Assembly (NCBI GenBank): GCA_046726415.1 | Contig: JBKPAK010000193.1 | Location: 1 to 55,286, forward strand | Length of the DNA: 55,286 nucleotides | Source of the DNA: Candidatus Methylomirabilota bacterium | GTDB lineage: Bacteria; Methylomirabilota; Methylomirabilia; Rokubacteriales; CSP1-6 | Reading direction: 5' to 3' | In this document: positions 1 through 55,286 of the stretch, one piece after another | Position numbering within the stretch: the first letter of the stretch is position 1 | Layout: the number at the start of each line of letters is the position of its first letter | Notes under the pieces: model-generated | What the model was told of the DNA's origin: nothing | The model's input: only the letters and a program-made list of their open reading frames with translations | The model's database searches: none | Position numbers and translations under genes: made by a program

Positions 1-1
1 A

Positions 2-583
2 CTCGTCACGGACTGGTCACCGCAGCATCGGGCCCACTGGATCTCCGAGCAGGTGCTGCACTGGTCCGGCATCCCGACCGTCAACGTGCGGGCGACCATC
101 TTCGTCGAGAACCCCATCCTGACCTGGCTGGCGCTGGGCCCACTGAGCAAGGGTGAGCTCCGCCTGCCTTTCGGCCTCCAGCGGCTTTCGCCGGTCGCCG
201 GTTACGACGTGGCGGAGCTGTGCGTGAGAATCCTCGTCGACCTGGCGCCGCACATCTCGAAGTCCTACGAGCTCACCGGTCCGGAACTGAAGGACATGCA
301 CGGGTTCGCGGAGGATTACGGGGCCGCGCTGGGACGCCAGGTCTCCTACATCCCTGAGGAAGTGGACGCCTGGAACGAGACCTTCGTGGACAGGGCCCTG
401 GCCGAGAATCCGCATGTGGCGGAGCACCTGAAGACCCTGACCAGGCTGGTCGCCGGCGGGCGGTACGACGTCGTCACCGACCAACTGGAAAACCTGCTCG
501 GGCGCCGGCCGAAGACTGTGCGGTGGGCGCTGGAGAACAATCCGCGCATCCGGAAAGTGGCGGGGAAAGTGGCGGCTGCCTGA
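2..583 (+). CDS. NmrA-like/NAD(P)H-binding protein, 5'-partial
   Basis: Frame open from nt 2 (LVTDWSPQHRAHWISEQVLHWSGIP..VRATIF..SPVAGYDVA..YELTGP..LLGRRP); typical C-terminal half of atypical SDR/NmrA proteins. Confidence 0.7.
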   Translation, partial: LVTDWSPQHRAHWISEQVLHWSGIPTVNVRATIFVENPILTWLALGPLSKGELRLPFGLQRLSPVAGYDVAELCVRILVDLAPHISKSYELTGPELKDMHGFAEDYGAALGRQVSYIPEEVDAWNETFVDRALAENPHVAEHLKTLTRLVAGGRYDVVTDQLENLLGRRPKTVRWALENNPRIRKVAGKVAAA

Positions 584-701
584 ACCGTTGAGCGGTCCAG
601 AGCAGATTCCCTGGACGGCTCTCCGAGGCTGCTCTTGGCCTTTGGCAAATGTTTCCCACCGTGAACCTAGACGTGGGTGAGCAAGAGACACCGGCTGACG
701 C

Positions 702-929
702 GTGGGAGGAATCGCTTTATGCTTCCTGTGCTTCGTCGTCTGCCCGCCCGGGGCGCTCGACGACACCACAGTGCGGAGCCTGCTGCGCGGAGTCCTTGCC
801 GGCTACAAGATCCCCAAGCGCGTTCACTTCGTGGACGCACTCCCCCGCGATCCGTTTCAGGGCAAGGTCCGCCGGACCGAACTGCGCTGCATAGCGGAAG
901 AGTTGGGACGTTCCTCGGCCGGCCGTTAA
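702..929 (+). pseudogene. C-terminal remnant of AMP-binding (acyl-CoA synthetase) enzyme
   Basis: LAGYKIPKRVHFVDALPR..GKVRRTELR matches the AMP-binding C-terminal domain; no N-terminal part. Confidence 0.6.
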
Positions 930-943
930 CTGTGAACGGGGCT

Positions 944-963
944 CTTGCGTTGACTTGCGTTGA
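944..963 (+). repeat. Tandem 10-bp direct repeat CTTGCGTTGA x2, probable integrase arm site of an upstream island
   Basis: Perfect tandem repeat about 150 bp before the first att core. Confidence 0.45.
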
Positions 964-1115
964 ACGCTCGGAAAATCGCGATGACTTCGCGTCCGCTCAT
1001 GTCGTGAGAGTGCGTCTATGTCGCGGGCGATCGCGGTGCGAACGTTCAGGCGGATCGCGCGGTTACGCGCAAGTGCGCGAAAAACGAGGAGGGCCGGCTC
1101 ATCACCGGCCCTCGT

Positions 1116-1160
1116 CTCTTAATCAGCGGGTCCAAGGTTCGAGTCCTTGACGGCCCACCA
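1116..1160 (+). repeat. att core 1: 3' part of tRNA-Lys(CTT) (anticodon loop to CCA)
   Basis: CTCTTAATCAGCGGGTCCAAGGTTCGAGTCCTTGACGGCCCACCA; T-loop GTTCGAG, CCA end, no 5' half; identical at 9511 and 54367. Confidence 0.9.
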
Positions 1161-1167
1161 ACACCGA

Positions 1168-1197
1168 CGGGCACTTCCAGAACACCGGAAGTGCCCG
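1168..1197 (+). terminator. Hairpin after att core 1
   Basis: CGGGCACTTCC-loop-GGAAGTGCCCG followed by T-rich tract. Confidence 0.7.
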
Positions 1198-1479
1198 CTG
1201 ATTTTCTATCAGCGGGTTTAGGGTCGGCGAGCCGCAAAATCCAGGGAATCGGCATCGACGGATCGACAGCGGGGCAAACGATTTGACCCGCATTGCCCCA
1301 TCGCAGAAACACCGCTTCGATAATCGTCCGCGAACACGCACGCAGCTCGCCGGCTCGCGTCGATGCCGGGATTCCCGGCATTTCTCCGCCAGAAGTATCG
1401 GGTCGGTGAAGAGACCCCTTGACGGTCGTCGACCTCGATGGAGCCGTGCTGATCGGCCGGCCTGCTGTCGCGCACGGGC

Positions 1480-1666
1480 GCCAGCTACGCGATCCTGATC
1501 CTCCGTGAACGGGCGCGCGAACTCGCCGCGGCGAAGGATGGCCGATCCTCGCTGATCGGCGCAGGAGCGCGCCTCCTCGTCACGCACAACCATCAGACAC
1601 TTCGGTTCGGGACAGGGAGTGCGTGTGGTGCGTCCGCGAACGCTGATCGACGAAGTCCGCGCGTGA
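1480..1666 (+). pseudogene. PIN-domain toxin remnant
   Basis: Broken frames give LRDPD..LLVTHN/IRHFGSGQGVRVVRPRTLIDEVRA*, resembling a PIN toxin C-terminus. Confidence 0.4.
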
Positions 1667-1798
1667 ATGGATCGTTCGGAACATGAGCTCCGCGGGTCCA
1701 AGAGCGGACTATTCGGCGTGTCGAGCCCCACGGTGGCCCGGATTCCCTAGGATGCCTTAGACCGGCGGGTGCCGGTGCATAATACCGGGAGACGCTGA

Positions 1799-1855
1799 GA
1801 GGCGATGGGGTTCGCCTGAACCGCCCCGCACCGTGCGGAGCTGATGACCCCTACC
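1799..1855 (+). ncRNA. Fluoride riboswitch (crcB motif)
   Basis: GGCGATGGGGTTCGCC-TGAACCGC...GCTGATGACCCCTAC; P1 GGCGA/TCGCC, pseudoknot GGGGT/ACCCC; operon contains crcB. Confidence 0.93.
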
Positions 1856-1879
1856 GGACGCCGGTAGGGGTTCTTTTTT
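1847..1879 (+). terminator. Intrinsic terminator, riboswitch expression platform
   Basis: ACCCCTACCGG-ACG-CCGGTAGGGGT then TCTTTTTT; 5' arm overlaps the aptamer pseudoknot strand. Confidence 0.9.
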
Positions 1880-1909
1880 ATGGCCTGTTGCCAGGCAGGA
1901 GGACACGCC

Positions 1910-2113
1910 ATGGCGGAGCAGGAACGGAAACCCGCCAAGCGAGACGCTTCCAAGACCGACGCGCCGCCGCCCACCACGACGAAGTCGGCGGTCGCCGAGA
2001 AGGGCGAGAAGCTCAAGAAGACGATCGACGAGGTGATCGACGAGATCGACGACGTGCTCGAAGAGAACGCCGACGAGTTCGTGAAGGGCTATGTCCAGCG
2101 AGGCGGAGAGTGA
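1910..2113 (+). CDS. pup: Prokaryotic ubiquitin-like protein Pup (67 aa)
   Basis: RBS AGGAGG; IDEVIDEIDDVLEENADEFVKGYVQRGGE C-terminus is the Pup signature. Confidence 0.85.
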   Translation: MAEQERKPAKRDASKTDAPPPTTTKSAVAEKGEKLKKTIDEVIDEIDDVLEENADEFVKGYVQRGGE

Positions 2114-2883
2114 GCCGGAGCATCGGCGACACGAAGCTTCTGGATGCGTGCCAGCAACCAGGCTGCCCGGTCTGCCGACGTGTCGACGAAGAAAGCCGTC
2201 ACCACGTCGACGGGCTCTTGCATGAGCTCGCGAACGATTTGGAGACACGCTCCGCGCTCCGTCGTTCCTGGGGGTTCTGCAACTGGCACGGCTGGATGAC
2301 GCTCGCGGCCCCGGGCGCGCGCACTGGCGTCGCGATCATGTACGCCGATGTGCTGCGCAGCGTCTCGGGCCGTGTCCGACGAACGAGTCGTAGCGCCGCT
2401 GGCAAGGCGAGCGGCAACTGGCGCCATCGCGTCGCGGCGGTGTTCCTCCCCGACGGGTCGACGACCGAGCCGGCGGATGGCGGACGAGCCGCGTGCCTCG
2501 TCTGCCAAAGCGTGACGCGCGGTGAGAGCCGCTACCTTCGCACTCTTTGTCTCGTCGGTGTGGACGACGCGGTGACTCGAGCCTATGACGCATCCGACGG
2601 GCTCTGCCTCCGCCATCTGCAGCTTGCCATGGAGCGAGGCCGCATCGCGTCGTCTCTCGTGGCGCACACGCTTCGCAAGTGGGATGAACTCGCCGGCCTG
2701 CTCGACGACTTCGTCAAGAAGCACGAGTACCGGAACGCGATCCCCTTTACCGAGGCCGAGGCTCGCGCCTGCGACCGCGCCGTCGAGACGTTGTCCGGCG
2801 GACGAGGCGTCTGGGCGAACGACCTCCACGGCGACGCCCACCCGCGCCGGCGGCCGGGAACCACCTGCGTTCGGAGAGCGTGA
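2110..2883 (+). CDS. DUF6062-like Cys/His-rich protein
   Basis: GTG overlaps pup stop; duplicated CPVC..GFCNWH and CLVC..LCLRH motifs. Confidence 0.65.
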   Translation: MSRSIGDTKLLDACQQPGCPVCRRVDEESRHHVDGLLHELANDLETRSALRRSWGFCNWHGWMTLAAPGARTGVAIMYADVLRSVSGRVRRTSRSAAGKASGNWRHRVAAVFLPDGSTTEPADGGRAACLVCQSVTRGESRYLRTLCLVGVDDAVTRAYDASDGLCLRHLQLAMERGRIASSLVAHTLRKWDELAGLLDDFVKKHEYRNAIPFTEAEARACDRAVETLSGGRGVWANDLHGDAHPRRRPGTTCVRRA

Positions 2884-4097
2884 TGGAAAACGTCTGGTTC
2901 GTGGCCGCCGTGTGGGTCGGGCTCGCGCTCGTCGCGACGCTCTTCGCGATCTGGTTCAGGATCTCCACGGCGCTCTCCGAGATCGTCGTCGGCGTCGTCG
3001 CGCAGCTCGTCATCGGTGCGATCGTCGGCCCCCACGCGCTCGGCTCGTCGAGCGCGTGGGTGACCTTCCTTGCCGGTACCGGCGCGATTGTCCTCACGTT
3101 CCTCGCGGGTGCCGAGCTCGATCCGTCCGTCTTTCGCGTGAAGTGGAAGGAAGCGGCCATCGTCGGCCTGATCAGCTTCGGCGCGCCGTTCTTCGGCGCC
3201 GCCGCCGCCGCGCGCTACCTCCTCGGATGGACGCCGAGCGCCAGCTGGCTCGCCGGGGTCGCGCTCTCGACGACGTCCGTGGCCGTCGTCTACGCCGTGA
3301 TGCTCGAGCTGGGGTTCAACACGACCGAGTATGGGAAATCGATCCTCGCCGCCTGCTTCGTGACCGACCTCGGCACGGTCATCGCGCTGGGCCTGATCTT
3401 CGCCCCCTTCACGGCCCGAACGCTGGTCTTCGTCGTCGTATGTGCCGGGCTGTTCGCCGTGCTCCCGCGCGTGACGTCGCGCTTCTTTCAACGCTACGGA
3501 GGCCGCGTCTCCGAGCTGGAAACGAAGTTCATCCTGCTTGCGCTGTTCGGCACCGGCGGCCTGGCCGTCTGGGCGCAGAGTGAGCCGGTGCTTCCGGCCT
3601 ATGTCATCGGCATGCTGCTCGCGGGAACCGTCGGCCGTGACCACCAGCTCATCCGCCGGCTTCGCACGGTCACGTTCGGGCTCCTGACCCCGTTCTACTT
3701 CATCCGGGCCGGCTCCTTCGTGTCGGTCCCCGCGCTCGTGGCCGCTCCGATGGTGCTCGTGGTCCTCTTCTCCGCCAAGATGGTGAGCAAGATGCTCGGC
3801 GTATTTCCCGCGGTGAAGGCGTTCCGCTATGGCCAGCAGGAGGGCCTGTACTACACGTTGATGATGTCCACCGGGTTGACCTTTGGCACCATCTCGGCGC
3901 TGTTCGGTCTGAGCCACGGCATCGTCGATGCGGCGCAGTACTCGCACCTGGTCGCGGCGGTCATCGGCAGCGCGGTGATCCCCACGTTGATCGCCAACGC
4001 GTTCTTCATGCCGCACCACCTGCGCCCCGAGCCGACCCCGCCGCTTGCGGCCGCCGCCACGGCCGCGGCCGTCGAGGGAGGAAGTGGCCGTGTATAA
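2880..4097 (+). CDS. Cation:proton antiporter (CPA2/Na_H_Exchanger)
   Basis: About 12 TM helices, FLAGAELD, LSTTSVAV, FVTDLG motifs. Confidence 0.88.
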   Translation: MMENVWFVAAVWVGLALVATLFAIWFRISTALSEIVVGVVAQLVIGAIVGPHALGSSSAWVTFLAGTGAIVLTFLAGAELDPSVFRVKWKEAAIVGLISFGAPFFGAAAAARYLLGWTPSASWLAGVALSTTSVAVVYAVMLELGFNTTEYGKSILAACFVTDLGTVIALGLIFAPFTARTLVFVVVCAGLFAVLPRVTSRFFQRYGGRVSELETKFILLALFGTGGLAVWAQSEPVLPAYVIGMLLAGTVGRDHQLIRRLRTVTFGLLTPFYFIRAGSFVSVPALVAAPMVLVVLFSAKMVSKMLGVFPAVKAFRYGQQEGLYYTLMMSTGLTFGTISALFGLSHGIVDAAQYSHLVAAVIGSAVIPTLIANAFFMPHHLRPEPTPPLAAAATAAAVEGGSGRV

Positions 4098-4470
4098 ACG
4101 CATTCTCGTCGCCTACGACGGCTCCGAGGGTGCCCGCGCCGCCCTGCGCCATGGCGTGGAGCTCGCGAAGGCGCTGGGCGCCGAGCTGTCGAGCGTCTCG
4201 GTCGAGGAACACCTGCCGCACTATGCCGCCTCGATCAGCGAAGTGAAGGGCGCCAAGGAAGAAATCGACGCGTACTTTCACCGGCTCGCGAAGGAGGCGC
4301 GCGATTACGCCGCGATGCAGGGCGTGGATCTGGACGTCCTGATCCGCCAGGGCCACGAGGTCGAGGAGATCGTCAAGGTCGCCCGCGACGGCGCGTTCGA
4401 GCGCTTCATGGGAAGCACCGCCCAGAGCATCGTCCGGCTCGCTCCGTGCTCGGTGCTCCTGGCGAAGTAG
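4090..4470 (+). CDS. Universal stress protein (apparently internally shortened)
   Basis: YKRILVAYDGS..MGSTAQSIVRLAPCSVLL; the usual DLLVxG segment is missing. Confidence 0.8.
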   Translation: MYKRILVAYDGSEGARAALRHGVELAKALGAELSSVSVEEHLPHYAASISEVKGAKEEIDAYFHRLAKEARDYAAMQGVDLDVLIRQGHEVEEIVKVARDGAFERFMGSTAQSIVRLAPCSVLLAK

Positions 4471-4522
4471 CGAGGCATCCTTTGCGATCGGCAACGGCCG
4501 TTGAAAGGAGGATCCCACTCCG

Positions 4523-4912
4523 GTGGAACGATTACTGTTCGTCGCTGTCGGCGGCGCGATCGGTTCGGCGGCGCGTTACCTCGTGTCGATCCTCGCCGCC
4601 GTCTGGTTTGGCAGCGAGTTCCCGTACGGCACCCTCATCGTGAACCTCGTCGGCGCCTTCATCATCGGGCTGGTGCAGGAGCTCGGGACGGAAGCGTTGC
4701 TGCTCCCCGACAACATCCGCCTGTTCATCACGACGGGGATGATGGGAGGCCTGACGACGTACTCGACGTTCAGTTATGAGACCGTGCGGCTGATGGAGGC
4801 CAATGCCTGGCCCCAAGCCTGGGTCAACGTCATCGTCACGACCGTCATCTGCCTGACGTTGTGTTTTTTCGGCATCGCGGTGGGCCGTCTCCTCTTGACG
4901 CTGCGGGGGTAA
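4523..4912 (+). CDS. crcB: Fluoride channel CrcB/Fluc
   Basis: GGAIGSAARY, FPYGTLIVN, TGMMGGLTTYSTFSYE. Confidence 0.95.
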   Translation: MERLLFVAVGGAIGSAARYLVSILAAVWFGSEFPYGTLIVNLVGAFIIGLVQELGTEALLLPDNIRLFITTGMMGGLTTYSTFSYETVRLMEANAWPQAWVNVIVTTVICLTLCFFGIAVGRLLLTLRG

Positions 4913-4917
4913 GGGCC

Positions 4918-5259
4918 ATGCGGAAGATCGAGGGCGAGCAGGTGCTGATGCGGATCTTCATCGGTCAGACGGATCAATGGCACCACAGACCGCTCTACAT
5001 GGCGCTGGTCGAGCTGTTCCGCTCGAAGCACCTCGCCGGCGCGACGGTACTCCAGGGCGTCGCGGGCTTCGGCGCCGGCTCCATCCTGCATGAAGCCAAG
5101 CTCTTCCGGCTGTCCCAGGACCTGCCCGTCGTCATCGAGGTCGTCGATACCGAAGCGCACATCCAGGCCGTCCTGCCCGAGGTCGACCGCATGATGCAGG
5201 GCGGGCTGATCACGCTCGAGAAAGTGCAGGTCGTCAAGTACGACCGCGGAGACTCGTGA
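4918..5259 (+). CDS. DUF190 (PII-like) protein
   Basis: LMRIFIG..GATVLQGVAGFG..SQDLPVVIEVVD; typical crcB neighbour. Confidence 0.88.
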   Translation: MRKIEGEQVLMRIFIGQTDQWHHRPLYMALVELFRSKHLAGATVLQGVAGFGAGSILHEAKLFRLSQDLPVVIEVVDTEAHIQAVLPEVDRMMQGGLITLEKVQVVKYDRGDS

Positions 5260-6974
5260 GCGACACCGCATCACCGCTTCGCCTCATCGGTCGGCTGGCG
5301 GGCGAGATCGGCGAGCCGGCCCTTGTCGGCGAGGCTGACGCGCTCGCCGGCCGCGTGGCGGAGGGACGCTTCTATGCCGTCTGCCTCGGCCAGTTCAAGC
5401 GCGGCAAGTCGTCGCTCCTGAACGCGCTCGTCGGGTATCCCGTGCTTCCGGCCGGGATCGTCCCGGTGACCAATGTCGTCACGGTGCTCCGGCACGGCGA
5501 TCGCCTCGCGGCTCGCGTCCGACACGCGGATGGGCACTGGCAGGAGTGCGAGGTCGCTGCGGTCTCCAGCTACGTCTCGGAGGAGCAGAACCCGCAGAAC
5601 GAGAAGGCGGTGGACCTGGTCGAAATCTTCGTCCCGAGCTCCTTGCTGCAGCACGGCCTCTGCCTGGTCGACACGCCGGGCGTCGGCTCGGTATGGACGA
5701 TCAACACCGCCGCCACGCGACAGTTCATTCCGCATGTCGACGCAGCCCTCGTGGTCCTCGGCGTCGATCCTCCGCTGTCCGGCGACGAGCTCGCGCTCCT
5801 GCGGGACGTCGCGGCCCAGGTCGACGACATCGTCGTGCTCCTCAACAAGGCCGACCTGCATAGCGCGAGCGAGCGCGCCGAAGGCGCACGCTTTGCCGAG
5901 CGCATCGCGAGCGACGCGCTCGGACGCCCACTCGGTCGCATCTTCGAAGTGAGCGCCAGGGAGCGCATCGCCGGTACCGGTCCGCCGAGGGACTGGGACG
6001 CGCTGGAGGAGCGCCTCGTCACCATGGCCCGGAAGTCCGGATCGGACCTCATTCGGCGGGCCGAGACGCGTGGGACGCGCTTGATCGGCGATCGCCTGCT
6101 CGCGCGGGTCGAGGAACGCGAAGCGGCGCTTCGACGCCCACTCGAGGAGTCGGAGGCGCGCAGCGCGCGCCTGGCCCGCGCGATCGCGAAGGCCGAGCGG
6201 TTCCTCGACGACCTCGCGCACCGGCTCCTTGCCGTCGAGCAGCGCGTGGCGCACGACCTGGAGCGCGAGGCGGATGAGTTCCTCCGGAACAACCTGAGCG
6301 CAGCGCTGGCCGGGTTCGACGCGGCGCTGGACTCGGCGGCAGTCGGCTCAGGCGGTCTTCGCGCGTGGGCCGTGATGACTGCCGGGAAGATCGCCGAGCG
6401 TCGTCTCGAGCATTGGCGACGCGAAGCGGAGCCGCTCGTGGCTGAACGGCTCCGGAACGGGATCGCCCGGTTGGTCACGACGGTCAACGACGTCCAGGCG
6501 GACATGGCACGGTTCGAGCCGGCCTTGCGCCTTCCGTCGCTCGGGGACGAGGTCTTCCTCCATATCCGGAGTCGGCTCTACTACACCCAGATGCTCTGGA
6601 TCGCGCCGGAATCCGTCGCGCGTTCGTGGCTCGAACGCCTGGTTCCGCGAAGGATCCGCCTCGCGTCCGTCAGGCGCGATGGCCAGCGCTATCTTGCTCG
6701 CCTCATCGAAGTGAATGCGTCGCGGATCAAGAACGACTTCCGGCAACGGCTCGTCGAGAGCCGCGCGCTCCTGGAGAGAGAGCTACGATCGCGCCTGCGG
6801 GAAGTCGCGGAAGGCGCGGGCCGCGCCGTGGCGCACGCGCGTGACGTGCACGCGAGAGGGATGGCGGTGGTCGAGGCCGAGCAGCGGCGCCTAGCGAGCA
6901 TCCGTCAGGAGCTCGAACAGGAGCTCGAACGAGTCCTCGCGAGTCAGCCCGGCGGCGCCTCCGGAGACCGCTGA
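5256..6974 (+). CDS. Dynamin-like GTPase
   Basis: G1 GQFKRGKSS, G3 LVDTPG, G4 NKAD, helical C-terminus. Confidence 0.85.
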   Translation: MSDTASPLRLIGRLAGEIGEPALVGEADALAGRVAEGRFYAVCLGQFKRGKSSLLNALVGYPVLPAGIVPVTNVVTVLRHGDRLAARVRHADGHWQECEVAAVSSYVSEEQNPQNEKAVDLVEIFVPSSLLQHGLCLVDTPGVGSVWTINTAATRQFIPHVDAALVVLGVDPPLSGDELALLRDVAAQVDDIVVLLNKADLHSASERAEGARFAERIASDALGRPLGRIFEVSARERIAGTGPPRDWDALEERLVTMARKSGSDLIRRAETRGTRLIGDRLLARVEEREAALRRPLEESEARSARLARAIAKAERFLDDLAHRLLAVEQRVAHDLEREADEFLRNNLSAALAGFDAALDSAAVGSGGLRAWAVMTAGKIAERRLEHWRREAEPLVAERLRNGIARLVTTVNDVQADMARFEPALRLPSLGDEVFLHIRSRLYYTQMLWIAPESVARSWLERLVPRRIRLASVRRDGQRYLARLIEVNASRIKNDFRQRLVESRALLERELRSRLREVAEGAGRAVAHARDVHARGMAVVEAEQRRLASIRQELEQELERVLASQPGGASGDR

Positions 6975-7315
6975 TCGTTCTCGCCCTGAGCGTAACGGAT
7001 CACGTGGGCACGCTCCGTCATCATCACGCCGCCTTCCATCAGGACCTCGAGCTTGGGCACGACCCGGGCGATGTGCTCGGCGGTGTCGACGACCTCGATG
7101 ACGATCGGCAAGCCCTGCGCGGCGACCTCGATGTCGATCGTGTGCACGTGGCGGTCGTGCCCGAAGCCGGCCATGCCCTTTAGGACGGTCGTTCCCGCCA
7201 TTCCCTCGGCGCGCAGCACCTCGACGATCTTCCGAAAGAGCGGCTTACGGTCATGCGTCCGCGATTCGCTGAGGATCATCCGCAGGAGGACTTGGTCGCC
7301 TTCGATTCTCCGCAT
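6944..7315 (-). CDS. DUF190 protein (second paralogue)
   Basis: MRRIEGDQVLLRM..GTTVLKGMAGFG..LPIVIEVVD. Confidence 0.85.
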   Translation of the reverse strand: MRRIEGDQVLLRMILSESRTHDRKPLFRKIVEVLRAEGMAGTTVLKGMAGFGHDRHVHTIDIEVAAQGLPIVIEVVDTAEHIARVVPKLEVLMEGGVMMTERAHVIRYAQGENDQRSPEAPPG

Positions 7316-7317
7316 CG

Positions 7318-7698
7318 TCAGCTCTCCCAGTATTTCGCCTTGTCCGGAATGATCCAGCGGATTCCGCCCCGCGGCTCGTCCACGTCGCCCGCGTAACGAG
7401 GAATGAGGTGCAGGTGGGCGTGGCCGACCGTCTGCCCGGCCGCCTCACCGACATTCACGCCGAGGTTATAACCCTGCGGTCGATGCTGCCGCTCCAGGAT
7501 CGCGCGGACCTGGGCGACGAGACGCCAGATCGCGGCGAGCTCGTCGGCGCTGAGGGCGAGGAAGTCCGGCTCGTGTCGGCGCGGGACGACGAGGGCGTGT
7601 CCCGGCGTGAGAGGAGAGGTGTCGGCGAAGGCGACCGCGGTCGCGTCCTCCGCCAGTGCCTCCCCGGCGCGGATCTTGTCGCAGAAGATGCACTCCAT
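7318..7698 (-). CDS. HIT family hydrolase
   Basis: CIFC, PGHALVVPRRH, GQTVGHAHLHLIPR. Confidence 0.92.
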   Translation of the reverse strand: MECIFCDKIRAGEALAEDATAVAFADTSPLTPGHALVVPRRHEPDFLALSADELAAIWRLVAQVRAILERQHRPQGYNLGVNVGEAAGQTVGHAHLHLIPRYAGDVDEPRGGIRWIIPDKAKYWES

Positions 7699-7727
7699 CG
7701 CGCTCACAGGGTAACAGTCGGGCTTCC

Positions 7728-8198
7728 TCAGCGTCGGAGCGTGGCGATCAACCGCTTCGGGTGCAAAAGGAGTTGCAGCGCAGTCACGATGCTGGGACAC
7801 ACGATGCTTCCGGACACGATCGTGTCGGCCGCGGCCCCTTCACCGCCGACCACGGCGATCCCCAGCGACGCGGCCCGGAGCATCGCCCGATCATTGCGGC
7901 CGTTCCCGACGCAGACCGTGGCATCCGCGCCGAGGCGTCGCACGTACGCCGCCTTCCCGAGATCCTGTCGGGTCGCCGGCAAGACGCTCACCGTTGCCGG
8001 CACGCCGCGCAGTTCCGCCGTCGCCGTCCCGAACGTGTCCGCCGTCAGGACGTGGATCTCGAGCCTCCGGTGGAGTCGTCTCAGCGCGCCGGCCACGCCG
8101 GCGAGAAGGCGCCCATCCAGCGCAAGCGTGCCGTTGTAATCGAGGACGAGGTAGCGCAGGCGGAGGCGCTTGTACCCCGGGATGTCGATCGCGATCAT
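7728..8198 (-). CDS. HAD-family soluble P-type-ATPase-like hydrolase
   Basis: LDYNGTLA, LTADTFG, GNGRNDRAML. Confidence 0.85.
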   Translation of the reverse strand: MIAIDIPGYKRLRLRYLVLDYNGTLALDGRLLAGVAGALRRLHRRLEIHVLTADTFGTATAELRGVPATVSVLPATRQDLGKAAYVRRLGADATVCVGNGRNDRAMLRAASLGIAVVGGEGAAADTIVSGSIVCPSIVTALQLLLHPKRLIATLRR

Positions 8199-9154
8199 CG
8201 ACGTCGATCGGCCTCGAGCGTCAACGCGGCGGCTCGTCCCGGGGGGAACAGCTCGGTCGTGATGTAGCGCTCTCCCGTGTCCGCCAGGAGCACGACGATG
8301 ACCTTGCCGGTGGCGTCGGACCGCGCCGCCCCCGAGAGGGCGGCATGAAGCGCGGCCCCTGACGACGCGCCGGCGACGACCCCTTCCTCCCGCGCGAGCC
8401 GTTGCGCACACGCGAACGCGTCCTCATCGCTCACCGCGATCACCTCGTCGATGATCGATCGATTCAGGACCGCCGGCACGAAGCCGACGCCGATGCCCGG
8501 GATCCGGTGATTGCCCGCCGGCTTGCCGGAAAGCACGGCCGCACCCGCGGGCTCGACGGCCACGACCCGAACACTCGGCTTCCGGGCTTTGAGGACCTCG
8601 CCGACCCCGGTGATGGTCCCGCCGGTGCCCACGGCCGACACGAACACATCGACCGTTCCTTCCGTATCGTCCCAGATCTCGAGGGCAGTGGTGCGCCGAT
8701 GGATCTCCGCGTTCGCGGGGTTGCTGAACTGATCCAGCATGATGGCGCCAGGAAGTTCATCGACGAGCTCCTTGGCGCGAGCAACGGCGTCGATCATGAG
8801 GATGCCGGGTGTCAGAATCACTTCGGCGCCCAGTCGCCGGAGCAGCGCAACCCTCTCGGTCGACATCGTCTCCGGCATCGTGAGGACGAGTCGGTAGCCG
8901 CGGATCGCCGCGGCGAGGGCGAGTCCGACGCCGGTATTGCCACCGGTCGGCTCGACAAGCGTCAGTCCAGGCCGGAGACGCCCCTGCCGTTCAGCGTCTT
9001 CGATGAGCGCGACGCCCACCCTGTCTTTGACGCTGCCGCACGGGTTTCGCATCTCGAGCTTGGCGAGCACCCGCCCGGGCAAACCCTTCGCGGCACGACC
9101 CAGTTCGATCATCGGCGTCCGACCGACAGTGGCGGTGACATCGCGATAGATCAC
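8195..9154 (-). CDS. cysK: Cysteine synthase A
   Basis: NPCGSVKDR PLP lysine, GTGGTITG, IPGIGVGFVP. Confidence 0.92.
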   Translation of the reverse strand: MIYRDVTATVGRTPMIELGRAAKGLPGRVLAKLEMRNPCGSVKDRVGVALIEDAERQGRLRPGLTLVEPTGGNTGVGLALAAAIRGYRLVLTMPETMSTERVALLRRLGAEVILTPGILMIDAVARAKELVDELPGAIMLDQFSNPANAEIHRRTTALEIWDDTEGTVDVFVSAVGTGGTITGVGEVLKARKPSVRVVAVEPAGAAVLSGKPAGNHRIPGIGVGFVPAVLNRSIIDEVIAVSDEDAFACAQRLAREEGVVAGASSGAALHAALSGAARSDATGKVIVVLLADTGERYITTELFPPGRAAALTLEADRRR

Positions 9155-9410
9155 CTGTCGCCCCTTCAGCCCCTGTCAGGGTACGATCCCCTGCCGCAGG
9201 CGCGGCGTGTGAGCTTCTATCCGACGGATGGCGCAGTCGGTCGTCAGCGGCGCGGGAGCCACTGCCCGTGGCGCGCCGTCCAGGACGTCGGGATGGAAAG
9301 CCTCAACACGCCGGGGACCTCTAGCATGACGGGGAGCGCCATCCCGGCGCATGGACTCATGGAGCGGACAGGGACCCGGCAGCGGGTCAAAAAATGGGGC
9401 AAAACCACGA

Positions 9411-10790
9411 TCAAGCTACGCCCAGAATCACCAGAGCCGACCCGTCAAGAACGCGCATCATTGCTGCGGATTCTCGCCGATGTTGTCCGATGCTGCCCTG
9501 CCCGAAGTGACTCTTAATCAGCGGGTCCAAGGTTCGAGTCCTTGACGGCCCACCAATCGAATCGGGCACTTCGGGATCCCCGGAGTGCCCGATTTGGCCT
9601 TTCAGGGCGGTTTGGTTCCAAATCTGGTTCCAAATCCCACCGGAGACCGCCCCGGCCGCCGACGTCACCGCGTCGGTGACCCGGTCTAGCAGATCCACCC
9701 ACCGGCGCCCACGGCTCGGGATCCAGCGAGCGTAATAGCGCAGCGTCGTCGCCGGATTGGCGTGCCCGAGTTGGGCGCTCACGTACGTGATCGGCGCGCC
9801 CGCGGCCAGGAGCAGGCTCGCGAAGGTGTGCCGCAGGTCGTAAAGGCGGAACGCCGGCAGCTTCGCCCTTGTCACCGCTCGCTTGAAGGCCTTCCGGACT
9901 CGCCACTCATCGTGCGGGTTGCCCTCGTCGTTTGGGAAGAGCCACGTGGGCTCGCCCCAGCCGCGGCGGAGCGCCTCCTCCTTTAGCCAGCGTAGGTGGC
10001 GCTCGAGGGCTTGAATGACCTCAGGCGTCAGGTCCACCGTCCGCTCCTCATAGGTCTTCGTCGGTTTCTCGCGGCCGAGGTTCCAGGCTCGCTCCACGCG
10101 AAGGGTGCGCCCCCTCCAGTCAACATCGCCGGGTCTCAGCGCAAAGGCCTCGCTCGGGCGCAGTCCTGCCTTGACGAGCAGGACGAACAGCGCCCAGTAC
10201 TGGCGCTCGCTTGCGGCGGCGGCGAGGAAGGCGTCGCGTTGCTCCCACGTCATCGGGCGGATCTTTTGCAGGCGCTCGGCCGAAGTCAGCTTGTCGGCGC
10301 GAGTCACCTTGCGGCGGCCGATCTGGAACGCCGGATTCGCGATGAGGACTCCGTCGTCGACGGCATCGGAGAGCATCGCCGAGAGGGACGCCTTCATCAG
10401 CCGGACCGAGTTCTTAGCATAGCCGCGGCCGCGCTTGTCAGCGAGGAAGGCCTTGATGTGGCCGCGGTGGACCTCGCGCACCTTGAGATGGCCCAGGGCG
10501 GGCAGGACGTGCCCCTCGAGCCGCTCCCTGTAGCTCCGGGCCGTGTTCGGATCCTTCTCGTGCTCGATGGTGGCGAGCCAGTGCATCGCGTACGCCCGGA
10601 GCGTGATGTCGCGATCCTCGACGGGCCCCGGCAACACGCCCTGCGATCGTAGAACCGCCGTCGCGTGCTCGTGAGCAGCATCCTCGGTCGGGAAAAGAGG
10701 CCGCCGGCGCTTCCCCTCGGCGTCGTGGTAGTCCACCTCCCAGAGCTCCCGATCGTGTCGGAAGCGGATCCTGAGGCGGGGCTTGGTCAC
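9411..10790 (-). CDS. int: Tyrosine recombinase/phage-type integrase
   Basis: GLRPSEAFAL, KT, YDLRHTFAS, LGHANPATTLRYY catalytic motifs. Confidence 0.93.
   Translation of the reverse strand: MTKPRLRIRFRHDRELWEVDYHDAEGKRRRPLFPTEDAAHEHATAVLRSQGVLPGPVEDRDITLRAYAMHWLATIEHEKDPNTARSYRERLEGHVLPALGHLKVREVHRGHIKAFLADKRGRGYAKNSVRLMKASLSAMLSDAVDDGVLIANPAFQIGRRKVTRADKLTSAERLQKIRPMTWEQRDAFLAAAASERQYWALFVLLVKAGLRPSEAFALRPGDVDWRGRTLRVERAWNLGREKPTKTYEERTVDLTPEVIQALERHLRWLKEEALRRGWGEPTWLFPNDEGNPHDEWRVRKAFKRAVTRAKLPAFRLYDLRHTFASLLLAAGAPITYVSAQLGHANPATTLRYYARWIPSRGRRWVDLLDRVTDAVTSAAGAVSGGIWNQIWNQTALKGQIGHSGDPEVPDSIGGPSRTRTLDPLIKSHFGQGSIGQHRRESAAMMRVLDGSALVILGVA
9511..9555 (+). repeat. att core 2: tRNA-Lys(CTT) 3' fragment
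   Basis: Identical 45-mer; lies inside the integrase 3' end. Confidence 0.9.
9560..9594 (+). terminator. Hairpin after att core 2
   Basis: AATCGGGCACT..AGTGCCCGATT. Confidence 0.7.
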
Positions 10791-11431
10791 GAGCTGACAG
10801 GACCAGCGCCCGTGGCCGCTGGCGATGCTGCAGTGGCTTCGAGGCTCCTGCTCGGTTTCATTTCTCGAATGTTGTCCATCGCCACGGTCGCGACCTGGCG
10901 CGCGCTTCGATCATTGCGAGCCTCCGTGCGCCGCGAGTCCGGCCGTTCGCGGCGGCGGACCACGAGGGAACGACTCACGGGCTTTGGGCCGAGGACCTTC
11001 GCAGAGCGCACGGCCCGCGAACCTGTCGTGTTCGCCGATGGTAAGGGGTGGGGCGCGTCGGGGTCAACGCGGTGGCGGGAGCGTCCCAACCACTCGCGAA
11101 GGCCGGTGACCGGGATTATCCAGTACTTCCCCTCCTTGGTGGCCGGGATACGACCTGATCGGCACAGCTCGTGGACGTAGGCCTCCTTTAGGTTGACCAA
11201 CTCGGCGACCTGGAGTGGCGTCAGGTGTCGAAGCTCGCCGACGGAATCGGCAGTTGGGCGGGGAACAGGACCACCACCCGCGGCGTCCGCCGCGCGTGCC
11301 CAGGCAAGCGCCTTCAGCCGCTCCAATGTGCCGAGAAGAGCCGGAAGGGAGTCTGGAGCGGCGCTCGCGACAGCTTGCTCGAATGCTGCGACGATTTCGC
11401 CCAGGTGACTGTCGGGGAGCAGCCGGCCCAT
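10787..11431 (-). CDS. Excisionase-like HTH protein
   Basis: LTPLQVAELVNLKEAYVHELCRSGRIPATKEGKYWII; coupled to int. Confidence 0.7.
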   Translation of the reverse strand: MGRLLPDSHLGEIVAAFEQAVASAAPDSLPALLGTLERLKALAWARAADAAGGGPVPRPTADSVGELRHLTPLQVAELVNLKEAYVHELCRSGRIPATKEGKYWIIPVTGLREWLGRSRHRVDPDAPHPLPSANTTGSRAVRSAKVLGPKPVSRSLVVRRRERPDSRRTEARNDRSARQVATVAMDNIREMKPSRSLEATAASPAATGAGPVSS

Positions 11432-11965
11432 CGAAACTCTCTCCTCACCATGGGCCCCCAGCCTTTGGGGGGACTGGCTTGCAGGGCACCAGATCACGTG
11501 AGGCAAGTCGATTGCCATCCGTGAGGGCATCGCACCAGGTTGGCCGACCGATCGGCAAAACTGCGTTCCAGATCACGATTCGCTTCAGATGGGACCCGAA
11601 TTCTATCCTCGCAGACTAATCCGCAGCCCCGACCGTGGGGCAACACACAACTCGCCTGCTGCGATTTGCCACTGTTCCGAGCCGATGATGAGTGTGTGAG
11701 AGACCTCGCCCCGGAGGGTGCCTGGCCGGCGCCAGTGAGAACCACGAGCGGCACGCTTCGCCCACCGCTCGTCCACGCGCGCCGTGCGCGCGGGATCTAT
11801 CTCGACGAATACCCCGCGAATCGCCGGCGTTGGCGCAGCGTTTCCGCGTACTGCACCGCACCGACGACCCCGCGGTGCAGGTCGCCCACGAGGACGAGTA
11901 CGGTGTGCTGGAACTCTGGCGTTCCCAGCCCCTCGGCCCCCGTCCACCCGCCTGACAGTTCACAT

Positions 11966-13120
11966 TTAGCGGCTCCGCGCGGTCCCGTACAGGAGCTTCA
12001 GCCAGGGTGGCGCCGCGAACGTCGTGAGCATCACCACGACGACGACGACGGCGTACAGGTCCTCGGCGATGACGCTCGCGGCGAGCCCGGCGCCGGCGAA
12101 GATCAGGCCGACCTCCCCGCGGGGCACCATGCCCACGCCCACGGGCCATCGGCGCACCCCCGTTTGGTAGACGGCGAGCCCCGCCACCAGCTTCGTCGCG
12201 ATGGCGACGACCGTCAGGACCATCGCCATCCCGAACTGCGCGTTCGGCGCAAACGGGCTCAGCATCGCGGGCTGGACCTTCATGCCGACGGTGACGAAGA
12301 ACACGGGGACCAGCAGGTCCGCCACCGGCTTGATGCGCGCCTCGATGTGCTCGCGTCGCTCGGTCGTCGCCAGCACCAGCCCGGCCGCGAACGCGCCGAT
12401 GATCGTCGCCAGTCCGATCAGGTCGGCGACGGCGGCCAGCGCTACCGCGAAGATCATCGAGTACACGATGAGCGTGCCCCGCGCGTGCAGCTGGCCGATC
12501 CAGCCGATCAGCACGGGGGCCAGCCGGACCCCTGCCCAGATCGCCACCAGCAGGAACACGACCGCCTTGGCCGACATCAGGCCGACGGTGGCGAGTGACA
12601 CGCTGCCGGACCGCGCGATCCCGGTCACCACGGCCAGGATGATGAGGCCGAGGATGTCGTCGACGACGGCCGCGCCGAGCACGACCTTGGCGGCGGGGTC
12701 CTGGAGCCGGCCGAGGTCGGCGAGCACACGCGCCGTAATGCCCACGCTCGTCGCGGTCAGCGTGGCGCCGATGAACACGGCGACGAGGGGCGAGAACCCG
12801 AGCCAGGCCATCACCGCGAAGCCGGCGGCGAACGGGACCACGACGCCGACGACGGCGACGAGCGTCGCCTGCAGCCCCGCCCGCAGCAGCTCGTGGAGGT
12901 TGGACTCTAGTCCGACCTCGAACAACAGAATGAGGACACCGAGCTCGGCCAGGGCGTAGAGCACGGCGGACTCGTGGACGAGACCGAGCACCCCGGGGCC
13001 GATCACGACACCCGCCAGCAGCTCGCCGAGCACGGCCGTCTGGCCGATCCGCTCCATGCCCTCGCCCGCGAGCTTGGCGGCGAGCCAGACGAGCACGAGG
13101 CCGATCAGCAGCTCATCCAT
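11966..13120 (-). CDS. Cation:proton antiporter (CPA2)
   Basis: LFEVGLES, ATSVGIT, AVVDDILG, MVPRGEVGLI. Confidence 0.9.
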   Translation of the reverse strand: MDELLIGLVLVWLAAKLAGEGMERIGQTAVLGELLAGVVIGPGVLGLVHESAVLYALAELGVLILLFEVGLESNLHELLRAGLQATLVAVVGVVVPFAAGFAVMAWLGFSPLVAVFIGATLTATSVGITARVLADLGRLQDPAAKVVLGAAVVDDILGLIILAVVTGIARSGSVSLATVGLMSAKAVVFLLVAIWAGVRLAPVLIGWIGQLHARGTLIVYSMIFAVALAAVADLIGLATIIGAFAAGLVLATTERREHIEARIKPVADLLVPVFFVTVGMKVQPAMLSPFAPNAQFGMAMVLTVVAIATKLVAGLAVYQTGVRRWPVGVGMVPRGEVGLIFAGAGLAASVIAEDLYAVVVVVVMLTTFAAPPWLKLLYGTARSR

Positions 13121-13691
13121 GAGCGACGTCCGGACCAGGCGCCCCACGAGGATGCGTCGCACGCCGCGCCTTCAGCCAGGCGGCGATCGCGGCGGGCATG
13201 GCGTCGCGGGAGCCACGGCCGAGCGTCCACAGCTCGACATCCGGGCGGCGCTTCACCTCGGCGATGAAGCCCCCGCCCCGGAGGGCGATCGTGGCCACGA
13301 CCGGCACGACGTCGTCCAGGAGCGCCCGCATCGCGGCGACGAACAGCGGCGACAGACATTCCATCTTGCCGATCTCGTCGACGAGCCAGGCGTCGACGGT
13401 CCGGACGGGACGTAGCGTCGCCGCAAGCGCGTCCATCACGGAGAGGTCGACACCGTAGCGACCGACCCGCGCGGCTCCCCGGATGTCGTCGCGGGCGAGA
13501 TCGCGGACCGTGCCGTCGAGCGTGACGGCCCGGAATCCCCGACGGACCCCGGCCGTGCGGATCTCCTCGGTGTAGAACCCGGCCAGTGACCAGCGATCGT
13601 CCAGGGCAGCGAGGGCGCGCCGGAGGGCCGTCGTCTTGCCGCTGCCCGGCGGGCCGGTGAGGAGCAGGACGTGGGTCGAGGGAGCTGCCAC
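13113..13691 (-). CDS. Nucleoside-triphosphatase (NTPase_1/THEP1); start uncertain
   Basis: LTGPPGSGKTT, GFYTEEIR, VGRYGV, VDEIGKME. Confidence 0.85.
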   Translation of the reverse strand: MAAPSTHVLLLTGPPGSGKTTALRRALAALDDRWSLAGFYTEEIRTAGVRRGFRAVTLDGTVRDLARDDIRGAARVGRYGVDLSVMDALAATLRPVRTVDAWLVDEIGKMECLSPLFVAAMRALLDDVVPVVATIALRGGGFIAEVKRRPDVELWTLGRGSRDAMPAAIAAWLKARRATHPRGAPGPDVAHG

Positions 13692-13739
13692 CGTCGTGAT
13701 GGTATCGGGACTGTCGACTGGATGGTATCGTGCTGGCTC

Positions 13740-13886
13740 ATGTCGATCCCCCGGACCGCGAGCGTGATCGTGATCGGTGGCGGCGTCGTCGGCTGCAGCA
13801 TCGCCTACCACCTGGCCGGCACTCTGGCGGTACGGATGCGGGCCTCAGGGTGTGACTCCGGCGGACCCAGAACCGGCGCGCTGTGA
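13740..13886 (+). pseudogene. N-terminal stub of FAD-dependent (DAO/GcvT-like) oxidoreductase
   Basis: MSIPRTASVIVIGGGVVGCSIAYHLA, then similarity is lost. Confidence 0.65.
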
Positions 13887-14470
13887 GCAGGCTACGGGAT
13901 CCGGGAAGAGCGGCGGTGGGAAGGGGAGCATGTACGGCAAGATAAAAAGTCACCTCACGCGCCGCGCAAGTCAGCCTCGCCTCTGAGGAAGTCGTGAAGC
14001 ACTCCCTTTTCGGGGTAGTTCGTTGTGTTCACGCAGACAGCGTGCAGATCCCGGTCGACCGGCGTGCAGCCCTGGCTCCGCCGAGCCGCTGGTTCTCCGG
14101 CGTCGGCGGGCCACGCCGGAGCCGGGATCCGAGTGGACGTCGCGCCGCTGAACAGCGGATCAGGATCCGTTGCGCGGATCGCACGCTGACGCGAGACGGC
14201 ACCGCGCGAGGCGAGGATCCGGCGGGAGTTTCGCTCGTGTGCCGACCGGCCGGCTGCGTCGGGATGATGTTCGGAACGGCGACCGCCAGGTCAACGGTCT
14301 GCACGATCCTGGGAGGCAATCCGAAGGGTTCACGAGCGCGCGATGCAGGTCTCGTGCGCACAACCGCCCAACCGTGCGCCGCCCTCGTGCGCGTCGGCAA
14401 GACCGAATCCGGCGATCAGGGGCCTCCGCGGTCTCGCGGAACGCCGGAGAGTCCGCGCACAATGAAGTGC

Positions 14471-14710
14471 ATGGCGAGCGCAGCGGACCGACTGCTCGAC
14501 GAGGCCCTCAAGCTTGCGCCTGACGAGCGCGCCCGGATCGTGGCCGAGTTGCTGGCGACGCTGGAGCCGGACTTGTCCGGTGAGCAGCGCAGCGACCAGG
14601 AGTGGATCCGGGTGGTCGAGCGACGAGCGCGGGCGGCAGCGGCGGGGAGTTCGGGAGCGCTCTGGGCCGACGCGCGGGAGCAGATCCGGAGTTGTCTCTC
14701 CACCCGGTGA
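14471..14710 (+). CDS. Addiction-module antitoxin
   Basis: LLDEALKLAPDERARIVAELLATL..EWIRVVERR..W; overlaps toxin start. Confidence 0.75.
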   Translation: MASAADRLLDEALKLAPDERARIVAELLATLEPDLSGEQRSDQEWIRVVERRARAAAAGSSGALWADAREQIRSCLSTR

Positions 14711-15010
14711 AGGTCGTCCACCTCTCCCCGGAGGCGCTCGACGAGCTCGTCGAGGCGGTTGCATGGTAGCGAGCCCGCCGGCCTGGGCCGGAGTCCGAAT
14801 TCCTGGCAGAGGTCGATCGCGGTCTGCCACTGATCGGGGATTCACCAACGGCGTTTCCTCGGCTACTCGATGTAGCTGAGGACCTTGTGATCCGCCGGCC
14901 TGCTCCTCGCTTTCCGTACGCGCTGATCTCATGGACCTCGTCGAGCACGTCAGGTTCCTCGCCGTGCGCATGCGAAAGAGACGGCCGGGCTACCGGCTCG
15001 ATCGGGTAGA
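14707..15010 (+). pseudogene. RelE/ParE toxin pseudogene
   Basis: MKVVHLSPEALDELVEAVAW*(TAG 14767)..EFLAEVDR..RFPYAL with further frameshifts. Confidence 0.7.
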
Positions 15011-15239
15011 CGACGAGCAGCAACGCTGCGCCGATACCGCGGCGCGAACGGCGGCATCAAGGGCGAGCTCGCTCCGCTCGTCGCCGTCGGCGCCCCTTGA
15101 CCCCGCCGTTCGGACCGCGGGGCTCCCTCACCTATGGCTGCAAAGCCGGGGCTTTCCAGCAGGCAAAGGCCACCCCCGATCCTGGCCGCCGGCTCGACTG
15201 AGAGCCGCTGTGGATCCCCGTGCCAGGCGCACGTGAACG

Positions 15240-15296
15240 ACGTCTGGCGTGGGCAATGGCTTCCAGCCGGACGGTGAACGTTGCACCCTGCCCCAG
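15240..15296 (-). pseudogene. C-terminal fragment of a histidine kinase HATPase domain
   Basis: LGQGATFTVRLEA resembles the final G2 box/beta strand; very short. Confidence 0.35.
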
Positions 15297-15333
15297 GAGG
15301 CCGTGGCTTGTAAGGATTGTCGAGCCACTTCAC

Positions 15334-15350
15334 TGTCACAACGCTGTGAA
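15334..15350 (-). promoter_or_regulatory. Repeated 17-bp motif, copy 1
   Basis: TTCACAGCGTTGTGACA on minus; identical to 40058-40074. Confidence 0.6.
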
Positions 15351-15418
15351 ATCATTGTCGGGCCGTCTCGTCCGGTTCCACGCCGGCTACAATACGGGGC
15401 GATGAGCGTCGCCCCTCC

Positions 15419-17020
15419 ATGAGCGAGATGCCTACCCGGAAGCCGGCGGGCGAGGCCGAGCGGTACCGCACCCTGCTGGAGATCACGAACGCGCTGGTCG
15501 CCAACCTGACCCGGGAGGCGCTGTTCGCCGCTATCGCCGCCGCGCTGCGCCGCGTCGTGCCCTTCGATCGGACTGCGATCTTCCTGCACGACCCGCAGCG
15601 CGACGTGCTGCGTCTGTTCGTGCTCGAGTCCTCGCTGCCGACGTCGTACTTCACGGTGGGGTTGGAGATCCCCGCCAGCGAAAGTCACGTCGGGCTCGTG
15701 TTCCAGCAGCGGCGCCCGTACGTGCGGGGCGACCTCGCGCGCGAGGCGCAGTACCCGGCCGAGGTCCAGGCGCTGGCCGACGGCGTGCGCTCGTTCGCCA
15801 TCGTGCCGCTGATCGTGCGGGCACGTTGCATTGGCACCCTGGCCGTGGCGAGCACGCAGGTGGGCCAGTACGCCGAGGCCGATGTGGGCTTTCTGCAGGA
15901 AGTGGCCGGCCAGGTGGCCGTCGCCATCGAGAACATGCGGGCCTATGAGCGCATCGGCGAGCTCACGGCCCGGCTGGAGCGTGAGAACGCTTACTTACAA
16001 GAGGAGATCCACCGCGAGCACGACTTTGCCCAGATGGTGGGCAGCAGCGAGTCCCTGCTGGCCGTGCTGCGTCGCGTCGAGAAGGTGGCGCCGACTGACT
16101 CCACGGTGCTGATCACCGGCGAGACGGGTACGGGCAAGGAGCTCATCGCGCGCGCCATCCACCATGCGAGCCGGCGCCGAGCGCGGCCGCTCGTGAAGGT
16201 CAACTGCAGCGCGATCTCGGCGGGTCTGGTCGAGAGCGAGTTCTTCGGACACGTCAAGGGCGCCTTCACCGGTGCGCTGGAGCGCCGCATGGGCCGCTTC
16301 CAGCTGGCCGACGGCGGCACGATCTTCCTGGACGAGGTGGGTGAGCTGCCACTGGAGACCCAAGTCAAGCTGCTGCGCGTGCTCCAGGAGCAGGAATTCG
16401 AGCCGGTCGGCAGCAGTCAGACGGTGGCGGTGGACGTCCGGGTGATCGCGGCGACCAACCGCGATCTCCAGGCCGCCGTCGACGCCGGCCGTTTCCGCTA
16501 CGACCTCTTCTATCGGCTCAACGTGTTCCCACTGGAGGTCCCGCCGCTGCGGGAGCGCCGCTCGGACGTCCCCCAGCTCGCCATGTTCTTCCTCGCCCAG
16601 TACGCCAGGAGGTTCGGCAAGCGGATCGAGACACTCTCGCCCGACACGCTGGAGCGGCTCGTCGCCTACGACTGGCCCGGCAACGTCCGCGAGCTTCAGA
16701 ACGTGATCGAGCGCGCCGCGGTGCTGACCATGGGCTCGGTTCTTGAGCTCGACGACGACCTCCTACGCCCCGCGGCGGCGCGGAGGCAGACTCCGGCGGC
16801 GTCGGATGCCGAGCGGTCAGTACGTCCGGGACCGGACGCCGGGCTGGCCGAGGTGCTCGAGGACGTGGAGCGAGCGCACATCACGGGCGCGCTACAGCGC
16901 AGCGGAGGCGTCGTCGAGGGGCCGCGCGGTGCGGCCGCCCTGCTCAAGATGCATCCCAACACGCTGCGCAGCCGCATGGAGAAGCTCGGCATCCGTCGCG
17001 AGGCCCACGAGTCTTCGTAG
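15419..17020 (+). CDS. Sigma-54-dependent activator, GAF-AAA-HTH (FhlA-like)
   Basis: GETGTGKE, GAFTGA, FLDEVGE, WPGNVRELQN. Confidence 0.93.
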   Translation: MSEMPTRKPAGEAERYRTLLEITNALVANLTREALFAAIAAALRRVVPFDRTAIFLHDPQRDVLRLFVLESSLPTSYFTVGLEIPASESHVGLVFQQRRPYVRGDLAREAQYPAEVQALADGVRSFAIVPLIVRARCIGTLAVASTQVGQYAEADVGFLQEVAGQVAVAIENMRAYERIGELTARLERENAYLQEEIHREHDFAQMVGSSESLLAVLRRVEKVAPTDSTVLITGETGTGKELIARAIHHASRRRARPLVKVNCSAISAGLVESEFFGHVKGAFTGALERRMGRFQLADGGTIFLDEVGELPLETQVKLLRVLQEQEFEPVGSSQTVAVDVRVIAATNRDLQAAVDAGRFRYDLFYRLNVFPLEVPPLRERRSDVPQLAMFFLAQYARRFGKRIETLSPDTLERLVAYDWPGNVRELQNVIERAAVLTMGSVLELDDDLLRPAAARRQTPAASDAERSVRPGPDAGLAEVLEDVERAHITGALQRSGGVVEGPRGAAALLKMHPNTLRSRMEKLGIRREAHESS

Positions 17021-17189
17021 GGTTCCCCCTGTTGTTCGTGGGCGTCCTCGGCGACGCCGGGCCTACCGCGCCGGTCGAGCCACCGGGTCGCCGCGTAAGT
17101 CCGCGCCACACCGGACGTGCCTCGGATGTGGGCACACCATTCCGGGCTTGCACGCTCCTTGCGTAGTCGTGTCCGCGAGAAGTCCCGAC

Positions 17190-17439
17190 ATGCTGAAGAT
17201 CGTGCTGAGCGAGCCTCAGGCTGACCGAGCCGTCCTCCGGCTCGAGGGGCAGATCATCGGCCCCTGGGTCGATGAGCTAGAGCGCGCGTGTGACCGGCTG
17301 CTCGCGGCCAGCCCCGTCACCCTCGACCTCTCGGACGTGTCCTTCGTCGAGCGCCGGGGCGTCGCACTCCTCCGCTCTCTCGGCGCCCGTGCCCGTACTG
17401 CACTGCTCCCCTTTCGTGGCCGAGCAGCTGAAGGTGTGA
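17190..17439 (+). CDS. STAS-like small protein, frameshifted near the 3' end
   Basis: LRLEGQIIGPWVDEL..LDLSDVSFV; natural-looking end LHCSPFVAEQLKV* is in another frame. Confidence 0.6.
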
Positions 17440-17441
17440 GC

Positions 17442-18137
17442 GTGGTCAGCGCCGAGACGAGCGACAGCGCCCTGTTCGAGCGGTTGCGCGTCGGTGACGC
17501 CGAGGCCCTCGAGCCGCTCATGGACCGGTTCGCGAACCGCGTCTATCGCGTCGCCAACGGGATCTGCGGCTCCGCGGCCGACGCCGAGGAGGTCGTGCAG
17601 GACGTCTTCCTGACGGTCTTCCGCAAGGCCGCCAGCTTCGAGGGGCGCGCGGCGCTCGGCACGTGGCTCTATCGCATCGCGGTCAACACGGCGCTGAACA
17701 AGCGCCGCGGCAAGCGGGCGGAGGTCGAGGAGCCGCTCGAGGACCTCCTGCCGACCTACAAGGAGGACGGCCACCGGCAGGGTGATCGTTCGTTCCTCCT
17801 CGCCGACTGGTCCTCGTTGCCCGACGAGACTCTGCTGTCGCGGGAGGGGCGCGAGGTGGTTCGCGCCGCTGTCGACCGACTCCCCCAGCACTACCGCGCG
17901 GTCCTGCTCCTGCGCGACGTCGAGGAGCTGTCGAGCGAGGAGGCCGCGGAGATCCTCGGCGAGACGGTCGCCTCCGTGAAGTCCCGCCTGCACCGGGCTC
18001 GCATGGCCCTGCGCGAGCTCTTGACCCAGACCTACGCTTCCGGCAGCACGCTCGCCCTCACCGCGATGACCCACAGGCCGCACACACCAGCCCCAGGCCG
18101 ACCGCCAGACCCACCAGCTCGGCCACCGCGCCGATGA
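17442..18137 (+). CDS. ECF sigma-70 factor (3' end uncertain)
   Basis: DAEEVVQDVFL, TWLYRIAVN, VKSRLHRAR. Confidence 0.88.
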   Translation: MVSAETSDSALFERLRVGDAEALEPLMDRFANRVYRVANGICGSAADAEEVVQDVFLTVFRKAASFEGRAALGTWLYRIAVNTALNKRRGKRAEVEEPLEDLLPTYKEDGHRQGDRSFLLADWSSLPDETLLSREGREVVRAAVDRLPQHYRAVLLLRDVEELSSEEAAEILGETVASVKSRLHRARMALRELLTQTYASGSTLALTAMTHRPHTPAPGRPPDPPARPPRR

Positions 18138-19155
18138 GCGGCGGCCCCACCAGAAATCCCAGGTAACCGGTCGTCGCCACCGCGGCCAGTCCTCGGCCGG
18201 GCTCGACGCCCGGCACCCTGGACGCCGCGCTGAAGAGCACGGGGATGACGTTCGCGATGCCCATCCCCACCAGAGCACAGCCCATGATTCCGGCGATGGG
18301 CTGGGCGACGAGCAGGGCGACCGCGAGCCCGGCGCCCGCGACGCCGCTCGAGGCGCGCAGGACCAGGCGTGGCCCCAGCCGGGCGACCAGCGCGTCGCCC
18401 GTGAAGCGTCCCCCCGTCATCGCCAGCGAGAACGCGCCGAACCCGACTGCCGCCACGGCCGGCGTCGCGCCGAGCGTGTCGCGCAAGTAGACGGCGCTCC
18501 AGTCGGCCATCGCGCCCTCCGCCAGCAGGCCGAGCAGCGCCAGCACCCCGAGCGCAAGAAGCGCGCGCGTCGGCCGGGCGAGCGCCGGGCCCGAGCCCTC
18601 GGGTCTGGGGCTGCAGGGCAGCAGACCCGGCAGCGCCAGGGCGACGGCGACGAGCGCGACCAGCGCGGCAGCGCTGACGTGGGTCACGTCGGCGGTGCCG
18701 AACGCCATGGCGCCGCTCGCCAGGAGCGCCCCGGCCACACCTCCCAGGCTGAACAGCGCGTGGAAGGAGGACATGATCGGCCGGCCGGCCGCGCGCTCGA
18801 CCGCCGCCGCCTGGGCATTCATCGACACGTCGAGCAGGCCATTGAACGCGCCTAGCATAACCAGGGCCGCGACCAGCGCCGGCAGGCTCGAACTCAGCAC
18901 CGGCAGCGGCATGGCCAGGCAGAAGACCAGCGCCGCCGAGGAGGTCACCGCCCGGCTGCCGAGCCGCGCGATCAGCGGGCCGGCGGCAGGCAGGGCCACC
19001 AGAGCACCCGCCGCCATGGCGAGCAACACAAGGCCCAGCTGCCCGTCACCCGAGGTGAGGCGGCTCTTCACGGCCGGGATGTGCGGTAGCCAGCTCGCCA
19101 GGACGGCTCCGTTGACGAAGAAGAGGATCGATACCGCGACGCGCGAGCGGCTCAT
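18058..19155 (-). CDS. MFS transporter (true stop probably 18032 after a 1-bp indel)
   Basis: 12 TM pattern, [27 protein letters not shown]. Confidence 0.88.
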
Positions 19156-19232
19156 GGCTGTTGCAAGGGACCCGGCCCGGGCCATCGACGGTTCGACCGG
19201 ATCGCCAGGCCGCGCCGGCGTGTCCCTGGGGC

Positions 19233-21895
<2,663 letters not shown>

Positions 21896-21899
<4 letters not shown>

Positions 21900-22801
21900 T
21901 GTCCGCCGCTGCGATCGTCCTGGCCGGCGGCGACGGCACCCGGCTGCGCTCGCTGACCCGTCGCCTCGCCGGTGACGACCGACCCAAGCAGTTCTGCGCG
22001 CTGCTGGGCGACGAGACCCTGCTCGACCAGACGCGGCGGCGTGCGGCCCGGCTTGTCGCCCCGGAGCACACGGTGCTGTCGGTCACGCAGACCCACGAGT
22101 CCTACTATCGGTCGGCGCTGGCGGATGTGTCCCGGGCCAACATCGTGGCCCAGCCCTGCAACCGCGGCACGGCGCCGGCGATCCTCTATGCGCTCATGCG
22201 GCTGCGGCGCCTCACCGCAGCGGATGCCGTTGTCCTGCTGCCGAGCGATCATTACGTCTCCGACGACGATGGCCTCATGGCGCGGGTTGAGGGGGCGATG
22301 GAGGCGGTGCGGCGCCGCCCGGAGCTTTTCGTCCTGCTCGGTATCGAGCCTGACCGGCCCGAGGTCGAGTACGGCTGGATCGAGCCGGCTGAAGTCATCC
22401 TGGGCCGGTGGGCGTGGCCGATCTACCGTGTACGGCGCTTCTGGGAGAAGCCGCCGCGAGCCGACGCCCAGCGGCTCCTCGAGCAGGGCTGCCTCTGGAA
22501 CAGCTTCGTCATCGTCGCCAATCCCTGTGTCCTCGAGGAGTGCATTTGCGGAGCGCTGCCGTCACTGGCGGCTGAGTTCGAGCCGGTCCGCGCACGGGTA
22601 GGCGCCCCCGGGGAAGACGACGCTGCCAGAGGCGTCTACGCCCGGCTTGCCCCCAACGATTTCTCGCGGGACGTTCTCCAGCAACGGCCGGACGACCTGG
22701 CAGTGCTTCCGGTGACCGGACTGGAGTGGAACGACCTGGGCGAGCCCGCGCGCGTCCTCGCCACCCAGCGCCGTCTCGCCGGAGCGCTGGCGACGGCGTA
22801 G
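21896..22801 (+). CDS. Mannose-1-phosphate guanylyltransferase-like nucleotidyltransferase
   Basis: [35 protein letters not shown]. Confidence 0.85.
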
Positions 22802-22941
22802 GCGCCTCGAAACCTCAACCCCTGAGCTCGACGCCGCGGCCAGCGCCGGCTAGACAGCAGGCTCGGCGGGGCCGCGCCAATGCGTGGCCTACAGGCCGGC
22901 CGAGTCGTCCAGCGGCCCGCTCGGGCGTCGACCGCGCAGAT

Positions 22942-22958
22942 TTCACAGCACCGTGACA
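22942..22958 (+). promoter_or_regulatory. Repeated 17-bp motif, copy 2
   Basis: TTCACAGCACCGTGACA, 70 bp upstream of ATG 23028. Confidence 0.5.
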
Positions 22959-23027
22959 ACCCCGGCGATTCGTCGTCGATCGATACTGCCGCCCGACCGA
23001 AGCTCGCGGCCCATCAGGAGGAGCAAC

Positions 23028-23158
23028 ATGACGACGTGGGCGCGGCGGTGGAGAACGATGGCGACGGCGGCCGTCACAGTGGCCGGGCTGACACTGAGCG
23101 GCTGTGCGTCGGGCGGGGACGGCATGATGAAGAAGGACGACAAGATGACAAGAAGTAG
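23028..23158 (+). CDS. Small Met/Lys/Asp-rich lipoprotein (MXKDX-like), probable 1-bp indel
   Basis: RBS AGGAGG, lipobox LSGC, GDGMMKKDDKM/DKK*. Confidence 0.55.
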
Positions 23159-23200
23159 CCCGCGTCGACAGCGAACGCGGTTAGGCGCCCCACCGTCGCG

Positions 23201-23710
23201 TCAGTGGCCGAGCGGCGCGCCGTTGAGCAGAGTGCGCGTGCTGACGGGGACCGGCTGCTGCAGCGCCTGCATCACGAAGCAGCCGCGCTCGGCGTTGCGG
23301 ACGACGCGGGCGACGAGGTCCGGCGGATCGGGCGAGTCGATCTCCAGGGTCGTCTCGGCGCCGAGCATCTGCCCCTGGATCGTGTCGTTCAGCACCGAGC
23401 CGTCCACGCGATAGCGCGCCGTCACCTTCATGCGCATCCCGTTCACCGTGACCTTCAGCATGTGCCCGTACCGGGACACCTGGGTCATCAGTCAGAACGC
23501 GAGCGCGGCGCTGAAGTACATCAGCGGCGTGGGCGCCGAGCCGAGGCCACCCAGGCTGGGGCCCTCGTCGGATGCGAACGTCATGTGGCCGGCGCCGCCG
23601 CGACTAACGGTGGCCAGCTTGAGGAACGGCGTGACGAGGCTGACGTCGGCCTCGAACACGATTTCGCGCGACTGGATCTTGGGGTCCAGCCCCTCGGGGA
23701 CGGTGCTCAT
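23201..23710 (-). CDS. OsmC-like selenoprotein (Sec73), 169 aa
   Basis: In-frame TGA 23492-23494 in SAPTPLMYFSAALAF-U-LMTQ; second Cys in AERGCFV; RBS; hairpin 23462-23479. Confidence 0.85.
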
Positions 23711-23732
23711 GCGACCTCCTTTCGTGCGAGGG

Positions 23733-24386
23733 TCACGACGCGCCCAGCCGGCGCAGGATCTCGACGGTGTGGGCCGGCTCCGAGCGCCGCGTGTAGTCGA
23801 CGTCGGCGTCGACGGCACGGACGACGCCGGCCCGGTCGATCACGAGCCGCGCGGGCACGGGCAGCCGCCAGGTGCCGTCGCCGTTGCCGCGGGCCAGGTC
23901 GATGCCCATCGCGAGGTAGATCGCACGCAGGTCTTCCGGCAGCGTGAAGGCCAGGCCGTAGGCCTCGGCCACCCGGTTGCCGAAGTCGTGGAGCACCTCG
24001 AACGGCAGCGGCTTGGGCTCCTCGGTCTCGCGGGGCGTGCGCGCCACCTGCGGCGAGACGACGGCCAGAGTGGCGCCGGTGGCCGCGATGTCGGGCAGGG
24101 CGTGGCGCAGAGCCTCCAGCTCTGCGTTACAGTACGGTCACCAGCGCCCGCGATAGAACGACAGCACGACCGGCCCCCGCGCTCGCAGGTCGGCCAGCCG
24201 CACCGGCACCTGGGCGGTGTTGGGCAGGGTGAAGTCGGGTGCCGGATGCCCCACCCGGACGATGCGGTCCATGATGCCGGACGCGCGCAGCTCGTCGGTG
24301 CTCCGCTCGATGACGGCCAGGCGCTCCGGGGGAATGCGGGCCTTGGCGGCCTCGCGCATGCGGTCCAGCGTATCCTGCAGGGCCAT
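23733..24386 (-). CDS. AhpC/TSA peroxiredoxin-like selenoprotein (UxxC, Sec83), 217 aa
   Basis: FYRGRW-U-PYCNAEL, TGA 24138-24140, frame continues; perfect hairpin 24106-24126. Confidence 0.92.
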
Positions 24387-24476
24387 CGCGTCCTCCTGGC
24401 GTGGGATGCCCCGTCGGGGGGCTGCCGACTTCGATGCCCCGGGCGGGCCGGGCGATTCGCACCCTACCACGTTTTC

Positions 24477-24492
24477 TTGACCGGTCGTTCAG
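24477..24492. promoter_or_regulatory. Probable TetR operator
   Basis: Imperfect palindrome TTGACCGGTCGTTCAG between divergent prx and tetR. Confidence 0.55.
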
Positions 24493-24511
24493 AAACTGAT
24501 ATTCGGATTGC

Positions 24512-25099
24512 GTGGGTCGCCCGCCCGAGTTCGAGCGTGACGTCGTCCTCGACCGCGCCATGCGCGCGTTCTGGTCGCGCGGCTACGAGGCCACGTCGAT
24601 CCAGCACCTGGTCGAGCGCACGGGGCTCCAGCGCGGCAGCCTCTACGGCGCCTTCGGCGACAAGCGGGGGCTGTTCTTCGCCGCCATGGAGCGCTACGAC
24701 CAGGTGGCGACCGCCCGGCTGCTGGCGGCCCTCGACGCGCCCGGATCCGGGCTGGCCGCCATCCGGCGGTTCTTCCGTCTGAAGGTGGCGGCGGCCCGCG
24801 AGCGCGGGCGGCCGCGCGGCTGCCTGGTCACCAACTCGGCCACCGAGCTTGGCGCCCGCGACGCGCCGAGCACGAGCCGCATCGGTGCGACGCTGTGCCG
24901 CATCGAGGCGGCCTTTCACCGCGCGATCTTGCGGGCCCAGGCGGCCGGCGAGATCGACCCGGCCCGCGACCCGAGGGCACTGGCCCGCTTCCTCACCAGC
25001 AGCGCCCAGGGGCTGTCGGTCATGGCCAAGGCCGCTCCCGACCTCGCGGCGCTCGACGACATCGTGAAGGTCACGCTGGAGGTCCTCACGCGCCGATGA
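24512..25099 (+). CDS. TetR/AcrR regulator (NemR-like, GCL motif)
   Basis: MGRPPEF..FWSRGYEATS..SLYGAFGDK..RGCLVTNSATE. Confidence 0.9.
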   Translation: MGRPPEFERDVVLDRAMRAFWSRGYEATSIQHLVERTGLQRGSLYGAFGDKRGLFFAAMERYDQVATARLLAALDAPGSGLAAIRRFFRLKVAAARERGRPRGCLVTNSATELGARDAPSTSRIGATLCRIEAAFHRAILRAQAAGEIDPARDPRALARFLTSSAQGLSVMAKAAPDLAALDDIVKVTLEVLTRR

Positions 25100-25770
25100 G
25101 CACCATCAGGGGGTTCGTCTTCGATGCCTATGGCACGCTGTTCGACGTGTTTTCCGTCACCGCGCTGTGCGAGCAGCGTTTTCCCGGCAAGGGCGCTGCC
25201 CTGGCCCAGCTGTGGCGGACCAAGCAGCTGCAATACAGCATGATGCGCAGCCTCATGGGCCGCTACCGCGACTTCTGGCGGCTCACCGAGGACGGGCTCG
25301 GCTACGCCTGCAAGGTCCTGGGGCTGACCTTGACCGACGACACCCGCGCGGCACTGCTGGAGGCTTACCTGCGCCTGGCCGCGTTCCCCGACGTGAAGCC
25401 GGGGCTCGAGGCCCTGCGGGCCCGTGGCCTGCGGCTGGGCATCCTCTCCAACGGCGAGCCGAAGATGCTGGAGGCGGCCGCGCAGCACGCGGGCATCCGG
25501 CCCCTGCTCGACCGCATCGTCAGCGTCGAGGAGGTGCAGGTCTTCAAGCCGAGCCCGCGCGTGTACGCGCTGGCGACCGAGCGGATGGGCGTGACCCGCG
25601 CGGAGCTCGGATTCGTGTCGTCGAACTCGTGGGACGTGGCCGGCGCCGCCTCGGCCGGTCTCAGAACGTTCTGGATCCAGCGCAGCGCGGTCGAGCCGCC
25701 CGAGGAGCTCGGCTTCGGCGCCGAGCACGTGGTGCACGCGCTCACCGACCTCCTTCCCCTCGTGCCATGA
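25096..25770 (+). CDS. Haloacid dehalogenase type II
   Basis: FDAYGTLFDV, WRTKQLQY, LSNG, FKPSPRVY, VSSNSWDVAGA. Confidence 0.9.
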   Translation: MSTIRGFVFDAYGTLFDVFSVTALCEQRFPGKGAALAQLWRTKQLQYSMMRSLMGRYRDFWRLTEDGLGYACKVLGLTLTDDTRAALLEAYLRLAAFPDVKPGLEALRARGLRLGILSNGEPKMLEAAAQHAGIRPLLDRIVSVEEVQVFKPSPRVYALATERMGVTRAELGFVSSNSWDVAGAASAGLRTFWIQRSAVEPPEELGFGAEHVVHALTDLLPLVP

Positions 25771-26573
25771 CCACGATTCGCATGGTCGACCCCGCCACGG
25801 TGACCGGAAAGGTCAAAGAGATCTTCGACGCGGTGCTGCGCCGCGAGCGGACGGTCTTCGGTGCGACCGCGATCTCCAACATCTGGCGCTGCATGGGCCA
25901 CTCGCCCGCGCTGGTGGAGGCCAACTGGGAGCGCTCGCGGGCCCTGATGCAGCGCGGCCACTTCACGCCGCTCCAGCGGGAGCTCATCGCGACCGCGGTC
26001 TCCATCGCCAACGCCTGTCACTACTGAATCGACTCGCACGTGGCCGCCGTGATGCGGCTGGGCGTGAGCGAGGTAGGAGTGACGGAGCTGATGGGCGTCA
26101 CCGAGCACGCGAGGGCACTGGCCACCACGGCGTCCGCGCTGCTCTTGGAGTCGCTCGACGGCGAGGGGAGCCTGATCCCGCCGCTCGGCCCCGGCACCAA
26201 GGACCCGGAGGTCGAGGCGCTGCTCGAAGAGGTGGCGGCGTGGGGCCAGACGGCGCTCGGACGCACGACGGTGCCGACGATCTGGAGGATCCTCGCCCAC
26301 AACGTCCACTACTTCCGCGCGACGTGGCGCAAGGAGACCAAGCTGATGGCCGGGGGCGAGCTGACGGGCCGCGACAAGCGCCGGGCGGCGCTGGGCGTGG
26401 CGATGGCGACGCGGGTGCGCTACATGGTCGAGTACCACACCGCGGTGCTCCGCCACGCCGGCGACACCGACGGTGATCTGCTGGAGATTCTCGGCGTCGT
26501 CGATCACTACACGACGCTCAACACGCTGTCGGAGGCCATGCAGATCGAGTCGGACATCCGCCCGTCACACTGA
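25767..26573 (+). CDS. Two-domain AhpD/CMD-like selenoprotein (CxxU, Sec87), 268 aa
   Basis: RELIATAVSIANACHY-U-IDSH, TGA 26025-26027, frame continues; hairpin 26033-26072. Confidence 0.88.
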
Positions 26574-26585
26574 AGGCGCGAAGGA

Positions 26586-27014
26586 GTGCCTGGCCGGGAT
26601 CGGGAAGTTCCCGAGCGCCGACGAGATGCCCAGCGCGGCCGGGGCGATGGTGGCCGGTTCCTCCTTCCGCGCCGTCAGGGTGAACGCGCCGAGCCCGAGT
26701 GGATGCGCCTTGCCCTCGATGCGCTAGCCCGGCGCCGGCCATCCCCGGGCCGGCGGTTCCTGCTCCGCGTACAAGAAGGTCGCCGCGAGGCTGTCCTGCA
26801 TGTGGCGGGTGGACGCGCGGGGACCACGGTGAGCCTCGAAGCGGCGCCCGCCGACGCCACACCTGTGCTCGATATCCCGACGCTGTTGGCGGTCGCGAGT
26901 GGGCGCCTGTCTCTGGCGCAGGCGGTGGAGAGCGGTCGCGTGAGAATGAGCGGTGACCGCCGAGCGCTCAAGGATTTCGGGCGATTGTTCGAGAACGGAC
27001 CCGGACCGCAATAG
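26586..27014 (+). CDS. SCP2 sterol-binding-like domain protein
   Basis: LAVASGRLSLAQAVESGRVRMSGD; N-terminus poorly defined. Confidence 0.5.
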   Translation: MPGRDREVPERRRDAQRGRGDGGRFLLPRRQGERAEPEWMRLALDALARRRPSPGRRFLLRVQEGRREAVLHVAGGRAGTTVSLEAAPADATPVLDIPTLLAVASGRLSLAQAVESGRVRMSGDRRALKDFGRLFENGPGPQ

Positions 27015-27218
27015 GGGGCCGTCGAACCGGTCTGGGCCACGTGGTCAGAAACGAGCGGCCTGAGCCTGCCAACCGGATGCTTCAGACAGCCCGCGCGTAA
27101 TACCCCGAAGAGTTCCGATCCCCCTGTACTCGGGGTGTAGATAATTGATTTCGTCCGTTGACCGCTGTTACTGATGGATCCTGTCGTCGAATGGGCCAGG
27201 GCCTGCGACACCGATGAT

Positions 27219-27235
27219 TTCACACGGTTGTAACA
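27219..27235 (+). promoter_or_regulatory. Repeated 17-bp motif, copy 3
   Basis: TTCACACGGTTGTAACA followed by CATACT (27260), upstream of the rSAM/GT operon. Confidence 0.55.
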
Positions 27236-27283
27236 ACTGAGCCACGCCCCCCCTGGGGCCATACTCCAGCGCACAGAGGCAAA

Positions 27284-27961
27284 GTGCGAGTCACTGTGGT
27301 GATCCCGGCATTGAACGAGGAAGCCGCCATTGGCGGTGTCGTCTGCGAGGTACCGCGTGATCTGGTCGATGAGATCATTGTCGTCGACAACGGCAGTACC
27401 GACCGCACCGCGGAGATAGCGGCTGCCGCCGGCGCCCGGGTGGTCCGCGAGCCGATCCGCGGCTACGGAGCCGCCTGCCGGGCCGGTGCATTGGCCGCAG
27501 GAGACACGGACATCCTCGTCTTTCTCGACGGTGACCGCAACGAGGATCCGGCCGAACTGCCCCGCGTGTTGGGTCCCGTGCTCGCGGGAAACGCCGACCT
27601 GGTCCTGGGATCGCGTGTGGGCGGCGCGGCGCGAGGCGCTCTCACGCTGCAACAACGGGTCGGCAACCGGGTCGTGACAGCGCTGGTGCGCCTACTGTAC
27701 GGGCTTCGGCTCACCGACATCGGCCCCTTCCGGGCGATTCCGGCACGCAGCCTTCGCGAACTCCGCATGGAGCACAAAACGTACGGGTGGCCCGTGGAAA
27801 TGGTCGTCAAGGCCGCGCGGCACGGCTACAGGATTGTCGAGGTGCCCGTGAGCTGTCGCCAGCGCCTGGGCCGCTCGAAAGTCGCTGGGACGTTCACGGG
27901 CAGTGTGCTCGCCGGTTACCATCTGCTGCTCACGACGGTGCGGTATGCGTGGAGGCGGTAA
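27284..27961 (+). CDS. Glycosyltransferase family 2 (DPM synthase-like)
   Basis: VVIPALNEE, VVDNGSTD, FLDGD, GPFRAI. Confidence 0.9.
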   Translation: MRVTVVIPALNEEAAIGGVVCEVPRDLVDEIIVVDNGSTDRTAEIAAAAGARVVREPIRGYGAACRAGALAAGDTDILVFLDGDRNEDPAELPRVLGPVLAGNADLVLGSRVGGAARGALTLQQRVGNRVVTALVRLLYGLRLTDIGPFRAIPARSLRELRMEHKTYGWPVEMVVKAARHGYRIVEVPVSCRQRLGRSKVAGTFTGSVLAGYHLLLTTVRYAWRR

Positions 27962-27965
27962 CGCC

Positions 27966-28958
27966 ATGGCCTTGTCCGTCGGGCTCGGGCTCACAAACGA
28001 ATGCAATCTCCGATGCCCGCACTGTTATCGGCCGGACAGGGTCGTGAAGCGGCTGGCACTTCGAGATGTGCAGCAGATCTGCGAGAGCATTCCCGTGCGC
28101 TCGATGAACCTCGGCGTGGGCGAGAACGGCCTCCACGGCGAGTACGCGCCGATTCTCGACTATCTATGGGGACGCGGGTTGAGGACCAGCATCACCTCCA
28201 ATGGCCTCAGCATCCAGACCCTCGACGACGTGTCGGTCAAGCGCTTCCACAGTGTCGAGTTCTCGCTGGATTTCCCGTCCGAGAGTGAACACGACGCGTT
28301 CCGGGGCGCCGGGAACTGGCGGACGGTCATCGGTGGACTCGAACGCTGCGTTGGGCTCGGGGTGCCGGTCACCGTGACCGCGGTCATGATGAGCATCAAC
28401 TACGACCGCCTGGCCGAGCTCGCGCGCCTGGCGGCAAGCTTCGCGGCTCACCTTCGCGTCAACATCTATCAGCCGGCGAAGACGGACCGCTTCACGCTGA
28501 CCTACGAGCACTTCTGGCGTGGCTTTCGGCTTCTTTCGGAGGCGACGCGCCTGGTTGCCACGACCGAGCCCGTGCTGGCTGCCGTGCTCGATTTGCCCGA
28601 CTTCGTGGGGCCGGGCTGCGGGCGCACTACCGTCCGGGTTGCGCCCGACGGCATGGTGATGCCGTGTACGTACTGGCCGGCGAGCCGCCTCCGGCTCGCG
28701 GATCTGACGCGGCTCGGCACGGCCATCGTCGAGACTGCCGAGTTTGTAGAGGCGCGGCGAGTCCCGGCTGCGTGCGTCGACTGTCCCTGTCGTGGCGGCT
28801 GCGCCGGCCGCCGCGCGCTGGCGGGAGGGCTCGATGCTCCGGATCCGTACTGTCCCTTCACGCGGGGAGAGCGGATCGTGCTCGAGTGGGAGCGCACGAA
28901 GCGGGAGGACCTTCCGAAAATGAGCAGCGCCTGCACCACCCTCGTCTCGGCTCGCTGA
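27966..28958 (+). CDS. Radical SAM/SPASM protein
   Basis: CNLRCPHC; C-terminal CG..PC..CVDCPCRGGC..DPYC. Confidence 0.88.
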   Translation: MALSVGLGLTNECNLRCPHCYRPDRVVKRLALRDVQQICESIPVRSMNLGVGENGLHGEYAPILDYLWGRGLRTSITSNGLSIQTLDDVSVKRFHSVEFSLDFPSESEHDAFRGAGNWRTVIGGLERCVGLGVPVTVTAVMMSINYDRLAELARLAASFAAHLRVNIYQPAKTDRFTLTYEHFWRGFRLLSEATRLVATTEPVLAAVLDLPDFVGPGCGRTTVRVAPDGMVMPCTYWPASRLRLADLTRLGTAIVETAEFVEARRVPAACVDCPCRGGCAGRRALAGGLDAPDPYCPFTRGERIVLEWERTKREDLPKMSSACTTLVSAR

Positions 28959-28969
28959 GCCGTCGGCCC

Positions 28970-29980
28970 ATGGCTGCTGCCCACCACCGCCCGCCCGTGG
29001 TCCCCTCGCTGCCGCGATCGCTCTACCTGGAGACGACCAATCGCTGCGACTCGAAGTGCCAGACGTGCATCCGGACGTTCCGGCGCCTCGAGCCGCCAGC
29101 CGACCTCACGCTGGCGCAGGTGAAGGCCATCACCGAGCAATTCCCGGTGCTGGAGCGAGTCGTCCTTCACGGCATCGGCGAGCCGTTGCTCAACCGCGAG
29201 ATCTTCGAGATCGTGATCTACCTCAAGTCCCGGGCGGCAACCGTCCTCTTCAACTCCGACGCGATCAGCCTCACGCAGGCGCGCGCGCTCAAGCTCACCG
29301 ACAGCGGTCTCGACGAGTACCGGGTCTCGATGGACGCGGCGACAGCCGAGACCTACCGGCGGATCCGCGGCGTCGACCAGTTCGATCGTGTGGTGACGAA
29401 CGTGCGGAGGCTCGTGGAACTCGAGCGGGAGCGGAGCCGGGAGGCGCCGCGTGTCTCGCTCTGGTTCACGGCGACCCGGGTCAACCTCCAGGAGCTACCG
29501 ACCTTCGTGCGACTGGCCGCCGGGGTGGGTGTCGCGGAGGTCTACGTGCAGCGGCTCGTTTTCAACGAGCTGGGAATGGCCACCGCTGACAACGCGCTGC
29601 ACGGGAGGCTGCGTGAGCAGGAGCAGGAACTGCTCGCGCGAACCGAGGAGCTGGCGCGCGCGCTCGGGCTCGTGCTCCACGCCTCGGGGCTGACGACACC
29701 GCTGGCGAGCCTCAGCGGGCAGGCCGCGGGCGCACGCCCCTGGGCGGGCTGCCAGCGGCCGTGGACCCTGAGCTACGTGACTGCCAACGGCAACGTCCTG
29801 CCGTGCTGCATCTCGCCGTGGGTGGCTCGTGACTATGAGGCCCTGGTGCTCGGCAACGCGTTCCGGCAACCGTTTGCCGAGATCTGGAACGGGGAGCGGT
29901 ATCGCCGATTTCGCACCGACTTCGAGAGCGAAAAGCCGCCCGACCCGTGTCGCGGCTGCGGGCTTCGGTGGAGCATTTGA
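28970..29980 (+). CDS. Radical SAM protein with SPASM/twitch domain
   Basis: CDSKCQTC, HGIGEPLL, CQRPW..LPCC..CRGC. Confidence 0.88.
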   Translation: MAAAHHRPPVVPSLPRSLYLETTNRCDSKCQTCIRTFRRLEPPADLTLAQVKAITEQFPVLERVVLHGIGEPLLNREIFEIVIYLKSRAATVLFNSDAISLTQARALKLTDSGLDEYRVSMDAATAETYRRIRGVDQFDRVVTNVRRLVELERERSREAPRVSLWFTATRVNLQELPTFVRLAAGVGVAEVYVQRLVFNELGMATADNALHGRLREQEQELLARTEELARALGLVLHASGLTTPLASLSGQAAGARPWAGCQRPWTLSYVTANGNVLPCCISPWVARDYEALVLGNAFRQPFAEIWNGERYRRFRTDFESEKPPDPCRGCGLRWSI

Positions 29981-29982
29981 CC

Positions 29983-30501
29983 ATGTCGCGCGACCGACTG
30001 GGCCTGGGCGTCCTCGTTCCCGGCTGGCCGCTCGCCGTCTTCCGGATCGCCTACGGCGTGCTCTTCCTCGACATGGCCCTGCAGAAGGCACCCTGGAACA
30101 ACTACGGGTGGCTGGAAGGCTTCATCCAGAAGGAGATCGCCAGCCCGGCGTTCGGCTGGTACGCCGCCTTCCTGCAGCACGTTGTGCTCCCGAACTTCTC
30201 GTTCTTCGCGCTGCAGACCTTCGCGATCGAGCTCGCGCTGGGTCTGGGGCTCCTGCTTGGGATCTTGACACGACTGGCCGGTCTCGCCGGCTTCCTCTGG
30301 CAGGTGAACATCGCGCTCGGGGCCTTCAACGTGCCAGGGGAGTGGTACTGGATCTGGCCGCTGCTCTCGCTCCCGCTCTTCTGCTTCGCGTTCGCCGGGG
30401 CCGGGCGCGTCCTCGGTGTCGATCGCGTGCTCGAGCCGGCCCTGCGCCGCCGGGCGGCCGCGGGTCAGGGGTGGGCGCGCGTCGTGCAGTACGCGGTGTG
30501 A
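29983..30501 (+). CDS. DoxX/TQO small-subunit-like membrane protein
   Basis: RIAYGVLFL..K, ELALGLGLLLGILTRLA, GRVLGVD. Confidence 0.75.
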   Translation: MSRDRLGLGVLVPGWPLAVFRIAYGVLFLDMALQKAPWNNYGWLEGFIQKEIASPAFGWYAAFLQHVVLPNFSFFALQTFAIELALGLGLLLGILTRLAGLAGFLWQVNIALGAFNVPGEWYWIWPLLSLPLFCFAFAGAGRVLGVDRVLEPALRRRAAAGQGWARVVQYAV

Positions 30502-30517
30502 CGGCGGAGCGGGCGGC

Positions 30518-31855
30518 TTGAGTGGGCGAGCCCTGGCGCGCTGGATCATCGGAATCCTCGGCGTCGCCAGCGCGCTCGGCTATGCCCTGGGCCTGCCGCG
30601 GTTCGTCGCCCACGCCACCCATCCGCATCTGGCCTACATCGCCCTCTTCGGTAGCCTGTTCCTCCTCTATCTGGTCGCCACGTCGCTCGCCTTCCGCGGC
30701 GACGACGACCGGGTGGTTCTCGGTCTGATCCTCGCGTTCGGCCTGCTCTTCCGGGTGAGCGTCCTCGTGAGTCCGGTCGTGCTCTCATCCGACGTCTACC
30801 GGTACCTGTGGGACGGTCGCGTGCAGCGAGCGGGCATCAGCCCGTACCGGTATCCGCCCTCGGCCCCCGAGCTCGCGGCGCTGCGTGACGAGACGATTTA
30901 CCCCAACATCAATCGGCCCACGAAACCGACGGTCTATCCACCAGGGTCTCAGGCCGCCTTCGCGCTGATGGCCCGGGTGGCGCCGGACAGTCTCCCAGCG
31001 TGGCGGGCGTTCATTCTCGCGACCGACGTGGTCACCGTCGCGCTCCTCCTCGTGCTGCTCCGGCGGGCGGGTGTGACGCCGACGGCGGCGATCGTCTACG
31101 CCTGGTCCCCGCTCGCCGTCTTCGAAGGGGCCCAGGCCGGTCATGCCGACCTGGTGATGATCCCCCTCGTGCTGGCGGCGCTCGCCTGGCGCCAGCAGGG
31201 CTCGTCCGTGCGCGCCGGCGTCGCGCTGGGCGGTGCCGTGCTGCTGAAGCTGTATCCGGTCGTGCTGCTGGCCGCCTGGTGGCGGCCGCGCGACTGGCGG
31301 TTCCCGACGGCCGTGGCCGCCACGGTCGCGCTGGGATATCTGCCGCACGCCGCCGACGTCGGCCTCGGCGCGCTCGGATTTCTTCCCGAGTACTTCGGCA
31401 GCGCGGAGGATCACAACATCGGCCTGCGGGCACTCGTGACGTACCCGCTCGGACTGAGCGGGGAGCTTGCGCGGGCCGTCGCCATGGCGCTGCTCTTCGG
31501 CGTGATGGCGGTCGCGCTCGTGGGAATCGGCCGGGCGAACGGCGGCGAGCCGGGCGGCATGATCAGGGCGGGCGCGCTGGCCGTCGCCACGTACCTGCTG
31601 CTGGTGCCGACCGGCATGCACCCGTGGTACGCGGTGTGGATCATCCCGTTCCTCTGCTTCCACCGCTGGCCGGCCTGGCTCTACTTCAGCGGCGGCGTGA
31701 CCCTCTCGTACATGAGCTATGTCGTCGAGCCGGCGCCGATCCCCTGGTGGGCATGGCTGGCCGAGTATGGCCCGCTCTATGCGCTGCTGCTGTGGGCTGG
31801 CTGGCGCGCGCTCCGGCAGCGCGTGCCCGTCGCCATCGCGCCGAGGACCACGTGA
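30518..31855 (+). CDS. GT-C membrane glycosyltransferase (GT87/DUF2029-like)
   Basis: SSDVYRYLWDG, VYPP, YAWSPL, GHAD, HPWY. Confidence 0.8.
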   Translation: MSGRALARWIIGILGVASALGYALGLPRFVAHATHPHLAYIALFGSLFLLYLVATSLAFRGDDDRVVLGLILAFGLLFRVSVLVSPVVLSSDVYRYLWDGRVQRAGISPYRYPPSAPELAALRDETIYPNINRPTKPTVYPPGSQAAFALMARVAPDSLPAWRAFILATDVVTVALLLVLLRRAGVTPTAAIVYAWSPLAVFEGAQAGHADLVMIPLVLAALAWRQQGSSVRAGVALGGAVLLKLYPVVLLAAWWRPRDWRFPTAVAATVALGYLPHAADVGLGALGFLPEYFGSAEDHNIGLRALVTYPLGLSGELARAVAMALLFGVMAVALVGIGRANGGEPGGMIRAGALAVATYLLLVPTGMHPWYAVWIIPFLCFHRWPAWLYFSGGVTLSYMSYVVEPAPIPWWAWLAEYGPLYALLLWAGWRALRQRVPVAIAPRTT

Positions 31856-33336
31856 GCCTCGTCGTCGGGGCGTTGTACCTTGTCGCGGTGGTCGCGCTCT
31901 TTCTGTACGGTCTCAACGCCTACGTCCTGCTCGCCGTCCACTGGTGGCACCGCGGCCGCGCCATGGTCACGCCCGGGGCTCCGGCCGAGTGGCCGCCGGT
32001 GACCGTGCAGCTGCCGCTCTACAACGAGCGCTACGTCGCGCGCCGCCTGCTTGAGGCAGTCGGCACGCTCGACTATCCCCTCGACCGTCTGGAGATCCAG
32101 GTCCTCGACGACTCCACCGACGACACGAGTGAGATCGTCGCCGAGACGGCGGCGCGGCTCCGCGCGCGCGGGCTGACGATCGTCCACCTCCAACGCCGCG
32201 TCCGCACGGGATTCAAGGCGGGCGCGCTGGCGGCCGGCCTCAAAGAGGCGCACGGCGAGTTCCTGGCCATCTTCGATGCCGACGCGCTGCCGGAGCCCGA
32301 CTTTCTCCGGAAGACCATCCCGCACCTCGCCGACACCCGGGTCGCGGTGGTCCAGGCGCGCTGGGGGCACCTCAACCGGGACTTCTCGCTGCTCACGGTG
32401 GCCCAGGCGCTGGGGATCGACGGCCACTTCGCCGTCGAGCAATCGGCCCGCTCCTGGGGCAACCTGCTCCTCAACTTCAACGGGACGGCTGGCGTGTGGC
32501 GCAAAGCCGCGATCGAGGACGCGGGCGGCTGGACGCACGACACGCTAACCGAGGATCTGGATCTGAGCTATCGCGCCCAGCTGCGCGGCTGGCAGATCGT
32601 CTATCGTCCGGATCTCGTGTGCCCGGCGGAGCTGCCCGTCCTCATCAGCGGATTCAAGTCCCAGCAGCGACGCTGGGCCAAGGGCTCCATCCAGACGGCC
32701 CTGAAGCTCGGGCCGATGGTCGCGCGCGCGCCGCTCTCGCCCTGGATCAAGTACCAGGCGTTCATGCATCTCACCTACTACGCGATCCATCCCGCTATGC
32801 TCACCGTCGTCCTGCTGTCGGTGCCACTGCTCGGCGCCACGGAGCTGGCGCCGGAGGGCAACGTCCTGCTCGGCGTCAGCCTCACGTTCACTCTGGGCGT
32901 TCTCGGGCCTGGCTTCCTGCTGCTCTACGCCCAGTGGGTGCTCGATCCCGGCTGGCTTCGTCGCGCATGGCGGCTGCCCGCGCTCATGATCATCGGCGTC
33001 GGCGTGGCATGGAGCACGAGCCTGGCCGTGCTGGGTGCGCTGCGGAGGAACGACCTGGAGTTCGTGCGCACGCCGAAGTTCGGCATCGGACCGGGCGGCG
33101 GCCAGTGGCGTGGCAGGGGGTACGCGGACGGCCGTCGGTGGGGCGCCTGCATCGAGATCGTGCTCGGCCTCTACTCCGCCTGGAGCGCCTGGCTCTACTT
33201 CGTCTACCAGGGCTACGCCGCCGTGCCCTTCCTCGTGCTCTATGCGACGGGGTTCCTCGCGGTCGGCACCCTCACGCTCGTCCACGCCGCGTCTGGGCGC
33301 ACCGCGGACTCGGCGCGCGCCGGCGGGCGTCCATGA
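31852..33336 (+). CDS. Cellulose-synthase-like GT2
   Basis: VQLPLYNE, GFKAGAL, FDAD, TEDLDLS, QQRRWAKG. Confidence 0.9.
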   Translation: MSLVVGALYLVAVVALFLYGLNAYVLLAVHWWHRGRAMVTPGAPAEWPPVTVQLPLYNERYVARRLLEAVGTLDYPLDRLEIQVLDDSTDDTSEIVAETAARLRARGLTIVHLQRRVRTGFKAGALAAGLKEAHGEFLAIFDADALPEPDFLRKTIPHLADTRVAVVQARWGHLNRDFSLLTVAQALGIDGHFAVEQSARSWGNLLLNFNGTAGVWRKAAIEDAGGWTHDTLTEDLDLSYRAQLRGWQIVYRPDLVCPAELPVLISGFKSQQRRWAKGSIQTALKLGPMVARAPLSPWIKYQAFMHLTYYAIHPAMLTVVLLSVPLLGATELAPEGNVLLGVSLTFTLGVLGPGFLLLYAQWVLDPGWLRRAWRLPALMIIGVGVAWSTSLAVLGALRRNDLEFVRTPKFGIGPGGGQWRGRGYADGRRWGACIEIVLGLYSAWSAWLYFVYQGYAAVPFLVLYATGFLAVGTLTLVHAASGRTADSARAGGRP

Positions 33337-34031
33337 TCAGCGCCATCGCGGTGGCGTTGCTCGTGCTCGGAGCCGGGCCGGTGGGCGCCACGGCGCTCAC
33401 GGGCGCGGCGGGACTCGTGGCGGAAGGCGAGCACCACTGGAGCACCTCACCGGAGCCCGGCAATCCGGTCGCCTGTGCCACCTGCCATCACGATCCCGGC
33501 GAAACGCTGGGCTGGGCGGCGTCCTTTCCGAAATATCGTGCGCTGCCGCCGCCCGACGGTCGCGTGATGACGCTGCTCCAGGCGAACGCCGAGGCGGTCA
33601 GGCGCCACTACGGGCGTCGCGATCCGGAGCGCGTCGCCGTCGCCATCACCGCGTACCTGACCTGGCGCGGCGCCGGTGTTCCGGTCGCGCCAGGCATCGT
33701 CGCCGGTCAGCCCGTGTTCGAGACGCGCCTGCATGCCCTGTCGGCGAGCGTGGCGCGAGGAGAACGCGTCTACGCGCGCCGGTGCGGCGCCTGCCACGCC
33801 GCCGCCACGGTCGCGAGGGTGACCGCCCGCTTCCCGCGCGTCGTCGACGGCCGGGGGCAGTCGCTCGAAGGTTTCATCGCCGGTCACCGTCCGGGACAGC
33901 CATCCCTCGCGTGGGATTCACCCCCGATCGCTGACGTCATCGCGTTCTTGATGTCGCACCTCGTCGGCCGGCCGGTGGGAGGCTCGCCGCGGACGGCCGG
34001 CGTACCGTCGATGCCGGGTTACCGTAGATGA
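33333..34031 (+). CDS. Exported diheme c-type cytochrome (SoxA/TsdA-like)
   Basis: Signal peptide, CATCH and CGACH, SFPKY. Confidence 0.7.
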   Translation: MISAIAVALLVLGAGPVGATALTGAAGLVAEGEHHWSTSPEPGNPVACATCHHDPGETLGWAASFPKYRALPPPDGRVMTLLQANAEAVRRHYGRRDPERVAVAITAYLTWRGAGVPVAPGIVAGQPVFETRLHALSASVARGERVYARRCGACHAAATVARVTARFPRVVDGRGQSLEGFIAGHRPGQPSLAWDSPPIADVIAFLMSHLVGRPVGGSPRTAGVPSMPGYRR

Positions 34032-34729
34032 AGGAGACATCCGACATGCGCATGCTCGTGGTCGGCTCACTGGCACTCTGGGTCATCGTGATCACACTGC
34101 CGCTGGCCGCCGACGCCGCGACGCTGATCACGGGCACGCTGCGGACCAAGGAGGGTCAGCCGCTCGCCGGCCTGGCGTTGCTCGAGAAGGGCGAGATCCA
34201 CAACAACCGCTGGGACCGCGGGGCGGTCGCCGATGCGAGCGGCCGCTTCCGCATCGAGCTGTCCGAGGGCGGTCAGTATGGGCTCCACGTCTACGCCAGC
34301 GGCTACATCTACAAGCCGAACCCCGTCAAGGTCGAGACCGGTAAGGCGCTGCAGATCGACGTCGTACTCGTGCCCGAGCCGACGCGCGCCAACGATCCGG
34401 TCATCAAGCGCGTCCAGTTCGTCGCCGCCACGCAGCCGAAGGGCAAAGCGGTCGTGAAGCTGGAGGTGAGCGACCCCAACGGCGACTTGGGGCCCCAGGT
34501 CATGGCGTTCAACGCGGCGACGGGGCAGGCGTTCGCGATGACGCCGCCCCGCTGGGTGTGGAGCCTCAAGTCCAACTATCCGAACGGCGTCTACCAGCTC
34601 GAGGTCGACAGCGCGAAGGCCCCGGGCGAGCCGCGCCACTGGCACTTCGTGGTGGCCGACCACCAGTGCAACACCACCGACGTCCTGAGCTTCCCGCATC
34701 AGCCGACACCACCGCAGGTCGTGAAGTAG
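34028..34729 (+). CDS. Secreted beta-sandwich (carboxypeptidase-regulatory-like) protein
   Basis: Signal peptide; ITGTLRTKEGQPLAG..DASGRFRI..YASGY. Confidence 0.6.
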   Translation: MKETSDMRMLVVGSLALWVIVITLPLAADAATLITGTLRTKEGQPLAGLALLEKGEIHNNRWDRGAVADASGRFRIELSEGGQYGLHVYASGYIYKPNPVKVETGKALQIDVVLVPEPTRANDPVIKRVQFVAATQPKGKAVVKLEVSDPNGDLGPQVMAFNAATGQAFAMTPPRWVWSLKSNYPNGVYQLEVDSAKAPGEPRHWHFVVADHQCNTTDVLSFPHQPTPPQVVK

Positions 34730-35397
34730 TGAAGATCGCCGCCGTCGCGATCATGGCCAAGGCGCCGCAGGCGGGAGAGGTCAAGACTCGGCTGTCTCCT
34801 CCCCTCTCGCGTGCGGACGCCGCGGAGCTCTACCGCCGCTTTCTTCTCGACAAGATCGAGCAGGTCGCGAAGCTGAAGGCGGCCAGCCTGGCGATCGCCT
34901 ACACGCCCGCCACAGCAAGGGCATTCTTCGAAGAGATGGCGCCGGGTTTCGTGCTCGTCGAGCAGCGGGGTGCCGGTCTAGGCGACCGGCTGGCGCACTG
35001 CCTGGGCGAACTCCTGAGCAGAGGCCATCAGGCCGCCATGGCTATCGATAGCGACACACCGACGCTGCCAGTCGGCTTCTTGCAGCAAGCGGTCGACCTC
35101 CTGACGAGGCCCGGGGTTGACGTGGTGCTGGGCCCCACCCGGGATGGCGGCTATTACCTGATCGGCCTCCGAGCCATGCACCGTGAGCTGTTCGAGGCGA
35201 TGGCATGGAGCACGAGCGCCGTCCTGGCGGAGACCATCCGGCGCGCCACCGCGAAGGGGCTCCAGGTCGGGTGCCTTCCGACCTGGTACGACATCGACAC
35301 CCCGGAGGATCTCGACCGGCTGCGCGCCGAGCTGGCGGCACCAGGCGACGGCGCTCCACGGCACACCCGCACATTCCTACTGGAGCGGACGGGATGA
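34729..35397 (+). CDS. DUF2064/TIGR04282-type transferase (rSAM/selenodomain-associated)
   Basis: MAKAPQAGEVKTRL, QRGAGLGDRL, SDTPTLP, LGPTRDGGYYLIG, DIDTPEDL. Confidence 0.88.
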   Translation: MKIAAVAIMAKAPQAGEVKTRLSPPLSRADAAELYRRFLLDKIEQVAKLKAASLAIAYTPATARAFFEEMAPGFVLVEQRGAGLGDRLAHCLGELLSRGHQAAMAIDSDTPTLPVGFLQQAVDLLTRPGVDVVLGPTRDGGYYLIGLRAMHRELFEAMAWSTSAVLAETIRRATAKGLQVGCLPTWYDIDTPEDLDRLRAELAAPGDGAPRHTRTFLLERTG

Positions 35398-35939
35398 AGC
35401 GCCTCTCAGAGACCCCCTGGAAGACGGTATCCACGCGACCCTTGTATCAGAATCCCTGGCTGTCCCTGCGTGAGGATCTCGTGGAGCTGCCCAATGGACG
35501 CACCACGATCTACGGCGTGGTGAGTTGCGGCGAGTGCGTGGGCGTTCTCCCATTCCTCGATCCCGATACCGTCCTCCTGGTCCGGCAGTACCGGTACGTG
35601 GCGCGCCGGGCGACCTGGGAGATGCCGACCGGCGGTGTCCATGTCGGAGAGTCGGTCGAGATGGCGGCCCAGCGCGAGCTTGCCGAGGAGACCGGTTTCC
35701 GTGCCGCGCGGCTGACTCATGTGAGCACCTATCACACCAGCAAGAGCATCATGGACGAGACGGCGCACTTGTTCCTGGGCGAGGAGCTGACGAAGCTTGC
35801 GCTCGCCCCGGACGAGACGGAATTCATCGAGGCCGTGCCCTTCTCGTTCCCGGAGACCTTGAGAATGGTGCGCACGGGAGAGATCGTGGACAGCATGACG
35901 ATCATCGCCGTCCTCCATGCTGCGCAGAGGACTCGCTGA
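35394..35939 (+). CDS. NUDIX hydrolase (ADP-ribose pyrophosphatase-like)
   Basis: LVRQYRY, GGVHVGESVEMAAQRELAEETG. Confidence 0.9.
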   Translation: MKRLSETPWKTVSTRPLYQNPWLSLREDLVELPNGRTTIYGVVSCGECVGVLPFLDPDTVLLVRQYRYVARRATWEMPTGGVHVGESVEMAAQRELAEETGFRAARLTHVSTYHTSKSIMDETAHLFLGEELTKLALAPDETEFIEAVPFSFPETLRMVRTGEIVDSMTIIAVLHAAQRTR

Positions 35940-35979
35940 CGGGCGGACCGACCTCCGTGGGACGGCACTGACGGCGACC

Positions 35980-36711
35980 ATGGGAGCCGTGCGCGAGCAC
36001 TACGACGCGGTGCTCTCCCAGTACTACTCACGCATGTTCGGCGAGTTCGAGGCCAAGGTCGCCGAACAGCAAGCGTTGCTCGAGCGTGTCGGTATCACCC
36101 TCCGGCCGAATGGCGGTCTGGCGGTGGATCTCGGCTGCGGCTCGGGGTTTCAGTCCATCGCGCTGGCGCGCCTCGGATTCCGGGTGCTGGCGATCGACTT
36201 CAGTCCTCGGCTCCTGGCCGAGCTGAGTGAGCGAGCGCACGGCCTGCCGATCACGCCGCTTGAGGGCGATATTCGCGACATCGGCACGCTCGGACCGACG
36301 GGAGTCGAGCTCGTGGTGTGCATGGGCGATACGCTGTCGCACCTCGATCACGAAGGCGACCTCGATCGGGTGTTCACGGGCGTCGGGACTCGCCTCGCCA
36401 TCGGAGGCCGATTCGTCCTCACGTTCCGCGATCTCAGCGGACCGTTGCACGATCTCGACCGCTTCATCCCGCTCTGCAGCTCCGATGATCTGATCATGAC
36501 CTGCTTCCTCGAGTATGAACCCAGCCATGTGAGGGTTCACGATCTCATCTGGATGCGCCAGTCCGACGGATGGCACTTCCGCAAGGGTGTGTACAGCAAG
36601 CTGCGGCTCGCGCCTGACGCCGTTGTCCGGCGACTCGAGAAGGCCGCGTTCACGGTCGAGCGTCATGCGGCATCGGTTGGCATGGTGACACTCGTCGGCA
36701 CCCGTCGGTGA
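35980..36711 (+). CDS. Class I SAM methyltransferase
   Basis: VDLGCGSG, CMGDTLSH. Confidence 0.85.
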   Translation: MGAVREHYDAVLSQYYSRMFGEFEAKVAEQQALLERVGITLRPNGGLAVDLGCGSGFQSIALARLGFRVLAIDFSPRLLAELSERAHGLPITPLEGDIRDIGTLGPTGVELVVCMGDTLSHLDHEGDLDRVFTGVGTRLAIGGRFVLTFRDLSGPLHDLDRFIPLCSSDDLIMTCFLEYEPSHVRVHDLIWMRQSDGWHFRKGVYSKLRLAPDAVVRRLEKAAFTVERHAASVGMVTLVGTRR

Positions 36712-36727
36712 GCCGTGCTCCTGGCCG

Positions 36728-37432
36728 ATGGGCATCAGGAGCGTTCGTCTCCTCGCCGCTGCGGCCCTCGCCGCAACGGTCTGTCTCGATCCAGCGCTCG
36801 CGGTCGATGCCGATCGCTTCCCGAAGCCCGACCGGCCGGTGGCCAGTGTCGTCTCGCCCAGGTACTCGAGCGAAGAGGTTCGTGACCGCCACGGAGAAGC
36901 CGAGCGAGTCCTGAACCGGCTAGGCATCCGCGAGGGCATGCGAGTCGCCGACATTGGAGCGGGCGACGGCTACTACACGATGCGGCTCGCTCGCCGGCTG
37001 GGCGAGGCGGCGACGATCTACGCCGAAGACATCCAGCGCGAGTACCTGGAGCGACTGGAGGGTCGATTGCGACGTGAGGGAATGTCGTACGTCCACATCA
37101 TCCGAGGCGAGCCGCGGGATCCCAGGCTGCCACCAGGCGCGGTCGATGTCGCGATCCTCGCGCACATGTACCACGAGATCGAAAACCCTTACGAATTCCT
37201 TTACCGCCTCTGGGGTTCGCTCGCCGCGGGGTCTCGCGTCGCGGTGGTCGATGTGGACAGGCGCACCGAGAAGCACGGGACGCCGCCGCCGTTACTGCGG
37301 TGCGAGATGGCGGCGGTCGGTTTCCGCCAGGTGGACTTCATTCGCCTCGCGCCCGCCGACGGCTATCTCGCGGTCTTCGTGCCCCCCGACGCGCTCCCGG
37401 CCATCGCGACGATCAAGCCCTGCCGGCAGTGA
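36728..37432 (+). CDS. Exported class I SAM methyltransferase
   Basis: Signal peptide, VADIGAGDGYY, MYHEIENP. Confidence 0.82.
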   Translation: MGIRSVRLLAAAALAATVCLDPALAVDADRFPKPDRPVASVVSPRYSSEEVRDRHGEAERVLNRLGIREGMRVADIGAGDGYYTMRLARRLGEAATIYAEDIQREYLERLEGRLRREGMSYVHIIRGEPRDPRLPPGAVDVAILAHMYHEIENPYEFLYRLWGSLAAGSRVAVVDVDRRTEKHGTPPPLLRCEMAAVGFRQVDFIRLAPADGYLAVFVPPDALPAIATIKPCRQ

Positions 37433-37795
37433 GACGGCCGATGGAACCAGAACGCGGCGATTCCCTGACTCGTCGTCGCCTCGACATCGCCGACGCATGC
37501 CGGTCGACCTCGGCGGTCAGCGGCGAACTTCAGGTGCTCCCGAAGTTCCATCGGTAGGTCTTCATCCCACATTCCGTGTTGCCGCGTTGACCACGGGGCA
37601 TCCGCGAACACGACTTCTCCGCCTGGATGAGCTCGGCAGCGGGCGTGGCACCGCCGGCCTCTGGCCGAAGAGCTGCACGAGCTGATAGTCCTCGCGCGCC
37701 GCGCGATCGCCGCACGCGAGCAACAGCAGCCGACCTCGTCAGCGATCGACGTGCGCGCCGCTGAGGAGCGCGCGTCCCGAGACGGGAGCCGGATT

Positions 37796-38326
37796 CTGCA
37801 GTACAGCGTCTGGCGCAGCCTGATGGGCCGTCACCGCGATTTCTGGCGGCTCGCCGAGGACGGGCTCGTCCACGCCTGCAAGAGCCTGGGGCTCGCGCTG
37901 ACCTCCGAGGCCCGTCCCCGGCTGCTCGAGACCCTGACGCCTTTCCCGACGTGAAGCCGGGCCGCCAAGCGTTGAAGGCGCTGGGCTTCCGGCTCGCCAT
38001 CCTCTCCAACCGCGAGCCCACCAGGCTGGAGGCGGCCGCGCGCAGCGCCGGCATCCTGCCGCTCCTCGACCACGTCGTCAGCGTCGAGGAAGTCAAGATC
38101 TTCCAGCCGAGCCGCGCGTCTACAACCTGGCGCCGGAGCGACTGGCCGTGAGCAACGCAGAGCTGGGGTTCGTGTCGTCGAACGCCGCCGGCGCCGGCGC
38201 GGCTTCGGCGGGCCTGCGTACCTTCTGGATCCAGCGCAGCGCGGCCGAGCCGTCAGAGGAGCTCGGCTTCGGGGCGGAGCAGGTCGTGCACGCGCTCACC
38301 GACCTGGTACCCTCGTGCACCGCTGA
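37796..38326 (+). pseudogene. Degenerate second copy of haloacid dehalogenase
   Basis: Collinear with 25228-25765 but 5'-truncated and frameshifted. Confidence 0.8.
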
Positions 38327-38376
38327 CGCCGCGGCGTCGCCTCCGGATGGGGGCCAGATCCGCGCCCCCATCCCAA

Positions 38377-38820
38377 TCAGCGCGTGGCGCGCTCGACGAG
38401 CCGCTCAAGCCCTTGACGCACCGGCTCGAGCGCGGCGGCGGGGACGTCGTGACGGGCGGCCAGGTACGCCGGCGCGTTGTAGGTCAGCCAGACCTGTCCG
38501 CGCTCGTCCTCCCACGCCAGCGCCTTCAGCGGCAGGTCGATGCCGAACGTCTGTCGGGCCTGCATGAGCGGCGTGCCGGCTTTCGGATTGGCGAAGAGCA
38601 GCAGGGCGGTCGGGCGAAGCGTCTGGCCGGCCTTGGCCGCATTGGCACCGTGATCGATGCGCGCGGCGATCACGGCGCCGGCGTCGCGCGCGGCCTGCTC
38701 GAGGCGGTCCAGCGTCTCGGCGACGCTGTGCGCGCTGCGCACGGTGACGAGCCCGGTGTCGGCCAGCGCGTCCGGGGCCGTGACCAGGAGCATGACGACG
38801 AGCCCGAGAGCAATCCGCAT
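38377..38820 (-). CDS. DUF302 protein
   Basis: Signal peptide, ARIDHGANA, FANPKAGTPLMQ, DLPLKAL. Confidence 0.88.
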   Translation of the reverse strand: MRIALGLVVMLLVTAPDALADTGLVTVRSAHSVAETLDRLEQAARDAGAVIAARIDHGANAAKAGQTLRPTALLLFANPKAGTPLMQARQTFGIDLPLKALAWEDERGQVWLTYNAPAYLAARHDVPAAALEPVRQGLERLVERATR

Positions 38821-38869
38821 GACAGCCTCCCTCCGCGCCACGGATTCACGCGGCTCTCGACCGTGGTGA

Positions 38870-39583
38870 CTAGATCGTGGTGGTGAGCTCGAGCAGCCAG
38901 CCGGGCATGTGGTCCACCAGCCAGGCCTCGACGACCTTGTCGACGCCGGTGAGCACGACAGCGCCGACGAGCAGCAGCAACACCCCCAGCGTCGGCTTGC
39001 CGAGCGCGGCCAGTCCAGTCAGCGGGACGCCGCGGCGGAGCGCGGCGTGGCGGGAGCCGTACGCCAGGACCAGAATCGGCGCGACCGCGCCGAGGCTGAA
39101 CATCAGCATGACCGCCGCCGCGCGGCACAGGTCCTCGCTCTGCGCCGCCAGCGCGATCGCGGCCGCCAGCGTCGGGCCCGTGCACGGCGTCCAGACCGCG
39201 CCGAGCAGCGCGCCGAGCACGACCTGGCCGCCGAGGCCGCCCGGCCGCCGCGCGATCAGGGCGCCCGCCCCTCTCGCGAGCGGCGCCGCGAGGCGCGCCG
39301 CCAGGTCCTGGAGCCTCGGCACCAGCAGGACGGCACCGGCGAGCGCCATTATCGCCGCGGCCAGGCCGCGGGCGACGTCACGCTCGAGGCCGAGCGTGAA
39401 GCCGAGCGAGGCGAAGAACAGGCCCGTGGCCGTCGACGAGGCCACGAGCCCGGCTGCGAGCGCGAGCGGACCAGAGCGTCGCTCCTGCAGCGCGCTGGCG
39501 ACGACGATCGGCAGCAGCGGCAGCACACACGGCGACAGCACCGAGAGGTTGCCCGCCGCGAAGCTCAGGACCACCGCACCCAC
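38870..39583 (-). CDS. CcdA/DsbD-type transmembrane electron transporter
   Basis: LSPCVLPLLP and WTPCTGPTL. Confidence 0.88.
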   Translation of the reverse strand: MGAVVLSFAAGNLSVLSPCVLPLLPIVVASALQERRSGPLALAAGLVASSTATGLFFASLGFTLGLERDVARGLAAAIMALAGAVLLVPRLQDLAARLAAPLARGAGALIARRPGGLGGQVVLGALLGAVWTPCTGPTLAAAIALAAQSEDLCRAAAVMLMFSLGAVAPILVLAYGSRHAALRRGVPLTGLAALGKPTLGVLLLLVGAVVLTGVDKVVEAWLVDHMPGWLLELTTTI

Positions 39584-39595
39584 GAGCCAGGTACC

Positions 39596-39988
39596 CTAAA
39601 GGGCCGCCTCGAAGAGCTTCTGGATGTCTGCGGGGTCGGTGACAGCGGTCGAGCGCATCGCCTCCGTCTTGCCCTTGAAGGCCAGCAGCGTGCTCTGCTG
39701 GCTCACCTTCCAGCGCCTGAGCAGCTCCTTGCTCGAATCGAAGTCGACCTGGTACACGGCGACCTTCGCGAAGCGCGGATCGTTCGAGAGCCTGTCCACG
39801 ACAGGCTTCTGCTGCTTGCAGACCGGTCACCAGGGCGCGTGGACGAACACGACGATGCCGCGGCCAGCGTCCTGGGCCTCCGCGAAGGCCTTGGCGTCGA
39901 AGGGCGCAACCGCTGCTGGGGCCAGCCCCGGCGCGACGACCCCGACGACGAGCGCGACCGCGACGAGCGCGAGGATACGGTGGCGCAT
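39596..39988 (-). CDS. Exported thioredoxin-family selenoprotein (UxxC, Sec54), 130 aa
   Basis: Signal peptide, VHAPW-U-PVCKQQ, TGA 39827-39829; perfect hairpin 39789-39807; RBS. Confidence 0.92.
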
Positions 39989-40057
39989 CGGTTCCCTCCT
40001 GGCCCCGCCCGGTCCGGCGGGCGGCCACGGACATTGTGCCCGCCCGGTGCCCGCGTG

Positions 40058-40074
40058 TGTCACAACGCTGTGAA
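40058..40074 (-). promoter_or_regulatory. Repeated 17-bp motif, copy 4
   Basis: TTCACAGCGTTGTGACA on minus, 70 bp upstream of the thioredoxin ATG. Confidence 0.6.
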
Positions 40075-40098
40075 CACTCACCTGACCGAGGAGAACGT

Positions 40099-40880
40099 AT
40101 GACGACGATCCGCATGGTCGACCCTGCCGCGGTGACCGGAAGGGTCCGGGAGATCTTCGACGCCGCGCTGCGCCGCGAGCGGACGGTCTTCGGCGCGACC
40201 GAGATCTCCAACATCTGGCGCTGCATGGGCCATTCCGCCGACCTGCTCGAGGCGAACTGGAACCGGTCACGTGCCCTGATGCAACGTGGCGACTTCACGC
40301 CGCTGCAGCGGGAGCTCATCGCGACGGCCGTGTCCATCGCGAACGCCTGAATCGACTCCCACGTGGCCGCCGCGGCTGGGTGTGGACGAGGTCGGCGTGA
40401 CGGAGCTGTCACCGAGCACGCCCGCTCCCTGGCCACCGTCGCCGCGGCCCTGCTCCTCGAGTCGCTCGACGGCGAGACGAGCCTGATCGGCCCGGCCGAG
40501 GGGCCTGGCGATCCCGAGGTCGCGGCTATCCTCGAGGACATCGCGGCGTGGGCCCGAGCCGCGCTGGGCCAGTCAGCGGTGCCGATCCTGTGGCGGATCC
40601 TCTCCCGCAACGCGCACTATCTCGGGGCCACCTGGCGCAAGGAGGTGGCGCTCATGCGCGACGGCGCGCTGCCGGCCCGTGACAAGCGTCGGGTCGCGCT
40701 CGCCGTGGCGATGGCCACGCGCGGCCGCTACATGATCGAGTACTACACGCGGGCGCTCCGTCAGGCGGCGACACCGACCGCGATCTCCTCGAGATTCTCG
40801 GAGTCGTCGACCACTACACGACGCTGAACACGCTCTCCGAAGCGATGCAGATCGAGTCGGACATCCGCGCGCAGGCCTGA
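40099..40880 (+). pseudogene. Degenerate second copy of the AhpD/CMD selenoprotein
   Basis: TGA retained at 40348-40350, CHY codons deleted, further 5-, 7- and 1-bp deletions relative to 25767-26573. Confidence 0.8.
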
Positions 40881-40907
40881 CGCTGCTGCGGCCAGGCTCG
40901 AGCGTTG

Positions 40908-41417
40908 CTAGGTGGCTGCGGTGTCCGCGTCCTCCCGGACCTCGATCGTGCGCCCGTCGACGCGCAGCGTGGCGTCCCAGGTGATCGTGATGGCGTCCTT
41001 TACGCTCTGGTGCGCGGGACACCCGTGGACGTGAACGGCCAGCGCCCGCTCGGTCGCCTCCCTGGCGTCGGGTGGAACGGCCACGTCATAGTGGACGTGG
41101 ATCGACGTGATGCGGATCGTCTTGCCGATGCCCGAAATGCGGCCCTCGACGGTCGCGACGTAGCTGTCGCGGTCGAACGGGATCTTGCGCCCTGCCAGGG
41201 CGCCACGCAGGGTGCCGTACATTCAGCCGGCGACGGCGGCGACGATGTGGTCGAGGGTGGACGCGATCGGCGGCCCTTCCTTGGCGCCGTAGTACTCGCG
41301 GAGCTTGCCCTGCACGCCGTAGGTCACCGGCTCCGGAACGTCGCCCAGGAAAGCGCGGCGGTAGCCGTCGCGAAACTCCAGGCGTGCACGCGAGACGTAC
41401 TCGAAGTCCTCAGCCAT
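40908..41417 (-). CDS. OsmC-like selenoprotein (Sec65), 169 aa
   Basis: STLDHIVAAVAG-U-MYGTL, TGA 41223-41225; second Cys in HVHGCPAHQS; hairpin 41187-41203. Confidence 0.87.
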
Positions 41418-41490
41418 GGTTCCTCTCCCTTGGGCCGTGGCCTGCCCACGGCGCTGGTACGTGGACGCTCGCGCCCGCGGAGCGGGCGCC

Positions 41491-42495
41491 TCAGGGCTGA
41501 ATCACCTGCAGCGCGTGGCCGTCGGGATCGCGCAGCCGCAGGGCACGCCCGAACCCGAGCATCGGCGCCTCCGGCATCACCACCCCCGGCGACAGCATCG
41601 CACACCCGTTCTCCCGCGTCGCGCGGCGCACGGCCTCCGCATCGTCGGCGACGAGTGCCGTCTGCCAGTGCGTCAGGTCGTTGGCGCGCGCGTCCGCCGG
41701 GGCCGGGCGCCCGTCCCGCGGCGTGAGGTATTCCAGGAACTCGACGCCGGGGCCGGCCGAGGCTCTCAGGGTGGTGATCCGCAGGCGGGCGCCGAAGACG
41801 TTGTTCAGGCGCTCCTGCTCGGGGCCGTAGTTCTCGCTCTTGCCGACGACCCGCAGACCGAGCGTGTCGCGATAGCAGGCCAGGCTGCGCTCGGTGTCGG
41901 CGACGACGATCGCGGTGTGGTCGATCCCCAGGAACAGCCGGTCTCCGGACCGGTGCCAGCGTGGATCGCCCTTGCCGGCCGGGAACCACAGCACCTCCAG
42001 CGCGTGGCCGTCGGGATCCTTGAAGTAGAAGGCCCGGATCCCGCCGGCGTTCGGGTTCCAGTCCGGCAGCTGCTGGGGCGCCGGCGAGGTGTGCTCGACG
42101 CGATGGGCGCGCAGCCGCGCGTAGGCGCGGTCCATGTCGCTGACGATGATGGCGACGTGCTGGAACCACCGATCGTTGCTCCGCGAGTCGGCCGGTATCG
42201 GGCGCCCACGCGGGGTCAGGTATTCGGTGAGCTCCAACGTTTCGTCGCCCAGCCGTATCCGGACGACGCGCATGCGCAGCCCGAAGACGCCCTGCAGGCG
42301 CTCCCAGTCGGTCCCCCAGACCTCGACGTCGGAGACCTTCTCGAAGTCGAGCACGCTTGAGTAGAAGGCGATCGAGCGCTCCATGTCGCCGACTGTCATG
42401 CCGATGGGTCCCACCGCCCGAACGAGGCTCTGGGCCTCCGTGCCCGTGGCCAGGCCGATAACGAGGAGCAGTGCGACGACTACCCGGCGGATCAT
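41491..42495 (-). CDS. VOC/glyoxalase family protein with signal peptide
   Basis: Duplicated VOC repeats, QHVAIIVSD, YFKDPDGHALE, IDHTAIVV. Confidence 0.85.
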   Translation of the reverse strand: MIRRVVVALLLVIGLATGTEAQSLVRAVGPIGMTVGDMERSIAFYSSVLDFEKVSDVEVWGTDWERLQGVFGLRMRVVRIRLGDETLELTEYLTPRGRPIPADSRSNDRWFQHVAIIVSDMDRAYARLRAHRVEHTSPAPQQLPDWNPNAGGIRAFYFKDPDGHALEVLWFPAGKGDPRWHRSGDRLFLGIDHTAIVVADTERSLACYRDTLGLRVVGKSENYGPEQERLNNVFGARLRITTLRASAGPGVEFLEYLTPRDGRPAPADARANDLTHWQTALVADDAEAVRRATRENGCAMLSPGVVMPEAPMLGFGRALRLRDPDGHALQVIQP

Positions 42496-44060
42496 GCGCC
42501 GAGCCGTGCGCGCAGGTGATCGGCCACCCGCAGGGCGTTGGCCATGATCGTGAGCGCCGGATTCACGGCCGCGCTGGACGGGAAGAAGCTGCCGTCGACG
42601 ACGTAGAGGTTGTCGACCTCGTGGGCGCGGCAGTTGGCGTCAAGCGCCGAGTTCTGCGGGTCGAGGCCGAAGCGCACGGTGCCGTTCTGGTGGGCCACAC
42701 CGGCCAGCGGGATGCGCTGCCCCAGGTAGAGGCTGCGGGCGAGCAGTCCTTCGTGGCATTCGTGACCGTGCACGCCGCACTTCGTCTGCTGCTTCATGAG
42801 CTGTTGCAGCTTGGCGGTCAGCCGCCGATGCGCCTCCTCGTTGTTGGGCCGATAGCTGAGCACGATCCGCCCGTCGCGGTCGAGCGTGACGCGGTTGTCG
42901 GGATCGGGCAGATCCTCTGACGTAAGCCAGAAGTCGAGCGAGTGACGCGCCATCAGCTCCAGCGTCCAGCCTGGCGCAATCGCGGGCGCGCCTGCCCTCA
43001 GGGTGTAGGCGTCCAGCTTGCCGACGAAGGAGATATGCCCCATGGGGTACGACCACTCGGGCGAGCCGAAGTAGAAGTCGTTCAGGCCGAGCGTCTTCTG
43101 GAAGACGGTCGGGTTCGGGCACCGGGACAGCGCCATCATGACCGAGTTGACGTGGCCCATGTAGTGCCGGCCCACTACGTCGGAGCCATTGGCCAGCCCG
43201 CGCGGATGCTTGCCGTTGGCCGAGCGGAGCAGCAGCGCGGCGGAGTTGATCGCGCCCGCAGAGACCACGACGATGTCCGCGGAGCACACCTCGGCCGCCC
43301 CATCGCGCTCCACGACGACTCGCGTGACCTCGCGGCCCGACGCGCTCGTCTCCAGGCGCGTGACATAGGCGCCGGTCAGCAAGGTCGCGTTGGGGTGGGC
43401 GAGGGCCGGATCGACGCAGACCACCTGGGCGTCGGCCTTGGCCGAGACCAGGCACGGATGGCCGTCGCAGGTATCGCACCGGATGCAGCGGCTGCCGTGC
43501 GGGTCCTGCTCGTCGAGCATCACTCCCAGCGGCACGTGGAAGGGCCGAAGCCCCATCCGCGCGAGGTCGTCGCTGAGCTGCTGAATGCGCGGCTCGTGGC
43601 TCACGGGAGGATGCAGGTACGGCGCGCTGGCGGGCGGCTCGGTCGGATCGACACCGCGCTCGCCACGGACCTGGTAGAGGTGCTCGGCACGCGTGTAGTA
43701 GGGCTCCAGCTCCTCGTAGGTGATCGGCCACGCCGGTGAAACTCCGCCCCAGTGCTTGACCTCGCCGAAGTCCTCGCGGCGGAGCCGGAATAGCGCGGCG
43801 CCGTAGAACTTGGTATTGCCGCCGACGTAGTAGTTCGTGTGGGGGTGCAGCTCGCGCCCGTCGCCGTCTCGCCAGGCCTCCCGCGTGTTGTATTTGCCCT
43901 CGAGGTTGACGGCCTTCGTGCTCCAGTTGTCCTTCTCGCGCGGCACGTAGCCTCCCCGCTCGAGCAGCAGGATGCGCTTGCCGGTGGCGGCCAGCGCGTG
44001 GAACAGCGTGCCGCCACCGGCGCCCGATCCGATGACGATGACGTCGAAGTGCGTGGTCAT
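42492..44060 (-). CDS. GMC family oxidoreductase
   Basis: IGSGAGGG, VGGNTKFYG, HQNGTVRFG, VNPALTIMANALRV. Confidence 0.9.
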   Translation of the reverse strand: MTTHFDVIVIGSGAGGGTLFHALAATGKRILLLERGGYVPREKDNWSTKAVNLEGKYNTREAWRDGDGRELHPHTNYYVGGNTKFYGAALFRLRREDFGEVKHWGGVSPAWPITYEELEPYYTRAEHLYQVRGERGVDPTEPPASAPYLHPPVSHEPRIQQLSDDLARMGLRPFHVPLGVMLDEQDPHGSRCIRCDTCDGHPCLVSAKADAQVVCVDPALAHPNATLLTGAYVTRLETSASGREVTRVVVERDGAAEVCSADIVVVSAGAINSAALLLRSANGKHPRGLANGSDVVGRHYMGHVNSVMMALSRCPNPTVFQKTLGLNDFYFGSPEWSYPMGHISFVGKLDAYTLRAGAPAIAPGWTLELMARHSLDFWLTSEDLPDPDNRVTLDRDGRIVLSYRPNNEEAHRRLTAKLQQLMKQQTKCGVHGHECHEGLLARSLYLGQRIPLAGVAHQNGTVRFGLDPQNSALDANCRAHEVDNLYVVDGSFFPSSAAVNPALTIMANALRVADHLRARLGA

Positions 44061-44866
44061 GCCGTGCCTCCTGGCGCCGGCGCCAGGTCGGCGTACCGGC
44101 AGCGGAAGATGCAGCGTTGCGAGGTGTCGTGGTGGAGCTTGGCGCAGAAGACGCCGGCGAGATCGTGCCGGCGGACGTACAGCTCGGCCGCCATCAGCAT
44201 GCCCAGCGACGGGGCCGTGAAGTAAATCCACAGCGTGGCCCAGGTCCCCGCCGGCAGCGCGGAGGCCAGGCTCCGCGCCGGGTTCATGCTCATGCCAGAC
44301 AGCGGGGCCTCCACCGTGATGTAGACCGCCACCAGCGCGCCAGCGCAGAGGCCGGTCAGCGGCGCCAGCCGTGGCGAGTTCGACAGGCGCAGCACCACGC
44401 TCATGAGGACGAATGTGATGGCGAGCTCGGCCGCAAACGCGCCCACCGGACCGAAAGCGCCGGGCAGCGTGGCCACGTAGAAGACGTCGGGATCGGCCAG
44501 AGGTGGACCGAGCAGGGCGGCCGCCAGGGCGACGCCGGCAATGCCGCCGGCCGCCTGGGCGACCCCGTACAGCGCCGCGTCGGCCGACGGTACCTTGCCG
44601 AGTCGCCAGAACGTCAAGGTCGTGGCCGGGTTGAAGTGGGCGCCCGCGCGCCGGCCCCATGGCGAGTAAATGAGGCCCATCGCCGTCAGCCCCATGACCA
44701 GGCCCATCAGCGCCCGCCGCGCCAGCGTGTCCGGCACCGCGAGCACCACCGGCGAGGCCGGGTGTCCTAGCAGCGTGCCGAACATGCAGGCGACGAGCAT
44801 GAACAGCCCCAGCCCGGCGGCCTCGATGAGGTATTCCGGCCAGTGACCGCGAAGCGTCGCAGACAT
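44057..44866 (-). CDS. MIP/aquaporin
   Basis: HFNPATT and SMNPARS. Confidence 0.9.
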   Translation of the reverse strand: MSATLRGHWPEYLIEAAGLGLFMLVACMFGTLLGHPASPVVLAVPDTLARRALMGLVMGLTAMGLIYSPWGRRAGAHFNPATTLTFWRLGKVPSADAALYGVAQAAGGIAGVALAAALLGPPLADPDVFYVATLPGAFGPVGAFAAELAITFVLMSVVLRLSNSPRLAPLTGLCAGALVAVYITVEAPLSGMSMNPARSLASALPAGTWATLWIYFTAPSLGMLMAAELYVRRHDLAGVFCAKLHHDTSQRCIFRCRYADLAPAPGGTA

Positions 44867-44867
44867 C

Positions 44868-45713
44868 TCAGCCTCCGCGGGCGAACTCGGGATAGAGCGT
44901 CATGCCGCCGTCCACGAAGATCGTCTGGCCGTGGACGTAGTCGGCGTCGTCGGAGGCCAGCCACGCCACCGCGCGGCCGATGTCCTCCGGCTGGCCGATG
45001 CGCCCGTAGGGTATGAGCGTCAGCAGCGACGCTAACGCGGCGGGTGTCTCCCACGCCGGCCGGTTGATGGGTGTCTGGATGGCGCCGGGCGCGATAGAGT
45101 TCACGCGGATCCGGTGCGGCGCCACTTCCTGGGCGAGCGACTGCATGAGGAGCTTCACACCGCCCTTGGACGCGGCGTAGTTCACGTGACCAGCCCAGGG
45201 GATGACTTCGTGTACCGACGAGACGCAGATGAACTTGCCGGCCGCCCGCGAGACGCCGGGCCGGATGCCCTGATGGATCATGGCCCGCGTCGCCTCGCGC
45301 GCGCAGAGGAAGGTCCCCGTGAGGTTGACGCCGATGACCGCGTTCCACTGGGCGACGGTCATCTCCGTGATCGCGGCGTCCTTCTGGATGCCGGCGTTGC
45401 TGACCAGGATGTCGAGGGCGCCCCAGGTTTCGACAACCGTGCCGACCATGGCCTGGACGTCGGGCTCGCGCGAGACGTCCGCGCATACGGCGATCGCCGT
45501 GCCGCCCGCCTCGCGAATCTCGGCCACGACGCCCTCCGCCGCCTCGGGCCCAGTCACATAGTTCACCGCTACCGCTGCCCCCGCCGCCGCCAGGGCCCGG
45601 GCCACCCCCGCGCCGATCCCGGAGGAAGCGCCCGTCACGAGCGCCGTCTGGCCCCGGAGCGGCTGGTGGGTCGGCGCGGTCGGCGCCTCGCTGCCGATGG
45701 TTGCCAGGCTCAT
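44868..45713 (-). CDS. Glucose 1-dehydrogenase-like SDR
   Basis: TGASSGIG, SSVHEVIPW, YAASKGG, DGGMTLYP. Confidence 0.88.
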   Translation of the reverse strand: MSLATIGSEAPTAPTHQPLRGQTALVTGASSGIGAGVARALAAAGAAVAVNYVTGPEAAEGVVAEIREAGGTAIAVCADVSREPDVQAMVGTVVETWGALDILVSNAGIQKDAAITEMTVAQWNAVIGVNLTGTFLCAREATRAMIHQGIRPGVSRAAGKFICVSSVHEVIPWAGHVNYAASKGGVKLLMQSLAQEVAPHRIRVNSIAPGAIQTPINRPAWETPAALASLLTLIPYGRIGQPEDIGRAVAWLASDDADYVHGQTIFVDGGMTLYPEFARGG

Positions 45714-45790
45714 CACCTCGGTCCTCCTTGCTGGCCGGTTGGACACGCCGGTCGGCCACGAGGGTGCACGGACCGGTGATCGCGATCGGC

Positions 45791-47792
45791 GTGTCTCACA
45801 CGGGCATTGAGACCACGCTGGCCTGGGGACGCGAGATCTGCGGCGAGCTCGACGTGGCGGAGCGCCGCGAGTGGCTGTGCACCAACGGCATCGGCGGCTT
45901 CGCCTCCAGCACGGTGGCCGGGATCGCGACCCGGCGCTATCACGGCCTGCTGGTGGCGGCGCTCCAGCCTCCGCTTAGCCGCACGGTGCTGGGCGCACAC
46001 GTCCACGAGACGGTCGAGTACGCTGGCCGCCGCTGGCCGCTCGCAACGAGCCGCTGGGCCGGCGGCGCGGTCGATCCCGACGGCTTCCGTCACATCGAGT
46101 CGTTCCGGCTCGACGGTGCCTCGCCCGTGTGGACCTATGCCGTCGGCGACGCGGTCGTCGAGAAGCGTATCTGGATGGAGCCCGGTGCGAACACGACCTA
46201 CGTGCGGTACACGGCCCTACGCGCCCGCACGCCGCTCGGCCTCACGCTGCGGACCCTCGTCAACTACCGCGACTACCACGCCACGACGCGCGCCGGCGAC
46301 TGGCGCATGGCCGTCGCGCCCGTCCCCCACGGCGTGCGCGCGACGGCGTTCGACGGCGCGCATGCGTTCCACGTGCTCGCCGCCAGCGCCGAGGCGTGCC
46401 CGGCCCACGACTGGTTTCGCGACTTCGCCCTGGCGCGCGAGGCCGAACGCGGACTAGACCACCTCGACGATGCGCTGCACGCGGTGACGTTCGCGGCAGA
46501 GCTGGCGTCCGGGGCGAGTCTCACCCTGGTCGTCTCAGCAGAGGTCGACCCGCAGCTCGACGGCGAGACGGCGTGGCGCCGTCGCGAACATCACGAGGCG
46601 GTCGTGCTGCAACGCTGGACGGCGACGCAGCCGTCGAGCGCCACCGCACCGAGCTGGATCCGTCACCTGGTTCTGAACGCCGACCAGTTCATCGCCCGCA
46701 GACCCACACCGGAGGCCCCCGACGGCCTCACGTGATGGCCGGCTATCACTGGTTCGGCGACTGGGGGCGCGACACGATGATCGCGCTGCCCGGCCTCACG
46801 TTGACGACGGGGCGTCCCGACGCCGCCCGCTCGATCCTGACCACGTTCGCGCGGTTCGTCGACCGAGGGATGCTGCCGAATCGCTTCCCCGACGCCGGCG
46901 AGGCACCCGAGTACAACACCGTCGACGCCACGCTCTGGTACGTCGAGGCGATCCGCGCCTACCACGAGGCGACCACCGACGACGGCCTGCTCAAGGAGCT
47001 CTTCCCCGTACTGGAGAGCATCGTGGCCTGGCACCGCGCGGGCACGCGCTACGGCATCCACGAGGATCCCGCCGACGGCCTGCTCGCGTCCGGTGAGCCT
47101 GGCGTGCAGCTCACGTGGATGGACGCCCGAATCGGCGACTGGGTGGTGACGCCGCGCATCGGCAAGGCGGTGGAGGTCAACGCGCTCTGGTACAACACCC
47201 TGCGGGCGATGGCGGCGTTCGCAGAGCGCCTCCACCGGCCGGCCGCAGCGTACCGCGCCCTGGCCGCCCGAGTCGCGAGCGCGTTCGATCGCTTCTGGTA
47301 CGAGGCCGGTGGCCACTGCCATGACGTCATCGACACGCCCACGGGTGACTACCCGACGCTGCGGCCCAACCAGATCCTCGCCGTCTAGCTGCCCGAGAGC
47401 CGCTGGCAGCCGATCGCCAGCGGGCGGTCGTCAATGCCTGCGCGGCTCGACTGTTGACCTCACACGGTCTGCGCAGCCTCGCGCCCGACCATCCGCAATA
47501 CCAGGGCCGCTACGGCGGCGATCAGTGGGCGCGCGACAGCGCTTATCACCAGGGCACGGTGTGGGCGTGGCTGCTCGGGCCATTCGCGCTGGCGCATGCC
47601 CGCGTGTACGGCGACGCGGCGGCCGCCCGGGCGCTACTGTCACCCCTTGCCGACCATCTCGGCGACTACGGCCTCGGCTCCATCGCGGAGATCTTCGAGG
47701 GCGATCCGCCGTTTCGGCCGGCCGGCTGCATCGCCCAGGCGTGGAGCGTGGCGGAGACGCTCCGCGCCTGGCACGAGCTCGCTCGCACCTGA
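45791..47792 (+). pseudogene. Amylo-alpha-1,6-glucosidase (glycogen debranching), disrupted
   Basis: [41 protein letters not shown] spread over three ORFs; frameshift near 46730, TAG 47386. Confidence 0.85.
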
Positions 47793-47933
47793 CGACCAGA
47801 CCAGTCGCCCGTAAGTGTGCGGCGGCGCGAGCCGGCCCCGCAGCCTGACCACTGGACAGGGATCAGCGTGCCGCCACTCTGGTCTGGGCCGCGGGGCCGG
47901 CCCAATCATGGGCCTCGCGAATGACGTCTCTTC

Positions 47934-48161
47934 CTAGCGCAGGCGATCGAGGAGGAAGGAGCGCAGTCGGCGACGCATCTCCTCGGGCATGGCGACCCTA
48001 CCGGCCTCGCCGGTCACGCCCACCGTGCGCCGGTAGGTCGCGAGGTAGGCGCGGCAGGGCTCGCAATCGGCCAGGTGCGCCTCGAGCTGCTCCAGCACCG
48101 CGGGCTCGAGCGTGGACTCGAGATACTCCAGCAGGAGCCCGATCGCATCCTGGCAGGTCAT
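47934..48161 (-). CDS. zf-HC2 anti-sigma-like small protein
   Basis: MTCQD..LEAHLADCEPC (HxxxCxxC). Confidence 0.85.
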   Translation of the reverse strand: MTCQDAIGLLLEYLESTLEPAVLEQLEAHLADCEPCRAYLATYRRTVGVTGEAGRVAMPEEMRRRLRSFLLDRLR

Positions 48162-48176
48162 GGCGCACCCATCATC

Positions 48177-49781
48177 TCACGCATTGCGGGAGGCAATGAG
48201 CTGTTCGACGAAACCGCGCAGCGGGGGCAGGCTGGCGAACATGGCCTGGAAGGCCTCGCGATCGACGGCCAGCACGTTCGTGGCGGCGACCGCCCGGACC
48301 GTCGCCGAGCGCGTCGTGTCGCTCACCAGCGCGATCTCACCGAAGCACTCGCCCACGCCCAGCCGGCGCACCGGTTGCTCGCCGCGACCCGGGACCGACT
48401 GAAGCACCTCGACCTCACCCTCGGTGACCACGTAGAGCCAGTCGCCCCGGTCACCCTCGCGGAAGACCACCTGGCCCGGCTCGAAGTACTCGCGGCGCAC
48501 GCCGAGGGCGCGGTCGGTCTTGAGCTGCACGATGTCGGGCGGCAGGACCAGATCGAGCGTCCAGTCGGTTGCCACCCGAAGCTTGCGGTCGAGCCCCGGG
48601 AGCTTCAGGAGATAGATCGTCCGCCACAACCACCAGGCCAGGAAGCCCGACAGCTTGACGCCGAAGATCTCCGCCACCGCTGAGCGGCGGCCGAGCGAGC
48701 CCATCTTGCCCAGCGCGGTGAATGCGAACGCCTCTCGGCGTGTGCCGCGGAGCGTCGCGACGATGTTGCGGGCCACGCACGCCGCCTGGCGCGTCGCATG
48801 CTGCGCGGTCGGGGGGCAGAAGTCGCCCGTCCGCGCGTCGCGGATCGCAGCACAGTCGCCGACCGCCCACAGGCCGGAAACCTCGGGGACCGCCAGGTGG
48901 TGGTCAACGAGGATGCGGCCCCGCTCTTTCTTGACCGGGAGCATCGAGACCAGCGGGTTCGAGCCCGACGGCACCGTGCTCACCAGCGTCCGGGTGGCGA
49001 TGCGATCGCCGTTCGCCAGCAGGGCGGCATCGGCCGTGGCGCCGGCGAGCCGCGTGTCGAGGCGGACCTCGACGCCGCGCTTCTTCAGGAGCGCCTGAGC
49101 GAACTCGGCCAGCGACTTCGGCAACTCGGGCAGGATCAGGCCGCCGGCGTGCAGCAGCACGACCCGAATCTCCTCCGGCCTGACGTTCCGGAAGCTGCGG
49201 GCGGCCGCGCGCACGAAGTCGTTCAGCTCGGCCACCGCCTCGACGCCGGAGAACCCGCCGCCAGCGACCACGAAGGTCAGCAGCGCCCGCCGCAGGGTCG
49301 GATCCTGCTCGATGTCGGCTTCTTCAAGGGTGTGGATGAGGCGGTTGCGCAGCGTAAGGGCGTCGCCGAGGTACTTGAACGGCAGCGCGTACTCGGCCAG
49401 CCCTCGCTGGCCGGCGAAGGAGGTCATGTTGCCGAGCGCCACCACCAGGTGATCGAAGTGCAGGTGGTGCTGGCGGCTGCCGAAGCCGGCGGTCGACTGC
49501 ACGCTGCGGTGCGCGAGATCGATCGACTCGATCGTGCGCGTGTAGAGGTTGGTGTTGGGGCAAAGCCGGCGGATCGGGGTGATGACGTCGAGGACGCCGA
49601 TGCTGCCCGAGATGACCTCCGGCAGCATGGGCTGGAATACGATGTAGTTCTCGCGACTCACCAGGCCCAACTCGACCTCCCCGCGCCGGATTTCCGTCTT
49701 CAGGAGCTTCTCGAGCGTCAGCGCCGTGTAGACACCCCCGAAGCCGCCGCCGAGGATCAGGATGCGCGTGGGCTGCCTCAT
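48177..49781 (-). CDS. NDH-2-type FAD oxidoreductase fused to a cNMP-binding domain
   Basis: GGGFGG, GGGFSGVE, PPTAQHA; C-terminal FREGDRGD..FGEIAL..RSATV. Confidence 0.88.
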   Translation of the reverse strand: MRQPTRILILGGGFGGVYTALTLEKLLKTEIRRGEVELGLVSRENYIVFQPMLPEVISGSIGVLDVITPIRRLCPNTNLYTRTIESIDLAHRSVQSTAGFGSRQHHLHFDHLVVALGNMTSFAGQRGLAEYALPFKYLGDALTLRNRLIHTLEEADIEQDPTLRRALLTFVVAGGGFSGVEAVAELNDFVRAAARSFRNVRPEEIRVVLLHAGGLILPELPKSLAEFAQALLKKRGVEVRLDTRLAGATADAALLANGDRIATRTLVSTVPSGSNPLVSMLPVKKERGRILVDHHLAVPEVSGLWAVGDCAAIRDARTGDFCPPTAQHATRQAACVARNIVATLRGTRREAFAFTALGKMGSLGRRSAVAEIFGVKLSGFLAWWLWRTIYLLKLPGLDRKLRVATDWTLDLVLPPDIVQLKTDRALGVRREYFEPGQVVFREGDRGDWLYVVTEGEVEVLQSVPGRGEQPVRRLGVGECFGEIALVSDTTRSATVRAVAATNVLAVDREAFQAMFASLPPLRGFVEQLIASRNA

Positions 49782-51653
49782 CAGGGTGCCTCCGGTGGGT
49801 TGGACACGAGCGCCGGCCGGCCCGGTGCGGAGGCAGCCTCCAGTAGCCGGGCCAGGTCGGCCTGGTCCGCGGCATCGACCGAAGTCAGGTGGATGCGGAC
49901 CAGCCGCGCCCCGTCGCGCATGGCGGTGCCCGTCACCTTGCCGTACACGTCGCCCGACTCGCGGCCGGAACCCGAATGGGTCAGGCGCAGGCGCACGTTG
50001 GTCAGCGGGGCCAGGTCAACGTCGACCAGCGCCTCCAGAGTCCGGCTGCTCAGGCGACGGACGGAGCCCCGGAACGCCCTGCCCACGCGCTTGTCCTCCA
50101 GGACGGCTCCCGTGACCGGCAGGTCCAGGTCGATGGCGACGTCGGCCTCCGGCTCGGGCAGCCGTCCGGCAAAACGGCCGGCCAGACCGCGCAACTCGAA
50201 GAGGATGACCGGCGCGCCCAGTCCCTTGAGCTCGACCTCGATCGGGGCCGCCACCTCGGCCAGGTCCCCCAGGCGCTCGGCGGTGGCGGCGGTCATGAGA
50301 ATCTGACCGCCGACGGTGCAGCCCTCCACGCGTGCCGCCAGGTTGACGGCCGCGCCGACCACGGCGTACTTCATGCGCTGCTCGGAGCCGATGTTGCCCA
50401 CGACCGCCTCGCCCGTGTGCAGGCCGATCCCCATCTCGAAGCGCGGCCGGCCCCGAGCAGCGGTGGCGCAGTTGAGGTCGTCGTTGGCGCGCTGCATCGC
50501 CAGCGCGGTCGCCGCCGCGCGCTCGGCATGGTCGGCGTGCTCCACCGGCGCGCCGAACACGGCGAAGATGGCGTCGCCGATGAACTCGTTGATGGTCCCG
50601 CCGTGGGCGATGACGACGTCGGCCATGCGTCCGAGATAGTCGTTGAGGACCTCCATGACGCCGGCGGGATCCCCGTGCTCGGCGAAGCGCGTGTAGCCGC
50701 GCAAGTCGGACATGAGCACCGTGATCTCACGCTTGGCGCCGCCCAGCCGCAGGCCGTCGGGTGATTCCAGGACGGTCCGGGCGACCTCCGGCGAGACATA
50801 GCGCCCGAACGCGTTGCGGATGACGTCGCGCTGGCGCAAGCCCTCGACCATCCCGTTGAACGCCCGCGTGAGCACGCCGACCTCGTCGCCCGAGCGGACT
50901 GGCAAGGCCTGCGTGAGATCGCCGTCCGCCACCCGCGCTACCGCCCCGGTGAGCGCGCTGATGGGCCGGGTCAGCCGCCGCGCGAACAGCAGCCCTAGCA
51001 GCAGCGCGCACAGAGCCCCCGCCGCCGAGCCGCGGGCGATCGTGGCATCGAGCTCACGCAGCCGATCGAGGAAGACGTCCACCTGGTAGTCCACGCTCAT
51101 CACGGCGGTGGCGCGGCCCTGAGCGTCCACGAGGGGCGCGACCGCGCTGATCCAGGTCCCGTGTGCGTTGCGATAGGCGCGCGTGTAGCGGGCGACGCCG
51201 TCTTCCAGGCTCCAGGCGATCGGCTCGATCAGCTCGGCTGCCAGCGCATACCACTGTCCTGGCCGCTCGGCGTCCTCGCTTGTCACGACCACGCGCGCCC
51301 GTCGGCCTGCCGGGTCGTAGGCGACGAGCGTTCGGATGGGCGTCGTCAGCAGCACCTCGCGCTGTACATCGGCCAGCGTCCGGCGCAGCTGCCGGTAGGC
51401 GGACGACTCGACGCTTCCCATCCGCTCGACCTCGGCGTGCTGGACGGGGTCGACGAGCAGGACAGCGACCCGTGCGATGTTGAGAAGCTGAGTGCCAACG
51501 GCATCCTCCAGCTCGCCCTTCTGCCGCTCGCGGACGAGCACACCGACCATCGCCACGCTGAGGAAGGTCAGCGCGGCGAAAGCGATCGCCAGGCGCACGG
51601 GCCAGGCGCCGCCACGGAGGCAGCGTCGGCCGCGGAGCCGCTGCCCGGTCCAT
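49781..51653 (-). CDS. Membrane class III adenylate/guanylate cyclase with HAMP (probable frameshift near 51600)
   Basis: SDLRGYT, FIGDAI, GLHTGEAVVGNIG, VNLAARVE; ATG 51653 is out of frame by one base. Confidence 0.85.
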
Positions 51654-51657
51654 GGTC

Positions 51658-52134
51658 TCAGCGGCCGGCGGGATCCGTGGGCTCCAGTCCGATGGCACGG
51701 TCGACCGACCAGAGGCCGCCACCCCGCGTGAGGAGAAAGAGCAGGATCGAGCCCCACGTCAGATGCTCGGCGTAGGCGCCGGGATAGACGAAGGTCTGGA
51801 TCACCGCGATCATCCCGAGCAGCGGCAGCGTCGCCACCCGGGTGCCGAGACCCAGGATCAGGAGGATTGAGCAGCCGATCTCGGTGGTCGTGGCCATGAC
51901 GGCGGCGAGATCGGGCGGGAGCACCGGCACCTTGTACTCGTCGGCAAACAGCTGAACCGTCAGCTCCCAGCTCGCCAGCTTGTTCAACCCGGCCTTGAGG
52001 AACACGCTGGCGATCGCGAGCCGAAAGAGGATCTGGATTAACGCTAGCGGAACGCGGCCGAGCTGCGCCAGAACCCAGGCGAGCCGACCGCGCGCACCCG
52101 ACATCGGCAGCGTGACTGTCATCATGATCTGCAT
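51658..52134 (-). CDS. DoxX family protein (BufD-like)
   Basis: [23 protein letters not shown]. Confidence 0.85.
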
Positions 52135-52202
52135 GGTCTCGTCTCCTCGCTGGTTGGCGGGGCGGGCGGCGCCCGACGCCGCCCCGCCCCTCGCCCCAGC
52201 GA

Positions 52203-52472
52203 TCAGGCCTTCTTGGGCTGGGTGGCGCCGCCGACGAGCTTCTCGCACGAGCCGGCCGGCATGTAGATCCACGCGTCGCCCTGGTTGTCGCGCTTGGAGG
52301 TGCCGGCGCACGAGGAGTTGGCCGTCTGGCAGTCGTTCTTGCCGGCCTTCACGATGCCGTAGCACTTCTCCGCCTCGAACTTGGGCTTGGGCGCCGGCCC
52401 CGCCTGCGCGGCGATCGGCATCGCGAGCGCCGCGGCCACGGCCGAAGCGACCAGGAGCTGGGAGGTCTTCAT
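52203..52472 (-). CDS. DUF2282 bufferin-type precursor (BufA1-like)
   Basis: Signal peptide; [33 protein letters not shown] (4 Cys). Confidence 0.9.
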
Positions 52473-52627
52473 GGGGTCTCCTTCCTCTCACGGGCCCGGG
52501 GATCGGGGCCTCACGCCAGCGGGGTCCGTTTGTCGCCGGCGGCGGGCGTGTTCAGGGGCTCAGACACGGTTGGGACTGGGCGCGGTTCGCCGCACCGTTC
52601 GGCGGCCGGCTCGTGTCTGACTCCCCG

Positions 52628-53489
52628 ATGGACTCGCGAGCGCCTCAGCGCGAGCTGTGCGGCAGCGGCATCGGCCTGCGCCCGGCGCACGTCGCCGAGA
52701 TCCTGGCGACGCGGCCGGTCATAGGCTGGCTCGAGGTCCACGCCGAGAACTACATGGGCGGAGGACCGGCGCTGCGGGCCCTGCAGCGCCTCCGCAGCGA
52801 CTACCCGCTGTCGATCCACGGCGTCGGGCTGTCGCTGGGGACGGCCGAGGGCCTCGACGCCGGTCACCTCGAGCGCCTCGCGTCGCTCGTCGACCGGCTC
52901 GAGCCGGCGCTGGTGTCGGAGCACCTCTCGTGGAGTGTCGCCGGGGGCGTGTACCTGAACCACCTGCTGCCGCTGCCATACACCTTGGAGAGCCTGGCCG
53001 TCGTGAGCGAGCACGTCGACTGCTTGCAGGACCGGCTTGGGCGCCGGCTCCTCGTGGAGAACCCGTCGAGCTACCTGCGCTTCCACGACTCGCCGATCCC
53101 GGAACCGGACTTCCTCAACGCACTGGCCCGCCGTACCGGCTGTGGCCTCCTGTGCGACATCAACAACGTCTACGTGAGTTGCGCCAATCTCGGCGGCGAC
53201 CCCGTCGCCTACGTCGACGCCCTCGAGCCCCGTGCCGTTGAAGAGGTCCACCTGGCCGGTCACGCCGTGAACGACGCCGATGGGCACCGGATCCTTATCG
53301 ACGACCACGGCTCGCGCGTGGCGCCAGCCGTGTGGCGTCTCTACACCCGCGCAATCGCGCGCTTCGGCGCGGTGCCCACGCTAATCGAGTGGGATACCGA
53401 CGTGCCGGCCCTGGCCGTACTCCTGGGAGGCGGCGACGGCGAGCGCGACGCTGCGCACGTCGGAGGTGGGCGGTGCCCACGCTGCGTGA
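52628..53489 (+). CDS. DUF692 multinuclear non-heme iron oxidase (BufB-like), frameshift near 53427
   Basis: [48 protein letters not shown]. Confidence 0.9.
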
Positions 53490-54282
53490 ACTGCAGGCGG
53501 CGGTTGGCGGCGTCATGCTGGGTGGTGACGCCACGCTCGCCGAGGCGTCCGTCAACGGCGACGGTCTCGGCGCAGCAGCGCGCCTGGCCGTCTACCGGCA
53601 CCACGTTCTCGCCAGCCTGACCGCCGTGCTGGAGTCGACCTATCCCGTAGTCGTGCGGGTGGTCGATGCGCGATTCTTCCGCTACGCCGCCGATCGATAC
53701 ATCCACGCGCACCCGCCGTTGCGCCCATGCCTCTTCGAGTACGGCGCGACCTTTGGCGACTTCCTCGCGCGCTTCCCGCCGACGCGTCACCTGGCGTACC
53801 TGCCCGACGTGGCCCGCCTGGAGTGGGCGATGAACGCCGCCCTCAACGCGCCCGACGTGGAGACCGCCACGCCGCAGACGCTCAGCCCAGCCTCACCGGT
53901 CGCGCTTCACCCGTCGGTGAACCTGCTGCGCTCGGCGTGGCCGATCGACTCGATCTGGCGCGCCAACCAGCCGGGCCGCGAAGGCGAGGTCGTGGATCTC
54001 CAGACCGGTGGCGTGCGTCTGCAGATCTGGCGGGTCGGTGACGAGGTCGTGTTCCGTCGACTCTCGATCGCCGAAGACGCGCTGCGACGAGCCCTCGCCA
54101 GCGCCGGCCGCCTCGACGCCGCGGCCGAGGCCGCCCTGGCCGCCGACGCCACAGCCGACCTCGCTGCGCTCGTGCGGGGCCTGCTCGAGGAGGAGCTCCT
54201 CGTCCGGCCGCTGCTTGGCACTGACAAACCGGCAAGAGTTGGTTCCAGATTGGTTCCTACACACGACGCTCTATCGGGATGA
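53473..54282 (+). CDS. DUF2063 partner protein (BufC-like); 3' end uncertain
   Basis: [31 protein letters not shown]. Confidence 0.85.
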
Positions 54283-54366
54283 ACCGGCATGTGTGCTCGG
54301 CGGTGTATGCCGATTTATCATCCAGATGCGTCGTCGTGGGTGTTCGTGGGCGGCTGTCGGGTGGGA

Positions 54367-54411
54367 CTCTTAATCAGCGGGTCCAAGGTTCGAGTCCTTG
54401 ACGGCCCACCA
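54367..54411 (+). repeat. att core 3: tRNA-Lys(CTT) 3' fragment
   Basis: Identical 45-mer. Confidence 0.9.
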
Positions 54412-54414
54412 ATC

Positions 54415-54453
54415 AAAACGGGCACTTCGGGGGCAACTCCGGGTGCCCGTTTT
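54415..54453 (+). terminator. Terminator hairpin after att core 3
   Basis: AAAACGGGCAC..GTGCCCGTTTT. Confidence 0.75.
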
Positions 54454-55082
54454 GTGCGTGTAGACGCCATGTAGACACCCCTTCGTCGAGAACCTCGGTA
54501 TCCTCGAAGGCATTTCCCTCCTGAACTACCTTGCAGCGTCGGGGTGAAGCCCTTCGTGCTCGGCCTGATCATGGCGTTGGCACGAGCATCGCGGCGAGGT
54601 GGGTTCCCTTCCTGGAGCGCGGCACCTTCAGCTGATCCCGTTCTTGCACGTGATTGTCGGCTCGCTCGTATTCCTCGCTCGATGCGCACATCCGCGAGGG
54701 CGTGCACCGCACCATGGTCGTCTTCGCCGACCGCTACACGAAGAAGGAGACCGACGCGGACGGCAACGAGCCATCGCTGTGACAAGTCGGCGGACGGCAA
54801 GACGTTGTGGGAAGTTCCATTTCTCGATGATTTGCTCGCCGCGTTTACATAGGAGGCGATGCTGTGTCTCTTCGCTAAGGACAACAGGTTTCGCGCGAAT
54901 CAATTGCGTGGCCGAAGTCTCGACGAGGACCGCAGCAACCTGCAGGAACTGCTCAGCGTTCTCGGAGCTCGCGTCGCACAAATCATCGATTCCGTGGAAG
55001 TATCGTTGAGGCTCGTTTGGTTCCTGTGGTCTCAGCGGTGACGTGATTTCCCCTCGTGCACCAATTGTCGACGCGGGTCAGG

Positions 55083-55286
55083 CTACGTCAATCCGACGAA
55101 GGCGAAGAAGCTCTCGCCGGGCACGAGACGCTTCGCCCGCGCCTCGGCGAAGCCCGCCTCCTTCATCTGCGCCACGAGCTCGTCCGCCGCCGGCAGCGGC
55201 CCGCAGCCCGCCGTCGACGCCGCCCAGAGGTTGAGCAGCTCCATCACCGGGCTCCCGCCCTGGCAGCCGGTGGTGACGAGCAGCCG
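55083..55286 (-). CDS. C-terminus of a probable SAM methyltransferase (5'-partial)
   Basis: RLLVTTGCQGGS..ELVAQMKEAGF..GESFFAFVGLT*. Confidence 0.5.
   Translation of the reverse strand, partial: RLLVTTGCQGGSPVMELLNLWAASTAGCGPLPAADELVAQMKEAGFAEARAKRLVPGESFFAFVGLT

Follow-up and report, generated by a model that had tools for sequence, protein, structure and literature searches.

A maintained second pup gene heads a predicted fluoride-riboswitch operon in a bacterium of the Rokubacteria group

Why should a gene for the ubiquitin-like protein Pup lie directly behind a fluoride riboswitch? The question is raised by a contig of an uncultivated soil bacterium of the Rokubacteria group (Candidatus Rokuibacteriota/Methylomirabilota), of which a stretch of 55,286 nucleotides, hereafter the window, was analyzed. 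A preliminary description of this DNA had reported a canonical fluoride aptamer with an overlapping terminator and, 30 nucleotides (nt) past the terminator, a 67-aa Pup open reading frame (ORF) as the first gene of an operon that holds crcB. All of these elements were recovered, and seven genes on the same strand were found to follow the leader. The features are as follows.

1792-1860, plus strand: fluoride riboswitch aptamer (crcB motif, RF01734); Rfam 50.3 bits, gathering score 34, E 5e-11
1846-1879, plus strand: intrinsic terminator (expression platform); stem 1846-1872 with 12 pairs, 8 of them G-C, then CTTTTTT
1897-1902, plus strand: ribosome-binding site AGGAGG, read from the sequence, 7 nt before the pup ATG at 1910
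1910-2113, plus strand: pup, riboswitch-linked paralog; 67 aa, PF05639 75.8 bits, TIGR03687 57 bits
2110-2883, plus strand: DUF6062 protein, 257 aa; PF19538 56.6 bits (cut-off 27), GTG start overlapping the pup stop (GTGA)
2880-4097, plus strand: CPA2-type cation/proton antiporter, 405 aa; PF00999 115.4 bits, start overlapping the DUF6062 stop (GTGA)
4091-4470, plus strand: universal stress protein (usp); PF00582 70.9 bits
4523-4912, plus strand: crcB (Fluc) fluoride exporter; PF02537 99.2 bits, TIGR00494 107.2 bits (cut-off 80.45)
4919-5259, plus strand: DUF190 protein; PF02641 133 bits
5256-6974, plus strand: dynamin-like GTPase, 572 aa; PF00350 86.5 bits, start overlapping the DUF190 stop (GTGA)

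The match to RF01734 covers model positions 1-64 of 64, that is, the full length of the family, and its score lies 16 bits over the gathering score, so that the covariance-model check proposed in the preliminary description came out positive; no other Rfam family was matched in the 55 kb window. The terminator hairpin has a folding energy of -23.8 kcal/mol (z -3.2), and its 5′ arm is the 3′ tail of the aptamer. Because this tail belongs to both structures, the leader, as far as it can be read from sequence, is a predicted transcription-terminating fluoride ON switch. The same expression platform, in which the terminator stem shares the aptamer 3′ tail, is common to all eight riboswitch-pup leaders that were found (8/8). 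At the pseudoknot of the P1 loop with the 3′ tail, the window carries GGGGT/ACCCC where seven relatives carry GGAGT/ACTCC; this compensatory change is found in the window's leader only and, being a single event, gives modest support to the structure. A transcriptional design is also described for the crcB riboswitch of Bacillus cereus in passages of PMC11077080 and PMC8752731. Compared with those passages, the aptamer family (RF01734), the competition for the 3′ tail between pseudoknot and terminator stem with T-run, and the presence of crcB in the regulated operon are alike, whereas the first regulated gene of the window is pup rather than the exporter, and crcB is the fifth cistron.

The product of the 67-aa ORF exceeded the cut-offs of both curated Pup models (27 bits for PF05639 and 41.45 bits for TIGR03687), and in Pfam the Pup family alone was matched at E up to 0.01; the proposed check with Pup models therefore confirmed the earlier identification. 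The 30-nt gap separates the last T of the run (1879) from the ATG at 1910. An in-frame ATG also occurs at 1880, directly after the T-run; it has no ribosome-binding site, and Pup in the relatives starts with MAEQ or MADQ. The C-terminus of the switched Pup is ...EENADEFVKGYVQRGGE, ending in YVQRGGE. Since the protein ends in GGE, it would require no deamidation, and to this extent the earlier account holds. The same end was equally usual in the housekeeping copies (26/33, versus 7/8 of the switched copies); GGE was consequently rejected as a special trait of the switched copy, and readiness without Dop does not distinguish it. Residues 27-67 align to the Pup chains of the solved structures 3M9D, 3M91, 7PX9, 7OY3 and 4BJR, in which the partner is Mpa (3M9D, 3M91), Dop (7OY3) or PafA (4BJR). 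By this alignment, the switched Pup is predicted to keep the segments that are seen bound to Mpa, PafA and Dop.

The operon contains, in order, pup, DUF6062, the CPA2 antiporter, usp, crcB, DUF190 and the dynamin-like GTPase, and its junctions are three 4-nt GTGA start/stop overlaps and otherwise short gaps. Two starts were placed inside the longest ORF: usp likely begins at GTG 4091 (VYKRILVAYDG; longest ORF from 4045) and DUF190 likely at ATG 4919 (longest ORF from 4861). The antiporter scored 106 bits with TIGR00932, under the cut-off of that model. The GTPase gene is the last of the cluster, and the next long ORFs lie on the opposite strand; a simple scan found no terminator 3′ of it, and no tRNA was found in window positions 1-12000. 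The G+C content of the operon is 0.63-0.70, versus 0.675 for the genome. In a sediment metatranscriptome, a 272-nt contig with 1 mismatch spans the pup/DUF6062 junction (2030-2301); a second contig of the same run, 155 nt long, lies in the antiporter gene (3600-3754) with 0 mismatches. These contigs provide a hint that the pup, DUF6062 and antiporter genes are transcribed together, and the hint is weak because the contigs have neither strand nor level and DNA may be carried over into RNA libraries. The rest of the operon had no RNA contigs, to which we attach no meaning.

We then considered the machinery that a second Pup would serve. In the canonical actinobacterial locus, such as that of Mycobacterium, the genes are arranged as mpa/arc-dop-pup-prcB-prcA...pafA. 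The host assembly comprises 7.6 Mb in 352 contigs and is 98% complete; the window lies on contig C193, on which no Pup-ligase or proteasome gene was matched, in agreement with the earlier statement that dop, pafA, mpa and prcAB are absent from the window. Another contig, C90, carries mpa-dop-prcB-prcA, and every product scored above the cut-off of its model (Mpa/ARC, TIGR03689, 748 bits; Dop, TIGR03688, 617.5 bits; PrcB, TIGR03690, 317.7 bits; PrcA, TIGR03691, 335.4 bits). There, dop runs to position 44269 and prcB begins at the next one, 44270; no pup separates the two genes. No second gene of the Pup-ligase family (PF03136) was found in the 98%-complete assembly. C90 stops about 220 nt past prcA, with codons for MKRRI, which probably represent the first five codons of pafA. 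A genus-mate, G002, has the same locus with 83% DNA identity along 5.8 kb, and its gene at the position of the C90 end starts MKRRIFGLENEYG and is PafA according to TIGR03686 (630.6 bits, cut-off 551.3). A single contig carries both Dop and PafA, at a distance of about 3.1 kb, in most of 40 relatives. The residues at the contig end, the PafA of the genus-mate and the spacing in the relatives together indicate that the pafA of the host is very probably truncated where the contig stops, rather than absent from the bacterium.

The search for a further pup, which had been proposed together with that for the machinery, revealed a housekeeping copy on contig C223; it ends in GGE and is away from any pupylation gene, so that both copies of the host, the switched one on C193 and the housekeeping one on C223, are outside C90. 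The generalization that pup normally lies with dop and pafA did not hold in this order where it was checked, the housekeeping pup being apart from them in genome G000 and its genus-mate G002. The host system resembles the canonical Pup-proteasome system in the Pup family, in the GG[EQ] end, in the Mpa- and ligase-binding segments, which align to mycobacterial and corynebacterial Pup, and in the possession of Mpa, Dop, PrcB and PrcA and of a probable PafA truncated by the contig end. It differs in that no pup is located between dop and prcB, both copies being elsewhere, in that a fluoride riboswitch precedes one of the copies, which forms part of a separate clade, and in that the host phylum is Methylomirabilota and not Actinobacteria.

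The recurrence of the arrangement was examined by cross-referencing the coordinates of Rfam and Pfam matches within the same genome sets. A riboswitch followed by Pup was present in 7/41 genomes when the host and its 40 nearest relatives were considered and in 8/151 of the whole order, which answers the proposed synteny survey: the arrangement is not unique. Its distribution is uneven, with 7/21 in a sister family (f4) and 1/127, the host genome only, in the window's own family (f1). In each positive genome, the riboswitch match lies about 50-130 nt 5′ of the Pup match on the same strand, and the switched pup is the first cistron in all 8 genomes, which represent 7 genera and two families. Seen from the RNA, 8 of the 53 riboswitch matches of the order have Pup just downstream and 45 do not. 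The counts include one genome flagged as unpublished (G011) throughout and another (G096) in one order-wide count, and no claim depends on either.

Outside the order, a riboswitch match was obtained in 10/45 genomes of the phylum, and none of these 10 has Pup on the same contig, so that the arrangement was found in none of the 45. Metagenome loci were searched with the clade alignment as a query, which gave at least 422 Pup relatives; in the best 80, of which 71 had at least 200 nt upstream, no fluoride aptamer was detected by a local nhmmer profile combined with a regular expression, a screen that could miss divergent aptamers. As a control, the profile recovered 11/11 aptamers, of which 7 had been used to build it and 4 were independent. 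As for the gene order of the relatives, tblastn revealed riboswitch-Pup-DUF6062-CPA2-Usp in 4/6 loci, with an MFS transporter next in at least one (L037), and one locus had the order Pup-dynamin-DUF6062-Usp. In those four loci, DUF6062 is longer (about 380 aa) and carries an extension that is absent from the window protein.

In a tree of 44 Pup sequences (66 columns), the 8 riboswitch-linked Pups and two further copies, L061 and L063, form one clade with support 100/100 and a branch of 0.64, and the other pup of the host is placed with the housekeeping pups from the host's family. No riboswitch was detected for L061 and L063, in the latter case within 1.7 kb upstream. The clade-specific residues are mainly N-terminal and central (QERK versus QKKK, VLEEN versus ILEEN and AEKG...LKK versus KKGKKIKED in the housekeeping copies), and the C-terminal 20 or so residues are nearly unchanged between clade and housekeeping Pups. 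Over the last 40 codons, dN/dS in 36 pairs had a median of 0.21 and a maximum of 0.64. Judged by these comparisons, the switched Pup lineage is under purifying selection, separate and maintained.

Within the clade, the Pup of the window nests among the f4 sequences (support 96/91), and over its first 14 kb the window lacks colinearity with two genus-mates. These two observations raised lateral transfer from f4. On the other side, the DUF6062 protein of the window is no closer to the Pup-linked versions of f4 (36-40% identity) than to the Pup-less versions of f1 (31-45%), and the G+C content matches that of the genome. The operon may have arrived by transfer, be a mosaic, or reflect old paralogy with losses.

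To see with which genes the riboswitch is generally associated, the stretches downstream of 40 other riboswitches of the order (114 ORFs) were scanned for families; 10 of the loci gave none. The counts of loci were as follows.

Na_H_Exchanger: 14/40
DUF190: 7/40
DUF6062: 6/40
Usp: 6/40
CrcB: 4/40
Dynamin_N: 4/40

No Pup family match was annotated in these 40 loci. The counts for DUF6062 and dynamin indicate that both belong to the fluoride regulon of the order with or without Pup, and the Pup-bearing form looks like a DUF6062-led operon to the head of which a pup copy was added. In the loci of relatives, a second, convergent riboswitch leads a doubled DUF6062 and a dynamin gene, and CLC, MutS-like and enolase fragments are also found near the fluoride loci. 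The fluoride "super-regulon" of Baker et al. 2012, as summarized in the fluoride section of PMC7266159, includes K+ and Cl- transporters, DNA repair proteins, eriC and crcB. The present operon agrees with that summary in placing CrcB and a cation/proton antiporter under one switch, with Usp and DUF190 nearby, and differs in Pup, DUF6062 and the dynamin-like GTPases, which that section does not name. A literature search, outside which lay the gene lists and supplements of Baker et al. 2012, found no paper linking fluoride riboswitches to Pup or pupylation, and full-text searches for DUF6062, for fluoride riboswitch with dynamin, and for pupylation with Rokubacteria returned no papers.

The protein encoded by the DUF6062 gene next to pup was examined further. 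Its 28 homologs at E up to 1e-5 were all PF19538 and all unnamed, and across 32 sequences C19, C22, C57, H60, C129, C132 and C166 are invariant. The window protein has two CxxC...CxxH motifs, and the invariant residues suggest two Cys3His metal sites. The AF2 model is confident and all-helical (pLDDT 85.8, pTM 0.79); Foldseek found nothing in the PDB at E up to 0.001, and a search of a protein atlas returned DUF6062 clusters alone. The best VIA-align candidate, the MIF4G domain of UPF2 (Z 5.3, rmsd 5.6 over 102 residues), is within the noise for helical proteins, and so no fold was assigned. A complex prediction of Pup with DUF6062 (1-240) and 2 Zn gave 0.00 and 0.00 against a mark of 0.32; this prediction was uncontrolled and the Pup fold in it uncertain, and we draw no verdict from it. 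In six DUF6062 loci of Chloroflexota and other non-Rokubacterial genomes, the fluoride switch and Pup were absent within 4 kb.

The reading that we prefer is that of a riboswitch-gated, seven-gene fluoride-stress operon headed by a maintained second pup whose product feeds protein tagging, and as a whole we give it a probability of about 0.5. Its parts differ in strength. The anatomy, comprising the riboswitch, the terminator, the Pup identity, the operon, the recurrence, the clade, the purifying selection and the host machinery, is held with high confidence. The role, that is, induction by fluoride in vivo, use by PafA and an effect on protein turnover, has in our estimate somewhat less than an even chance. 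With fluoride bound, the 3′ tail of the aptamer would be held in the pseudoknot, so that the terminator could not form and the polymerase would read through. The additional GGE-ending Pup would then most likely serve to enlarge the free Pup pool for PafA, which may tag more proteins for the Mpa-20S proteasome or carry out regulatory pupylation, and the CrcB exporter and the antiporter would meanwhile remove F- and H+. The gene arrangement suggests that fluoride stress raises protein tagging for breakdown. Several points are a counterweight to this reading: the arrangement is rare (1/127 in the window's own family, none of the 45 genomes outside the order and none of the 80 metagenome loci), 45 of the 53 riboswitch matches of the order have no Pup just downstream, GGE is no more usual in switched than in housekeeping copies, and of the host pafA the assembly shows five codons.

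Other explanations have to be weighed against it. We regard it as scarcely credible that the ORF is not Pup, being UBact or a chance ORF, or that the RNA is not a working fluoride switch; this was considered solely because pup sits outside the pupylation locus, and no support for it was found. UBact, a ubiquitin-like tag of some Gram-negative phyla, has a C-terminal R[TS]G[EQ] and its own family signature. It is likewise a small, disordered, C-terminally conjugated tag outside Actinobacteria. The protein encoded in the window, however, scores above the cut-offs of PF05639 and TIGR03687, matches Pup alone among Pfam families at E up to 0.01 and ends in RGGE, and the host has Mpa, 20S subunits, Dop and very probably PafA of the Pup type, all of which speaks against UBact. 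For the RNA, the margin over the gathering score and the compensatory change in the pseudoknot speak against a non-working switch.

It is also conceivable, though unlikely, that the switched Pup acts outside the proteasome pathway, with DUF6062 or the dynamin-like GTPase, for which it would be a specific disordered partner or tag; under fluoride stress it might, for instance, regulate them or bring them to the membrane. Such a partnership would fit the translational coupling of pup and DUF6062 through the GTGA overlap, the adjacency of the two genes in 4/6 loci of relatives, with a dynamin-like gene between them in a fifth, and the membership of both partner families in the fluoride regulon of the order (6/40 and 4/40), including the doubled DUF6062 and dynamin gene behind the convergent second riboswitch. 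The location of the clade-specific residues, N-terminal and central and outside the C-terminal ligase-binding part, would also fit. However, DUF6062 is led by a riboswitch without Pup in the same 6/40 loci, and near its Chloroflexota relatives no switch and no Pup occurs within 4 kb, indicating that DUF6062 does not need Pup; moreover, the last 20 residues, GG[EQ] among them, are conserved as they are in Pups that become conjugated, which is hard to explain without ligation. We consider it quite improbable that pup is a duplicate lodged between the riboswitch and a DUF6062-led transporter operon with no fluoride-specific role, in which case the switch would exist for the transporters and pup would merely be co-expressed. 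That Pup-less riboswitch-DUF6062 and riboswitch-antiporter operons are the usual form in the order, that the Pup-bearing form is patchy (8/151 genomes), and that L063, which belongs to the clade, lacks a riboswitch in the 1.7 kb upstream are all in its favor. A neutral duplicate of a 67-codon gene would nevertheless be expected to decay, whereas this copy is kept as the first cistron in 8 genomes of 7 genera and two families and belongs to a 100/100 clade on a long branch with a median dN/dS of 0.21.

A more speculative reading, which we consider rather unlikely but not remote, is that Rokubacteria have evolved a stress-specific ubiquitin-like tag, a separate Pup lineage made only under fluoride. 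It could work in two ways. Pup might mark fluoride-poisoned Mg/phosphate enzymes for removal by the Mpa-proteasome; or, if metal-fluoride complexes block the phosphoryl-transfer of Dop, depupylation and hence the recycling of Pup would stall, and the switched Pup would replenish the pool. In either case, it may act alongside the zinc-motif DUF6062 protein and the dynamin-like membrane GTPase as fluoride-response proteins that have so far escaped recognition.

The regulon of a riboswitch is a direct read-out of what the cell needs as the ligand rises. If the preferred reading is true, targeted protein tagging and degradation would join the known defences against fluoride, namely export, pH control and enzyme replacement, and fluoride would be the first inducer of a Pup gene to be defined as a ligand. 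The locus would also make the trigger of pupylation outside Actinobacteria directly testable with a simple chemical, NaF. Finally, the operon draws attention to two uncharacterised proteins of the fluoride response, DUF6062 and the dynamin-like GTPase.

The host carries a housekeeping pup copy on a separate contig (C223) from the riboswitch-linked one.

G000:C223:10566-10766, housekeeping pup of the host genome, outside the proteasome locus

Beginning a few nucleotides 3′ of this gene, a short ORF contains two CxxC pairs and may encode a zinc ribbon of the FmdB type, for which its N-terminus, MPIYEYRCRHC, would be typical. On a groundwater DNA contig, the end of a Pup gene runs on into sequence resembling this downstream ORF. 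In the window itself, the approximately 1.2 kb located 5′ of the fluoride riboswitch (584-1790) gave no Rfam match and no tRNA, and the ORF at 2-583 had no match in Pfam at E up to 0.01. A promoter scan covering 1500-5600 of the window detected none of the sigma-70-like type.

In several genomes of one genus of the sister family f4, a third gene of the Pup-ligase (Dop/PafA) family was observed apart from the dop-pafA locus, with scores of approximately 500-525 bits. In one of these (G029) it is located 6 kb from a divergent Pup-like ORF, which has no riboswitch.

Extra Pup-ligase-family genes and extra Pup-like ORF in f4
G029:C92:1944-3197, (+), third Pup-ligase-family gene
G029:C92:8910-9044, (-), divergent extra Pup-like ORF with GGE end
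G032:C55, G034:C4, G036:C10 and G038:C18, similar extra Pup-ligase matches

Some of the Pup-bearing loci of relatives contain an additional fluoride riboswitch within a few kb, on the strand opposite to that of the Pup-linked riboswitch.

Second fluoride riboswitches in Pup-bearing loci
L037:9313-9396 (G035:C147), (-)
L041:1200-1268, (+)
L055:765-833, (+)

At L037 the Pup-linked and second riboswitches form a convergent pair, and the first gene behind the second one encodes a DUF6062 protein in doubled form, 476 aa long and with four CxxC motifs; a gene for a dynamin-like GTPase comes next.

An arrangement of riboswitch and DUF6062 from which Pup is absent was found on another Methylomirabilota contig (L047), where DUF6062 comes after the riboswitch and approximately 1.2 kb of intervening sequence without assigned identity.

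L047:412-481, fluoride riboswitch
L047:1743-2435, DUF6062

The genus-mate G002 has a solitary crcB with 73% DNA identity (L146; G002:C7:583223-583589), and no riboswitch match was found in the whole genome. The crcB protein match is divided between two frames, possibly due to a frameshift or an assembly error.

In a genome of the window's own family, f1, four fluoride riboswitch matches were observed within approximately 4.3 kb of a single contig (G041:C6:33047-37357). Three of the four were annotated: DUF6062 lies behind one and an antiporter behind another, and one has no recognisable family immediately 3′. This cluster is a dense "fluoride island".

Follow-up and report, generated by a model that had tools for sequence, protein, structure and literature searches.

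The 55,286-nt stretch of DNA analysed here (the window) contains five genes, each a single reading frame interrupted by one in-frame TGA. A sequence-only reading had described these genes and one decayed copy, AhpD2, and all six features were found where it had placed them. In two OsmC-like proteins and in a Prx-like, an AhpD-like and a Trx-like protein, the TGA occupies the position of the family redox Cys, and each of the five intact genes carries a hairpin with a G in its loop 11-19 nt after this codon (Table 1).

Table 1. Genes, pseudogenes and predicted SECIS hairpins of the region (positions counted from the first nucleotide of the window)
Feature	Coordinates	Strand	Details
OsmC1, OsmC-related selenoprotein, 169 aa	23201..23710	-	Sec TGA 23494-23492 (U73, U-L-M-T); terminal stop TGA 23203-23201
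OsmC1 hairpin core	23462..23479	-	12 nt after TGA, 6 bp; longer fold ~23445-23491
Prx-like thiol oxidoreductase selenoprotein, 217 aa	23733..24386	-	Sec TGA 24140-24138 (U83, W-U-P-Y-C)
Prx bSECIS hairpin	24106..24126	-	11 nt after TGA, 9-bp stem, GGA loop
TetR-family regulator	24512..25099	+	Pfam TetR_N, TetR_C_13; first gene of the TetR-HAD-AhpD1-SCP2 run
Haloacid dehalogenase-type (HAD) hydrolase (HAD1)	25096..25770	+	Pfam Hydrolase, 96.1 bits
AhpD1, two-domain AhpD/CMD-like selenoprotein, 268 aa	25767..26573	+	Sec TGA 26025-26027 (U87, C-H-Y-U)
AhpD1 bSECIS hairpin	26029..26071	+	Apical stem 26041-26060, loop CGUGAU
Small SCP2-like protein	26586..27014	+	Last gene of run; weak Pfam SCP2 and Alkyl_sulf_C matches, E 6e-5 to 9e-5
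HAD2 pseudogene, copy of HAD1	~37796..38312	+	DNA identity 79-85%; read in three frames
DUF302 protein	38377..38841	-	Last of Trx-CcdA-DUF302 run; Pfam DUF302, 71.3 bits
CcdA/DsbD-type membrane thiol-disulfide electron transporter	38870..39583	-	Pfam DsbD_TM
Trx-like selenoprotein, 130 aa	39596..39988	-	Sec TGA 39829-39827 (U54, W-U-P-V-C)
Trx bSECIS hairpin	39789..39807	-	19 nt after TGA, 8-bp stem, GUG loop
AhpD2 pseudogene, copy of AhpD1	40099..40911	+	DNA identity 74-89%; TGA kept, 40348-40350
OsmC2, OsmC-like selenoprotein, 169 aa	40908..41417	-	Sec TGA 41225-41223 (U65, U-M-Y-G-T)
OsmC2 hairpin (consensus, 10 orthologues)	41187..41203	-	19-21 nt after TGA, GGC loop

Prx lies 22 nt upstream of OsmC1, and the two therefore probably form one operon. 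An intergenic region of 125 nt separates this unit from the divergent tetR gene. In the run that tetR heads, the HAD gene, which lies upstream of AhpD1, overlaps both of its neighbours (its start with the TetR stop, its stop with the AhpD1 start). The Trx-CcdA-DUF302 block lies within a second, decayed HAD-AhpD pair, and the Trx protein begins with a hydrophobic signal-like segment. OsmC2 comes last in a row of genes on one strand (SDR, aquaporin, GMC oxidoreductase, glyoxalase), with the glyoxalase-fold gene (41491-42495) upstream of it.

The window itself contains no sel gene, as had been noted before, and a check of the host genome located the machinery elsewhere. Profile searches detected selA (591.9 bits), selB (374.2 bits) and selD (335.6 bits), all over cut-off, as was a tRNA-Sec (71 bits, anticodon tca). 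Contig C313 holds selA, selB and the tRNA-Sec, and selD is located on contig C223. The selD gene contains one in-frame TGA, and SelD is itself Sec-containing, with Sec within S-C-A-G-U-A-S-K. Other contigs carry at least 33 additional Sec genes: an NCBIfam match spans the TGA in 33 of 39 further genome-wide candidates, while six were unsupported. The supported ones include six UGSC-family matches (four above the model's cut-off), GrdA, two GrdB and OsmC_like_Se, and the genome holds at least 41 supported Sec genes in total. The assembly comprises 352 contigs with an estimated contamination of 4.66%, so that some "paralogues" could come from a co-binned relative. Among named relatives, Methylomirabilota/Rokubacteria MAGs are the closest. 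Overall, the soil-bacterial lineage of the host makes very extensive use of selenocysteine.

The sequence-only reading had regarded the 18-kb stretch as a horizontally mobile island, that is, a Sec-based antioxidant kit gained as a unit and in need of the host's Sec machinery. We consider this improbable. A tyrosine integrase gene (9411-10790) and an addiction-module fragment are indeed found on the same contig, and five Sec genes fall within 18.2 kb, where about 0.1 would be expected if at least 41 Sec genes are spread over 7.6 Mb. Moreover, a local duplication and the insertion of the Trx-CcdA-DUF302 block testify to rearrangement of the region, and relatives differ in gene order. But the integrase, the only one found, is located 12.4 kb from the nearest Sec gene, in a separate strain-specific stretch (9.1-15.4 kb) that is the sole one without synteny in the five relatives searched, and clustering of Sec genes is a genome-wide habit, with four Sec genes, supported or candidate, at 42.7-62.3 kb of contig C156 and three on C120. 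GC content is flat across the window (0.65-0.73), which contains no tRNA gene, and no flanking repeats bound the region. Synteny of the Sec genes and their neighbours instead extends to other genera and families within the order. Locus L116 shows the same layout (OsmC1, Prx, TetR, HAD, AhpD1), and the TetR-HAD-AhpD1 order is identical in L116 and L117. The divergent Prx/TetR pair also occurs in L116, in genomes G016 and G001 and, within the host genome, on contig C156. In the relative G029, contig C101 is colinear with positions 27.9-37.4 kb of the window and also carries Prx, and both flanks of the region are found on contig C4. None of the Sec genes was covered in 72,556 plasmid records, where matches were limited to HAD, TetR, CcdA and DUF302 and were distant and partial (at most 18% of the query); the HAD homologues on plasmids are annotated as "haloacid dehalogenase type II". 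Together with the Sec genes elsewhere in the genome, these results do not support a mobile island.

We then considered the five reading frames. Pfam domain matches run across the TGA in all five intact genes, including AhpC-TSA on Prx (94.1 bits, residues 45-191), CMD on AhpD1 (75.6 bits, two stretches), Thioredoxin on Trx (42 bits, residues 33-124) and OsmC on OsmC2 (42.1 bits, residues 55-147), and the coding signal continues past the TGA. Cys or Sec had been expected at this position in homologues, and alignments yielded such counterparts for each of the five proteins. Even at 45-50% identity the TGA stays at the same codon, and this is true of many genomes, of paralogues within the host genome and of orthologues throughout the order; in other phyla Cys takes its place. 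For Prx, the 15 best places in the order spanning residue 83 all have TGA there, and 97 aligned matches divide into 69 with Cys, 15 with TGA and 13 with another residue, the close Cys homologues reading W-C-P-Y-C. The genome carries three copies of the Prx-OsmC1 pair (75-92% identity), each of them with TGA; the two OsmC1 paralogues, on C156 and C257, keep it. For OsmC1, TGA was found in four of four matches in loci, one of them being the window's own gene, and the Cys residues of PDB 3cje align with U73 and the second Cys, C143. At nine of nine loci homologous to AhpD1 the TGA lies within C-x-Y-U, and the C-H-Y-U of AhpD1 aligns with C-S-Y-C of PDB 2ouw. Eight Trx places were detected in 8 of 41 genomes, five with TGA and three with Cys (TGT or TGC); the nucleophile is Sec in the own genome, G029, G002 and G015, and Cys in G012, G019 and G001. 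OsmC2, whose second Cys lies within H-G-C-P, has TGA at 25 of 27 places across the order, and the other two do not cover residue 65. Two full-length homologues carry Cys at the Sec position. Among nine longer OsmC2 homologues aligned, this position is Trp in two and Ser in one; the Trp may reflect a gene caller that translated TGA as W. Public OsmC2 gene calls begin directly after the TGA. The system had been called hidden, which is fair insofar as gene callers truncate these genes, but in no other sense.

The hairpins are not clearly above chance by folding energy alone: in this GC-rich genome (70%), the five 47-nt stretches lie at the 1.7-26% quantile (0.017-0.26) of 1500 coding-region controls. 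By shape, however, they do exceed chance. We counted contiguous pairs closing a G-first loop of 3-8 nt, correctly placed after the TGA. At 4000 control positions, hairpins with at least 6, 7 and 8 such pairs occurred at 10.8%, 3.0% and 0.95%, respectively; Prx has 9, Trx 8, OsmC2 7 and OsmC1 6. AhpD1 is missed by this strict rule because of two G-U pairs in its stem, and it forms the strongest fold of the five (RNAfold -24.6 kcal/mol, 1.7% quantile). Its hairpin alignment is invariant in columns 19-35, including synonymous sites, among 10 sequences with 43-82% protein identity to AhpD1. Near-identical OsmC1 hairpin sequences are found in the copies on C156, C257 and L109. Compensatory changes are present in the three other hairpins. 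For Prx, 89.7% of cells are paired in 14 sequences and three pairs vary on both sides, a covariation score reached by none of 500 shuffles, whereas slid controls were 26-52% paired. In OsmC2, pair 27/35 is C-G in six and G-C in four of 10 sequences. The Trx hairpin occurs in four of four Sec forms (MFE -15.4 to -20.8, z -1.85 to -3.19), with one compensatory change from G-C to A-U, and is absent from three of three Cys forms (MFE -7.2 to -12.6, z +0.34 to +1.43). These three hairpin-free Cys-type orthologues thus represent a natural control.

If the TGAs were real stops, arising from nonsense mutations, pseudogene decay or assembly errors, the genes would be dead or broken into two fragments. 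Public gene callers do take them as stops, and true decay has occurred next to them: AhpD2 lacks the 9 nt that encode C-H-Y, is 5 nt short in the hairpin loop, carries further deletions of 7, 3 and 1 nt and contains two frame-shifted stretches, and HAD2 has deletions of 10, 1 and 3 nt and an N-terminal part that is not alignable. The intact Sec genes are unlike this pseudogene with its indels and frameshifts. Moreover, codon conservation at such distances, domains and coding signal extending beyond the TGA, and hairpins that are conserved with compensatory changes and missing exactly where Cys replaces Sec make real stops very unlikely. Reassignment of TGA to Trp or Gly is hardly credible, despite the W in two database homologues of OsmC2, since Cys and not Trp or Gly aligns with the in-frame TGAs, the Sec machinery is complete, and TGA, which also terminates OsmC1, Prx and AhpD1, ends 433 of 706 confident long ORFs and is thus the commonest stop of the genome, indicating Sec recoding and no global change of the code. 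Taken together, the machinery, the Cys/Sec correspondence and the conservation of TGA and hairpin support the earlier proposal of Sec codons with in-frame SECIS elements in four redox families, as opposed to five nonsense mutations.

Therefore, the region very probably contains five functional selenoprotein genes, all from known thiol-redox families and organized in chromosomal, vertically inherited operons of a Sec-rich lineage near the Methylomirabilota/Rokubacteria MAGs. Following the established bacterial mechanism, SelB carrying Sec-tRNA(Sec) would read each in-frame UGA, recruited by the hairpin inside the coding sequence 11-19 nt downstream, so that selenium would be inserted at all five UGAs and Sec would take the place of the nucleophilic Cys in the redox centre. 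Gene order suggests two modules and their likely substrates. In the first, TetR, which lies between two divergent units, would control both: the Prx-like gene followed by OsmC1, and the run of TetR, HAD hydrolase, AhpD1 and SCP2. The most likely role of this module is inducible defence against peroxides or organic hydroperoxides/electrophiles. The second would combine a Trx-like selenoprotein, probably exported judging from its N-terminus and gene order, with CcdA as a membrane electron conduit and the DUF302 protein, with OsmC2 alongside, and appears to be a reducing pathway directed at the periplasm.

Selenoproteins of all four families have been known since 2005, with Prx-like UxxC, AhpD-like CxxU, OsmC-like UxxT and Trx UxxC among the families listed (PMC1088965). 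Of the five proteins, OsmC1 alone passes the cut-off of a selenoprotein-specific NCBIfam model. It is a member of NF041052 "OsmC-related (seleno)protein" (163.7 bits, cut-off 95) and, with U-L-M-T, of the OsmC-like UxxT type from the Sargasso Sea. Prx resembles the Prx-like UxxC selenoproteins of marine metagenomes (Sargasso Sea 2005, GOS 2008; Zhang, Gladyshev and colleagues) in its AhpC/TSA fold, and in both a thioredoxin-like U-x-x-C replaces the peroxiredoxin T-x-x-U (PMC1088965). It differs in scoring under every NCBIfam cut-off (best 34.4 bits, cut-off 140) and in having an OsmC-like selenoprotein partner and a facing tetR gene; the passages on the marine proteins do not describe such a Prx/OsmC/TetR layout. 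AhpD1 shares the CMD domain and Sec at the second position of C-x-x-C with the AhpD-like/CMD C-x-x-U selenoproteins (PMC1088965, entries in Table 3), but has two domains in its 268 aa, is coupled in translation to a HAD-type hydrolase and reaches 62 bits against TIGR01926 (cut-off 81.8). Trx also remains below cut-off, as does OsmC2 (20.7 bits against NF041052, cut-off 95). With 20% identity to OsmC1 and its U-M-Y-G-T motif, OsmC2 looks like a second OsmC-fold Sec subfamily, shortened in public gene calls. This subfamily, the TetR-centred Sec operon layout and the Sec pseudogene pair are small additions to what is known.

CcdA/DsbD proteins pair with exported thioredoxin-like proteins in reducing pathways of the ResA, TlpA or CcmG type. 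Here likewise, a Trx-fold protein with a signal-like N-terminus adjoins a DsbD_TM/CcdA gene, and CcdA adjoins the Trx orthologue in five relatives' genomes (G002, in three overlapping loci, G015, G012, G019 and G001); it was not seen beside Trx in the G029 locus L175. The nucleophile is Sec, replaced by Cys in G012, G019 and G001, and a DUF302 gene follows, which in loci L118-L120 adjoins AhpD1 homologues. No cytochrome c maturation genes were found beside Trx-CcdA when the window was scanned with Pfam. In ocean metagenome reads (GOS), Prx-like and AhpD-like Sec genes have been reported as neighbours (PMC2398784), and co-located Sec genes of multi-selenoprotein operons such as the SAO system and the Tso operon imply a shared redox process, according to a review (PMC13188914). 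Several Sec genes are co-located here too, but in three transcription units with a pseudogene pair, and the arrangement of these units varies from one relative to another. Finally, that 2026 review attributes 63 predicted selenoprotein genes to a Methylomirabilota MAG (Deng et al., as cited in PMC13188914), and the present genome, of the same phylum judging by its closest AhpD loci, contains at least 41 supported ones.

When the internal TGA is read through, each of the five genes forms a single frame with one such codon, at the coordinates proposed by the sequence-only reading, which had placed the TGA at the redox-active cysteine site of each family. A Pfam domain spans the TGA in every case (OsmC for OsmC1, AhpC-TSA for the Prx-like gene, CMD for AhpD1, Thioredoxin for the Trx-like gene, and OsmC for OsmC2), and in all five genes codon usage scores positively both before and after the UGA. 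The window takes in all 55,286 nt of contig C193. The genome (7.6 Mb in 352 contigs, ∼70% GC, estimated 98% complete with 4.66% contamination) contains selA, selB, selC, and selD. The first two adjoin on contig C313, where the gene for tRNA-Sec (71 bits, anticodon tca) lies close by, while selD is located on contig C223 and carries its own in-frame TGA in the motif S-C-A-G-U-A-S-K. The proposed dependence on a selABCD set outside the window is in agreement with this distribution. Reassignment of TGA in another genetic code is ruled out, since TGA is the terminal stop of 433 of 706 confident long ORFs and likewise ends OsmC1, Prx-like, and AhpD1. Taken together, the Sec machinery, the correspondence to Cys in homologs, the conservation of the TGA, and the downstream hairpins all back the interpretation of UGA as Sec, and we regard the five genes as very probably encoding Sec-decoded selenoproteins, as judged from sequence.

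Features of the window and of Sec gene groups elsewhere in the genome (positions without a contig name refer to the window)
Feature	Position	Strand	Sec codon	Motif
OsmC1	23710..23201	-	U73	U-L-M-T
Prx-like	24386..23733	-	U83	W-U-P-Y-C
AhpD1	25767..26573	+	U87	C-H-Y-U
Trx-like	39988..39596	-	U54	W-U-P-V-C
OsmC2	41417..40908	-	U65	U-M-Y-G-T
AhpD2, decayed copy of AhpD1	40099..40911			
HAD2, decayed copy of the HAD gene preceding AhpD1	about 37796-38312			
Module A spacer, 125 nt	24387-24511			
Fluoride riboswitch	1792-1860	+		
Segment around the integrase	∼9100-15400			
Tyrosine integrase	9411-10790	-		
Conserved run between the two Sec modules	27284-37432	+		
MbnB/TglH/ChrH-family enzyme	51980-53620	+		
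Second concentration of Sec genes	C156:42031-62666			
GrdB-family (two), GrdA, and PrdB-like Sec genes	C172 11218-13953; C21 5606-6946, 8889-10304; C78 1108-2115			
UGSC family (seleno)protein matches with TGA (six)	C120, C200, C54, C80, C8, C142			

Only OsmC1 passes the cut-off of a matched NCBIfam model (NF041052, 'OsmC-related (seleno)protein', 163.7 bits vs. 95); the other four proteins stay below the cut-off of every NCBIfam model that they match. OsmC2 reaches only 20.7 bits against the same model and passes Pfam OsmC (42.1 vs. 27.5). AhpD1 passes PF02627 (75.6 vs. 23) and fails TIGR01926 (62 vs. 81.8), and its CMD/AhpD domain has C-x-x-U at the position of the AhpD C-x-x-C site. The Prx-like protein scores 94.1 against a cut-off of 26 for PF00578 and combines an AhpC/TSA fold with U-x-x-C. 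For the Trx-like protein, PF00085 is passed (42 vs. 23.5) and W-U-x-x-C is present, but with 45 vs. 96.8 for TIGR01068 it is not a canonical thioredoxin.

The expectation that homologs carry Cys or U at the TGA held for Prx-like, AhpD1, OsmC1, and Trx-like, and is less clean for OsmC2. Among 97 aligned Prx-type matches from 100 fetched loci, the Sec site is occupied by Cys in 69, by TGA in 15, and by another residue in 13, the last being distant peroxiredoxin classes with a Cys two to three residues further on. Close Prx homologs from outside the phylum have W-C-P-Y-C. The AhpD1 motif aligns to C-S-Y-C of PDB entry 2ouw, and U73 of OsmC1 aligns together with C143 to the two Cys of PDB entry 3cje. 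Three Trx orthologs have TGT or TGC at the Sec site. Nine longer database homologs of OsmC2 were aligned, and the five that span the site have Cys (two), Ser (one), and Trp (two); the Trp may be TGA called as W by the gene caller. A comparison of OsmC2 with PDB sequences gave no match at an E value of 0.01.

The TGA is kept in paralogs and orthologs alike. The genome has three copies of the Prx-OsmC1 pair (on the window contig C193, on C156, and on C257), with 75% identity for Prx and 90-92% for OsmC, and the TGA is present in all copies. Across 41 genomes of the order (this one and 40 relatives), the best 15 Prx places covering residue 83, which range from 46% to 100% identity, all have TGA (15/15). 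All nine homologous AhpD1 loci have a TGA-encoded C-x-Y-U. For OsmC2, 25 of 27 places in the order have the TGA, and the other two stop short of residue 65. Rows from the unpublished genome G011 enter only the Prx and OsmC2 place lists, the OsmC1 hairpin comparison described below, and the 100-locus tally, and none of the conclusions depends on them. A Trx ortholog was found in 8 of the 41 genomes, with TGA in five places and Cys in three; the match in relative G040, which has a TAG in addition to the TGA, is counted among the five but left out of the interpretation.

Bacterial SECIS elements, as defined for bSECISearch, are stem-loops located shortly downstream of the UGA with a G in the apical loop. 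The GC-rich hairpins described from the window sequence were recovered for all five genes: a stem-loop with a G in the loop follows every TGA at a distance of 11-19 nt. Relative to 1500 coding controls, their folding energies rank at the 1.7%, 12%, 17%, 24%, and 26% quantiles. Folding energy alone therefore carries little weight in a genome of 70% GC, where the hairpins are not set apart from the coding background, and it was replaced as sole test by a shape scan and comparative tests. Among 4000 control sites, contiguous stems of at least 6, 7, and 8 pairs with a short loop starting with G at the right position were found at 10.8%, 3.0%, and 0.95%, respectively. The stems have nine pairs in Prx-like, eight in Trx-like, seven in OsmC2, and six in OsmC1. 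The strict rule applied here demands contiguous pairs with at most one G-U pair, and the AhpD1 hairpin is not caught by it because of its two G-U pairs.

Hairpin shape is thus more telling than energy, and the comparative evidence is the strongest. The Prx helix is 89.7% paired over 14 sequences, with three pairs altered on both sides; its covariation score was matched by none of 500 shuffles, and slid controls were 26-52% paired. In AhpD1, alignment columns 19-35 of the hairpin are invariant in ten sequences, third codon positions included, with just 43-82% protein identity to AhpD1. One pair in the apical helix of OsmC2 is G-C in place of C-G in 4 of 10 sequences. The same 8-bp hairpin forms in all four Sec-type Trx orthologs (z of -1.85 to -3.19), where one G-C pair is exchanged for A-U, whereas the hairpin is found in none of the three Cys-type orthologs (z of +0.34 to +1.43). 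Orthologs therefore conserve the hairpin in Prx-like, AhpD1, Trx-like, and OsmC2; the copies of the OsmC1 hairpin vary too little for covariation. These Sec- and Cys-type Trx orthologs, with and without the hairpin, amount to a natural experiment and a possible test system for bacterial SECIS elements.

Rfam at the gathering threshold gave no SECIS family in the window, and the sole match was a fluoride riboswitch (RF01734, 50.3 bits). It is followed on its 3' side, up to about position 5259, by genes for a Pup-like small protein, an Na/H exchanger, Usp, CrcB, and DUF190, a typical fluoride-response set.

The Sec genes travel together with their neighbors. A named Methylomirabilota MAG (L116) has OsmC1, Prx, TetR, HAD, and AhpD1 in unchanged order and orientation at 76-89% identity. 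In G029, a genome from another family of the order, contig C101 carries Prx followed by a run colinear with 27.9-37.4 kb of the window (glycosyltransferases, two radical-SAM genes, cytochrome c, DUF2064, NUDIX, and a methyltransferase), and contig C4 holds together a σ54 activator, an ECF σ factor, GH63, a glyoxalase, and the Trx ortholog. Gene order is not rigid: in relative G015, Prx lies together with AhpD and OsmC1, in G002 CcdA-Trx adjoins Prx, and G016 combines Prx and TetR with an OsmC2-like gene. A second TetR, Prx, and OsmC1 are located on contig C156 of the same genome, with GT2 and radical-SAM paralogs close by. The Prx/TetR pairing recurs in L116, G016, relative G001, and C156, while the genes downstream of TetR differ; the CcdA/Trx adjacency is kept in five relatives' genomes. 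OsmC2 is the last gene of a run on one strand that also has genes for an SDR, an MIP channel, a GMC oxidoreductase, and a two-domain glyoxalase-fold protein.

The run that separates the two Sec modules is colinear with C101 of G029 and partly with contig C249 of G016. It comprises GT2, two radical-SAM genes (one with SPASM), DoxX, GT87, and GT2, followed by a SoxA/TsdA-type cytochrome c, a CarboxypepD_reg protein, DUF2064, NUDIX, and two methyltransferases. Near the contig end, an MbnB/TglH/ChrH-family RiPP-modifying enzyme (323.6 bits) indicates a possible peptide natural-product locus.

From the window sequence, the Sec genes had also been taken for a horizontally mobile island. This interpretation failed every test run (composition, tRNA, repeats, integrase position, synteny, and plasmids), and we reject it as very improbable. 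GC content is flat along the whole contig (0.65-0.73) without a compositional break, the contig has no tRNA gene, and no repeats bound the Sec region. The sole recombinase, a tyrosine integrase, lies 12.4 kb from OsmC1. Around it, ∼9.1-15.4 kb is the only part of the left half without a syntenic match in the five relatives searched, and the genes at 15.9-22.8 kb are conserved in the relatives in the same search. Patchy presence was not found either, as orthologs and their neighbors occur across the order. Among 72,556 plasmid records, there were only distant partial matches to HAD, TetR, CcdA, and DUF302, and none to a Sec gene.

The segment around the integrase itself is strain-specific and possibly a small integrated element, because it lacks a syntenic match in the five relatives searched; besides the integrase, it contains two ORFs without Pfam match, genes for an Na/H exchanger and an NTPase, and a fragment of an addiction-module antitoxin, and no Sec gene. 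The closest named AhpD loci are from MAGs titled Candidatus Methylomirabilota or Rokuibacteriota and from two contigs (L119 and L120) of a MAG titled Candidatus Limnocylindria. The AhpD1 homologs on these two contigs (73-74% identity, with TGA, beside DUF302) are as close as those of Methylomirabilota MAGs, which points to either a binning or labeling issue or inter-phylum transfer.

A decayed copy had likewise been postulated, and AhpD2 is indeed a copy of AhpD1 (74-89% DNA identity) that retains the TGA but has suffered indels and loss of frame. It lacks the nine bases that encode C-H-Y, five bases are missing from the hairpin loop, and further deletions of 7, 3, and 1 nt scramble two stretches of the frame. 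HAD2 is spread over three frames, and a 1.8-kb block of DUF302, CcdA, and Trx-like lies between the dead HAD2 and AhpD2 halves. This dead HAD-AhpD duplicate gives a picture of genuine Sec gene decay beside live genes.

By analogy with the mechanism established in bacteria, SelB carrying Sec-tRNA(Sec) would bind each hairpin and deliver Sec at the UGA. Sec would then act as the attacking nucleophile of the redox center, with a conserved Cys as its likely partner, which in U-x-x-C is the C, in C-x-x-U the first C, and in the OsmC fold the distal Cys. Judging from gene order, module A probably consists of two divergent units under TetR control. A gap of 22 nt separates Prx-like from OsmC1, and TetR, HAD, AhpD1, and SCP2 overlap or nearly touch. 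The module A spacer would hold the operator and promoters; inspection by eye revealed no clear palindromic TetR operator in it. The gene content of module A suggests a defense against peroxides, organic hydroperoxides, or electrophiles. In module B, a Trx-like selenoprotein is encoded beside a CcdA membrane electron conduit, a combination that would fit the pattern of reducing pathways outside the cytoplasm; read by eye, the hydrophobic N terminus of the Trx-like protein, which ends Ala-rich, is a putative signal peptide.

In-frame TGAs flanked by coding signal were sought across the genome by codon usage, and 39 candidates outside the window were compared with NCBIfam; one on contig C131, with a stop just upstream, had been dropped before the family scan. 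A family match spans the TGA in 33 of the 39, five have no match, and one match falls short of the TGA. The 33 supported candidates include six UGSC-family matches, six AhpD/YciW-related proteins, GrdA, two GrdB, a PrdB-like protein, two rhodanese-related proteins, an ArsC-family protein, a PDO-type thioredoxin, and many Prx- or ResA-like proteins. Together with the five window genes, selD, and two paralogs found by tblastn (an OsmC on C257 and a Prx-like gene on C146), the total comes to at least 41 Sec genes, which is a floor because candidates were limited to those with a strong two-sided coding signal or a Cys near the TGA. Since contigs C156 and C120 have groups of Sec genes similar to those of the window, five Sec genes within 18 kb are a local concentration and no exception.

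The C156 group includes the Prx-OsmC1 paralog pair with its own TetR, a TlpA/ResA-like protein with W-U-P-H-C, and a fusion of VKOR with a W-U-P-A-C Trx-like domain, for which the family match falls short of the TGA. The Sec-containing GrdB (two), GrdA, and PrdB-like genes, two of them on one contig, indicate a glycine/sarcosine/betaine-type reductase system in the genome. Four of the UGSC matches exceed the cut-off (135-159 bits), one falls just under it (121 vs. 125), and one is weak (63.7); two (loci L154 and L167) are fused to C-terminal extensions of about 350-450 aa.

Standard gene callers split or truncate all five genes, so public data understate the redox capacity of this soil lineage. 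OsmC2 has 2,363 database homologs at an E value of 1e-5 or better, and 111 of the best 120 are fragments of at most 106 residues. All eight fetched fragments begin with M-Y-G-T-L, at the codon right after the TGA; one is an NCBI 'hypothetical protein' from a Rokuibacteriota MAG. We tentatively propose, as a combined reading that we hold to be somewhat less than an even bet, a large OsmC2-type subfamily, a modular inducible TetR-Prx Sec regulon, and a decayed duplicate that shows Sec gene birth and death under way. The first would consist of U-M-Y-G-T ... H-G-C-P proteins far below the curated model cut-off that are systematically halved by public gene calls. In the second, TetR would be the fixed partner of Prx-like, with OsmC1, HAD-AhpD, or OsmC2-like genes as interchangeable Sec cassettes, and the third is the duplicate that kept its UGA but lost Cys-x-x and the hairpin loop. 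The locus is a concrete, conserved case of several Sec-dependent thiol peroxidase/reductase genes grouped around one regulator.

A literature search for Rokubacteria with selenoprotein returned nothing on point. The novelty is modest and lies in the OsmC2-type group, the dead HAD-AhpD duplicate, and the Sec/Cys Trx pair; the general picture of selenium use is unchanged, because the families are known and the lineage has been reported as selenoprotein-rich in a 2026 review. A Methylomirabilota MAG was recently predicted to have 63 selenoprotein genes, a new upper bound over the former record of 57 (PMC13188914), and the top organisms of BSepDB have 57-63 Sec genes (PMC13326102). OsmC-like (UxxT), AhpD-like, and CMD-like (CxxU) proteins are described as known families, and Prx-like and AhpD-like Sec genes are noted to cluster in operons (PMC13188914). 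Prx-like UxxC, Trx UxxC, AhpD-like CxxU, and OsmC-like UxxT proteins were reported from the Sargasso Sea (PMC1088965), and one GOS read has neighboring Prx-like 1 and AhpD-like 2 Sec genes (PMC2398784). The five genes of the window thus join known selenoprotein families, in a lineage previously reported to be selenoprotein-rich.
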